From Stegostoma tigrinum (taxonomy: Eukaryota), in contig NC_081371.1 in the NCBI RefSeq assembly GCF_030684315.1, positions 4,109,550-4,173,549 of the forward strand: a DNA stretch of 64,000 nt, in the 5' to 3' direction. The notes under the pieces were generated by a model, which was not told the origin of the DNA, ran no database searches, and saw only the letters and a list, made by a program, of their open reading frames with translations. Shown here in pieces: positions 1 to 64,000 of this stretch. Each line of letters begins with the position of its first letter. Within the stretch, counting starts at the first letter, position 1. A program made the translations under genes and the position numbers.

Positions 1-44
1 AGAGTTAATCAGGGATAGGGTAGTGTCAACCTTATGCTTTCACA

Positions 45-185
45 CCTTCTTGAACCACTGCACTCCTTGGAAGGATGTTGGGGGGGCGGGGTAGGTTGAT
101 CCACTATGTTGCCAGGGAAGGAATTCTGGGATTTTGATCCAGCAACACTGAAGAAACAGAGACACAGTTCCAGGAATATGTTCAA
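45..185 (-). mobile_element. Degenerate 3' fragment of a second non-LTR retrotransposon family (same family as 24330-25760 and 44470-45080)
   Basis: Shares 'cttcttgaaccactgca...gggattttgatccagc...actgaag' with 24408-24480 and 44489-44550. Confidence 0.55.
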
Positions 186-329
186 GAAAGGGAGGGATAA
201 CCATTTGGACATCAAAGGTATCAAAAGGAGGACAGTGGTAATATGGCATTGGGACAGAGGATCAGTCATGATCATATTGAATGGTGACACACTTTTGAAC
301 AGTCAATGGCCTACTCCTGCTAGTATCTA

Positions 330-1238
330 TGTTGGAGGGTTCTTTTAGAAGAGGGATCCCAAACAAGCTACCTCCCCAACAGCCATTCCTAAGCAGCTTT
401 TCCTGAGGAGGCATTCCGAATAACAATCCCCAGAAGAAGAGTTCCAATGGCTAATTCCAGTGGCTATGTCCAGAAGGGGGGATCCAGACAGTAATTCGAA
501 ACCTACCCATACAGGCCTGTTCCACACCAGGGGAACCAACAGCAACTGACCACAACCAGCAGGCCTAAGAACCACCAAACTCCGAAAATTCCTGACCTGA
601 CTGACTTCACAAGGGCTCAGACACATCCTCAGGTGAAAGCTGGCCAGCAAAACCACCAGAAAGTAAGGAAAACCAAGTTCTCACCTAAAAAATCCAATAC
701 GCATCCTACCGCAGCAGCGGGCCCAACCCAGACTGAAAGCCTACACCGTCTGAAGTCTTCATCGAGGCACCAGGAACAGTCAGCTGTATTTCAAAATCGT
801 GCTTTTCCCTAGTGGTGAACTTAAACTTACGAGATCCCAAAGTTTCCAACCTCGCTAGCAGGAAGAGGCAGATGAGTGGTGACAGCAGGAACCCCAAGGG
901 TGGGAAGCCTAATCAAAGATTTTATGACAGGAACTGCTGCTTGGCTTCTAATAGTGTTTAACTTGTGTCTAAGTTAATAGTGTATTTAATTAATGTCCTC
1001 TGCATAAATGATTGTGTCCATTACACTGTTTATTACATCTGCCTTTTTTCCTACATTATACTTACCATTTTGAATTTAATAAATGCTGAGATTCTTTTGC
1101 CCTAAAATACTGTCTATTGCCTTATTCATTTCACATTCCTAAATAAGTCTAGTGTCAAATCCAGGGATCTGGGAGTGATTTGAAGCAGCTAAAAATCAGC
1201 AAATTACTGACTGCAAACCAGAAGCCTACGTTCCTCAC
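330..1238 (+). mobile_element. Possible solo LTR-like segment
   Basis: Begins TGTTG right after a CR1 3' end, has an AT-rich block with AATAAA near 1078 and is followed by CR1-like sequence; the right terminus is not clearly defined. Confidence 0.25.
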
Positions 1239-2625
1239 TAGTCACTGGCTGATACTCAGAAAAAGACCCCTTTATCCCTACTCGTTGTTTCCTGTCTTGC
1301 TCCCTCCATGTCTGTGCACTATCCTGATCCTTTCATTTTAATTTTGCTCTGGTTAGAAACTGTTGTTCATTGTAGTGGCTAAAAACTGGGCTCTTAGCAC
1401 CATTCCAAACATAATGGGCTGTGTTCACTCCCTTTTCTTCTCTTTCCATGCTGGGGAAATGTGCCATCTGCTGGTCTTCTGCGTTTGTGTGGCTGCACTA
1501 TCTGCACCACGGTGGTATGAGATTCCAGACTGACAATGGATTTGTTTTGTCTCCACTGGGATGCATTACTGAAATGTAGCTAACTTCCAAACATCATGTT
1601 CAGTTCAGCAAAATCCATTCTAAAGCAAATAAGGTGAGTAATATTTTTACTGCAATTTACGAGTTCTTCCAACTTCCATGGGCATGAATCTTGAGTGAGT
1701 TATAATGAGGGGTACTTACTGAATGATCAATACCCCAGTGAGGAGCAGATCTCCAGGACAGATAGTGAGTAAACTGGGGTAAATAAAAAAAAGAGTGCTC
1801 ATAAATTCTTGATGGGGAAATGGACTCTGGAAATTTCATCATCTGAATATAATTAGATTGTGCACTGTTGTGACAACTGAAAGCAGATATTAATTTATTA
1901 ATGGAGGAATATCAAATCTATTCCATACTGGAGAACAGTCTGTCTGCACATACCTTTCAATGAGTCAGTCAGATTGCATCCCCCGATCTCTGATCCTCCA
2001 AACATATTGAAACTTTCCTGCAATTCTGAATTCCCTGGTCTCTTCCGTTGTCCTGAATCCTTTGTTGATTTCAGCCCATGTCTACTCCACACCAGAATCA
2101 GTAGAGCTTAAATCCCATGAGTCAACCCAACAACTGGATTCATAAGATTTCTGAAGGTCATATATTGAGTAATTTCTAATGGTTAATGAGCTGAATAGAC
2201 CCACATTGGTCACCAAATGTGGAGCTGGAATACAGAAGGGTATGGACACTGTTCTTCCTCAGAGACTTTGGTAGGAAGTGTAGCAACCCACCCATAGCAA
2301 CTGGCCCACCTCCACATTTCACCGCAAGGGAGGCAGATTACCACCAAGTCAGAATTGCAATGTGTAAAGCAAACTTATTTCAAAAGGTTTAGTAACATAT
2401 TGGGAAGTGCTGAATGATCAGGCACGAGTAAAATGCTGTAGTCTGGAATGTTGCTAGAACTTGGGGAGGTGGATGTACTGGAGTACTGTTCTGAAAGATA
2501 TTAGACCAGTACGCATAGGTTTTACTGGTTTCTGCTTCTGAGTTTGCCAGATCTCAAGCATTCCCAATGTTATTGTTACTTGCAAAAGTTTGGTTCCCTT
2601 GACTCCTGCATTTACAGGATTGAAA

Positions 2626-3904
2626 CAAAAACAGAAACTTTTAGAAAACTACAAACGAATCGATTCCAACAATTACCTTGAGTATACAATGTCGTCCCAC
2701 TTCCTGGAAAGGGGAATCCATTGTCCCAGCTCCTCCCTCTCTGTCACATCTGTTCTGATGATGCCAGCTGCAACAAGGGAGTCTCTGAAATGTCCACCCT
2801 CGTCCTCAACTCAGGATTCTCCAGCACTGCAGTTGACAGGGACCCCATCTAGATCTGAACCATCTTCTTGACTTCCGCCATCACCCCCTCTCTTCCTTCC
2901 CACAACAGCAATAGGGTTCCCCTCAGCCTCACCTACCATCCCAGCAGCACCCACACACAGAGGATCATTAGCTGCCATTCCTGCCATCTCCAACCAGATG
3001 CCAGCATCAGATACATATTCCCCACCCCTTCCTTGTCCATTATCCGCAGGGACCGGTCCCTACAGGACGCCCTGGCCCACTCTTCTTTCACTCCCAACAT
3101 CCTCCACAGCCTCATGGCACCTTCCACTACAACTAAAGTAGGTGTATACCTCGTCTGTTTCCTCACTCCCTCTTCAGTATCCAAGGGCCCAAATATACCT
3201 TCCAGGTGAAGCAGTGCTTTTCCTGCACTTCATGCAATTGAGTCTACAGCATTTCAATGTGGTCTCCTCCACACTGGGGAGACAAAGCATAGACTGGGTG
3301 ACCACTTAGCAGAATACCAAAAGTCCATCCATAAAAAAAGACCCTGAACATCCAGTTACCTAACACTTCAACACACCTCCCGTTCCCAGGCCAACATCTG
3401 TTTCAGTCTTGCTGCAGTGCTCCAGTGAAACTCAGCACAAGCTGGAAGAATGGCACCTTATTTTCCACTTGGGAAAGCCTTCTGGGCTCAATATCAAGTT
3501 CAACAACTTTAGGGCTTGCGGCACCTTCTCCCGTGTCCTTACCTCAACCCCCGCACACCGGGCCTTGTTATCACATGATCTGCTAATCCACACTAGTCGC
3601 TATTTGCTCTCTCAGGCTGATCATTATCCACTCCTTTTTCTGACTGTTCTCCCTCTTGGGGCTCTATCTCTGCCAACTGTTTACTCTATACCGCCCACCC
3701 CACCCCACCAACCTCGCCCCGACCTAGCTTCTGCATATAAACTGATCTTTTCCGAGCTACCATCAGTTCTGAAGAAGGGTCACTGGAACTGAAACGTTAA
3801 CTCTGATTTTTCTCTGCATACGCTGCCAGATCTGCTGGGCTTTTCCAGCAATTTCCGTTTCCATTTCTGATTTTGAGCCTCCACAGTTCTTTCGGGTTTT
3901 TTTT
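2626..3904 (+). mobile_element. Penelope-like element, 5'-truncated and decayed (RT C-terminus, GIY-YIG, pLTR of family 2)
   Basis: Decayed GIY-YIG codons (GETK..LGDHLAE at ~3277-3315; LQCSSETQHKLEEWHLIFHLG...GLNIKF), pLTR with hammerhead-like core at 3769-3798, short inverted pLTR stub at ~2621-2650; TSD ATT[T/C]ACAGGATTGAAA at 2610-2625 and 3905-3920. Confidence 0.85.
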
Positions 3905-4356
3905 ATTCACAGGATTGAAATGAGGCAAAACAAAAGAGTGAGTGTGAAAATTTAAAATGATTGGGAAGCAAACCAGGCTGGAACACACTGCAACTTAACA
4001 TCTTTCTGATATTCATCAAAAATTCCAATGAGGTAAAATCCCAAGATGACAATCCTATAGAAGTAATGCAGGGAGTAATAACAAACATCTGCCCAGAAAT
4101 CAGTTGCTTCTAGCAGTGTTGAGCCCAGCATGGATCAGGTCTAAACAAAGATCGAGCGAGTGACCATGGATTCCAAAGAAAGTATGCATCCACTGGATCT
4201 CCCAACACATCACTGAAGGAACACCAAGAATCTTGGAGTCAGTGAAGAGGTTTTTCAAGCTGTTGGCACTGAAAGATGTTTAGAAACCTTCACTGAACAC
4301 GGTGTGGCTTAAAGAAAAAACTCCAACCTGCCTTCAGCATTGGTCTCCCTATAGGA

Positions 4357-4459
4357 GCTTTTGTGCTCCTGAGATGCTGCTTGGCCTGCTGTGTTCATCC
4401 AGCCTCACATTTTATTATCTTGGATTCTCCAGCATCTGCAGTTCCCATTATCACTATCA
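4357..4459 (+). mobile_element. Short PLE pLTR insertion (family 1) with 34-bp TSD
   Basis: Matches the pLTR at 57626-57690 plus its 3' tail; flanked by CCA[A/G]CCTGCCTTCAGCATTGGTCTCCCTATAGGA at 4323-4356 and 4460-4493. Confidence 0.9.
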
Positions 4460-4544
4460 CCAGCCTGCCTTCAGCATTGGTCTCCCTATAGGAATCTCCT
4501 CGTACGCTGTCAGGATAAAAACCTAGCAGGAGCTGAAATACGCG

Positions 4545-4687
4545 ATAACAAGGTGTGGGGCTGGACGAACACAGCAGGCCAAGCAGCATCAGAGGAGCAG
4601 GAAGGCTGACGTTTCGGGCCTAGTGTTCATCCAGCTCTACACCTTGTTATCTCAGATTCTCCAGCATCTGCAGTTCCTACTGTCTCA
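4545..4687. mobile_element. Short fold-back PLE pLTR insertion
   Basis: Minus-oriented pLTR (gataacaaggtgtggggctgg...gacgtttcgggcctag) joined to plus-oriented pLTR plus tail; flanked by GA[G/A]CTGAAATA repeats. Confidence 0.85.
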
Positions 4688-5849
4688 TGAACTGAAATAA
4701 GGAGACTTGAAAAAGGCACACTCTGTCAAGCTGCACTGTTGCACCCCCCACCACGTGTTTATTCAGCTTTATTTAAAACACCTACTGTTTTAACGATGGC
4801 TTATATCAAATCCTTTACTGGTGATGCGGACAGCTTGCAGTCATTGGCAGAAACTTTCTGGAATCCGCCCAGGCTATTGAGAATCACTCTCTCTATCAGT
4901 GATGCACAATCCTTTTGCAATGAAAATCCCTGATAAGGAAGGGGTGGCAGAGGTGGAATATTGAAACTGTTAGGTGGAGTGAGCCCTTCGACCTTACCAA
5001 TTTTTTAAACCATCTGCTCACTCACTGACCAGCTCTCCTACATTCAAGTCTAAATCGTTCATATACAGCAGATCTTCGTTTTCACCGAGACCTTGTTCTT
5101 ACGAAACGGCACTCTCGATAAACCGGCAAATAATACATACCTCAAAAACCGCATTACTGCACTATTCTGTCTGATTATTACAGCGTATTTTTTCATTTAC
5201 CTCAATGTAAATACTTATTTGTTTTTCGATCGAATGGCCTTGCGAAATATCAACAGCTGATTCAATTACTGTGATGTCCCAGTAGTCAGTTGAGGGTGAG
5301 AGTTAGAAGGCCCTCTGCTGGTTAAGTTTTATTTAAGGCAAGATTGCATTATTTGTTTAAGTGATCTATGTTATAAATAAAGTATAATAGTGCTGTGTAT
5401 AACCCCTGCACCACGTTTCTTCTATTTGGTGTGTGTTTTCACAACGGTTACATGAGCTTCTTGCTCAAGCGGATTATTTGACCAACCGGCGCTTTCCTGG
5501 TCCCGTAGGTGCCGGATAATTTAAAAAAGTTTATTTTTTAGCATACACAGCGAGGGGCGCAACACTGATCCCTGCGGAACCTGACTGGACATCGATTTCC
5601 AATCTCTTGACTATTACCCTCTGCTTCCGGCCACTCAACGTGGATTCTGGATTCAACGTGCCAACTTTCCTTGGATCCCATGAACTCTTTCAGAGAGTCT
5701 CTTATAGTCTCGACCTGAGGAGTGAGAAGAAGACACAATTAACGTTCCGGGTCCGGTAGAACACTTTGTTTTTACTTCCGATCTCTAACAGTGCTTTATT
5801 TTTACAGCAGCAGAGTATTTGACTATTTTACAGGTGTAAAGGCATTTCT

Positions 5850-6145
5850 AAAGGAGGGAGTGCAATGCTGCAAAAGAACTATCAAGCTCTAGATGAGTTG
5901 AGTCCTTCCTATGCTTTTGTGTGGATTTGAAAGGAACCCTGAAAGAAAAGCAATAGAGCCCCTCCTTGTCCCCGGGTCAATATTTAATCGTGTGCTAAAT
6001 CAAAGCTTTCCCTGATCATTATCATATTGCCAATTGTGGGATCTTGCTGTGCACAAATTTAGCAGCGAGAATTTCAACGTGCTGCCTTTCTGCCTCTGAA
6101 ATGTTTTCGAATGTCCCGAAACCGGTGCCACTTAAATGCAGGTTA
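5850..6145 (+). mobile_element. Ancient DeuSINE/SacSINE1-like SINE relic
   Basis: 'gggagtgcaatgctg...tcaatattta...gggatcttgctgtgcacaaatt...aaatgca' resembles copies at 29845-30130 and 32425-32760 and the Deu-domain SINE layout. Confidence 0.5.
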
Positions 6146-7780
6146 AATGTAGAGCTGGATGAACACTAGGCCCGAAAAGTCAGCCTTCCTTTTTAACCTT
6201 CTTTTGGGCAAAATGATTGACCCGCAAGTGACAATTATTATTCCGGATTTAAAACTAAAGACATTGCATTGATGTATGACAGTGAGAAAGACTCCCCCCC
6301 ATGTTACCGATAAACGCGAGCTGCACAAAGTGCAGTAAATTGCTGTAAATTGCTGTGTCCATTAACACCTCTATAAATGCCAATCCAAATAGGTCAGTTT
6401 AACACCTCATTAGTCACTAAGACAATCTAACCAGTGGAAATGCCATATCATGTGCATTCTGATTTGAGCTCCTCATTACAACCATAAACTGTTTTTTTAG
6501 ATGAATAAATTAACTTTTGTTTTGTTGTGCACTTAATACATGTAATTGTTCTGATTAGGGCATCATCCCAGTGGCTAGGGACCCACAGGTGAACTATATC
6601 TTTTTTTGAGACTGGTATAGAGAGCTACAGAATTGACGATAATCCATTAGCCATGGTATAATGCACCAGAGCTAATCTGGGATGCAAACCACATTCTGCC
6701 ATCCTTACAAAGAGCCAGTAAATATCATGCTGTCAGGCTGTTGCATTCAGACAAAAACTAATAATCAGATATATTTACAAACAAGATAATAACACAGGAG
6801 CAGTAAATCTCAGCAGGTTGCTCTCAGTGCAAATAAATTCTGAAATTATAATAGAGCAATGGCCTGTAAGCATTTAAAAATAGCTTCTTCCCCAAACTCA
6901 CCTATAGAAGGTTTGTGCTCATTTCCAAACTGGTATCAAATTGAATTAAGCTGAGATGAATTGGAGTCTGAACTCAAGGCATGTGAGGAGCCTGCATATT
7001 ATTTTGAAACCTAAGAAAGCTCTGAAAAAAGAGATGCCAATCAATCAAGTTCACCAGACAATGGCGTATTCTGGGCAAGACTCACTTAATGAGGAGCAAA
7101 TGATAACCGCAGCATATTTATGAAGGCTCTATACCAAGTAGGCTCAGATTAGCACTTCAAACAATGCTTCAACATTCTATCCAATCTAAAGGACAGTGCC
7201 TGCATTTTCAGGACAATCAAGCCTCGGGCTCCAGCTTGTATTTTAGTAAGGAAATATGACTTCCATCTTAACTCTTGTCATCGAAATTCATTGCTGCTGT
7301 TTAAATGAAGCCAAATAAGGGGAACGAAATACAGAAATCCTTCTTTGAAACACATGAAAGATCTGCTTTCACAGTAATAATGTCCCCATGAAGCACATTC
7401 TCCTTCAGGGTAAGTGTGATGCCTTAACACTGAATCTGAAGACACAAATCAGAATATTGTTTTAAAGACTAGTTGCAGTGGGTGTTTATATGCACAGATC
7501 ACTGAAAGCCAGTACATGGGCACGAAAAAAACAATCAGACCAGCCAATGAGATGTTCAGTTTATACCAAATGTTTTTGGATGTAACACGAGAGTGGAGAA
7601 AGTTATACTTTATCTTGTAAGGGTTAAATTATTTTTAAAAACTGATTCCAGAGAACTTAGCTCCTATTCTTGTAAATACAGACGATTGTTGGGCCATCTA
7701 ATCAAAATGATAAAGTCGTTCAGCATAGTAGATTCAGGGAAGCTGTTTTCACCTTGCAAGGGGAAGGGAACTAAAGCCTG

Positions 7781-8004
7781 ACAAAAAAAACTGAAAGAAC
7801 TGCGGATGCTGTAAATCAGGAACAAAAGCAGAAGCTGCTGGAATGGTTCAGCAGGTTTGGCAGCATCTGTGGAGAAAAAAAAGTTCAGAGTTAACATTTC
7901 AGATCCGGTGATCCTTCTTCAGAAGCTGAAACGTTAACTCTGATCTTTTCTTCATAGATGCTGCCTGACCTGCAGAGTTTTTCCAGCAACTTCTGTTTTT
8001 GCTC
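7781..8004. mobile_element. Fold-back PLE pLTR insertion (family 2)
   Basis: Minus arm 7781-7924 (with tail and 'ccttcttcagaa' core) followed by plus arm 'ctgaaacgttaactctg...ttctgtttttgctc'; same family as 3769-3900, 58216-58352 and 61770-61977. Confidence 0.85.
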
Positions 8005-8279
8005 ATTATATATGGAACTCAAACTTTTTTTGTCAGGATGGTGGTGGGAATCTCCACATTTAGGTTGACGTCCTGCCAACTGAATTATTCCCATATCTTT
8101 CTTGCAACTCTCAAACACTGTCATGTTTACTGACACATCAATTTGCGCGCACTCATTTACCACCAGCCGTCTTTCTTCACTCCTTCCTTCCCAGACACAG
8201 TGTGGACCCATAGACGGTAAAGTGCACAACCTTCAATGCCTCACCCAAATGCTTACTTGTGCCTTATTAGTACAGCATT

Positions 8280-8599
8280 AGGATCCCTACTGTGTGGGAA
8301 CAGGTCCTTCAGCCCAACAAGTCCACACTGAACCTCAGAACATCCCACCCAGACCCATCCCCCTATAACCCACCTAATCTGCACCTCCTTGAACACTACG
8401 GGCAATTTAGCATGGCCAATCCACCTACCCTGCACATATTTGGACTGTGGGAGGAAACCGGGGCACCCGGAGTAAACCCATGCAGACACAGGGAAAAGGT
8501 GCAAACTCCGCACAGACAGTTGCCCGAGGCTGGAATTGAACCCGGGTCCCTGGCGCTGTGAGGCTGCAGTGCTAACCACTGAGCCACCGTGCCGCCCCC
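8280..8599 (-). mobile_element. HE1-type tRNA-derived V-SINE
   Basis: Reverse complement reads GGCGGCACGGTGGCTCAGTGGTTAG (A box)...GGTTCAATTCC (B box), V domain TGTGCGGAGTTTGCAC...TTCCTCCCACAGTCCAAA, CR1-like tail. Confidence 0.93.
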
Positions 8600-8737
8600 A
8601 TACAATTGCCACAATTGGGCAATTCATGACCTCATTCTAATCACAAGCATCCGAGATATTTTGGGTACGTTTTCCACATTATCTTTAAAAGGTCACGTGA
8701 ATTAATTTCAATTCCAGGAAGAAAACGAGGGAAAACT

Positions 8738-9430
8738 AGTTACATTTTACCAGCAGCTTCCACAACGTTGAAGATAGTAAGACCTGCCAATGCTGGAGTC
8801 TGAGATAACGCCGAATGGAGCTGGAGGAACACAGGAGGCCAGGCAGCATCAGAGGAACAGGAAAGCTGACGTTTTGTGTCGGAACCCTTCTTCAGAAAAT
8901 GAATGGCTTTAAATTGAGAGGGGGACATTCAAAGACATCTAGGTGTCCTTGTGCATGAGTTACTGAAAGTAAGCAGGCAGTAAAGAAGGTGAATTGTGTA
9001 TGGGCCTTCAAAGTGAGAGGATTGGAGTCCCCACTCAAAGCGTCAGCTGTCCTGTTCCTCTGATGCTGCCTGGCCTTCCACAATGTTGAGATGTCCCAAA
9101 GTCCTTTGTAGGCAAGGAAGAGCTTTCAGATAACAGACACTGTTTTGTAATGTAGGAAACCAATTTACACCAGGCATATTTTGCAAATGATAATGTGAGC
9201 AATGTGATAATGCAAACGCTGCTTTAATGGTGTTTGTTGAGGGGTGAATATTGGTCAGGACATCTTTGTCTCTGCTCCTTTTCAAATTGTACTGAGTTAT
9301 CCTTGCAACCTGAGAAGGAAGGTGGTGCCTTAGTGAACTGTCCTATCAGACTAAGGATAGACTATTGACTATGGACTAAGGATGGCACCTGTGACATTGT
9401 AACATTTCCTCAGTGTTCTGCTGGTGTCGG
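8738..9430 (-). mobile_element. DeuSINE-like relic interrupted by a PLE insertion
   Basis: Reverse complement of the Deu-type body and tail ('gatgtcccaaagtcc', 'gttttgtaatgtaggaaac', 'tgaggggtgaatattggtcaggaca', 'gatggcacctgtgaca'). Confidence 0.55.
8772..9074. mobile_element. Composite PLE insertion: minus pLTR + CR1 fragment + plus pLTR stub
   Basis: pLTR 8772-8897, CR1 ORF2-like 8898-9040, pLTR stub 9041-9074; TSD CTTCCACAA[C/T]GTTGA at 8757-8771 and 9075-9089. Confidence 0.75.
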
Positions 9431-9929
9431 GTTAGAGCTCAGAGAGAAGAGTCATCCCAGTTAGGGCTAGGAATTGATTTTGGGCAGAAGAGCACCCCAG
9501 TCTGTCTTGTGTTTTGCCAGCCCAATGTCAACATTGATGGATTATGCAGTTCGACTGCTTTTTAGTCTTGGCTCACGTTCAGTAATAATTACCCTTTCAT
9601 TTTATGTCTTGTGGTGATTCACAATTGAATGCACACCCAACAAATGGGTATGCTTGATATTCTTTTAATTCCCTGCTTGGGATATCATTCTTTCCAATCA
9701 CGTTTTCTGTTTCATTCTTGAAGATTACCAATTGCTGATGTTTATTGATCACACTTTGGGATACTAGTTCCTTTGATGTTCCATTTCTTGTATGGAAGGT
9801 ATGAGTGATAAGAGTTTATTAGTAAATGTGGGTGATTAAGTCGGTATGGGTTGTTCAGGTAAACACTGGTAATAGAATCAAGGTGACCCAGTAGGATAAG
9901 GGAAGGCGATAGGTTTATGATGACAATCT

Positions 9930-10420
9930 GAGATGCGAATTACAGGTTTGGCTTAATAGTTAAGGTTAAGAGGTATGGTTAGTATTGGAGTTAAGCTTAG
10001 GGTTTGGATTACAGGGATGGAAACAAGGTGAGGGTCAAGATTAGTGTTAGGGTTAGGTTAAAGGTCAGATTGGAACTAGGGTTTGGAAAAAGGGTAGAGG
10101 TCAGAGTTCGAGGTAGAGTTAGGCTTAGGTTAATAATCAATGTCAGGTCTAAGGATTAGAGTCAGGGGATAGGATCAGGATGATTGTTATAGATAAGGTT
10201 AGGGTAGGATTCAATGTCGGGGTTAGGTATTTAGTTTAGAGTTGGCATTAGATTATGGTCAAGATCAGTGCTTGGATTGGAATTAAGGTTAGGGTTGGGA
10301 TGAAGGGTGAGGATCAGGATCAATGTTAGGTTCAAGACCTTTGATGGGTTAGATTAGTTTAAGCTCAGTTTTGTGGTTAGGTGTTTGGTTTAAGGTCAGG
10401 GTTGTAAGGTTGGATGTCGC
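9930..10420 (+). repeat. Decayed hexamer tandem repeat (GGTTAG/TTAGGG-like)
   Basis: Recurrent ggttag, gttagg, ggtcag, gattag units with 6-bp periodicity over about 500 bp. Confidence 0.8.
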
Positions 10421-10654
10421 TTTGATTCTATAGATAAATGGTTCAGGTTGTGAAAATCCATGGCGCGTGGTGTGAGAGCTGCTGAAGGGTGTACTGCTGG
10501 CTTAAAGACTGCCCTCTACCTGTCCACTTTCCAAGCGTTTTACAGAACACCTCCTAAACCAGTGACCTCTACCAGTGAGAAGGACAAAGGTAATGAAGAT
10601 ATGGGAAAGCTGTTCGTTGCTGGTTCCCCTGTAAGGGAATAGCTGTCTCTGTGA

Positions 10655-12235
10655 CTGTCTCATAGAGTCACAGAGTTTCATATTACAGAAGGAGGCAGTT
10701 TGGCCCATCATATCTTGACCAGCTCACGAAAGGGCTACCCAGATAGCCCTACTCTCCAGCCCCATCTATGTGGCCCTCTGACTTAATCACTTTCAAATAT
10801 GTCGCCTGCTCCTTTTGAAACCTCCAATGAAATCTCCTCCACCACTCTCCCAGGCAGTGTATTCCAAATCCTAACAATTCTGATTAAAGGAGTTTCTCTT
10901 CATCTCACTCCTAGCTCTCTTGCTGACAATCTTGAAATTGTGACCCCTAGTTACTGACATACCAACCAGTGGAAACTCAATATCCTCCTCTACCCTGTCA
11001 AAGTTGTTAATCTTTTTGAACACCTCAATAAGTCACTTCTTAATCTTCTCTGCTTCAAGGAGAAAAAAATAAACAATCTCTCTAAACATTCCCTTGTATC
11101 TAAAATCCTTTATTCCTGGCATCATCTCAGTAAATCTCCATTGAACTCTCTCCAGGGTTTGAACACCCTTCCCTAAAAAAGGTGCCCAGATCTGAACCCA
11201 ATACTCCAAATGTGGTCTGACCAATGATTTGTAGAGGTGTAGCATGAATTCCTTGCTTTTATACTCTATGCCTCTATTTATCAACCCAAGGATCCCATAA
11301 ACCTTCTTAACCACTGGCTCAACTTGCCTGGCCACCCTCAGAGAATTATGTATGTGAGCCATGAGGTCCCTCTGCTCGTATACTCCTTTCAAAGTTTGGA
11401 TTGTCTCTCCATGTTTCTTCAACCAAAATGCATTATCTCACATTTCTCTGTATTGAAATTCATCTGTGAGGTGTCTACACATTTGGCTAACTTTTATAGT
11501 CAGCGTCATCCTCATAGTTCACATTCTCCCTAGCGCAGTACCATCTGCAAATTCGGATTTTGCCCTCAACACTTATCTCCAAATTGTTTATATAAATCAG
11601 TAAAAAAAAGTTCCCAACACCGATCCCTGGGGAACACCACTTTCAACTCATCCCCAGTCTGAGAAATGGCCATCTATACTTATTCTCTGTTTCCTATCCT
11701 TTAGCCACCTTCAGATCCATACTGCCACACACCCATCAATCCCAAATAATTCTAATTTGCTAACTGACCCGCCATGTGGCATCATAAAAATCTGAAGTAC
11801 ACAACATCCACAGCAGTACCCTGATCTACTGTCTGTGCCACGTTGTCAACAAACTGCATTATATTTGTTAGACATGACCTGCCCTTGACAAAGCCATGTT
11901 GACTTTCTAGTATGAGTTGATTTTTCCCTCTTTGTATGCTTACCTTATCCTGTATGATGGCCTCCATCAGTATTCACATTATTGGTGTGAAGCTAACAGG
12001 TCTATGGTTTCCTAGGCCATCCTTTGTCCCTCTCTTAAACGACAGTGTGGCTATTACAATCCTGTAGCCTCCTGGGACTAATTCTGTGTTCAGGGACGCT
12101 TGGGAAATTTTTGGCAGTGGCCCCACACCTTGCTCCCTTACATCTCTCAAAAATCTGGGACGCCTCCCATCTGGACCTGGTGATCACTCTACCTGGAGTG
12201 CTGCCAGCCTTTTTAACATCTCTTCTTTGTTGATC
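10655..12235 (-). mobile_element. CR1 LINE, 5'-truncated, old
   Basis: ORF pieces SQHGFVKGRSCLTN (11782-11967) and LYKSLVRPHLEYWVQIWAP...LERVQWRFT (11033-11422); (CTATGA)-type tail near 10660. Confidence 0.9.
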
Positions 12236-12543
12236 ACTGCACTGCTCGGGTGCTCAACACCCACACTCTCACTGTTTCTGATCCTGCCAGTTTTCATCAC
12301 AACAAGTGCCTCTTTCCACCAAACCATTTGGCCCTCATCCGATCATTCAGTGGCATCACCAGCTGAATATTGCCAATGACAGCCATCAATAGTGAAAATG
12401 TGTCCATACTCTGTTGCTGTCCAGTCTGACGTAGTTGAGGTGGAAATCCTCAATTCATTGAAAGGAACCAGGATTTGCACCTCAACCTGCGGGGCCAAGA
12501 AAAACATGCTGTTAGGTGGGATTAGAACAGGCAGCTAGTTTAT

Positions 12544-12675
12544 CCTCTCTGATGAAGGGTCTAGGCCCGAAACATCAGCTTTTGTGCTCCTGAGATGCTG
12601 CTGGGCCTGCTGTGTTCATCCAGCCTCTCATTTCATTATCTTGGATTCTCCAGCATCTGCAGTTCCCATTATCAC
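12544..12675 (+). mobile_element. Short PLE pLTR insertion with hammerhead-like core
   Basis: ctgatgaagggtctaggcccgaaacatc at 12549-12576, full tail to ...cccattatcac; TSD CAGCTAGTTTAT at 12532-12543 and 12675-12686. Confidence 0.9.
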
Positions 12676-13637
12676 AGCTAGTTTATACAGCCAGTACAGA
12701 CATGATGGGCTGAACAGCCTCTTTGTGTGCTAACGATCCGATACATTAGGAGCCAAACATTGGAGGGAATAACATCTGCTCCAGGACGTTCTGAAACATG
12801 AAAGCTTCTGTGTAAAGTGAGGGTCAGACACCACGTGGGGGCGCTGTTTGCAATTTTGGGTGGAGCACATCAGGAAGGATCGATTGGCCAAGCAAGTCAA
12901 AGACACCACAATGTTACTTGGTTGCTTTAATAATAAGGACAGGCTGCATAGTCTTGACTTATGAGATGGAAGAGTGATCTTTTTGAAGGTGTGGATACAG
13001 AGAAACCATTTCCTTATGAACAAGGCGATATAATCCTTAAATTAGAGCCTCGGCCATTTAGAGTGAGTGAAAAACTAGGAACCTTTTGCCATGGTAATGG
13101 ATAATGGAAATTTGCAGCTGAGAAAGATACTCTGAATTCTGGGGGAGAATTGGAGCTTTCAAGATGAAACTCATTCGATGAAGAGATCATGAGATAGAGC
13201 GTGGCATAAAAACAGATTTGGTGTGCAAGTCAGTCGTGGACTAAGATATGAGAGGCTTAATGGGCTTATTCCTAAGTTTTCATGCTTTTGTAGTTTTAAC
13301 AGGTCCAAATAGGATTTATTTTCCCTGTTTACATCTGCCCTCTAACACTTGTACATGTAGTTTTTTGGTATTTCCTGTGTAAAATAAACAGGCAACGCGG
13401 AGAAAATTCTACAACTGAGTGTCTCTGGTGAGTGGATCAGGAACATGCAGATGCAATTTAGCCCGCATTGTGAACAGACTGGAAACATAACCCCCTCCAG
13501 TGAGAGTTCAGTAAGAGAGACAAGCTGCAGGAGTTACAATCAATAATGCTTGTGTAATTTGATTCCCAGGCCATACTTCTTGGATAGGCAAAAATGTTCC
13601 AACTGCTCACTCCTTCACAGATTAGAAAGACATTTCT

Positions 13638-15747
13638 AGAACATAGAACATAGAACAGTACAGCACAGAACAGGCCCTTCAGCCCACGATGTTGTGCCGA
13701 CCATTGATCCTCATGTATGCACCCTCAAATTTCTGTGACCATATGCGTGTCCAGCAGTCTCTTAAATGTCCCTGATGACCTTGCTTCCACAACTGCTGCT
13801 GGCAACGCATTCCATGCTCTCACAACTCTCTGTGTAAAGAACCCGCCTCTGACATCCCCTCTATACTTTCCTCCAACCAGCTTAAAACTATGACCCCTCA
13901 TGTTAGCCACTTCTGCCCTTGGAAATAGTCTCTGGCTATCAACTCTATCTCTGCCTCTCATTATCTTGTATACCTCAATTAGGTCCCCTCTCTTCCTCCT
14001 TTTCTCCAATGAAAAAAGTCCGAGCTCAGTCAACCTCTCTTCATAAGATAAGCCCTCCAGCCCAGGCAGCATCTTGGTAAACCTCCTCTGAACCCTCTCC
14101 AAAGCATCCACATCTTTCCTATAATAGGGCGACCAGAACTGGACGCAGTATTCCAAGCGCGGTCTAACCAAAGTCTTGTAGAGCTGCAACAAGATCTCAC
14201 GACTCTTAAACTCAATCCCCCTGTTAATGAAAGCCAAAACACCATATGCTTTCTTAACAACCCTGTCCACTTGGGTGGCCATTTTAAGGGATCTATGTAT
14301 CTGCACACCAAGATCCCTCTGTTCCTCCACACTGCCAAGAATCCTATCCTTAATCCTGTATTCAGCTTTCAAATTCGACCTTCCAAAATGCATCACCTCG
14401 CATTTATCCAGTTTGAACTCCATGTGCCACCTTTCAGCCCATCTCTGCAGTCTGTCAATGTCTCGCTGCAGCCTACAACAGCCCTCTACACTGTCATTGA
14501 CACCTCCAACCTTTGTGTCGTCTGCAAACTTGCTGACCCATCCTTCAATCCCCTCATCCAAGTCATTAATAAAAATTACAAACAGTAGAGGCCCAAGGAC
14601 AGAGCCCTGTGGAACACCACTCACCACTGACTTCCAGGCAGAATATTTTCCTTCTACTACCGCTCGCTGTCTTCTGTTGGCCAGCCAGTTCTGTATCCAG
14701 ACAGCTAAGTTCCCCTGTATCCCATTCCTCCTGACCTTTTGAATGAGCCTACCATGGGGAACCTTATCAAATGCCTTGCTGAAGTCCATATACACCACAT
14801 CCACAGCTCGACCCTCATCAACTTTTCTAGTCACATCCTCAAAGAACTCGATAAGGTTTGTGAGGCATGACCTGCCCCTCACAAAGCCGTGTTGACTGCA
14901 TTTAATCAAGCCATGATCTTCCAGATGGTCATAAATCCTATCCCTCAGAATCCTTTCTCACACCTTGCAGACGACAGACGTGAGACTTACTGGTCTGTAA
15001 TTGCCGGGGATTTCCCCATTTCCTTTCTTGAAGAGAGGAATTACACTTGCCTCTCTCCAGTCCTTAGGTATGACTCCAGTGGAGAGCGAGGATGCAAAGA
15101 TCTTCGCGAGTGGCGAAGCAATTGCATTTCTCGTTTCCCAAAGCAGCCAAGGACAAATCTGGTCCGGGCTTGGCGACTTGTCAATCTTAATGTTTGACAA
15201 AATTTTCAGCACATCAGCTTCCTCTATCTCTATCCGTTCCAGCATGCACGCCTGCTCTTCAAAGGTTTCATTCACTACAAAGTTCGTTTCTCTCGTAAAG
15301 CCAGAAGCAAAAAACTCATTTAGGGCTTCCCCTACCTCCTCAGACTCCACACACAAGTTCCCTATGCTATCCCTGATCGGCCCTACTCTTTCTTTGACCA
15401 TTCTCTTATTCCTCACATAAGTGTAAAATGCCTTTGTGTTCTCCCTAATCCGTTCTGCCAAGCCTTTCTCGTGCCCCCTCCTGGCTCTCCTCAGACCATT
15501 TTTGAGCTCCTTCCTCGCCTGCCTGTAGTCCTCTAGAGCTGAGCTTGACCCTAGCTTCCTCCACCTTATGTAAGCTACCTTCTTCCTTTTGACGAGAAGC
15601 TCCACCGCTCTCGTCATCCAAGGTTCCTTTATCTTACCCCTTCTTGCCTGTCTCAGAGGGACATATTTATTTATCACTTGCAACAACTGTTCCTTAAACA
15701 GCCTCCACATGTCTATAGTGCCTTTACCATGGAACAATTGCTCCCAG
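13638..15747 (-). mobile_element. Young CR1 (HER1-like) LINE, 5'-truncated
   Basis: Continuous ORF2 homology; 3' microsatellite tail (AGAACAT)n at 13638-13657. Confidence 0.96.
13725..15747 (-). pseudogene. CR1 ORF2 reverse transcriptase region, single in-frame TGA at 14958-14960
   Basis: Motifs NYRPVSLTSVVCK, SQHGF..GRSCLTNLIEFFE, YMDFSKAFDKVPH, GVPQGSVLGP, FADDTK; ORFs 14958-15782 and 13725-14909 are in the same frame; no endonuclease domain or start. Confidence 0.93.
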
Positions 15748-15978
15748 CCTGTCCTGAATGTTGGTGAATTGTGCTGCACCACAAAATTACAGGCAATGGT
15801 TTGGGATTCCTTACAGAGCTTTAGAGAAATCCAGGGGTGTGAAATATTCAGTCACAAAGAAGGCACATTCACAAAGCCAAAGGCTTAAATTATAACTTAG
15901 TTAAAAGTACACAATGAAGGACACCAGTTTACAGTGGGTGGCCAGATGACACTAAACTTTTTTAGCGTCTCCTTTCTG

Positions 15979-16966
15979 GTCACAGAGTCATAGAGATACA
16001 CAGCAAGGAAACAGTTTCTTCGGTCCAGCTCGTCCCTGCCGACCAGATATCTTAAATTAATCCAATCCCACTTGCCAGCATTTGGCCCATATCCCTCCAA
16101 ACCCTGCCCATTCATATACCCATCCAGATGCCTTTTAAATGTTGTAATTGTACCAGACTCCACCACCTCCTCTGGCAGCTCATTCCACACATGTACCATC
16201 CTCTGTGTGAAAAAGTTGCCTCTTAAGTTCCTTTTAAATCTTTCCCCTCTCACCCTAAACCTATGCCCCTCTAGTTTTGGACTCCCCCACCCTAGGGAAA
16301 TAACCTTGTTTATTGACACTATCCATGCCCCTCATGTTTTTACAAACCTCTATAAGGCCACTCCTCAGTCTCTGATGATCCAGGGAAAATAGCCCCAGCC
16401 TATTCAATCTCTCCCCATAAATCAAACCCTCCATCTGTGGCAACATCAGCATAAATCTTTTCTGAACCCCTTCAAGTTTCACAACAGCCTTCTTATAGCA
16501 GGGAGATCAGAATTGCATACAGTATTCGAAAAGTGGCCTAACCAATGTCCTGTATATGATGTCCTAGCTCCTATACTCAATGCACTGACCAATAAAGGCA
16601 AGCATACCAAATGCCTTCTTCATAATCCTACCTACCTGTAACTCTACTTTCAAGGAATTATGAACCTGCATTCCAAGATCTCCATTCATCAACACTCCAC
16701 AGGACCATACCATGAAGTGTATAAGTCCTGCCCTGATTTGCCTTTCCAAAATGGAGCACCTCACATTTACCTAAATTAAACCCCATCTTCCACTCCTTGG
16801 CCCATTGGCTCATCCCTTCACGATCCTGTTATACTCTCAAGTAACCTTCTTCGCTGTCCACTAAACCTCCAATTTTGGTGTCATCTGCAAACTTACCAAC
16901 CATACCTCCCATGTTCACATCCAAATTATTTATAGAAATGAAAAAAAAAAAGCAGTGGATCAGCAC
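15979..16966 (-). mobile_element. CR1 LINE 3' fragment
   Basis: ORF pieces KAFGMLAFIGQCIEYRS, LEGVQKRF, RGNFFTQRMVHVWNELP; 'gtcacagagtcatagag' tail. Confidence 0.9.
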
Positions 16967-18411
16967 TTGACTTTTCAAACATTAACAGTTGGGATTCCTA
17001 TAGCACCTCCACATAACAACCAAGACTGAACAACCAAGGATTACGGTGAGAGGGTGGGTAAGTGGAGCTGAGTCCATGAAAAGATCAGCCATGATATTAC
17101 TGAAAGGAGGAGGAGGGTCAATGATCCAGATGGCCCACTCCTGTGCCTGTTTCTTATGTTCTTATTTACCGTGAAAACATTGGTTCTATGTGCTTCACCA
17201 TGAACATAACCATCAAATTAGGATGGGCAGGTTTAAGGGGTGAGTTTGAGCAGATTTTTAGAGGTGAGGGCTCTCAGGAGGGAGTTCTAGAAAGATCTCA
17301 GGCTGACGTGGCTTCTCACCAATCAGCGACAAACCACATGCTTACGGTACTATCACTGTATCAGAAATTATGACCTGATGGTACGAAGTTCTCAGACTCC
17401 ATCTTACTCTGCACTCATTTGTAGCATGGCACCCTACTGGAAGAAGCTTAATCTTAGCCCTGACACTATGTGCCTTAGCAGGGTTTTTTTTGTGTAAGAT
17501 GGTTAATATCTGGGAAGCCTCATCATTTGTCAGTTCCTTGCAGAAGACCAGGGTATCCTTGTGGAGCATGTAGAGTGAGTATACTGAGGAGAGATTTCTA
17601 ATGGCAGCTTGGAAACATGAAAGGATTGGTCTTGTTTTTTCTCTTTGGCATTATTTTCTACATTTTTCTTTCCTCAAGTCTCACCAAATGGTGATGCAAG
17701 CTGCCTCACTGAAGGATAAGACTAAGTAAAAGCTATTTCATAACAGAACTGTAGTGATTATAATGCATTGAGAATAGGAGCCCACTTCTGAATTTGACCA
17801 GTAGACAAGGCCACGCCACCTGATCTTCTGATCGAATTCAGTGATGGGCCCTTATTCTGAGTGAGTTAACATCACTACAAGAACTGCCCTAACATTTCCA
17901 ATGCAGGGGAGCCCTCAACTGAAGCATTGCTCTGCTTTGTAATGTTGTCTTGCAGTCTCTTGCAAAAAAATACAAGGGTCTCAGGAAGCCAGAATGGTCA
18001 GGCAGGATTGTGAAGTCGGAGCTCAAGCAGGAATCTGCTGGATAGGAATTCTCCTAAATTCCAAAAAGCTGGAAGAGCAACTTCCTTGTCATGCCTCTAG
18101 TCTCACAGTTTGTCCTGAGAGTAGAGGGCGCTGTGCTTATATCTGTCATGAGCCTTGGAACATATCAGATCCATAGCCTGTGTAATAAAATCCCATCCAC
18201 ACTCTATAGCATCCGAGAGTCTCTGCTCTGGGAATCCTACACCCACTAAGCTTCAGCCATTTCAAACTTATCACAGGATTAACTCTCAGTCAAAGTTGGA
18301 GTAAACACAGTCTCATAGATTGTCATTCTGCTTGTCAGAGAGCCTGTTCTGGATAGGCAGAACACCCCTCCACTTAAAGATTGGGAAAATCAAAGCTGTT
18401 GGTTTCAGTTC

Positions 18412-18955
18412 TGTCGTGATTAGAATCAGGACCAAGTGGATCTCGTTGACTATAAGATCCTTGATTGGGGTTGCTAACCTGGGCTAATCAGGGAGCCTTG
18501 GCTGACAGATACAAACAGGAGATTATAGGTGGGCACTGCAGCGAATAGAATGCTTTATTTCCCCATCCAGCTGTATTTTGATTTCGCCCTTAACCTCCCC
18601 TTTCACATTGTTTCACAGAAGCGTTGCTCTTAGCAGGCTTTGTTTGTTAATGTTTCACTGGCCACGTGGCTGCTTTCCTGGTGGTGGCAGATGTAAAGTT
18701 TTAGCACAATGGTGCCTTTTTACCATTTCACGACACATTCACTTACAACCACACAAATGATATGGGGAAGAAAAAGAATAGACGTTACTACTGAGCCCCC
18801 TTTGGGTACAGGGGTAGCAAAAAGAAAAGAAAACAGTAGATTCAGATAGCCTCCAGGGACTGGCTCTGAGCTGGCTGGTCACAGGCTGTGTACTGTGCAC
18901 AAGAAAATAAAGAATGACTGGGTGAGTGGATGCCAGCCTCTGTGCAGTTATTTCA
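18412..18955 (+). mobile_element. Solo LTR (short ~230 bp family) with ~315 bp internal insertion
   Basis: TG...TTATTTCA termini, 'cagggagccttggctgacagatacaaacaggag' and AATAAA, collinear with the intact copy at 63247-63470 apart from ~18530-18845. Confidence 0.75.
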
Positions 18956-18976
18956 ATTTTCCATCGCATTCCTGCG

Positions 18977-20029
18977 AGCTCTTATTCCCATCGAAAGCTA
19001 TTGTTGGCCTTTCCTTATCTCCTATTTTGTAAAGTGGATGCTGAAAGGGTGTTTTCCTACCTCAGGGTGTGGATCTCAAACTGGGGAACACACAGCTTCT
19101 GTGCACGATGGAGGCGAAAAGGAATTCTTTCCTCGGAAGGCCGATAGTGTCTGGAATCCTCTGCCACTGGGAGCAACGGGAGGCTGGGACATTCGGGATT
19201 CAGTTAGATCCATTTCTGACTGACAAGTCGGCCAAGGCTGTGAGAGAAAATAGGGGTAAGGTCACACACATATCAGCAAGATCATATTGAATGGTGGAGC
19301 ATACTTGATAGTGTGGATAGTTTATTCCTGCTCCTATCTAATGTAATTATCAGTCTTTGGTAAAGGACCTTGGAAGATTTTAACCCAGTAAGGTCATTGT
19401 AGAAGTGATGAGTTTGAGTTAATTTTTTTTTCTTGTGTTTTTCATATTTACACAACAGCTGGAACAAGCCCTGCTATTGCTGATTCGCTGCTCTCTGTAT
19501 CTGCGATCATCAGAGGATCTCTTTGTCCCATGTGTATAAAACAGGAAGCTTCAGAATTGAACAGCAGGTTTGCCAAACTTTGCAGAATCTGGTAAAAGCT
19601 TGGCACATTGTTGCCTCCATCATCACTCTCCATCTCGTCAATCGCCTTAGCAACAATTGTTGGGCCATCGCTCAAAATGTGCATGGGGCTGGAAGGAATC
19701 TGAAGGGTTAATATTTGACTTGTGTGCAATTAGCAGCACCCACTATGATGATGACAAGAGGACGTTGGTGGGACACCTAAGTACATCATGAAGGTCAGAT
19801 CTATGGCTAAGTCCTCCAATAAGTCATTATGGTAGAGCTTATTCTGTGAATAGTTGCAGCAGAGATGCAATTAACAACAGCTTATTTGCTCTTCTTGAAC
19901 TAAAAGGTGCCCGGTCTCAGAACTATACAGGCCCCTAAGGGGCCCACACACTTAGAAGCTGTAAATCACAGCACATACCAACAGCTCTTATTCCCATCGA
20001 AAGCTATTGTTGACCTTTCCTTATCTCCT
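18977..20029 (+). repeat. 47-bp direct repeat pair about 1 kb apart
   Basis: AGCTCTTATTCCCATCGAAAGCTATTGTTG[G/A]CCTTTCCTTATCTCCT at 18977-19023 and 19983-20029. Confidence 0.9.
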
Positions 20030-21284
20030 GTTGCCAATAATTTTGAAATTGAATGCTGGCAGTCACTTAGTTAATGGTATGGCCAATTGCCTATTGAACT
20101 TCAAGGGAGCTTCAGTTCCATCTTAAAGTATTTTAATGTGTTGCAAGTAAAACATAATCCACATGGACAGTGGGGTTAGGACGGTCACTGAAAAATAATC
20201 ATATCATTTGAAGATGGCATCTGTAATGAATACAGAGAAGCTGTCTGCCAGGAACTGTTACAAATGCACATGTGTGTGGGGACATCCACATGGTTTGCTC
20301 AGTGCTGAACATCTGCTTCCAGTTACTGACTCTAATTTCATATTATTTGTGCAACACCATTTAGCTGAGGGAAGAAACGTTTGAGCACATTTGACAAGTT
20401 GCTTTGCGGCAGTTACATCTGTTCAGTGCTTCCTAAATTTTCCAGCAGAAATGACAATTCTTAGGGGAGCTGAAATCCTTCGATTATGGCCCACCTTCCA
20501 ACCATAACATCTGCTACACGAGGCAGTTAGGACCTGCACGGGGTTAACTAATATCCAAGATAGGCTCCATCCATCAGGGTAGAAAAGGACTGTTGCCAGG
20601 GTGAGCTAACCAATGATTAAGCAGTGTGTTCAGTTCAGGTATACTAGTGCTAAATCAATGTACTTAACAGAAATGTACACTTATTCTTGGTAATTTTGCA
20701 TTTTTGAAGGTCTGTAATGCTGAACTTTCTATTTCTTGATTTCTAGCTTGTTTTCCTAAGAACTTGTACTCAAGAATATGTATATAGACACCTTTGCACT
20801 TAAGATGGTACAGTAAGTGGTGACTTGTAAACTTTTCACTGTATTCATGTGACAATAAAGCTAATTGAATTCAATTCGAGTTGAGTCTGATGTGTCACAA
20901 GAGACTACTACGTATCTTAGATACCATATAAGTAGTTATTAAGTACTATGTAATGAACATTTACTGTTTATCAAAATTGGTCTTATCTTCTGTGATTAAT
21001 ATTGCTGATTGGCAGTGCCAGTGACCAGAGTTCGATTCCACTATCAGGTGCCTTCTGTGTAGCGTTTACACATTCTTCCCACATCTGCGTGAGCTTCCTC
21101 CATTTGAGAGACTATGCCATACACAAAATGGCTGCCGTTTTTCCCACATTACAACAAGGACTTCACTTCCAGAAATTTTCACTGTCTGCGAAGCTCTGAG
21201 TTTGTGACAGACATTTGCTAACTGCAAGCTTTTCTTTTTCTTTCTTTAATGTCTTGGGATTAGTCATAAGTTTGTAAGTGATTT

Positions 21285-21606
21285 GGGGTGGCACAGTGGC
21301 TCAGTGACCCACATTTGATTCCACCCTTGGGTGACTGTGTGGAGTTTGCACGTTCTCCCCGTGTCTGCGTGGGTTTCCTCCGGGTGCTCTGGTTTCCTCC
21401 CACAGTACAAAGATGTGCAGGCTAGGGTGGATTGGCCATTCTAAATTGCCCGTTAGTGCTCAGGTATGTGCAAGCTGGGTGGACTAGCCATGGGAAATGC
21501 AGGGTTATAGGGATAGGGTAGGTGGGGTAATATCTGGGTGGAATACTCTTTGGAGGGTCTGTGAGGACTTGATGGGCTGAATGGCTTTCTGTGGGTTTCT
21601 ATGATC
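21285..21606 (+). mobile_element. HE1-type V-SINE (deletion in tRNA head)
   Basis: gtggcacagtggctcagtg, V domain gtgtggagtttgcacgttctccccgtgtctgcgtgggtttcctcc, ttctatga tail. Confidence 0.9.
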
Positions 21607-22004
21607 CTTTCTCTCCCATTGTGCCTCTGAGTTTTCTTGGCTCTCTCTATTTAATGAATGCCTCTGGAGGTCACAGACTGTGTTCACCCTCTTGTAGAGG
21701 ACAATTTGAGAATTTTTTTTACATATATGATTATTTGAACATGGAATGCTTCGCCACAGCAGGTAGCAAGAGAGGCAGGGATTGTTAACTAACTTTAAAG
21801 GTTATTAGATGAGAGTTTCAGAAAAAGTATATAAAGTGTAAATGGCATGAGCTGGGATAAGGATTGATAATTACAGCCCAAGAAGTCAAAATGATGTGCA
21901 TAATTATAGTAATATCTGTGGAATTCTCTGCTCCAGAAAGTGATCAAGGTCAAAATGTTGAATGTTTTCAAGAAGGCATTAGATAATGTTCTTAGGGCTT
22001 AGTT

Positions 22005-22435
22005 CTTAGAAACTACAGAGTCGTGAACACAGCCCAGAGCGTCAGGCAAGCCAGCCTCCCATTCATTGACTCCACCTACACTTCTCGCTGACTTAGAAAG
22101 GTAGCCAACATCAGCAAAGACCTGACGCCCCCAACCCTGTTTGTAATCTCTTCCAACCTCTTCCATGAGGCAGAAGGCACAATAGCTTAAGCACGCGTAC
22201 CAACAGATTCAGGAACAGCTACTTCCGTGTTATTACTCGGCTTCTGAACGTACCTCTCAAATGTCAAATCTCACGTTGATGTTGCTTTTTGTGCACTTCC
22301 TCTGGAATTTTGTACTCCTCGCTCAGTTCTAACACACCCTGAACTTTGTACAGTATGATCTGCCTGTACTGCACACAAAACTAAATGTTTCACTGTACCT
22401 AGGTGCATGTGGCAGTAATAAATCAAACTGAATCA
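22005..22435 (+). mobile_element. Rex1/Babar-like LINE 3' fragment inserted in a CR1 3' end
   Basis: Decayed LQRVVNTAQ...LP.GRR..SL..RTNRFRNSYF..LLN coding pattern, AATAAA tail; TAGGGCT repeat at 21993-21999 and 22437-22443; CR1 3' sequence on both sides (21905-22575). Confidence 0.65.
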
Positions 22436-22799
22436 GTAGGGCTAAAAGAATCAAAAAGTATGGGGAGAAAACAGGAAAAGGGACAGAGTTGGATGATTAT
22501 CCATTATCATATTGAATGGGGAAAGCAGGCTCAAAGGACTGAATGGCTCACTCCTGCTCCTATTTTCTATGTTTCAATGTAATTGGTTGGATTCTGTTCT
22601 GCTATGCTGTAAATTTAATCTTTCCATTCAACAATAGGCAGTTCTGTCTATGTCACTTGCTGCTTCTCCTAATTTCCAAAGTGATTACTTTCTGCCACTC
22701 TAGATCCTCAGTCAAAGTTCTGCCTTGTAATGTTCAATCATCCATGAAGTTAAAGGCCTATATTTAGCCTCCCACCCATAAACTCAAATATTTAAAATT

Positions 22800-23640
22800 C
22801 CCACCTTCATGTTCAACTCCCTCTATGAAAAGACACTGACTGCCTCTTCTAACTCCTCCAGCCCTACAACCCATTGCTCCCCGTGTTCCTCCAGTCTCGA
22901 CCATCTGTGGCATCCATGGGTACCCGCATGGACACCGGTTATGCCTGTCCCTTGTGGGGTATGTGGGACATTCCTTATCCCAATCCTACTCAGGCCCCCG
23001 CCCACAACTTTCAGCCCAATATATTGACAACATCATCGGCGTTGCATCCCTCTCTCATCGGAAACTGGAAAAGCTTTTTTCTTTGCTTCTAATCGCCAAA
23101 CTACTTGCACCTTCACCTGGCCCATTTCTGACTCCTCCCTTTCCTTCCTCAGCATCTCTGTGTCCATTTCTGGGGATAGACTGGCCACTAATATCCACTA
23201 AAAACCCTCCGACTCCTACACATATTGATTATACATCCGCACACCCTGCTTCCTGTAAGAACTCTATCCCATTCCCCAAGTTCCTCCACTTCTGCCACAT
23301 CTGTTCTGATGATGCCAAAGGGGCCTCTGAAATGTCTGTCTTCTTCCTCAACCAAGGATTCCCAAGCACTGTAGCTGACAGTGCCCTCAGCTGGGACTGA
23401 CCCATTTCCTGTTCTTCGGCCCCATCTCTTCCCTCCCACAACAGCAATGTCCTCACCTACCATCCCACCAGCATCCACTTCCAGTGGATATTTGATCACC
23501 ATTTCCATCACCTCCAGTGGGATGCCAGCAAAAGCCATATATTCCCTTCCCCTTCCTTGTCAGCCTTCCGCATGTATCTTTTCCTCTGGGACACCCTGGT
23601 CCACTCCTGCTTCATTCCCAACACCACCCCCGCAATATCC
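22800..23640 (+). mobile_element. Penelope-like element reverse transcriptase fragment (decayed)
   Basis: Frameshifted VASMGTRMDTGYAC / GYVGHSLSQSYSGP.PQL..QYIDNIIG / DYTSAHPASCKNSIPF matching PLE RT motifs; collinear with 2660-3110 and 56541-56830. Confidence 0.85.
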
Positions 23641-24574
23641 CCATGACACCCCAATTCCTATACTTAATGCACCGAAGGCAAGCATATCAAACGTCTTTTC
23701 CATTACCCGGTCTTACTGGGATTCCACCTCCAAGATTCCACCTCATTAGCAATGAGCAACCCCTAATTATTTAGAAATGGTGTCTCTCCGCTCTGGGCCA
23801 CCCCATAAGGGGAGCCATCTACTCAGCAACCAAGATCCCCTCTGAACGTCTGTGTTTCAGTAAGATTTCTCTGAACTCATTCCCCATTTTTCTAAACGTC
23901 AGTAAGTAAAGGCTGTGTTTAATCAACCTTATCTCAGGAGAAAAGCTTCCCATGTTTGGAATCAGTCCAGAGCGCCCTCTCTGAACTGCTGCTAGGTGCC
24001 TCCTTATGTAAGGTGATCAACAAGAAAGCCAGGTAGTTCTCCAGGGTGATTGTAGCCCATAAGGGTTAAACAATGAGTGCCAAACACGGTTCTTTCTTTG
24101 TGCTATTGACGGAAGCCCCACAGCATGGTGTAGCCTATGAGTGTAGTTGCAGAGGCATATCTGGGGTTTAAGAATCTGAAGATTGTTAATGCAATCACAA
24201 GTCCACTGTTGTAGTTGATGAGACAAGAAAGTCCATAGAGTTTCATATAAGTCACTCAAATGGGAGCTGTTACTTCAAGTGATTCTAAGGTTAGTTCATA
24301 GCACATTTGAGAATTTTGAATCCTAGATCTGCATCTTTTTCATTCTCTCAAGGGACATGGACATTATTGCTCAGCGTTTATTGCAGTTGCCCTGGCGGTG
24401 AGCTAACTTCTTGAACCGCTGCAGTACACCTGCTGATAAGGAGGGAACTCTAGGATTTTGACCCAGTGGCAATGCAGGAATGGTATTTTCAAGTCAAGAT
24501 GGTAAGTGGCTCAGAGGGGAACTTACGGATGATAGTGCTTCCATGCATCTGCTGCCCCTGTCCTTCAAGATGAG

Positions 24575-24795
24575 GGAGTTGGTTAGCTCACTTGGCTGGA
24601 TGGCTGGTTTTCAATGCAGAATGATGCCCAGCAGGTGAGTTCAATTCCCTCACTGATGAGGTCACCGTTAATGTTGCACTTCCTCAAACTCACTCCTCAC
24701 CTGAGGTATGGTGACCCCTCAGGTTAAATTCACCACCAGTCATCTCTCACTAACAAGATGGCTGCCATGGTCTTCTGGGACTTCGGTGTCTACCG
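24575..24795 (+). mobile_element. tRNA-derived SINE, family 2
   Basis: A-box-like gttagctcacttggctgg, B-box-like gagttcaattcc, body 'cctgaggtatggtgacccctcaggttaa'; second copy at 30900-31112. Confidence 0.65.
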
Positions 24796-25271
24796 TCACC
24801 TTCCAGATAGTAGGTGCTGGCTAAAGATCTTTGGTATCTTGTAGACAGCAAACACTGCTGCTGAGCATCGGTGATGGAGGGAGTGGATGATTGTGGATGT
24901 GATGCCAGTCAAATAGCTGCTTTGTCCTGGATGGTGTCAAGCTGCTTGAGTGTTGTTGGGGCTGCACCCATCCAGGCAAGTGGGGAGTATCCCATCACAC
25001 TCCTGACTTGTGCCTTGGAGTTGGTGGACAGGCTTTGGGGAGTCAGGAAGTGAGTTATTTGTTGCAGTCTTCCTAACCTCTGACCTGTTATTGTAGCCAC
25101 TGTGTTTATGTGGGGTGAGTCCAGTTGAGATTCTGGTGAATGGTAACCTCTAGGATGTTGTTAGTGGGGGATTCAGCGATGGCATCACCATTGAATGTCA
25201 AGGGGTGGTGGTTAGTTAATCTCCTTCGGAAACTGACATTTGTATGGCATGAATGTTACTTACCTTTTTTG

Positions 25272-25585
25272 ATTAGATTCCCTGTAGTGTGGAGACAGGC
25301 CCTTTGGCCCAACAAGTCCACACCACCCCTTGCAGCATCCCACCCAGACCCATCCCCTATAACCTGCACACCCCTGAACACTGTAGGCAATTTCCCATGG
25401 CCGATCCACCTAGCCTGCACATTTTTTGGACTATGGGGGAAAACTGAAGCACCCAGAGAAAGCCCACACAGACACGGGGAGAACGTGCAAACTCCGCACA
25501 GACAGTTGCCTGAGGCTGGAATTGAACCCGGGTCCCTGGCGCTGTGAGGCTGCAGTGGTAACCGCTGAGCCACCGTGCCGCCCCA
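25272..25585 (-). mobile_element. HE1-type V-SINE
   Basis: Near-identical layout to 8280-8599. Confidence 0.93.
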
Positions 25586-26702
25586 ATGTCTGCCCAAATA
25601 TTTGTCTGCCCAAATACTGTCCAGGTCTTGTTGTATTTGAACGTGGACTGCCTAAATATCTGAGGTGTCACAAATGGTGTTTAACATTGTGCAATTATTG
25701 TTGAACATCTCCATTTCTGACCGTGTGGGAACAGCCATTGATGAAGCAGCTGAAGATGATCGTAGCATTCTGTTTGTTAGGAGTAAGGTAACTAAACTGC
25801 TTTGATTTATAATTTATCATTTTTTCCCAATCAATTAAATCTGTAATTAATCTTGTTAGCATTTTCTTTTTTTAAATTTTTCATTTTAAGCCTGTGCTCA
25901 TTTTAAATCTGAAACGGTGAGTTGAAATAAACAACCCCGTTGAGCATAAAAAGAAGCTTTTGAGTGAGTCATCAATTTATTCACATGTAATTCTCCAGCA
26001 AAATAAATTATAAACCTGAGTGAACATTTTAAAACAAAACAGAATCATTTATCTCTTTGACCCAGCTCTGATTACCTGTTCGAATGTCTGCTTCATTTGC
26101 TCAACCTCAGTTTCTTCTCATCTGATTTCTTGTTCTGCTTCAGGATCCCTACATAGAGGATGTTATATAAATGCAAGTCTTATTTGTTGAGCTGGAATCA
26201 AAGACAAAAGCCAGCAGGTCTGTGTTGGCATATTTGAAAGGAATTTTGCTTGGAGAATCTGAGCTGCAATATTAAAGCTCAGCCTCAGAGCTGGACCTCT
26301 TCAGGGATAATTTCAATTCTCGACTCACTCACACTGCCGTACCTACACTACCATTCTTTCCCCAGACGCCTAGACTGTTATTCCTCAGATTTCCAGGCTA
26401 ATATTAGCTTGGCTTATATCAACACTTTCACCTCCGAGCCAGGGTCGCATAATATCCACGAATAATTCAGTTGTCCGCCTCCACCCCCCCCCCCCCCCCC
26501 ACCAACCACATTGGGACTACTATTTTGTGTCTTGCAAATTGCTTTGTATTAGATCAAACCAGCTGCTTTGTGTAGGATGCTGTTGCAGTTTTTCAGTGTT
26601 GTTGCAGCTCCACTCAGTGAGGCAAATGGAGAGTATTCCAGCACACTCTTGACTTGTGCCTTGTAGATGGTGGACAGGCTTTGGGGAGGCAGGAGATAGG
26701 TT

Positions 26703-27465
26703 GGATAAATGCAAAGTGTTGCATTTTTGTGAAACAAATAAGGACAGACTTGTGGTTAAAGCAGGGCCTTGGGTAGTGTTGTAGAATAGAGAGACCTAGG
26801 GGGTTCAGGTACATAATTCTTGGAGGTTTGTGTCACAGTTAGACAGGGTGGTTAAAGGGTCATTTAGCACGCTTGCCTTCATTGTTCAGCCCTTTGAGTA
26901 TAGGAATTGGGATGTCACATTGAGGTTGTAGAGGACGGTGGTGAGGCCACTTTGTGGAATGCTGTATTCAGTTCTGATCGTCCTGTTGAAGGAAGGATAT
27001 TATTAAGCTGGAGAGACTCTAGAAAAGAATAGAGGATTTGAGTTGTAAGGAGAGGCTGGATAGGCTGGCACTTTTCTCATTGGAGCAGAGGAGGCTGAGG
27101 GGTGACCTTATAGAGATTTACAAAATCATGAAGGGTATAAATAAGGTGAACGGTCTTTTCTCAAAAGTGGAGGATTTCAAGACTAGTTGGGCAAATATTT
27201 AAGGTGAGAGGTGAAAGATTTAGAAAAGACATGAGGGGCAAATTGTTTCACACAGACAGTAGTTTGAGTGTGGAATGAACATCCAGAGGAAGTGGTGGAT
27301 GTGAGTACAGTTACAACGTGTCAAAAGCATTTTGCTAAGTAGAAGAATAAGAAATGTTTGGAGGAGTGTGGGCTAAGCACAGATAGGTGAGATTCGTTTA
27401 GTTTGGGATTATGGTTGGCATGGATTGATTGGACTGGTTTCTGTGCTGAATGACTCTGTGGCTCT
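26703..27465 (+). mobile_element. CR1 LINE 3' fragment
   Basis: Reverse-complement homolog of 15979-16760 (gagagacctaggggg, gaggggtgaccttatagag, tgactctgtggctct tail). Confidence 0.85.
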
Positions 27466-27590
27466 AATTTACTTGCTTCAGAATTCCCAGGTTCTGACCT
27501 GTCCTAGTACTAGCAAACTTCCAGACCTGGTTTAGTTCAGTCCTGGTCAATGTACATTGATGGTGGGGGATTCAGTATGGTGATGTAATT

Positions 27591-28256
27591 TGTTGTGGGC
27601 CAGATGAGATCTTTCCCTAAAATACAGTAAGGAGATAGCCTGGACCCTACCTTTCATATTTATTTAAAAGCAAGTGAAAGGTGCTATGTTCCGGAGGTAA
27701 TCCAAATGGTCCACCACTAGGCTTCAAGCAAAACACACTTTATTCTTACAACATAATTAAAATACAAACAAAATGAAAAATGAGCATAAGTTTATAGAAA
27801 TACATAACACAATAATATACGATTTAACCACTCATCATCAACTGTTCCAATATAGGCAGCATCCTGTAACACACCCTTTGGCAAAAATGCAATTCAGCAA
27901 ATTGGTTTTGGTTCTCATGTGCTGTCTCTCTCCAGTCCAGAAGAGAAAAATGACCTGCCCCCTTTTGATTTTTAAGAGGAAGCCTCTCTGCCTAAGATTT
28001 CACTCTAACAGTAAGCAATTCAAGCTCTGAGCTCAGCAGCACAGAAAGCATTCACACTAACTGAAAACAAAGCTAGAAACTTTCCTGGGTCTGTGCAAGC
28101 CCTGGCCCTGCCTACTCTTTTAAAGAAAAAACTACCAGGGAGAACTCAAAGACTGTTTACCAACAGCCTATTTGACATTCCAGCACCACTGTGGCAACCA
28201 CTCTGTGTGAGAGAGATAGCACAAACACTTCACTCTTAAAGCACGGCACCGTAACA
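27591..28256. mobile_element. Solo LTR (~665 bp family)
   Basis: TGTT...TAACA termini, near-TSD AATT/CATT, interrupts LINE sequence; homologous to 46319-46946. Confidence 0.75.
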
Positions 28257-29844
28257 CATTGAATAAGTAGAGCTTGTAGTGAAGTGATAATATCCTTATG
28301 CTTGGGCCAGATATTCTAGGATCTAAGCACCACTTTAAGACCTGTTGGCCATCGATGTACATTCATAATATGGTGTGACAGGTCATTTATCAGCCTGTAA
28401 ATCCTTTCGATATATTTCATTGCAGGCATTATTAATGGGAGAAGCTACTCATCAGCAATCTGCAAAGACAATGGCAAATATATGCAAAACGTGGGCCTTA
28501 ACAAGGATAAATCTAATGGATAACCAGGGCTAAACCTTTGGAAAATAAGGCAGGAGAAAAGAGAAATAGAATACTATTGAATGTCAAGGGGTAAAGGTTA
28601 GGTTCTCCCTTGTTTGAGTTACCAAGTACTTGGCACTTGTTTGGCATGACAATTGGTTGCCAGTTGTCAGTTCCATTCTGGATCTTGTCTGCATTTGGAT
28701 ATATATCTGCTTCAGCATCTGAGGAGTCATGAATGGTGCGGAACATTGTGCAATCATCAGTGAGCATTCCCACTCTGACCTTATGATGGAGAGGAGGTCA
28801 TTCATGAAACAGTTGAAGATGGTTGGGCCTAGGACACTGCTCTGCTATATTGCCTAGGACTGAGACAACTAAATTACAATAACCATATGCAACTTTCTTT
28901 GTGCTAGATATGCCTTCATGAGACAGAGTTCCCATGTTTCCCATATGGTGTCCTTGATGTCACACTCGGTTGAATGCAGCCTTGATGTCAAGGGCTATCA
29001 CTCTCACCTCACCTCTGGGATTCAACTCTTTTGTCCATGTTTAAGCCAAGGCTGTATCATGGTCAGGAGCTGAGTGGCCCTGGCGGAACCCAAACAGGGT
29101 ATCACTGAGCAGGTTATTGCTGAGCAGATGCTGCTTGATAGTGCTGTAACTGACACCTCCCATCACTTTACTGATGATTCGTGGGAGACTGATGGGGCTG
29201 TAATTGGCTTGAATTTGTCCTGCTTCCTGTAAACAGGACATACCTATGCAATTGTTGGGTAGATGAAAGTGTTGTAGCTGGACTGGAACAGCTTGGCTAG
29301 GCATGTGGCAAGTTCTGGAGCATAAGCCTTCAGGACTGTTGCTGGGATGTTGTTAGGGCCTGTCGTTTTTGCAGTATCTGATACCTCTGATCTTTTCTTA
29401 ATATCACGTAGAGTGAATCAAATTGGCTGAAGTCCCCTATCTGTGATGCTAGGGACCATTGGAGGAGGTTGTGATGGATCATCCACTTGATATATATATA
29501 TGATATATATGATAATTGTGAGAAGGTATATACATCTTCATATCATTGAGGATGGAGATGTCTGTGGAGCCTCCTCCTCCTCTGAGTTGTTTAATTGACC
29601 ACCACCATTCACGGCTGGATGTGGCAGGACTGTAGAGCTTAGATCTGATCCGTTGGTTGTGGGATCGCTTAGCTCTGTCTATCACTTGCTGCTTATGCTG
29701 TTTGACGTGCAGGTAGTCTTGTTTGGTCGACTCGCCAGGTCGGCCCCTCATTTTTGGGCATGCCTGGCACTGCTCCTGGCATGCCCTCCTGCACTCTCCA
29801 TTGAACCAGGGTGAACCAGCATTCTTGACTGCCCTTCTCCCAGA

Positions 29845-30130
29845 CACTGCTTCTCAGGTGAAGCAGTAAAATCCGTTCAGTTTCTCAAGAAAGAAGGAAC
29901 CCGTATCACTATTCAAAAGGAGAACAACAGTTTACAAAGTGTCATGATCAATATTTATCCTTTCTCCAATATTCTTAAGCCAAAGTAAGGGCTGTTTAAT
30001 TTAATTTCGTCTGTTTATGGGATCTTACTGTGTGTAATCTGGCCACCGAACGGCCTAGCAATTCGGAAACAAAACATTAGCTGTGCATCAAATTGCAGTG
30101 CTTTGCAGCTGTGTAAATGCAAGCTTCATT
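29845..30130 (+). mobile_element. DeuSINE-like relic
   Basis: 'ctcaggtgaagcagtaaaatcc...gaagaag...tcaatatttatcc...gtttatgggatcttactgtgtgtaa...taaatgcaagc'. Confidence 0.5.
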
Positions 30131-30651
30131 TTATCTCTCTGAATCCATTTGGCTCTTTAAACTTGAGGTTTCAATCACATATCACACCTTCCAGTCTTAT
30201 TCCATTTCAACTCGACTCAGTTGGCAGCGTTTCTGAGTTTTTTGCCAGCGTGCCGAGGGTGCGAAAACAAAACCTTGTTTTAACATCTTGCTTGCAGTGG
30301 ATGGGGAAAGCTCCCTGTTGCAACTGATGCTGTCTCAACCAGTATTAACATCTGATCGCTGAACCGCTAATTGCCTGCAAATTGGCAGCAGCCCTAGGTA
30401 AAGCGTCATGGGCAACAATGTCCAAAATGCTTCGGGAGAAAATCTCACCATCACGATGTAGACCTTGTAAGAAGTTCGCCAAGATTTTGACGCGTTCAGC
30501 AGCGACAATCACATCGCTCAGAGCTAACTGCCAGTTTCAAGCGTCTTTTCTCTTGAGATCATATTCACCCCATATCACCAATCCTGCTCTGTACCAACAT
30601 AACATTTGACCCCAACCTATAACCTTTTACCTAGCCAACTCACAGTTTAGC

Positions 30652-30859
30652 GAGATAACACAGTGTGCGGCTGGAGGAGCACAGCAGGCCAGGCAGCATC
30701 AGAGGAACAGGAAAGCTGATGTTTCGGGTCAAAGAAGAAGAAGGGCCCTGCCCTGAAACATCAGCTTTCCTGCTCCTCTGATGCTGCCCGGCCTGCTGTG
30801 CTCCCCCAGCTCCACACTGTGTTATCTCAGACTCCAGCATCGGCAGTTCTTACTATCTC
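30652..30859. mobile_element. Fold-back PLE pLTR insertion
   Basis: Minus arm gagataacacagtgtg...gtttcgggtc, then plus arm gaagggccctgccctgaaacatcagc...gttatctc plus tail ...actatctc. Confidence 0.88.
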
Positions 30860-30899
30860 ATGGTTAAGTGAGTTCATTCTTTAGTTACATTAGAGCCAG

Positions 30900-31112
30900 G
30901 AGGTTAGTTAGCTCACGCAGCTGGATAGCTGCCTCTCTTGTAAAGTGACGTCAGCAGTGTGGGGTCACTTCCTACATTGGCTGAGGTTAACAGGAAGGCC
31001 TCTCCACCTCAACCTCTTCCCTTGCCTGAGGTGTGCTGTTCCTCAGGTTAGACCACCCCCTCTTTAATGAGACAGCAGCCCTATGGTCTGGGAGGATTAT
31101 GTTAACTTCACC
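30900..31112 (+). mobile_element. tRNA-derived SINE, family 2
   Basis: Collinear with 24575-24795. Confidence 0.6.
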
Positions 31113-32424
31113 TTTTGCAGCTGCGGAATAAAGAGCCTGCTGGAATTTGTGAACCGTACACAGACTTGCATAACTATTCAATCATGACAGGCTATAAATG
31201 AATTGCCTCAACTTGAATAAAAAAAATTACATTCTTTATACGTTGAAACGGTGGGAGCAGGGCTGGCTGAAAGCAATTTGCTTTGCTCAAATTTACTGGA
31301 CAGTGAGATGTCTTGTGAACGAATTTTCCACATGGGAGCCCGACTGTTATGAGGATAAGAGACTAAAAACAGACTCTGAAGCTGGAAAGCCAGATCCGTG
31401 TCAGTCAATGTTCCCCACGATGTGGACTGATCCTTACATTTATTTATTGGTCGTTTGTGAGTTACACCGAGTTTTCTGGAGGTTTGCTTTTGTTGTGAGA
31501 ATTTTCTTGCCATATCTTAGCAAATGTACCTCTTTAATGTTGTACCATACTGCCGTGGTAGCCCTCTCATCCCATTTTAGCCCCATCCTGTCATGGTTCA
31601 CTTCTAGAGGAACTGACCACTCACCATGTGTCTGCCCAAAGACCATCATGCTTTGCATCTGGGCCATCTTTAAAAGATGGCTAAAAACCATTTTAAAACA
31701 GAGAAGTTTGTCACATTGCCGAGATACCCAGTCCAAGCTTGACAACAAATGCGGGCCCTGCTAGATGTGTAGGAGTCAGAGAGGAATGAATAAATTCCAT
31801 GCACACTAGTGAAACTGGTGAAGTCTCATAAAACTCTGAACGATAAAATATACAACAATGCAAGCTAAAATAAAAGCAGTTGTGATTTAGTTGTGCTCAA
31901 GTTAGGATCATAAAACAGATTAAAGTTCAGGGAGAAAGACTGGAAAATCAAATTCTGTTCCCTCAAAATAACTGAGATGCAACCAGCAGAAGCCCCAAAA
32001 TGGACCTTATTCGAAGCTGTTAGCAAAACATTGGGAATTAACACTTTACCTCTTTGCAACTAGTTGCAGGCAAAATCAAACATCTTTGACAACCAATAAA
32101 TTTGTGCTTGTACACAATCAGTTGGGATCAATATGAGGGTCATTCAAAGCTCTCGATGCTTCTTTTCTTGATATTCATAATTTTAATAGCAGGGATCTGA
32201 TGGCTATTGAGGAGCAGGTATTACAGAGGAGCTGGGCCTGGGCAAATCAGCCATGATCTTGTTGAAAGGTGGGGTAAGGCTTGAGGGGCAGAGTGGCCTA
32301 CAGTCACTCCTATTTCTTATGTTCCTATGCTTCTATGACGAAACCAGACATTAGCTGCTCTTCCTCTCCATCGGGATCTGGAAACAAGATGCTTTCTGAC
32401 TTTGATCCAGCTGAAAATTACTAG

Positions 32425-32760
32425 TCATCTGCAATGAGGAAGTGCTGTATTGTCAGGTTTGCTTTCTTTTTAATAGGATTATTAAACTGTAACTCCATCT
32501 GTCTGATCAAGTGTCAATAAAGATCCCATTTGCAGACTTGAAGAAGGGAGCGGGACGTTGCTATACTGGCCAACATTCACTCCCAACTAAAGCCATCAAT
32601 TATGGGTCAAATAGTTTCTTAGCCAATCAGTGTTTGTCACAAAATGGCCGCTGTGCTTGCTTGTGCTACAGCATTGACTACAATCCAAATTTTATCCATC
32701 AGTCATCCATCACCTGTGATGCAGTTTATGAAATCTTGAGGATGTAAAAGCTGCAATAAA
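32425..32760 (+). mobile_element. DeuSINE-like relic
   Basis: 'gaggaagtgctgtattgtc...ttaaactg...aaagatcccat...ttgaagaag...ctggccaacatt' follows the Deu-domain pattern. Confidence 0.55.
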
Positions 32761-34239
32761 ATCTCTTAGTCCCTCCATCTATCCACCCCTTCCTCCCTAT
32801 CTCTCTCCCACCCTTTTGCCCCTCTTCCTTCCTCTGAATTGTCACCATGATGTGGGCTCTCCCATCACCAGGGTACTTCCATCAGAAACACCAATGCTTA
32901 TACTGGCTGGCATAGCATTGGATTGAGATGTGGACAAAATGGTATTGAAAGATCCAACAGACATTGAATCCAGCTGCTGGCATATATAACGATTACAATC
33001 CCAGGCACTCCAGAGACTCGGCTAATGCCAAGCTAATCAGTTGCAAACAGTAGCATGCTTCCTCCACCATGTCATGTTTCAAGAGACCCAAGTTAAGATG
33101 AAGTCTGATACCTTTATACCCTCAGGTCCCATGTTATGATGCAGTCGTGCTCTGTACTGGCTGCAAGACATAACAAAACACTTTCTTTCTCTTCGTCATT
33201 TCCTTCCTTTTTACCCCCTTTCTATACTCCCTGCTTCCTTCCCTTTCCTTCCTTCTGTGTCCTTCTCTTTCTTCTGCCCACTTTGTCCCTCACCCTCATT
33301 CCCCGGACTCAAGGCTAAGACTAACGGATTTTCCAACTCTGTGGTAATCAAGGTTGATGGGAATTGGCAGAGTTGAAGCTGAGGAGTGGCCATTATGAAA
33401 GGACACAAAAGGGGTGACATTACACGCTTTTCTTCCAGTTTTGATACCCCCTTCAGATTATTGAGGTTTCCCAGTGTCTGCTCTGTTGGATATGATCTGC
33501 TCTCAATGTGTTCCTGTATTGTACATTCTCTGGGGGAACTTGTTTTGTTTTATTTTCAATAAGGTTAACCTCCTATTTTTGCACGGTGTTATACCCTGCT
33601 GGCTTCATCATCTAATTTGCCTTGAGTTCACCAGGGATATCACTTCTAATGATTCTTCCATAATACATGAATGAATGTATTCCCTATTATCTGAATACAT
33701 GTTGAATGGAAAACATCTTGAGACACAATGCCCATTCATCTGTGGTTATTTCCTTACCTGGGAATCTTTCTCAATGGCAGTATATTGACAGATACCTGTT
33801 ACAGAATGTGTACCCACATCAGTAATCTTCTAAAGTCAATCCCTTAATTTGTTTCTGTCCCATGAAAGTACACAGCTTGCATTTAGGTAATAGAGATGCT
33901 TGGGTTGCCTCTAAAATTCAGCTTCGAAGCTCAACGACACAGTACCTTAAATGGAGTTGTGCAGTGCAGAACAATATTCTGTTTGTTCCAGCGTGCCTGT
34001 GCCAGTGCTTTGAAAGGTCCATCCATGAGAGTAGTCTCATTCTCTACCTTGCTCCTGAATACCTGAAAAAATATGTTCCTTTTCCACTTCCCTCTGATGA
34101 GAAATGGGCACCCTCACAGGGAGGTGTATTTATAGTCATAGAGTTGTAGAGCATGGAAATGGACACTTTATTCCACCTCGTCCCTGCCAACCAGATATCC
34201 TATATGAATCCAGTCCCATTTTCCAGCATTTGCCCCACC

Positions 34240-34556
34240 GGGGCGGCACGGTGGCTCAGTGGTTAGCACTGCAGCCTCACAGCACCAGGGACCTGGCTTC
34301 GATTCCAGCCTCGGGCGACTGTCTGTGTGGAGTTTGCACATTCTCCCCGTGTCTGCATGAGTTTCCCCCGGATGCTCTGGTTTCCTCCCACAGTCCAAAG
34401 ATGTGCAGGCTAGGTGGATCGGCCATGCTAAATTGCCCATAGTGTTCAGCGGTGTGTGGGTTATAGGGGGATGGGTCTGGGTGGGATGCTTCAAGGGGCG
34501 GTGTGGACTTGTTGGGCCAAAGGGCCTGTCTCCACATTGTAGGGCATCTAATCTAA
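34240..34556 (+). mobile_element. HE1-type V-SINE
   Basis: ggggcggcacggtggctcagtggttagcactgc...ttcgattcc, V domain, atctaatcta tail. Confidence 0.93.
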
Positions 34557-34709
34557 AAGCTCTTCCTATTCATATACCCATCCAGATGTCTTTTAAATGT
34601 TGTAACTGTAGCAGCCTCCAACATTTCCTTTGGCAGCTCGTTCCATACACACCACCCTCTGTGTGAAAAATGTGCCCCTCAGGTCCCTTTTAAATCTTCA
34701 TCCTCTCAC

Positions 34710-35050
34710 ATTGGCAATGGTTCCATGGTCATCATTCGACTCTTAATTCCAGATTTTTATTGAATTTTTGATTTTTATTTGAATTATTCATTTTTATTTG
34801 AATTCAATAAAAATCTGAAATTAAGAGTCGAATGATGACTATGGAGCCATGCCAATTGTCAGGAAAAACCCATCTGGTTCACTAATGTCCTTGAGGGAAG
34901 GAAACTGCCATCCTTACCTGGTGTGGCCTACATGTGACTCCAGACCCACAGCAAAGTGGTTGACTCTTAACTGCCCTCTGGGCAATTAGGGATGGACAAT
35001 AAAGGTTGCCCTAGCCAGCGTCTTCCTCATCCTGTGAATGATATTTTTTT
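34710..35050 (+). mobile_element. SINE family 3, 5'-truncated, with inverted 5' duplication
   Basis: Body 'aaaacccatctggttcactaatgtcc...ggcctacatgtgactccagaccc' shared with 37595-37855 and 50850-51170; 34710-34766 is the reverse complement of 34801-34856. Confidence 0.8.
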
Positions 35051-35257
35051 TAAAAAATTCAAAATCCCTACCCATGACCCTCATGATTTTATAACCTCTG
35101 TAAGTCACCCCTCAGCCTCTGACACTCCAGGGAAAATAGCCCCAGCCTAGTCAGCGCCTCCATATAGCTCAAACCCTCCAACACTGGCAACATCCTTGTA
35201 GTTTCTTCCTGAGCCCTTTCAAGTTTAACAACATATTTCCTCTAGCATTTGCAACAA

Positions 35258-35562
35258 GTGGCTTGCTGAGCCATTTTCAGGGGATAGTGAAAATTCGGTC
35301 ACAATGCCGTTGGCCTGGAGTCACATGTGGACCCAGCTGGATAAAAACAGTAGATTTCCTTCTCTGAAGGACATTAATGAACAGATAGGCTTTTACAACT
35401 ATTGATGGATATACGGCTGCCATCACTGAGTCTAGTTTACGATGCTAGCTTTATTCATCCCATTTAATTGCAAAAGTGGGGCAGGATTTGAACTTTAAGC
35501 ACCAATTTTAGCTCAGACTTCGGGTCTAGTGGTTACTGCTACTCACTCTGCACCACCATTTC
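35258..35562 (-). mobile_element. SINE family 3, older copy
   Basis: Reverse complement of the family 3 body (ggcctggagtcacatgtgg, ttccttctctgaaggacattaatgaa) and tRNA-like head. Confidence 0.6.
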
Positions 35563-36257
35563 CCCAGGAAATAACTAATCCGTGCTCCCCATTTGACAAC
35601 AGTGACGTGAAAGAGATTCCTAACAAGTAAACTAAATCCCTTGGATCCAGAAACAAGGTGCAATGAGAGATGTTAGGAAAGAAGCCTCTGAAAAGTCTCA
35701 TTCTCACCCACATTGCGCAAGGGGTTATGACTAAAACTCGCCATCACATTGACGCAACGTTACCTCCTCCTTATTGCTGTCCTGCACCTATTGCTAAACT
35801 CACTGCTCACACTAACTCTGTTGTGCTATGGCCAGTCCCAGCTGGCCCCTACAATGGGAGCCCATTGAGGGACCAATGGCATGGATAACATTGGACAAGG
35901 CACAAACGATTAGCACCAGTAACTGTGAAATACATTATCGGAACCACTGGCTCAAAAGATAACACGTGGCGAGTATTGTTAGGTGCTTGGTAAGCGAGAG
36001 GGTAAAACATTGTCGGGATAGATGGGAGCATGAATGTGAGGTTGCAATCAGATCAACCATGGTCCTTTTGAATGGTGGGATAGGCTCAAGGAGCTGAATG
36101 GTGTATTCCATTTCCAATTTTTGTACTTTAGAATGAGTCTCAAGATTTGTGGAAGTCCTGTGCAAACAGGCACTGTTCTGAATATGCTCCCACTGTGAGA
36201 TGTGACTGCCTGGGTTTGTAGCTGAGAGGAGGAAGGCTGGTGACTGGGATAACCCCC

Positions 36258-36830
36258 AGAAATACCTCCCGTGGAGGCCTGACTCTGGTCACCAAGTTAC
36301 CCCTTATTTATACACATACAGTACATGGATTCTGACTGGGCTAGCTTAGAGCCGGCTCCCAGAGGCAGTAGAGCCTCTGAATGAGTAAAACTTTTCTCTG
36401 AAGCATCTTCCAAGAATGCCCACCATGAGGAAGCTCTTCCTCCCTCCGAATTGGCCTCAGTGGATCTCTCTCCCACAGCAACCTGTGGGCGATCTCCTTC
36501 GCCCTGGATCTCTTCCACCTATCTTCCCCCAACCCCAACCTGCATTTGTTTCTGAGCTCTCTGCCCCCTTCCCGGTCCTGATGAAGGGTGTGAACCCAAA
36601 TGTCAACTTTCCTGCTCCTCCGATGCTGCCTGACCTGCCGTATTCCTCCAGGTCCACACTGAATCAACAGTAACTTCCAGCATCTGCAGTTCTTACTATC
36701 TCTGAGAGCCTCTGACACTTCTGTTTATATCTGTCAGCCAGAGCTCCCTGATTGGACCAGGTTAACAGCCCCAATCTGGAAACTCATGTCCCATATGGTC
36801 CGCCTTGCTGACCTCGTTCCAATCACTACA
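36258..36830 (-). mobile_element. Solo LTR (short family) interrupted by a PLE
   Basis: Reverse complement of the 63247-63470 layout; ends ...aatcactaca; CCCCC on both flanks. Confidence 0.8.
36381..36704 (+). mobile_element. PLE 3' fragment with pLTR
   Basis: ctgatgaagggtgtgaacccaaatgtcaac decayed core, tail ...gcagttcttactatctc; TSD AGAGCCTCTGA at 36370-36380 and 36705-36715. Confidence 0.8.
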
Positions 36831-37169
36831 CCCCCATCCTTGGCTATGATTAAACATGGCAATTTTCCTCTTGCTACATGAGGCCTCCAGACCTCAACCC
36901 TTCTGTCACCATGGTTACTGGAGCCGCTGGGGCCATTGGAAGTGATTCTCTTTATGATTCAGGAATTCACTTTAAAAGGGAGACCCCTCTGTTCCACCCA
37001 TGGCCATACTCAGAGGTCCTTTACAAAGCCAGCAGGACCTGCCTATGCATCAGCTGGTGTTGGGATTGGCCACAATATTCGAGTGATCCCTCCTCACCCC
37101 CTCACTAGGGCATTGATTGGCTGGCCACCATGTGATCTGGGGAAGTGCTGGCCTATTACGTAGTTCCCT

Positions 37170-37855
37170 TAGCTAGTGATTAGCAACAGCTGACCAGCAG
37201 CCTGTGGTTACATGTTCAAATCACATCACGGCACATAGTGGAATTTAACTTCAACTTATAAACCTAGAATGTCACACAATAGTCTACGGTGGCTCAGTGA
37301 TTAACACCGCTGCCCCACAGTACCAGGGAACTGGGATCAATTCCACCCTTGGGCGATGGTCTGTGTGGAGTTTGCACATTCTCTCCATGTCTGTGTGGGT
37401 TTCCTCCCACAGTCTGAAGATGTGCAGGCTAGGTAGATTGCCCAATGTATTCAGTGGTGCGTGGATTAGCCATGGGAAATGTAAAGTAATGGGATCAGGT
37501 GGAGAGGGGGCTGGGATGCTCTACCAGGATTAGTGCAGACCTGACAGATCGAATGGCCTCTCCCTCCCTGCACTGTAGGAATTTTATGATTCTATTCCAG
37601 TCTTACTAATGGTGCCATGAAACTAACATTGATTGTTGTCAAACCCATCTGATTCGCTAATGCCCTTTAAGGAAGGAAATCCTCCATCCTTGCATGACCT
37701 GGCTTTCATGTGACTTCAGACGCAAAGCAATACAGCCAACTCTTCAATGCTATCTGAATGGCCCTAGCAAGCCAGTGAGTACAAGATCAATTATGGACCG
37801 GAAATAAATGCTTGTCGAGCCAGTGATATCCACATCCCACAAAAGAATATGAAAA
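37170..37855 (+). mobile_element. SINE family 3 interrupted by an HE1-type SINE (37286-37594)
   Basis: Head with gttcaaatc B-box at ~37214, HE1 insert, then the family 3 body resumes at ~37597. Confidence 0.7.
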
Positions 37856-38036
37856 ATATTTAGTTGTTTGTTTCTGGGGCCTAAGGTGAGATGGCTATTG
37901 TGTGTACTGAATCTAACACAACAAATTTACAACCAGACTACAGAGTGTTTTGCACAATTTCCTGGGTTCGACATTTGTCTGCCTAATAATAAAATATAGT
38001 TTCTTCATTTGAAAGCAAAACTAATTTGATTGTTTT

Positions 38037-38482
38037 TAAGACCATAAGACCATAAGACATGGGAGTGGAAGTAAGGCCATTCGGCCCATTGTGTCCACTC
38101 CACCGTTTAATCATGGTTGATGGGCATTTCAACTCCACTCACCTGCACTCTCCCCGTAGCCCTTAGTTCCTTGTGAGATCAAGAATTTATCAATCTCTGC
38201 CTTGAAGGCATTTAATTTCCTGGCCTCCACTGCACTCACCACTCTCTGGCTGAAGAAATATCTCCGCATTTCCGTTCTAAATTGACCCCCTCTAATTCTA
38301 AGGCTGTGCCCACGGATCCTAGTCTCCCCGCCTAATGGAAACAACTTCCCAGTGTCCATCCTTTCTAAGCCATGCATTATCTTGTAAGTTTCAATTAGAT
38401 CTCCCCTCAACCTTCTAAACTCTAATGAATACAATCTCAGGATCTTCAGCCGTTCATCATATGTTAGGCCTACTATTCCAGG
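38037..38482 (-). mobile_element. CR1 3' fragment
   Basis: YSLEFRRLRGDLIETYKIM...RGHSLRIRG..FFSQRVV; (TAAGACCA)n tail. Confidence 0.9.
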
Positions 38483-39268
38483 GCAATTTTCAGTGTTACT
38501 TGGAAATAAGGACTAGATGACAAATTTCAAAAAGATTTATTCAGCTCAGATTTGATTAAGTCTTTCTTTTCTTAAGATGAAACAGGAGTCTGCGCCTGTG
38601 TTTATGATGGTCTAAAAATAGACATGAATTCTCACATTTATCAGTGGGCGAAAATGAACGATGATAAATTGATTGTCACTCTACAACAAACCTGATTTTC
38701 TTTCCTATTGACTTCGATTGAAGAACAGTCATAGGTTGTTGATTTGTCTTGTAATAAAAAGGAAAATTAAGCCACAGATAGAGAAAAAATAGCAGTTTCC
38801 CTTCATTTAAAATTAGAAATGCACTCTAATTCTCAGAGTGTGATTTAAGCTGAGAGGGGAAAGAGAAACAGGCTATATTTCTTCATTTTAATTTCTGTGC
38901 AAATAAAGATTTGTATATTGAACATAAGTAAAGTTCTTTTTGCATTAAATGATGATTTGTAAAATTGTACTAATAGTTAGTGAGGATAAACATTCTCATT
39001 GTCAATACATAAGAGCAGAAAAGGCACGGGTAGATAGAGAGGCAAACAGAGAGACAAAGAAAGAGAGAGAAAATGTCGGAAGAAGATAAAGGGATTGACA
39101 TTTTAGAGGAACAAACATCTAACGCAACACACTTTCCGAAATTTCATAGAGAGTTCTGCACATGCTTAATTCCAGAATATTCCATGGCTGGTCTTTGTTG
39201 CTGACAAACATCAATCATCAACTAATAAGCCAACCCTACTTACTACATCAAACTAACAAATATCAAAT

Positions 39269-39373
39269 TCTGAAGAGGAGTCATATTCAACTTGAAGCTT
39301 TAACTCTGTTTTTGACTCTATAAATGCTGCCAGATCTGCTGAGTTTCTCCAGCTTTTTGTCTTTGTATTTCAA
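39269..39373 (+). mobile_element. Decayed PLE pLTR (family 2)
   Basis: ttctgaagagg...ttgaagctttaactctg...atgctgccagatctgctgagtttctccagc. Confidence 0.7.
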
Positions 39374-39407
39374 ATACCTAGTTACAACTGTTATCACACT
39401 GCACTTC

Positions 39408-39762
39408 ATGGCACAGTGGTTCAATGGTTAGCATTGTGCCCTCACAGTCCCAGCGACCTTGGTTTGATTCCAGTCTTAGTTGACTGTCTGTGTGAGCTTT
39501 CATGTTCTCCCCGTGTTTAATTTCCTCCAGATGCTTTGGTTTTCTCTGACAGTCCAAAGATTTGCAGGTTAGTGTGGATTGGCCATGCAAAATTGCTCAT
39601 AGTGTCCAGGGATGTGCGGGCTAGGTGGATTAGCCATGGGAAATGCGGGATTGTAGGGTTAGGGTTGGGGGATGGGTCTGGGTGGGATGCCGTTCAGAAG
39701 GTCAGTGTGGACTCAATAGGCTGAATAGCCTGATTCAACACTGTCAGGATTCTATGATTCTA
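39408..39762 (+). mobile_element. HE1-type V-SINE
   Basis: ggcacagtggttcaatggttagc, V domain, ggattctatgattcta tail. Confidence 0.88.
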
Positions 39763-40082
39763 CATTTCAAAAGTGGTAAGTAATAATAATTAAACACAGA
39801 TGGAAGAAGTATATATATCCAATTTAATTAAATTTTCACTGACAATACACACAGGGGATTTCCTTCCTGACTGACTGCAATCCTTGTGGTTTACTGTTGA
39901 ACAGACAGAGGTATGCGTTTCTAAACCTCTGAGAATGTGTGATCAATTTAAAATTACCAGCAGCAGATTTTGTGGGCTTGGACTAGATTATTTGTTTGAA
40001 AGATATCTCATTATGTCAGTCATGTACCACACGTTCAAGAAATGCACAATTATAGAAGATAAGGCATGATTACAAGAAAATC

Positions 40083-40575
40083 TGAAATAACTCCACAGAG
40101 GCTAGGATTCTGTCGTTGGGACACCCTCTATTTACATGTGGAGAGTCCTTGCCACTGATCCAGCTCTCTGAGAGAACAGAACCTCTCACACTCACAGAGT
40201 AGAATCCCTACAGTGTGGAAGTAGGACCTTTGGCCCAACATATCCACACCAACCCTCAGAACATCCCACCCAGACCCAGACCCATCCAAATCCCCCTATA
40301 AGCAACATAATCTACACACCCATGAACACTATGGCAAATTTAGCGTGGCCAATCCACCTAATCTGCACATCTTCGGACTGTGGGAGGAAACTGGGGCACC
40401 TGGAGTCAGTCAGTCACCCGAACCTCCTGGAGCTGTGAGGCAGCAGTGCTCACCACTGAGCCACCATGCCGCCTCTGTTTATATCTGTCAGCCAGGACTC
40501 CCTGATTGGACAAGGTTAATAGCCTCAGTCATGGTACTCATATTTTATGAGGTCCACGTGGTTGACCTCATTACA
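40083..40575 (-). mobile_element. Solo LTR (short family) interrupted by an HE1 SINE (40194-40473, minus)
   Basis: tgaaataactccacagaggc...acctctcacactc [SINE] tctgtttatatctgtcagcc...gacctcattaca. Confidence 0.82.
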
Positions 40576-41080
40576 ATCTCCGTAGAAGCTACTTTCCACT
40601 GTTCACCTATATATTTCAGATGAGTTCAGATAGCCAGTGCCAGGTGTATGGATTGTGTAGTCTATTGAAGAGTTGACTGTTCAGCAGGCCATGTGGACAA
40701 CCAATTGTGGTTCTTGTATTAGGAGACAGGTCCAGTCTTTAGAATCAGTCTGGTAGCATTTTCTTCTTGAAAGGCAAAGGTGGAACAGGCTGTGTTTGCA
40801 GCTGTTATATTACCCCATTGTTTCGCTGCTGTCAGCCCTACATCTCTGCTTCGATAAAAGTATTTCAGTATCAGAATACCAGCAACACTTACATGATTGA
40901 CAACATCAGCGTAAATAGGATGTGGATGTTGGTTTTTCACACTTGAGGATAATTAGATGTGCCAGCTTTCCCCCATGACATTATAAACCTGAAGGCCTAA
41001 TGTACACGAGCCCATTGACTTTGCATTTTAGAGTGAGCTTTGAACAATGACAGGTGCAAATTCTGAAAAGGAGTGCTGTC

Positions 41081-41409
41081 TGAAATAACTCCACAGAGGC
41101 CAGCATCTCATCACCATGTCACCGTTTACTTACACGTGGAAAGCCCTTGACGCTGACCCTGCTAGCCCAGAGCCAGTTCTCACAGTGAAAAGGATGAAGG
41201 GTCTAGGCCTGAAACGTCAGCTTTTGTGCTCCTAAGATGCTGCTTGGCCTGCTGTGTTCATCCAGCTCCACACTTTGTTATCTAGGGTGTCTGACACTCC
41301 TGTTTATGTCAGTCATCCAGGGGTCCCTGATTGGACCAGGTTAATAGCCCCAACCAGGGAACTCATATTCTATGAGCTCCATCTGGCTGACCTCGTTCCA
41401 GTTATTACA
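41081..41409 (-). mobile_element. Solo LTR (short family) interrupted by a short PLE pLTR (41193-41283, plus)
   Basis: tgaaataactccacagaggc...aaggat [gaagggtctaggcctgaaacgtcagc...gttatct] agggtgtctgacactcctgttta...ttattaca; flanks CTGTC/GTGTC. Confidence 0.85.
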
Positions 41410-42779
41410 GTGTCTTTGCCTGTTCATTTAGGAGAAGATACCCTCTCCCCTACTCCCAAGTGTAGAATAAAATTGAACATGGAACTTTATGGAAGGTTGT
41501 CAGTATATATTGAAGTTATAAAGGTCACATGAGCACATGGCAGCCTTATAAACCATCAGTTTCCATTAAAAAAATGTGGTTTTTAAATAAATAAGACTTT
41601 CATGCCTGAATTGGGAATGGCACACATTATCCTAAGTGTTGGAATGTAATCCCCAAAAGCAATGATGAAAACAATTTCAGACAAAACTGTTAAATTTAAG
41701 TGGGTTTTGAGTCCTTGTCACTTAATTTCCTGATCATTTACCACGAAAGGTATAAAACAGCCTCTAGTAACGAAGAAGCATGCTTCCTGTGTCACCAAAT
41801 AGAAAGACATCAAAGCAACAAGACATCAGTTTGTATTTTTTAAATATTTAGAGCAACAGTGAGTCACGGAACTATTAACTTGCATTCTCATGCATTATTA
41901 AGCGATACCAGTTCATTGAGTTGCCGGGACCGAAGGAAGAATTGGAAAAGGCGAATCAGTCTTATCTTAATAAATTATGAACAAACTCGTTTTCTGGGAA
42001 GTATTTTCACAAGCTCAGAGCACCCCAAATGATTTCATATCCCAGGAGCAAACGGTAGTCACTGTTGGAATTTAAAGATGTGCAGCTGTTGGTTTGTACA
42101 CAGAATGGTTTGCTCAGTCAGCAATAATACAAATGACCAGATATAGCAGGTTTTGTTCATCCTGCTGTGTTCGTCCAGTTCCACACCTTGTTAATATTAT
42201 GGCCAACTATTTATGGTTTCAGAAGTCGATTACAGGTTCATTATTATAGAGGATGCAGTGAGAATTCTTTTCCCCATTTTAGTAGATCGGGGATATATTA
42301 TATCCTTGCTACCTCACCTTCATATCAGTTTGAGAGGCAGCAATTGTAAGGGTGCAGTGCTCCCTCAGTAACATGCTGGGAGGCTCAGCCAGGTTTTGTG
42401 AAGAAAACAGTGAAACAAGCTGTGCACATCAGCAGGTCACTCAGTTTCTGAGAGAAAAATGCAGACAATGGATTGATTCTTTGGAGAAAGAGCTGAGATG
42501 AGCAGCTCCCTGATGCATTCCCACCACTAGAGATGGTTCCAAGTGAGGCTACGAGAGAAATCTGCGACTGCTCGGTTTTTAATCGCTTGAAGCCCCAAGT
42601 AAGGGCAGATTTTTGGATTTCATCAGCTGCAGACTTGACATAAATGGAAGCCAGCAGCTAAAATGGGCCATCCATGGTATTCAATTCAAAAACACCTGAG
42701 GTCACATGTGATTCACAATCTAAACACATACTGGGATACTCAGGAATTTATGGACATTTATAGGGAGTTTATGGGATGT

Positions 42780-43700
42780 GACAATCAGTATTTTCACAGA
42801 ATCCCTGCAGAGTATGTCAGAGGGTCCCTGGAGAAGGGAGTGTGTCGGTACTTAATAGGGCGTCCTCGGCGGTGGGGGGGGGGGGGGTGTCAGTATTTGC
42901 AGGGAGTCCCCGGGTTTGCGGTGGGGGGGGGCAGTGTGTCAGTATTTACAGGGGGTCACCAGGGGGAGTATGTCAGTGTTTACAGGGGGTCCCTGGGGGG
43001 AATGTGTGAGTATTTACAGCGGGTCCCTGGGGAGGGGGTTGAAAGAGGGGTGAGGATGTCTGTAGTTACGGGGGACCCCGAGGCAGGAGTGTGTCAGTAG
43101 TTACAGGGGTCCCCAGGGAGTGTGTCACTGTTTACAGGGATCCTGGGTGAGAAAGGAGTGGTCTCAGTATTTTCAGGGAGTCCTGGGGGTGGTGTCAGTA
43201 CTTACAGGGTCCCAAGGGGCAGGGGAAGTGTGTCAGTATTTGTAGGGAGTCCCTGGGGACCATCTCAGTGTTTACAGGGGATCCCTGGGGAGGGGAGTGA
43301 GAAGTGCGCATCAGTATTTATAGGGGGGTCCCTGGGGGGAGGGGGTGTCAGTACATACAGGGGGTCCCCAGGGGGAAGTTTGTCAGTGTTTACAGGGAGA
43401 TCCTGGGGACCATCTCAGTATTTACAGGGGGTTCCAGGAGGGGGGGATGGTGGGGTGTGTATCAGTATTTACAAGAGGGTCCCTTGGGGGAGGGGGGGGG
43501 TGTCAGTACATACAGGGGGGTCCCTGGTTGGTGGGAGTAAGAGGAGCCTGTCAGTACTTAGAGGAGTGTCCCCAGGGGTAAATTATGTCAGTAATTACAG
43601 GGGGTCCCTGGGGATGTGTCAGTAGTTACAGGGTGTTGCTGAGGAGTGTGTCAGTATTTACATGGAGTCACTAAGGAATATGTTGATATTTACAGAAATT
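42780..43700 (+). repeat. G-rich minisatellite, unit about 30-40 bp
   Basis: More than 20 imperfect units of GTGTCAGTATTTACAGGGGGTCCCTGGGGG with variable G-run spacers. Confidence 0.92.
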
Positions 43701-44182
43701 CTCTGGGATTGTTTCGGTATCAGAAGGTTTCAGTTTTTAGCGAATCGATAGGAACAGCTTTTCCTGTTGATTGCTCACTGAGAACCTCCAGCTCCACACT
43801 TAGGTCTGTTACAGGATTCTACTATATGTGCATCAGTCATTAGAATGATGCTGTCCTTTTAGTTATTATTTAGCGGCCTTCTCATGGAGTAGATTCTCAG
43901 TGTTTTCAGCATATCCCTCGAGAGTGTAGCAATGTTTACCTGTGTCTCTGCTGGGGTGTAACAGTATGTGAGCGATATTGATCAATGTCAAGATAGTTGC
44001 AGTGGATCCCTGGTCTTCCTTACATCAGAGCGACATTGCCACTGCCAAATTAATAGCTATGTACAGTATTATCACGCGCAGTCAAATATCATCATCCTTT
44101 CATCTTATTCAGACTTGTTAGAAAATCTGCACGCATGGGCTGTGATCTCTGGAATAGAACAGGCAGTAGGTCCGCAATGTCA

Positions 44183-44334
44183 GTGATAATGGGGACTGCA
44201 AACGCCGGAGAATCCGAGATAACAAAGTGTGGGGCTGGATGAACACAACAGGCCAAGCAGCATCTCAGGAGCACAAAAGCTCCTAAGATGCTGCTTGACC
44301 TGCTGGGTTCATCCAGCTCCACACTTGGTTATCT
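44183..44334. mobile_element. Fold-back PLE pLTR insertion
   Basis: Minus arm gtgataatgggg...gcacaaaagct turns at 44278-44281 into plus arm gctcctaagatgctgc...ggttatct. Confidence 0.88.
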
Positions 44335-44469
44335 GGGAATTGTGGGTACTTGGTTCATTGTAATAGACACTACCTGTTGCAACAATATCACAGAGACTTG
44401 GTGGGAGAGTAAAGTAGGATCGCATGGAAGACTGAATCAATGCTAGGTTTTCACAGCAGACTTTGTACT

Positions 44470-45080
44470 AATGGTGGTGGTGAGTTGGCTTCTTGAACCA
44501 CTGCAGAGGGAGGGAATTCAGGGATTTTGAGCCAGTGACAGTGAAGGAACAGCGATATATTTTGAAGCCAGGATGGTGAGTGGCTTGGAGGGGAACTTGC
44601 AGAGGTTGATGTTCCCCTGTGTATGCTGCCCTTGTCCTTCTGGATGGACACGGTTTTGGGTTTGGAAGGTGCTGTCTGAGAATCTTTAGTGAATTTCTGC
44701 AATCCATCCGTAGATAGTACCTGCTGCTGCTACTGAGCATTGGTGGTGATGGAGGGAATGAATGTTTGTGGATGTGGTGCAAATCAAGCGGCTGCTTTGT
44801 CCTGGATGGTGTCAAGCTTCTTAAGTATCGTTGGGGCTGCACCCATCCAGGCAAGCGGGGAGTATTCCATCACACTCCTGACTTGTGCCTTGTAGGTGGT
44901 GGACAGGCTTTAGGGAGTCAGGAGTTGAGTTGCTTGCTGCAATATTCCTAGCCTCTGGCCTGCTCTTGAAGCCATTGCATTTATGTGGTGAGTCCAGTTG
45001 AGTTTGTGGGCAACGATAACCCCTAGGATGTTAATAATAGATGTTTCAGTAATAGTAACACCATTGAATGTCAAGGGGCA
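44470..45080 (-). mobile_element. Non-LTR retrotransposon (second family) 3' fragment
   Basis: INILGVIVAHKLNWTHHINAMASRAGQRLGIL; collinear with 24400-25210. Confidence 0.85.
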
Positions 45081-46318
45081 TAAATGATTGCAGAGATCCA
45101 ACAAACTACACCTCATGCACTCTGCAAAACGGTCCTTGTTAAATCACAATGTGGCTTTCCATACACCTTGAGAACATTTAAGCTCCTAAAGAACTTACTC
45201 ATTTGGAAGACAGGGTTGACATGGACACAATGTGATGATCAATGTGAGATCTGAAAGTTTGACACAGCAGCAGCAGTCCAGATGGGGAAAACATGCTGTC
45301 CACATAGGAGACCTCAAGGGAAACAGATTATTGATTACTGAGGAAAATAGGCCCTCATCATAATTATTATCTTGCGAATTACAATCAATTATTAACCTAT
45401 TCCAATCCTTTCAGACACATACACAATATTGGCAAGATTTTATTTTTGCTAAAATACATTTCCAGCCCTTAGTTTTCTTTAATATCACGGTCGGGACATT
45501 CTGTCTCACATAAAATATTTTCTGTTTGCCAACATTTTTCAGTCTGAGCAGTATCTATGAGGAAATAATAGAAGACGGCATTAGAAAATTTGCACATGGG
45601 GCAGTTAAGCTGCAATACGAAAGTTACTTAGAATCTGGAGCTCAGAAACAGGCCGTCGGTCCACTTGGTCTATCCTTAATCTTATATTCTATTAAAGCCT
45701 CCTCTCACATTAATTACTTCCTTTCCCCCTGCCTCCGTATCCTTCTGTTTCTGTCTCTCAAACATATGCAGCTAAAGCTTAACTGTATGCGACTCTAATA
45801 AGTTGCCTGGGATTTGTAATTTAAACAATAATTATATCCACCATTCACTGGCTCAGAGGAAAATATAAAGCTAAAAAGATAAAACTGCTGATTCAGAACT
45901 AGCTTCAATACAAAAGCTGAAGATTTCTTATGAATTCCAACTAATGCTGAGACTTTGTACGTTTTGCAATCAAGGGACAAAACATCTAGAAAATACAAAA
46001 AAAATGACCTGATTGTTTCTTTCTACTCCAATTCCTGGCTCCAGCTCCTTCACCAGAACACTGCTCCAGGCTCCTTTACCCAATGACTGTTCCTGAACCC
46101 TTCATCCAATCACTGCCCCAAGACTATCCATTCAATTGCTCCTCCCAAGATTCTTCATCAAAATATGCTCCTAAGTTCCCTCATCTAGCCTTTTCTCTAA
46201 GTATTATCACCCAATCACTGCTCCCTGTGTACATCCTAGTACTTCTGGCTTCCTTGTCCCCTACATTATGATCCTGTTTCTGATCCCTTATGCTGCTCCT
46301 CATTTACCGCTTTATGCC

Positions 46319-46946
46319 TGTTATGGACCAGACCGAACACCCTTTCAGATATATCAAGAACATAGCCTGGACCTGAACTTTTACCTTATTTATAGACATG
46401 TGTAAGATACTGACTTCAAGTTGTGGTCCGTTTGGTTATACCAGTTGACTTTAAGCAAAACACAGTTTATTCTTACCCCATACAGTTAAAATATATACAA
46501 AAGGAAGAGGAATTATTATCACTTCAACTCTATTGGAAAACTTAACAGAATAATAGACCATTTAACTACTAAACAACTACTGTCTCAATATAGTAACATT
46601 CCATGTACATACTCTAGGCAAAGGCAAATTCAGTTAAACAGATTGTCTCACATATGATTCTGGCAAAGGGAGAGAACCCAAGTCTTTAGCTGTAGCCAAG
46701 AGGAATTTAATAGCTTCCACAGCCAACTTCCAAACCCCAACAACTACTGAAAGCTAAACTAAAGCTTTTCTGCTCCTCTGATGCTGCCTGGCCTGTTGTA
46801 TTCCACCAGTTCCACACTGTGTTATCAAGGCCTCACAAGCTGCTTATTTTGTTAGGCTCAAATAGACAGCTCAGTGCCTCTGCCTCAATCTCTCTCCAAG
46901 AACTAACAAGGACAATTATACTTCTTAAAGCTGTAGTATTGTCACT
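46319..46946. mobile_element. Solo LTR (~665 bp family) with a short PLE pLTR at 46763-46826
   Basis: tgttatggaccag...atagcctggacct...aagcaaaacac...ggcaaattcag...cttcttaaag, collinear with 27591-28256. Confidence 0.72.
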
Positions 46947-48049
46947 CCTCACTGCTGTCAATCCTGTCCTCCCTCTCCCCTTTCCTGGTCTAACCTGGCT
47001 AACGTGCTATTTAACTAAGGTGAACTTCCATCTAAGCCTTTGATTTTGCTCAGAATGTAACATTTCAAAGATCAAGCAAGGCAATGCAGAATGTTCTACT
47101 TTAAGTAAAGTGTTTTTCCTTATAGATACCTTTTCACTGTCGAGAGCCTTTGAGACAAAGGGTTAATGCAGTTCCTTGACCTTGGCAGGTAGAAAGATTT
47201 TTCTCTGTTTTGCTCTGATGTTACAATACTTGACTCCTTCTGAATGCGTGCTGTGTTTTAGTCTACAGTATCTGCTTTTTGTCATAATCAGTAGATGAAT
47301 CAGTTTTCAAACCAAGATCTCGTATCAGATCCACAATTCCTGCTTTCTTATCTCTACCATTGTTTCCTTTGCCCATGTTGTGCACATCTTAGTCTTGTAG
47401 TTTGCTGCCTTGGTCACTTATATCAATGTTATAGGAAACACACTCATGATTTATTCAATGATCCTTTACCCCACCATATTGCTTTCATTCAAATGAACAA
47501 TTCTGAAGCCCTTATTGAATAATCAAGATCTCAAATCCACTCTTTCACTCTTCTTTAAAACAACAAGGATTAAAAATCTCTACTGCAAAATCCAAAGCAT
47601 TCACTTCTTCATTCTATCATTAACAGAAGACATTGTAGCTGTTGTGTGCTGTAAGTGGGAATTAGTGGCCTCCTCAGAATTTGCAGCTTTAGTATGTAGC
47701 TGCTGGAACCATTTGGTGTTGGTGGTGAGAAGAGGGACGCGCCTGGGTTATTAGCATCCAGACCGGGGCCAGAGAAACTATGAGGGATTAGAGGCTTGCT
47801 CTGAAGAGGCTCTCCCAGAGCATTCTCGAAAGACTAAAAGCATGTCTGAATGTCCTCTGCTTCCCAGATGTCTGCAATAATCACATTTTAGGCTTTGAAA
47901 TCTTGGAGCACCTAATCTTTAATCTATCTTGGCATTCAGCCCGACCACGTCGGCAATTGTCATACATGAATCTGATTCCCCAGTGCAGCCATGAATGTAG
48001 TCCCCTGGAACACTTGCACATACAATTTCTTCCTGGTTAATTAATTCCT

Positions 48050-48470
48050 AGGTCTAGATTCAGGATCTCAGGATGTAGAATTGGTATGGATGGAGATGAG
48101 GAATAAGTCGGGAAAGAAATCACGAGAGCGAATAATCTATAGACCCCAAACAGTAACAACAATTTGGAACAACAAAGAAATACTGGGTGCCTGTGATAAA
48201 GAGGCAACAATAATGAAGGTTGATTTTAGTGTACATATGAACTGGAAAAAAAACATGTTGGCAATAGCAGATGGCTTGATGAGGAATTCATAAAATACTT
48301 TCCAGATAGTTTGTTAGAGCAGCACACTCTGGAACTAACCAGAAAGCAGGTGATACTAAACTTACTACTGTGTAATTTGACAGCATTAATTATTCACCTC
48401 AGACTAAAGGCACATTCACGTAGCATCAATCATAATATTACTGAATTTTACATCCAGTTTGAAAGAGGGG
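48050..48470 (+). mobile_element. CR1 ORF2 endonuclease-region relic
   Basis: VELVWMEMRNK.GKK....IIYRP...IMKVDFS.H.NW pattern of the APE domain; homolog in minus orientation at ~54430-54830. Confidence 0.7.
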
Positions 48471-48796
48471 CGATTGGTGCGGACAGCTGATGTTGAAGAT
48501 TCTCTGGCCTCATACCGAGAGGATACCTCCAAAATGCTGCTGACCTCCGTATCTAGTAGGAAATTTATGCAGGTCTAGGAGAAGGCTGGGCGTGTGGAAA
48601 ATGGATGTTACATGGCTCTTTGTTTCCCTGGGAACCACTCCCCACCACACCCGCTTCCCCAGAAGGAACAACATGGGGCAGCTGCCCTAATGAGAAATCC
48701 CAGCCTCCAAATCCCTCTCTGTTCATCCAGAAACCCTCGAGCCCAAACATTCAGGGAGGAAATTTGAATAATCTTAGCCATTAGTGACTGATTCTC

Positions 48797-48892
48797 AGAT
48801 AACAAAGTGTGGGGCTGGATGAACACAGCAGGCCAAGCAGCATCTTAGGAGCACAAATGCTGACGTTTCAGGCCTAGACCCTTCATCAGGAA
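48797..48892 (-). mobile_element. Short PLE pLTR insertion
   Basis: agataacaaagtgtgg...gacgtttcaggcctagacccttcatcag; TSD AGT[G/A]ACTGATTCTC at 48783-48796 and 48893-48906. Confidence 0.9.
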
Positions 48893-49659
48893 AGTAACTG
48901 ATTCTCTACGCTTTCGTTGGAGAGCGTATCGGAGTGGGGTGATTCCTGTGAATCACTGTTGTATTCCCAGCACTCACTCATTGTTTCTGAATTTCAGCCC
49001 CACATCCTCTTGTCCAGAGAGCTTTCTGATGGATTTGCGCTGACACAACTCAGAATTTTCTCCTTCCAATTCATGTTCAGATGAAGACGTTTTTCAAGAG
49101 AGGGACATTTCTGAAAGGTTGACATGCTGTCATCTAGATACAATACCATTGTCTGTTCTTGATTCCTCCATTATTGTGCTGTAAAAATTCTGCTTTAGCC
49201 CTGGCATTGATACTTTAATCTCTCTTTTGGGAGATATCACCAGTTGCGTTTTGGCTTTTAACACAGAGCTGTCTCTATAGGAGCTGGAAGATGCTAAGAT
49301 ACCTTCCAAGCCATGCCGTATAGCCTCTGGTGTCCAGCCCCAGCAGACAACGTTCATCTGTCATCCAACTGAGCCAATGTTAGACAATGGACAGCTAAGT
49401 TGGTCTGGCATCATGGGTAAGGAGTCTCGGATAAGCTCTAGAAACTGGTAACAGACTGCAGGAGGTCACCAATGCTTCTTCCATCTGAAAAGACAGAGTC
49501 AAGACATCCAAATGACTACCTCTGCTCCTGTTATAATTCATCTGCTGCAGAAAACTTTATCAATGGTTGGACTCTACTATTCTACGGCACCTCAGACCTG
49601 CCTCCTAGCCTCCTGAAAGTGGAATTCATCCAGAACTTGGCACCCTTAACCATGCACCT

Positions 49660-49895
49660 AGTCCCAAAGCAAACAGCAATTTCTTTGCCCTTGTATTGAC
49701 TTAGCTGACTGTATTCGCTGCTTGAAACGCAATCTCCTCCACGTTAGGAGGGCCAAGTGTGGGTCGCATGAGTTCTTTGGGGATTTTCTCTGCTCAGCCT
49801 GCAAGTATAACCCTGTGGCCCACCATTCTAATCCTTCACCACACTGCCTCACTCACATCACTGTCCATGATCTACTGCAGTGTTCCACTTTAAAA
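49660..49895 (+). mobile_element. Highly decayed PLE GIY-YIG relic
   Basis: KQQFLCPCIDLADCIRCLKRNLLHVRRAK...PVAHHSNPSPH...LLQC aligns by eye with KQMFICTSANVVYCIHCTRCGFLYIGETK...ANHFNSPSH...LLQC of 56742-57368. Confidence 0.6.
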
Positions 49896-50349
49896 ATAAT
49901 ACACTCCTGCCAGTTGTGTGACTGCAGTTTATATCATCAGTTGCCAACACTCCTGTCACATCAACCAATTCATGGTGCAGGGTAAGGATGGCTTCATGTA
50001 GTTCATCGCCACCAATTACCTTTCTCTTTGCTCTGTCTTGGTCCCATTTAGCAATTAATGGCAAAGGATACACCACCACAGATAGTCTAGAAGAGACAAC
50101 AAGAGGGTTTGCTGCATGATAGCAATAAGTACAACTACAGTTGGTTAGGTATAATGGCAAGCATTGTAAGCAGCTTGTAGAGATCCACCAGCTCCCGAAG
50201 GTCCTTGTTTGTGTCTGCATGAGAATGGGTGGAGCCAGTGTAATATGAATATTAACCATTCGCTTGTACAGCAGCATTGTTCCCTCTGGTGTCTCTCAAG
50301 TGTTGATCCTTGCCTTGTTTTGATTTCACATCCCCTTGCTGACATGTTC

Positions 50350-50805
50350 GAAAGCATGGCATTAGTTTCCATGTGAACTTGGATGACATACAGACCGAGC
50401 TCCCCATTACCTCCCATGGTTCCTCTGCTCTTGTTAAATCATCTGATGCTTATCCGACATCCCGTACAGATGTGCAGAAATTCCCTCCAATTAATAATTG
50501 GGAAGACTGGCTGTTTTCAGTTGTTCGCACAAACTCTGCCCACTCCATCCCTCTTCCTGGGAACACATTCAGATGAAGCAAGTCTGTTCACCACTTTGGC
50601 ATCACATTGGATTCTCAGATGAGCTTCACATTTGCATCATCTCTCAAGCTGCCTTTTCCCAACACTGCAATGTCTATTTTGACTTCACCTCTGTCTCAGC
50701 TCAGCTGAAAGCCTTGTTTACTACCTTCAGACTCAAATAGTCCTGACTGCCCATTCTTGACTAATCTTTCACATTACACCCTCCATAAACTTGAGATCAT
50801 CCAAG
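50350..50805 (+). mobile_element. L2-type LINE relic
   Basis: HGISFHVNLDDIQ (cf. L2 HGISFHxYADDTQ), RNSLQLIIGKT, and TLHKLEIIQ across frameshifts. Confidence 0.6.
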
Positions 50806-50849
50806 TCAGGGTGGTGGGGTGGGGGGGGGGTGTGGTGGGGGTTGCTGGT

Positions 50850-51170
50850 GATGGCCTCTTGATGTTATTGCTGGTCTCTTAGTCTGGAGACTCAGTTAAT
50901 GCTCTGGGGACCCAGGTTCAAATCCTGTCATGACAGATGGTGGACTTTTAATTCAGTTTTAAAAAAATCTGGAAGTAAGAATCCATTGTTGTTTGTTGGA
51001 GGAAAACCCATTGGGTTCATTAATTCCCCTTAGGGAACAAAACTTCCATCCTTACCTAATCTGGCCTACATGTGACTCTAGACCACAGCAATGTGGTTGA
51101 CCCTGAACTGCTGTTGGGAAATAAACCCAGGCCTAGTCTCATCCTGTAAATAAATAAAGAAAAAAAAATC
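50850..51170 (+). mobile_element. SINE family 3, near full length
   Basis: tRNA-like head with ggttcaaatcc B box, family 3 body, A-rich tail. Confidence 0.72.
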
Positions 51171-51269
51171 AAAAATCTACATCCTGTCTTTCAAGTCAGA
51201 TCAAGTCCCAATCCTCTGTCATATTTGCGTTTACAATCTACACAAACATAATGAAGACTAAAACCGTGG

Positions 51270-51800
51270 TAATCCCAATTTTCTGCATTTGTCCTATATC
51301 CTTGAAAGCTATAATACTTTATCATCCAAATGTTATCAAAGGTTGTAGTATTTCTGGCTCCACAATCTTCCCAGGCAGTGCATTTCAGACTCCCATCACC
51401 TGCTAAAAGTGAAAAAGTTTTTTTTCCCCAAATCCCCTCTGAATCTCCCGCCCCTTACCTTAAAGCTAAAGCTGAACAGGAATGCCCCTCACCTTCAACT
51501 AAAGGGAGTAGCTGCTCTGCATTCACCTTGTCTATACCCCTCATAATCTTATACACCTCAGTCATGTCCCACTGTCAGTCTTCTCTGCTCAAAAGAAAAC
51601 AATCCTACCCTATGTAGTGCCTCCTTGAAGCTCAATTTCCCCATCCCAGGAATATCCTGGTGAACATCCTCTGTACCCCCTCTAGTGCGATCATATCTTT
51701 CTTGTAGTGAGGTGACCAGAACTGCACACAGTACTCCAGCTGTGCCCTGAGCAACACTCTGTACAACTCCAACATTACCTCATTGTTATTATACTCTACT
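51270..51800 (-). mobile_element. CR1 3' fragment, decayed
   Basis: 'ggtgaccagaactgcacacagtactccagc', 'cctcataatcttatacacctc' match other CR1 copies. Confidence 0.75.
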
Positions 51801-52324
51801 TATCTTCCCATATGAAGTGCTCACAAATTTCCGAGTCTGTCCTTCATGGAGAGCGGAAAATTTGATGGTTCAGGTCTGGGTTGATATGTAAGTTTTGTTT
51901 CAGCAACATTCAAGGACAGTCTGAACAGATACAAAGAGATTGTGGGCGACTTTCAAACCTGATTCAATTACACAGTAGTAGATTATGTACCAGTGGTCAT
52001 GCATGGCCGTTGGGCTCAGTTTGAACCACAGACGTAACAGAGGTTTCAGACTTTTCCATCCAGATGGTGTTTAGCACTAATATCAGAGGGCGGTTCACCT
52101 TTGACGAGGTGAATAGATACTGTCCAGTTGCCTATAGATAGTAAATAGCCTTGTCTTTCACCTCTCTCAAAAGACCACCATTGATCAGGAGATTTAATGT
52201 TGATCATTGCAGCAAGTCAGTCTCCTACAAACTACAGCAAGGAGTATTCAACAAAAATATGAACATAGAAAATAGGGCTGGACATAGGTCAGTCAGACTT
52301 CCAGGCCTGGCCTACTGTCTACTC

Positions 52325-52708
52325 TCTCTGCCACCAATGCTCAGTAGCAGCAGTGTGTACTATCTACAAGATGCATTGCAAAAATTCACCAAAGATCACC
52401 AGACAGCACCTTCCAAACCCATGACCACTTCCATGTAGAAGGATAGGAGTAACAGATACATGGGAACAGCATCACCTGCGTGATCCCCTCCACCAATTCA
52501 CCATCCCAACTTGGAAATTTATTGCCATTCCTTCATTGTCACTGGGTCAAAATATTGGGACACCCTCCTTAATGGCATTTTGGGTCAACCCACAGCAGGT
52601 AGACTGCAGTGGTTCAAGAAGGCAGCTCACCACCAACCTTCTCAAGAGGCAACTAGGGATGGGCTATAAATGCTGGTTAGCCAGACACACCCATAAATGA
52701 AAAATAAA
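52325..52708 (+). mobile_element. Non-LTR retrotransposon (second family) 3' end
   Basis: Reverse-complement homolog of 44470-44750; tail 'gcaactagggatgggctataaatgctgg' is shared with SINE family 3. Confidence 0.8.
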
Positions 52709-53267
52709 AGATTGGATTATGACTGATCTGTTTGTGCACCGAATTCCACATTCCTGTTCAGTTTAGAATCCCTTGCCTGATCAAATAGCTTTATCTCTGC
52801 ATTAACAGCATTCAAAGATGTCCATCTGTATTGTCTCACAGTGAAGCACAGAATTTCAAAGGCGCACAACCATCTGAGACTGAAAAAGGAATTCCCCACA
52901 TCTTGTCCAAAATGGGGAAGTTCTAACTGAAAAAAGAGACAACAGCGAATACCAACATCCCTCTAGACTTCAGAATTTGGCAATCATTCTCCATTGAAGC
53001 AATATTCTGTTGTTTAGTTCTCCTTTCCATAGTGAACATCTTCACATTTTCCAACTTTATACTTCACCTTCCAACTCCTTCCTCACTCAACTTAAACTAT
53101 CTGTATTGATTCCTTGTTACGTCACCATTACAATATAATTTCCCACCTACCTTAATATCTTTGGCATTGTTAACCACCCTGCATTCATTCCCCCCATCGA
53201 AGCCATTGACAGTAACTTTAAGGACTTAAGTCTCCAACACAGACCCCTGAATGGTCTCACTTCATAT

Positions 53268-53610
53268 AGTCCCTACAATGTGTAAACAGGCCATTTGGCC
53301 CAACAGGCCCACGCTTATCTACCAAACAGCACTGCACCCCACTCAGACCCAGCCCCTAACCCTATATTTCCCATGGCTAGCACGTAACTTCTAGATCCCT
53401 TGACACTACAGGGCAATTTAGCATGGCCAATCCACCTAACTTTCCCCATCTTTGGACTGTGGGAGTAAACTGGAGCAGCCGAAGGAAACCCATGCAGATC
53501 TGGGAACGAAGTGCAAACTCCATACACACAGTCGCCCGAGGGTAGAATCGAACTTGGGTCCCTGGCGCTGTGAGGCAGCAGTGCTAACCACTGAGCCACC
53601 GTGATGCCCC
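53268..53610 (-). mobile_element. HE1-type V-SINE
   Basis: Reverse complement of the A box, B box (gttcgattc) and V domain. Confidence 0.9.
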
Positions 53611-53897
53611 TGGCACTTACCATGTCTTACCAATGTGAAGTAAACCCATCTATATGCAACTCTCTATGTTCTGTAGACCAGCCAAACTTTTATCCTGCTT
53701 GTACGTTACCCATAGATCACAAGCTCAAATGTGTGCAATGTTGTTTTCTGTGGCACCTTGTTGGATCCCTTCTGGAAATTCAAGTACATGACATCAATAG
53801 TCTCTGCTTTATCACAGCATTCATTATTCCTTCAAAGAACCCCAATAAATTGCTGAAACACCATTTCCCTTTCAGAAAACCATACTGATTCTTACCA

Positions 53898-54106
53898 GTG
53901 ATAATGGGAACTGCAGATGCTGGAGAATCCAAGATAATAAAGTGTGGAGCTGGATGAACACAGCAGGCCAAGCAGCATCTCAGGAGCAAAAAAGCTGACG
54001 TTTCGGGCCTAGACTCTTCATCAGGTCTAGGCCCGAAACGTCAGCTTTTGTGCTCCTGAGATGCTGCTTGCCCTGCTGTGTTCATCCAGCTTCACACTTT
54101 ATTATC
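53898..54106. mobile_element. Palindromic PLE pLTR insertion
   Basis: Minus arm 53898-54024 and plus arm 54024-54106 are near-perfect inverted copies; TSD CTGATTCTTACCA at 53885-53897 and 54107-54119. Confidence 0.93.
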
Positions 54107-55979
54107 CTGATTCTTACCAATCAACTTGGATTTTGTCAGGTGCCCAGTTTGTTAATGTTCATTTCTAATTCACTGTCAGATATCAAGTTAACAAGCCTGT
54201 GATTTTAATACTTCCTTTAAATTCTTTGGTTAACTACAGTTGATGGGTCCTTCCTTTGGAATGGTTCTATGGTAGGAATGTACTTATGCTGAGGACTCCA
54301 CATTATCCCATTATTTGTCAACCTATACTTTTCTACTAGCCTAACATCCTAGTTCACTTCCGTTAACTCAGCTTTAAAGCCAATGTAGTTGCCCTTATTT
54401 AAGTTTAAAATACTAGTCCTGTACCAGATATTCCCTCTTTAAAACTGGATATAAAATTCAATTATATTGTGATTGATGCTACATGGAGTTGCTTTTACAC
54501 TGAGGTCAGTAATTAATGTTGTCACATTGCACAATGCTAAGTTTAGTGTAACCTGCTCTCTGGTCAGTCCAAGAATGTGCTGTTTGAATAAACTATCCAG
54601 AGAGTATTCTATGAACTCCACATTCAGGCTACCACTATTGCCAGCATGATTTTTCTAGCCTTTGTGTAAATTAATATCAGTCTAAGTTATTGCTATCCCT
54701 TTACTGCAAACTCCCAACATTTTTACTTTGCTCCACATGATGGTCACTTTTGTGCAGTGATTTCTGCTTAATTTTTTCCTACATTATTATTCATCTCCAT
54801 CTATATCAATTCAGCTTCCTAATTTCCTGAACCAAATTCGTCTGTAACCCATGCCATCTTTGATTAAGAATGTTACCCCTTACACCTTTATCTAGCCTTC
54901 TATTCATGTTGAATATCAATTCTTCCTCTTCAAGCCTCTTACATTTGCCATCTAGTCTAGTAATGGCTACCATATCAAATTTATTCTCTTCATTGTGCGC
55001 TATTGTTACAAAGTTGAGTAGAGTTCTTGTGGATTGGGAGACAGGAAGTTAGAAGTTGGTGTTTGTAAAATACTAGGCAGGGTGGGGGTGGGTGGAAGGA
55101 TTGCGTGGCCCCTTTAAAAGACGATGTGCCTTTTCTATGCTGACAGATGGATGTCGATGAGCAGCAGCTTAAAAGTTTGCAAATACACAGAGAGCGCCTG
55201 AATTAAAACATTTGCATCAAAAGGCTGTACAGTTAGCAGACCAAGCAGCATATTTTTTTAAACAAGGTTTGAATTTAGCCAATCAACTTGAACTAGGCAG
55301 TTAGAAATCAGAAACCAACTAAATTTACTTCTGATGGTTTTGACGATATAGGACCAATCGTACTGTAAGAAATTGATATATCATCCAAGGTATAATAGAA
55401 ATGGACAGCTGGAGAAAGACAGGAGAGCTAACTACCACCTGCCACTGATAACAGCTCTCAAGAGAGACTTCCTGGCTCTCACAGACTCCTCTGTGTCTTA
55501 AAGAAAGTACCATTGAAAGAACAAAGCATCCTTGGCACTCCTAGTTAATATTCCTGACAGAAAAACTGACCGAGAAGGCACGGAGGATTCTGGAAGACGT
55601 ATAACCTGGCTATAATTTTAAGAGACTAAAGTTTATTTCTTTTAATGATTTTATTTTATGTAAGTGGGATTTGTCTTTATTGGAAGAGCATACCATGATA
55701 ATCTTGTTTCATTCGGTAATAGTTAGTAGTTGGAACAAATTTATTTGGTCTGTTAATAGTTTGGTTAATTTGTTCACTATCACAGAAATAGATTGTTATT
55801 TGTTGATTGTAAAGGGAGTGTTGGGGATTTTGTTTTATTTAATCACTAGAAGTTGCTGAAAAGCAGGTTTCACCACTTTTCAGTGATAATGGAAACTGCA
55901 GATGCTGGAGAATCCAAGATAACAAAGTGTGGAGCTGGATGAACACAACAGGCCAAGCAGCATCTCAGGAGCACAAAGG

Positions 55980-56009
55980 CTGACGTTTCGGGCCTAGACC
56001 CTTCATCAG
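55980..56009 (-). ncRNA. Minimal hammerhead ribozyme motif (second intact copy)
   Basis: Exact reverse complement of 57598-57627. Confidence 0.72.
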
Positions 56010-56741
56010 AGAGGGGGATGGGGTGAGGGTTCTGGAATAAATAAGGAGAGAGAGGGAGGCGGACTGAAGATGGAGAGAAAAGAAGATAGGTGGAGAGGAG
56101 AGTATAGGTGGGGAGGTAGGGAGGGGATAGGTCAGTCCAGGGAAGACAGGCAGGTCAAGGAGGCGGGATGAGGTTAGTAGATAGGAAATGGAGGTGCGAC
56201 TTGAGGTGGGAGGAAGGGATGGGTGAGAGGAAGAACAGGTTAGGGAAACGGAGACAGGCTGGGCTGGTTTTGGGGTGCAGTGGGGGGAGGGGAGATTATG
56301 AAGTTGGTGAAGTCCACATTGATACCATTGGGCTGCAGGGTTCCCAAGTGGAATATGAGTTGCTGTTCTTGCAACCTTCGGGTGGCATCATTGTGGCACT
56401 GCAGGAGGCCCATGATGGGCATGTCATCTGAGGAATGGGAGGGGGAGTTAAAATGGTTCGCGACTCGGAGGTGCAGTTGTTTGTTGTGAACCGAGCGGAG
56501 GTGTTCTGCAAAGCGGTCCCCAAGCAGCCGCTTGGTTTCCCCTGAGAACGCCCTTGTCCGCGTCTCCCACATTTCCCGCAACACATCCCTCACACCCCGC
56601 CCCCGCCACAACCGCCCCCAGAGAATCCCCCTCGTTCTCACATACCACCCTACCAACCTCCGGATACAACGCATCATCCTCTGACATTTCTGCCATCTAC
56701 AATCCGACCCCACCACCCAAGCCATTTTTCCATTCCCACCC

Positions 56742-57368
56742 TTGTCTGCCTTCCAGAGAGACCACTCTCTCCATGACTCCCTTGTCCGCTCCACACTCTC
56801 CTCTAATCCCACCACACCCGGCACCTTCCCCTGCAACTGCAGGAAGTGCTACACCTGCCCCCACACCTCCTCCCTCACCCCTATCCCAGGCCCCAAGATG
56901 ACCTTCCACATCAAGCAGATGTTCATCTGCACATCTGCCAATGTGGTATATTGTATCCATTGTACCCGGTGTGGCTTCCTCTACATTGGGGAAACCAAGC
57001 GGAGGCTTGGGGACCGCTTTGCAGAACACCTCCGCTCGGTTCGCAACAAACAACTGCACCTCCCATTCGCGAACCATTTTAACTCGCCCTCCCATTCCTC
57101 AGACGACATGTCCATCATGGGCCTCCTGCAGTGCCACAATGATGCCACCCGAAGGTTGCAGGAACAGCAACTCATATTCCACTTGGGAACCCTGCAGCCC
57201 AATGGTATCAATGTGGACTTCACAAGCTTCAAAATCTCCCCTTCCCCCACCGCATCCCAAAACCAGCCCAGCTCGTCCCCTCCCCCCACTGCATCACAAA
57301 ACCAGCCCAGCTCGACCCCTCCCCCCACTGCATCCCAAAACCAGCTCAGCCTGTCTCTGCTTCCCTGA
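56742..57368 (+). pseudogene. PLE GIY-YIG (Uri) endonuclease domain, C-terminal part of a truncated ORF
   Basis: CNCRKCYTC Cys linker, NVVYCIHCTRCGFLYIGETKRRLGDRFAEH, HFN, LGTLQPNGIN motifs. Confidence 0.9.
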
Positions 57369-57597
57369 ACTGTTCTTCCTCTCATCCATCCCTTCCTCCC
57401 ACCTCAAGCCGCACCTCCATTTCCTACCTACTAACCTCATCCCACCTCCTTGACCTGTCCGTCTTCCCTGGACTGACCTATCCCCTCCCTACCTCCCCAC
57501 TTATACTCTCCTCTCCACCTATTTTCTTTTCTCTACATCTTCGGTCTGCCTCCTCCATCTCCCTATTTATTCCAGTTCCCTCTCCCCATCCCCCTCT

Positions 57598-57627
57598 CTG
57601 ATGAAGGGTCTAGGCCCGAAACGTCAG
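57598..57627 (+). ncRNA. Minimal type I hammerhead ribozyme motif in PLE pLTR
   Basis: CUGAUGA, extra A, stem II GGGU-CUAG-GCCC, GAAA, palindromic ACGU, predicted GUC cleavage after 57625; minimal hammerheads are established for PLEs. Confidence 0.75.
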
Positions 57628-57914
57628 CTTTTGTGCTCCTGAGATGCTGCTTGGCCTGTTGTGTTCATCCAGCTCCACACTTTGTTATCTTACACCACTT
57701 TTCATCCTCCTTTTACAGATTATCGGGTGAGGTGCTTCTCTTTGGGTATTTTGTTTGTAGTTCTCGGGAGGAGGGATTCATCCTCCACATTATAACATGA
57801 ACAATTCTGTTTGCATTATTATGAATGCCACGTGTGTTCAGATGCATAGGCCTCTGTGAGTGTCTACAGCAATTATTGTCATCACACTCCCATTCTGTGG
57901 TGTGATATGGGCTG

Positions 57915-58115
57915 TCACAGAACCATAGAGTCATAGAGTCATACAGCATGGAAACAGACCCTTTGGTCCAGCCGGTCCATACCAACCATGTTCTGAAAAT
58001 AAAATGGTCCCACCTGTTTGCACTTGACCTAGATTCCTCCAAACCATTCCTAATGATGCACGTGTCCAAGTTCAAGTTTTAAACATTGCAAATGTACCCA
58101 ATTCCACCACTCTCT
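57915..58115 (-). mobile_element. CR1 3' end
   Basis: (CATAGAGT)n tail and 3' UTR like 15979-16175. Confidence 0.8.
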
Positions 58116-58215
58116 CTGTGGTATAGTAATGGTATCTGTTACCTCTGGGCTGGGAGGCCTGGGCTCAAGTTCCACCAGCTCCAAAGTTGCATGGAGCAAA
58201 GTTTGCAAAGTAGCA

Positions 58216-58352
58216 AATAAAACCAAAAGAACTGTGGGTACTGTAAATCAGGAACAAAAACAGAAGTTGCTGGAAAAGCTCAGCAGGTCTGGCAGCATCT
58301 GTGAAGAAAAAAAGTCAGAGTTAATGTTTCAGGTCTAGTGGACCTTCCTCAG
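58216..58352 (-). mobile_element. PLE pLTR (family 2)
   Basis: Matches 7788-7924. Confidence 0.85.
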
Positions 58353-58489
58353 ATGGGGATTTCAGCAGTTTAACAGATTGTCGATGGTGGCACACTGCAA
58401 TAACGAGACAGTGTCGAATATTGGCAGCATTCAAAAGGGGAGATCTGACTAAATCAGAAAGTTCACTAGACAGGTGAGTTTGTCAGTGA

Positions 58490-59020
58490 ACTCTAGAGAA
58501 ACTTCAGCAACAATGCCTTCCCCACATTCTCCTGATTCAATGGGAAGACCATCGAACAAACATTAGTGTCCTTCTTGAAGCCACGTTACAATCATTCAAA
58601 CAAAACTCTTTCAAAATAAACAACAAATCTGCCCAATGACCGAAAGGTGTTGCCTTAACAGAGGTCCTGTTTCCTCAACTCTCAAATGGCCTGCTTTTCA
58701 AGACAGTACTGAAAGAACAGGCTACAGAGATGCTCTGAAACTCACCTTGAAACCAGCTGCATTTAACAATAATGACCGGGAGATGTTCCCTACCCTTGCT
58801 TCAAAATGGTGACAACTTGCCCATCAATCTGCATCATGTTTTGAGAAGAGACACCTTAATGATGAGGCAGAAAGGCAGCAGAGGAGAAAAGAACATGAAG
58901 CAGATCCTCCACTCCAGATCCTCCTTCCCCCAGGACCATTTTTCCCATGCATTCTGAGTCAAATCGAGCCTTGAATCAAGTGACATCCAGGCACATTGAT
59001 AACTGTACTCTGGAGAAATT
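58490..59020 (+). mobile_element. RTE-clade LINE C-terminal relic
   Basis: EKLQQQCLPHILLIQWEDHRTNISVLLEA and YRDALKLTLK resemble the RTE/BovB C-terminus (ERFHQRCLRKIL.I.WEDRRTN.SVL). Confidence 0.7.
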
Positions 59021-61769
59021 GTCTTCTTCCATTGGGACAGTTTCACAGTCCCTTATCATTTCCACATATTACAGTTCTACAACACTGTCTGTGTTGCCAT
59101 CTCTAACCTTTACTTATTTATCAGTTGGTAGTAATTCATGTCCAAATCTAATAGAATCACTTGAGACCCATTATTCATTAGTTGGTGGAGCAGTTTGATT
59201 TAAAATTAATTCGGAGCTAATTACGCTGCTGATTTATTATTTATGCATAACAGGTACTCATTTAGTGCAAATTCAATTGCTTCAATATTGCTTTGCTTAG
59301 CTTATTAGATGTAGCGACCTTTTTTTGCTGGCCAATGTTGTAACCACTCTGCACGCAGTGCTGCCCCATAAACAGCAAGAAGTAATACATCCAGCTGTGT
59401 AATTTTAGCTCACAAAGGTGTGTTCCTATGAGAGCCGAAGTTCTAGGAATGATTTTCATCTGATATCTCAGGCTCAAAGAGCCTCTGAGATAGCCAATGT
59501 AGCAGTCTAGGCTGTGTTTAGCTCAAAACAGCACACTGGTAGAGAGCTTTGAGCTTGCAATAGGTCAGTCCCAGAAGAACAATAAGAAAATTGACCACTC
59601 TTCTTCATTAAATGCTTTACATGTTTTTTTTTAACTCTGGATAGTGCTTCAACTAATGACAGGAGTAAAGAAGCCGTCATTAGTGAGACCTCTAATGCCA
59701 CACTGTAAGCTTGTGTTCCTAATAGATTGCAAGAGATGACTGGCCATAGGCAGTGTTCAAGATAAAAACAAAGTTAAGGATTGTATTCAGGTTTAGACTT
59801 CAAAATAACACTATTTATTGCACATAAATATTAAATACAGTGGTACATGACAAAAACAGATATACCAGGGTCTGATCGTATGATGACTTCTATCTATCTC
59901 CTTCACATGCTCATGTTCATTTGCCCTCAGTGTGTCTTTCAGAGAGTATCACATGTAGCCTGGTGGCTACATTGTGTACAGTGTGTTCTAACTCCATCCA
60001 TACTGTGACATTTATTCTCAGCAATGTGCGGCTCTGTGACATCATCATAAGGTCGCTCCGAGGCCCTAATGCCCATATAAGACAGTGAGGATTCTGAGTA
60101 CTTTAGCTGGACATTTGCTACTCTGTATACATGACACTATATTGTTCTTGAAAACGGATTTCTCAGATACCTTGGAAGATTTTTGGGACAGTTCATTAAG
60201 TTTCCCCAATACCCATGCAATATTTTTATCAGTAACTTTCACAAACCTTCTCTGATTCTCTGGAAAGCAGAAATGTACCACAAATCCATTTCAATCAGCA
60301 AATCCTAGTCCTCCTCATCTTCTGTTGCAAAGGTTTTGACATTCCATTGAAAGTGGCGTGATGTAGAGATTCTGGCTTCAATTGTTACACTTTGCCGTCA
60401 TCACAAATTGGGCATTAGAAGCTTGACTTAATCACCAAGCAATGTACAGGGTTTGAACTTTACAAGTCATCATCAGGAGGTGACCCATATCTCCATACTG
60501 GAGAAGCGGGAGTGAAGATCCAGAGGAGAGCTAAATACTTTGCTGGCTTGATAACCCCCTTTGATAGCTCCAATGAGTTTGACAACATAGTTGCATTTAT
60601 CCACATTTTATCCATATTTATGGCTACTTTTAATTCTTGCAAAAGACACTTGATTTCTCCCAAAGTGTATTGACCTCACCCAAAGGGTACCCTACTTTTC
60701 CAAAGACATTGTTACGCTTCTTCCACTAGGTCTGCACTACAATGTGTTCTGCGCGGCTTGCTATGAAAGTACAACCTGACTGAAGAAGTTGCCCTTAAAC
60801 ACGAACAATGGATGTGTAAATTAAAACCTCTCCTATTTCCTGCCCCATGAAAGGGGCAGGAGCTGCCTTCTGGGTCAGGACTTCTAGATTTATATTACCA
60901 TTGCCATTTCCAAAACTTTTTCATTGACATGAAAAGTCAGGCTGTTGTCACATTCTGGATGGAAAGGGAAATGTCATTAGTCAACTAATCCAATTTAAAA
61001 AGGATAAAACTTTGGGCTCAGATGGATTATATCACTTAAACTAAAGGACATTAATGAGGAGACAACGGTTTCTACTGGTTTAATCAGGATAGTCTACAGT
61101 GTTAGAGAGCTAACAGACAGCTCATATAATTCTTGTATTTCAAAACAAAAAGAAAAAAAACGTTCAGTGACTTACAGTCAGGATAACTTTCCATAGGTGG
61201 CAAGAAAGAGCATGAAAATTTATAGAAAGGTGTAATCGATCTGCAAATTGAAAATATGGTAAGCTTCAAATGGCGGATTTTTGAAAAGAAAGGTTTGGTA
61301 TGACCAACTTTACAGCTTTATTTGAAAAAATAGGAGCGGGAGAAGGCAAGGATCATTTAGTAGATATAAAATAGTGCAGAAAAATACGATGACAGGGGAT
61401 GGAAGAGGATGGAGGATGTTCAAGAGGAGAATAAGTACCAGCATACACAAGTTGGGCCAAATGGCCTGGTATGGTGCTACAGCACTAATGTACAACTTCT
61501 AGACAATTAACTGAATGCTTTCGCACTTGGGGTGATGCATAGCCTTATCAAATGAAGGAAATGTAATTTTAGATCCTGACAAAGATAGGAATGATCCAGT
61601 CTTAGTGAAATTAGCACCAATAATTCCCAGCAAACTGGGACTGGGATCGTCGGCTGATTTTGTTCCTCTCCAGCTTTAGAGGACAGCTCAAACCTCAATA
61701 TGACCATGATCATTGAAGGCTGGAATTCCACCTACAGTAGTCCTCGTGCTTGATGGGAAGTTACATATG

Positions 61770-61977
61770 ATCTTAGCAGATCTTGCAGAGCCTGTGAAGA
61801 GAAAATTAGAGTTAATGATTTCAGTCCAGTAACTCAGAACTGCTCTGACGAAGGGTCACCGGACCTGAAAGGCTAACTCTGATTTTCTCTTCAGATGCTG
61901 CCGGACCTGCTGAGTTTTACCGGCAACTTCTGTTTTTGTTCCTGATTTTCGACATCCGCAGTTCTTTCGGTTTTTAT
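61770..61977. mobile_element. Fold-back PLE pLTR insertion (family 2)
   Basis: Short minus arm, then ctgacgaagggtcaccggacctgaaa core at 61845-61870 and full tail ...gcagttctttcggttttta. Confidence 0.8.
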
Positions 61978-63246
61978 CAGGTATGATCTTTTCTAACTCC
62001 AGTCGTGTGGGAGTTTCTGGTCAGCTTTGGAAGAGCTGCTCCATTTCCATGGCTGCTGCGTGCCATTGCTCCATGGGTAGAATTGGGGGCCTTGGCAGGG
62101 TCAGTATCTGGCAGTGCCAGCAAAGGGCATGGTACTTGCTGGATCTTTCTGTGCCCGGCATTCCCTGTTAGATTCAGCGTGGGATGGGGAGAAGAGCAGT
62201 GCTGAGAGGAGGCTGGCTCTGGGTGCCGTTTGCTTTCTATATTGGGCTTGTAGCAGTTTCATCTTTTACTCTCTTTTGAATAACTTTGTTCACTGAATAT
62301 GCCTGGCATCACTGGAATGAAGAATTGTCACCCTCAATTCAAATTCCACCAGCTGCTCTGGTGGGGTTCAAAGCCAGCTCCTCGGAATGCTATCTGGGTC
62401 TCTGGATTAACAGTCAAGCGATAATACCACTAGGCCATTATTGCTCCTTATGTTTTAACAGAAGTTCAGGCCAGTATTATCATGGCTGTTAAGCTACGTT
62501 AACTGTTACACTGCACAGTATGCTAAGGCTACAGACTAATATGCACAAGGTCCACCTTCTTTGTAGAACCTTATCAATGAGGTCACCATGACACTATAAC
62601 TTACCTCAGAAGCTCACGTATGTAATCAGAAAGCTTTGTTTCTCCTGGACACATTGGTTAAGGATGAGGAGTACAGTTCAACTGTCAAAAGCATGCTTTG
62701 CAAGAATACCCCTGAGATGGGGGCATCAGGCGTATTATATATCCATATCACAGTAAAATGCAACGCCTTCAAGAGATGTGTGCAGAAAATTGAAGCTTTT
62801 TTTTTAAGTATCTCCATAAATAACATCCCTGCCACTGCTACTATAGTCTTACCTTGGAAAATGAAGAGTTGAAATGTTCATCTTGAACTTGCATCATCAT
62901 CCGACATGCACAAATATCAATGCTGTTAAAATAAATGTAATTGAAGCCAGAGATAGACTAATACTTGATGACTGCAACAGTTATGTACTCAAACACCATC
63001 TCAAAAATCAAGCAGATCACTGAACAGGAACTACTGGAAGCAAATATTTCATGTAAGAAATCTCTTACAAATGAGGCAATGGAAAGCTATTTGTCCCTTT
63101 TTAAATGAAGTTGAAGCTTAATAGGAAGAAATATCTCTTTGAGATATTGTTGTTCAGGATCACTGACACAAAGTCAAGAATGAGGAGAAAGAACTCAAAA
63201 GTTGGCAAGGCAAGAAATGCTAATTTGTAGTTAGTGACTATATTAT

Positions 63247-63470
63247 TGTGTGCTTGGAATGAGGGCAGGTGAATCGCATCAACTATGACTTCCTGCATTG
63301 GAGCTGTTAACCTGGCTCAGTCAGGGAGCCCTGGCTGACAGATATAAACAGGAGTTTAGAAGGTTTGCTCAACCTAGGGACTGGCTTTGAGCTGGCCAGC
63401 CAGAGCCCATATACAGTGCACATATAAATAAAGGGCAGTGTGGGATACCAACTTCTGTGCAGTTATTTCA
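63247..63470 (+). mobile_element. Solo LTR (short family), uninterrupted, 224 bp
   Basis: TG...TTATTTCA, TATA-like gatataaacagg at ~63341, AATAAA at ~63427. Confidence 0.8.
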
Positions 63471-63545
63471 GTTGTGCAATATAGGTTCTTCAAAAATTGC
63501 TTGTGCAGCATTGAAATATTGGACAACATTGGTTTCCAAGATCAG

Positions 63546-64000
63546 AGATAATGGGAACTGCAGATGCTGGAGAATCCGAATAACAAAATGTGGAGCTAGA
63601 TGAACACAGCAGGCCAAGCAGCATCTTAGGAGCACAAAAGCTGACGTTTCAGGCCTAGGCCTAAATCAGAAAAGGGTGATGGGGAGACCGTTCTGAAATA
63701 AATAGGGAGAGAGGGTGAGGCAGACCAAAGATGGATAGAGGAGGAGATAGGTGGAGAAAAGAGTATGGCTGGGGAGGTAGGGAGGGGATAGGTCAGCTCG
63801 GGGAGGACAGACAGGTCAAGGGGGCGGGATGAGGTTTGTAGGTAGGAAATGGAGGTGCGACTTGAGGTGGGAGGAGGGGATAGGTGAAAGGAAGAACAGG
63901 TTAGGGAGGCGGGGACGAGCTGGGCTGGTTTTGGGATGCAGTGGGGGGAGGGGAGATTTTGAAGCTGGTGAAATCCACATTGATACTATTGGGCTGCAGG
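63546..64000 (-). mobile_element. PLE 3' end running off the window
   Basis: Collinear with 55883-56340. Confidence 0.92.

Follow-up and report, generated by a model that had tools for sequence, protein, structure and literature searches.

A 64,000-nt stretch of Stegostoma tigrinum DNA (GCF_030684315.1, NC_081371.1, 4,109,550-4,173,549, forward strand; hereafter the window) contains copies of a Penelope-like element (PLE) carrying a hammerhead motif, and three insertions have a boundary at its predicted cleavage site. This raises the question of whether RNA of the element was cut in germ cells and recopied into DNA, a history made likely by hundreds of separate insertions that start, turn or restart at the predicted cut. 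Positions are numbered from the base directly 3' of this cut (+1), with negative numbers upstream.

The element and its predicted hammerhead

The element was identified as an EN+ PLE from a single 414-aa frame containing the C-terminal part of the RT and a GIY-YIG domain, which, with a CX4CxxC linker, were located upstream of the hammerhead motif on the same strand:

56685..57368, plus strand: 3' part of the PLE frame, with the CX4CxxC linker and GIY-YIG domain (profile match PF01541)
55882..56542, minus strand: inverted arm paired with the copy at 56988-57691; its end is at +100
57594..57691, plus strand: intact pLTR end with a minimal hammerhead whose core begins at 57598 and whose predicted cut lies at 57625|57626; the putative capped start is near 57594 (-32) and the copy stops at +66

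The Pfam search gave zero matches at E 0.001 and weak ones only with a looser cut-off. The GIY-YIG domain (PF01541) had an E value of 1.4e-4, at the gathering score; the RVT_1 match was weak (E 0.013) and lay on a fragment, none of the examined copies being full-length. The linker fits the CX2-5CxxC type between RT and EN that PMC8557442 describes, in its account of the clade, as a Neptune (or Nematis) feature. The pLTR had 3' ends at +62..66 and +97..100 and an optional tail of 30-40 bp, and both inverted (head-to-head) and tandem (head-to-tail) insertions, typical of PLEs, were present.

One hundred and ninety hammerhead cores, in three groups, had the features of the minimal type I motif: CUGANGA and GAAA boxes, helix II, a palindromic 15.2-16.2 and a NUH triplet. 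The Rfam scan gave zero hammerhead matches at the gathering score, and the fold was absent from free-energy folding of a two-copy construct. Helix I had only 2 clear pairs (3 in a second family), against 4-5 bp for the type; PMC4209133 gives a helix I of 2 bp for D. virilis Penelope. These first pairs covaried (TCT/AGC in 91 copies, TTT/AGC in the older subfamily, GTT/AAC in 15 copies of the second family), which sets the register of the predicted cut. The cut would fall about 138 nt 5' of the ATG (about +139).

Insertion junctions in the window and genome-wide

The copies relevant to the cut in the window were:

4323..4356, plus strand: left copy of a 34-bp target-site duplication, 33/34 identical to 4460-4493
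4356..4455, plus strand: PLE copy, +1 (or +2) to +100
4460..4493, plus strand: right copy of the duplication, after 4 extra nt at 4456-4459
12544..12675, plus strand: copy starting at -33, of the main short-copy class, putatively from uncut RNA
41193..41286, plus strand: copy starting at -26
44182..44281, minus strand: long arm of a head-to-head insertion, +1..+100
44279..44333, plus strand: short arm of the same insertion, +10 to about +65, with a 3-nt overlap with the long arm
46319..46938, plus strand: dispersed repeat of the host, a candidate LTR, split by the copy at 46763
46763..46826, plus strand: older-subfamily copy, +1 (or +2) to +64, 84% identical to the reference
53896..54114, no strand assigned: head-to-head insertion turning at -28/-19, upstream of the cut

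An earlier note had placed three boundaries precisely at the cut. All were found where it put them, the 4356 copy directly after its 34-bp duplication, but "precisely" was slightly too strong: the 4356 copy starts at +1 or +2, since the A at 4356 also belongs to the direct repeat; the 46763 copy likewise, since other copies of the host repeat (L059) also have an A there; and the turn at 44278-44281 falls within +1 to +4, since the arms overlap by 3 nt. Repeats flanking the 44182-44333 insertion did not exceed 6 nt, and its two arms differed from one another at diagnostic sites. At 46763, about 85 nt of the host repeat were replaced and a target duplication was absent. The note's own caveat that some copies begin upstream of the site was borne out at 12544 (-33), 41193 (-26) and 9038 (about -7). 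Three +1 junctions in 64 kb were a lucky cluster, as only 3 of 266 copies in unselected DNA started exactly at +1. With 1-3 nt of microhomology each, the three window junctions alone prove little, and the case for cut RNA rests on genome-wide counts.

Perfect head-to-head joins at +1 numbered 709 genome-wide, against 47 at the control 4-base palindrome 5 nt upstream (CpG decay allowed) and 23 at that of +28; the predicted cut site itself sits on a 4-base palindrome, which favours joining. Joins of the 44278 type (+1/+10) numbered 355. Among 30 loci of this type, 24 had arm ends at +97..100 and +57..73, and 29 had a flanking repeat of 13-20 nt, different for each locus (lenient caller). Other starts at +1 numbered 533 genome-wide, against 36 at -2, about 22 of which were expected as chance spill-over from +1. 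Twenty-two of 30 inspected +1-start loci were true boundaries. Head-to-tail restarts, tallied by eye from -5 to +8, fell at +1 in 43 of 55 rows and 32 of 44 loci (p 3e-17 vs. uniform); 18 of the 43 were flush joins with zero overlap, and none occurred at -5..-3 despite an equal 1-nt overlap available at -5. The 5' ends of the young subfamily were accordingly peaked at +1 in four junction classes, rather than flat. Arms within one insertion differed by 4.0%, vs. 7.1% when shuffled (0/5000; 40 of 46 pairs usable). Such matching might also reflect later conversion between arms.

About 45% of the 266 unselected copies started at -38..-20 (near -32) and only 2 at -7..-2. The profile of non-palindromic starts was a step followed by a plateau at +2..+18, with +1 as one among several downstream starts: among the 100 matches listed, 8-9 rows started at +1, 6 at +2, 7 at +6, 8 at +7 and 12 at +8, and about 1 per position at -8..-1. 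The older subfamily showed a modest, noisy excess at +1/+2 (about 16-18 of the 100 matches listed), and the second family (GUU|A) had 6-7 of 31 matches at +1. Germ-line records of cut RNA appear to number in the thousands, the estimate being some 2% of the approximately 214,000 exact young copies.

Five of the 30 inspected loci were near-intact with a 1-2 nt change at the cut; an indel hotspot there was rejected, this frequency being, on a rough estimate, probably near background. A splice acceptor at the AG of +1/+2 was also rejected: +1 copies are directly bordered by duplications of their own targets (4356, L120, L160, L168), and starts at +2 that lack the A are frequent.

The probable RNA end at the predicted cut and its alternatives

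Copies starting at -32 were preceded by an extra G in 17 of 17 rows, and in 9 of 9 independent contexts after 6 rows in which the other arm could supply the G were dropped and one array was collapsed; intact copies had a C at that position in 61 of 63 cases. The corresponding G was found before only 8 of 37 starts at +1 (background 0.28), and at tandem loci in none of 32 restarts at the cut vs. 3 of 6 at the putative capped start. In the L1 junction data of PMC11702581, the extra G of full-length copies is read as the cap. Transcription is thus likely to begin, capped, near -32. A capped second start at +1 was rejected, as there was no excess of G. Since -32 starts carry the cap-like G and +1 starts do not, RT would have run off an uncapped RNA end at the cut site. 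The pile-up of EN+ PLE 5' ends at the predicted cut is likely due to self-cleavage of part of the RNA in the germ line, with RT running off the cut end. The claim that the insertions are cDNA copies of RNA with its 5' end at the predicted cut was upheld by both the four junction classes and the missing G.

Were there no RNA end at +1, RT would have stopped at random or at structure and the peak would have been created by palindrome microhomology. An overlap of 1-4 nt is indeed present at the three window junctions and in both of the largest classes, the genome-wide palindrome counts covered those at +1, 5 nt upstream of it and +28 (further ones lie at -16, -13 and +46) and the counts of other starts +1 and -2, and the signals of the older subfamily and second family are weak. 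Palindromes of equal length nevertheless gave 47 and 23 joins vs. 709, the flush tandem restarts need no overlap, starts at -7..-2 are nearly absent, and RT stalling at helix II should leave ends near -8 rather than at +1. The control positions and tandem restarts largely refute this reading, which is highly improbable. An RNA end made without the ribozyme, by an uncapped second start, by a host endonuclease, or by a 5'-3' exonuclease that structure or a bound protein brings to a halt, is unlikely but fares better: junctions reveal an RNA end and not its chemistry, the C|A at -1/+1 is a favoured transcription-start dinucleotide and would suit a start site, and the plateau at +2..+18 fits trimming. 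Against it stand the cap-like G, present at -32 and absent at +1, and the coincidence it needs with the nucleotide set by the covarying helix I register.

The earlier note had gone further, proposing copies of a 3' cleavage product of about 100 nt and a non-autonomous mini-retroelement class. A distinct cut RNA of about 104 nt, linear or circular and amplified in its own right, would account for the head-to-tail arrays of +1..+104 units (C1, C2, C3, C6, C17) and for a few joins with extra A's, as from an adenylated 3' end near +104, but is quite improbable. Copies with any of the other starts also finish at about +65 and +100, positions that match the two internal priming sites of anole PAc (PMC11167929), and some +1 units extend past +104 into the element body (L023, L162). 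Joins vary even inside one array (L173). The same ones were seen in three or more haplotypes and with the arms in either order; their occurrence across several subfamily haplotypes, with flanking repeats that differ, means that they were formed anew at each insertion. The variable joins, several haplotypes and run-on into the body do not fit a SINE/MITE-like family (descended from a short master whose ends and join are fixed), nor do +1..+104 units, without -29..-1, fit non-LTR retrozymes with a complete hammerhead per tandem unit. With the putative start site and the ribozyme's 5' half both missing, +1 products would be dead ends. L149 was rejected as a +1 copy running into the body, which there belongs to the upstream unit.

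Proposed mechanism and comparison with known systems

The identity of the element, the numbers of each junction, the duplicated flanks, the agreement between arms and the difference in G were taken as observed; from them we infer the following steps. A capped transcript would begin near -32, and a minority of the RNA would be cut at GUC|A, giving uncapped RNA that still contains the ORF. The protein would nick both target strands and prime internally at about +100 and +65. cDNAs reaching +1 could then anneal via the palindrome +1..+4 (perfect head-to-head), pair from their end at +1 with +10..+12 (44278-type join), join the target with 0-18 nt lost (4356-type), or re-prime on the template (head-to-tail arrays). 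Inverted PLE copies are explained as two cDNAs primed at two internal sites.

More tentatively, the PLE hammerhead might act as a decapping switch, cutting about 32 nt after the capped start to give an uncapped template that keeps the whole ORF and on which RT runs off and re-primes far more readily; tandem loci with a restart at the cut number 32 and those with one at the putative capped start 6, although over all copies starts of the capped kind are by far the more frequent. If so, junction counts would read out in vivo ribozyme activity for any PLE family from its genome alone. The junction-count test needs only a genome and is applicable to any PLE family. Genomic junctions now suggest in vivo cutting by PLE hammerheads, a step not seen in earlier RNA data, and the data place the likely capped start at -32 and account for the inverted copies.

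The element resembles Neptune-type EN+ PLEs, as far as PMC4209133 and PMC8557442 describe them, in its RT, CX2-5CxxC linker, C-terminal GIY-YIG and minimal type I hammerhead (loopless palindromic helix III, extra base before helix II), and in its inverted and tandem insertions and 30-40 bp tail. The descriptions there concern motif and activity, which is reported as low in vitro (PMC4209133), with the function called unclear (PMC8557442), whereas here insertion ends were mapped to the cut. Anole Poseidon PAc (PMC11167929) likewise has a pLTR hammerhead and two internal priming sites that set the pLTR end and tail, with both strands nicked and extended in vitro; its cut lies 26 nt inside the ORF, vs. 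about 138 nt before the ATG here, and no RNA reads began at it, vs. hundreds of genomic joins here. Uncut PAc RNA was the main in vitro substrate and cleavage was dispensable (PMC11167929).

In R2 with HDV-like ribozymes, as presented in PMC3774820, the element depends on the cut for its release from the rRNA co-transcript, which makes full-length copies products of cut RNA; here starts at the cut make up 1-2% of copies, and most copies would stem from uncut RNA. Capped starts that leave an extra G are shared with L1, on the junctions reported in PMC11702581. Non-LTR retrozymes (10.64898/2026.07.22.740005) are also short PLE-derived units, sometimes tandem, but each has a whole hammerhead, unlike the +1 units. 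The retrozyme definition does apply to two arrays, L326-328 and L331-332, whose units span -32/-30..+104.

In L1 twin priming, both target strands prime and the resulting inversions are joined by microhomology. Here, by contrast, the two arms are copies of one stretch, primed at two fixed internal sites, and the point at which they join is the predicted ribozyme cut.

Junctions at the predicted cut site

Positions were numbered from the A after the predicted hammerhead cut (GUC/A; +1, window position 57626 in the intact copy), with the preceding C as -1. The 14-mer beginning at +1 had 12 matches in the window versus 0.7 expected, and the three insertions that the earlier note had described as bounded at the cut site were all present, each position being uncertain by 1-3 nt:

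4356: +1..+100 copy flanked by 34-bp repeats, which include the copy's first A
44279-44281: +1..+100 arm joined to a +10..+65 arm, with an overlap of 3 nt
46763: +1..+64 copy of the older subfamily, replacing some 85 nt of a dispersed repeat in which the junction position is likewise an A; no target duplication was found around this copy

Genome-wide, 709 perfect head-to-head joins were found at +1..+4, with 47 and 23 at the two control palindromes counted, -5..-2 and +28..+31. The +1/+10 join of the type seen at 44278 was found 355 times. Other starts at +1, for which four non-consensus bases were required ahead and both types of join were left out, numbered 533 vs. 36 at -2; 30 of these 533 loci were inspected, and 22 were true boundaries and 8 were deletions or small indels within longer copies. 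Head-to-tail joins restarting within -5..+8 totalled 55: 43 at +1 (16 with one A common with the tail, 18 flush, 9 with 1-2 further bases), 11 at +5..+8 and 1 ambiguous. Per locus, 32 of 44 restarted at +1 after merging five arrays; restarts at -38..-28 accounted for 10 rows (6 loci). These joins, starts and restarts give good support, in the young subfamily, to the earlier proposal that boundaries at the cut record RNA cleavage, a reading of genomic junctions that we regard as probable.

The start profile (-8..+9) was tallied by eye from the first 100 of 8,712 matches listed. Palindromic events (17 at +1, 4 at -5) were over-represented, because the filter lets this whole class through, whereas random flanks pass it in about 30% of cases. 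Non-palindromic starts among these 100 matches were about 1 per position at -8..-1, 8-9 at +1, 6 at +2, 1-3 at +3..+5, 7-12 at +6..+8 and 5 at +9; outside the palindromic class the profile was a step and not just a spike. The older subfamily showed about 16-18 starts at +1/+2 among 100 matches listed, amid many helix II deletions; its helix I contains a U-G pair, which, speculatively, may mean weaker cutting. Clean helix II deletions via short repeats on either side recurred in both sets of 100 matches.

Other features of the window were:

3776-3871, 7946-8009 and 61883-61946: second PLE-type hammerhead family, with a GUU/A site and 3-bp helix I
13728-15851 (-): long frames resembling a CR1/L2-type LINE
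42869-43713: degenerate minisatellite, 31-52 nt units

In the second family, 6-7 of 31 hits started at +1. The weak signal in this family and in the older subfamily is a point against the cleavage reading.

The element and its unselected copies

The C-terminal part of the RT, a CX4CxxC linker and a GIY-YIG domain lay 5' of the hammerhead motif on the same strand, identifying an EN+ PLE. The linker agrees with the one given for Neptune and Nematis in PMC8557442, and the motif matches the minimal hammerhead described in PMC4209133. The register of the cut is fixed by the first helix I pairs, which covaried among three groups of sequences. The element sequence continued 3' of +104, and in one genomic copy (L318) a 135-codon frame began at about +139, so that the cut falls within the 5' leader. 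The ATG of the same copy is immediately preceded, near 5567 on the minus strand (about +105..+139), by a branch-point-like motif, a pyrimidine stretch and CAG; there may be a 5'-leader intron like that of D. virilis Penelope.

The young subfamily had 214,023 exact matches to +1..+22 genome-wide. Among 266 copies called in an unselected 1.0 Mb outside the window, 76 began 5' of -60, some 121 in the range -38..-20 (with a peak at -31..-33), 2 at -7..-2, 2 at -1, 3 at +1 and some 31 within +2..+18; with flanks of 3-kb loci added, 6 of 373 started at +1 (one of the six a duplicate). The cut-site class is thus small, and the three window cases are a lucky cluster. The 3' ends concentrated at +62..66 and +97..100 regardless of start, in agreement with the two internal priming sites of PAc, the anole Poseidon element (PMC11167929).

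Formation of the joins

At 24 of 30 loci of the 44278 type, the ends of the two arms lay at +97..100 and at +57..73, respectively; a flanking repeat of its own (13-20 nt, lenient caller) was present at 29 of the 30. Both ends therefore look primed, as expected from extension of both nicks, which PAc performs in vitro (PMC11167929). Two cDNAs ending at +1 would have complementary 4-nt ends and could form perfect head-to-head joins without trimming. Joins were found in at least three haplotypes and in both arm orders, and thus originated repeatedly. The arms of one insertion differed by 4.0% vs. 7.1% when shuffled (0/5000; 40 of 46 pairs usable); sharing a subfamily haplotype, both arms probably derive from one RNA or one source, with later conversion as the alternative. 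At window 44281 the arms differed at diagnostic sites, a further point against the cleavage reading. Simple +1 insertions at window 4352-4358, L120 and the L173 flank were preceded by target ending in TAGG, mimicking the +1/+10 join; a possible origin of these insertions is twin priming in which the second arm is very short.

The base before -32 starts was G in 17 of 17 rows (9 of 9 after removal of 6 rows in which the inverted arm could be the source of the G and merging of one array), and intact copies had C there in 61 of 63. Of 37 rows with a +1 start, 8 had a preceding G, the background being 0.28 (Fisher p 2e-5 against -32). In PMC11702581 the additional G at junctions of full-length L1 copies is taken as the cap; if the PLE RT copies caps, these bases would mark the start near -32 as capped and the end at +1 as uncapped. 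The chief short-copy start (-28..-34; window 57594 and equivalents), with its cap-like G, is likely the transcription start.

Short units and known systems

Arrays of +1..+104 units were present in the genome. The mini-retroelement class also proposed earlier was not borne out: joins differed inside one array (L173), +1 units extended to about +125 and +270 in two loci (L023 and L162), and the +1..+104 units lacked half of the ribozyme. A ~100-nt RNA was not needed as the source of +1 copies; a few joins carried extra A's, and a short adenylated RNA is possible. Two further kinds of short derivative were observed:

L326-L328 (G000:C3:84702546-84702862) and L331-L332 (G000:C17:15371547-15371708): units spanning -32 or -30 to +104 in tandem; each contains a complete hammerhead and has an identical join (one with A's and a G added); retrozyme-like arrays
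L034, L115, L188, L202, L274 and L288: internally deleted elements in which the 3' region follows directly on the first 100-250 nt of the body, with a pLTR part at either end; they may be short non-autonomous derivatives

In the literature searched, largely papers outside subscription journals, no study was found that places the ends of PLE insertions at the hammerhead cut; Supplementary Fig. S2 of PMC11167929, which deals with genomic ends of PAc, may bear on novelty. Dimer cleavage is described in PMC5785218, as cited in a review (PMC6765202). The element is of a known kind; the evidence is new and bears on an unsettled mechanistic question. The closest precedent is R2, in which, according to PMC3774820, junctions follow the ribozyme cut.
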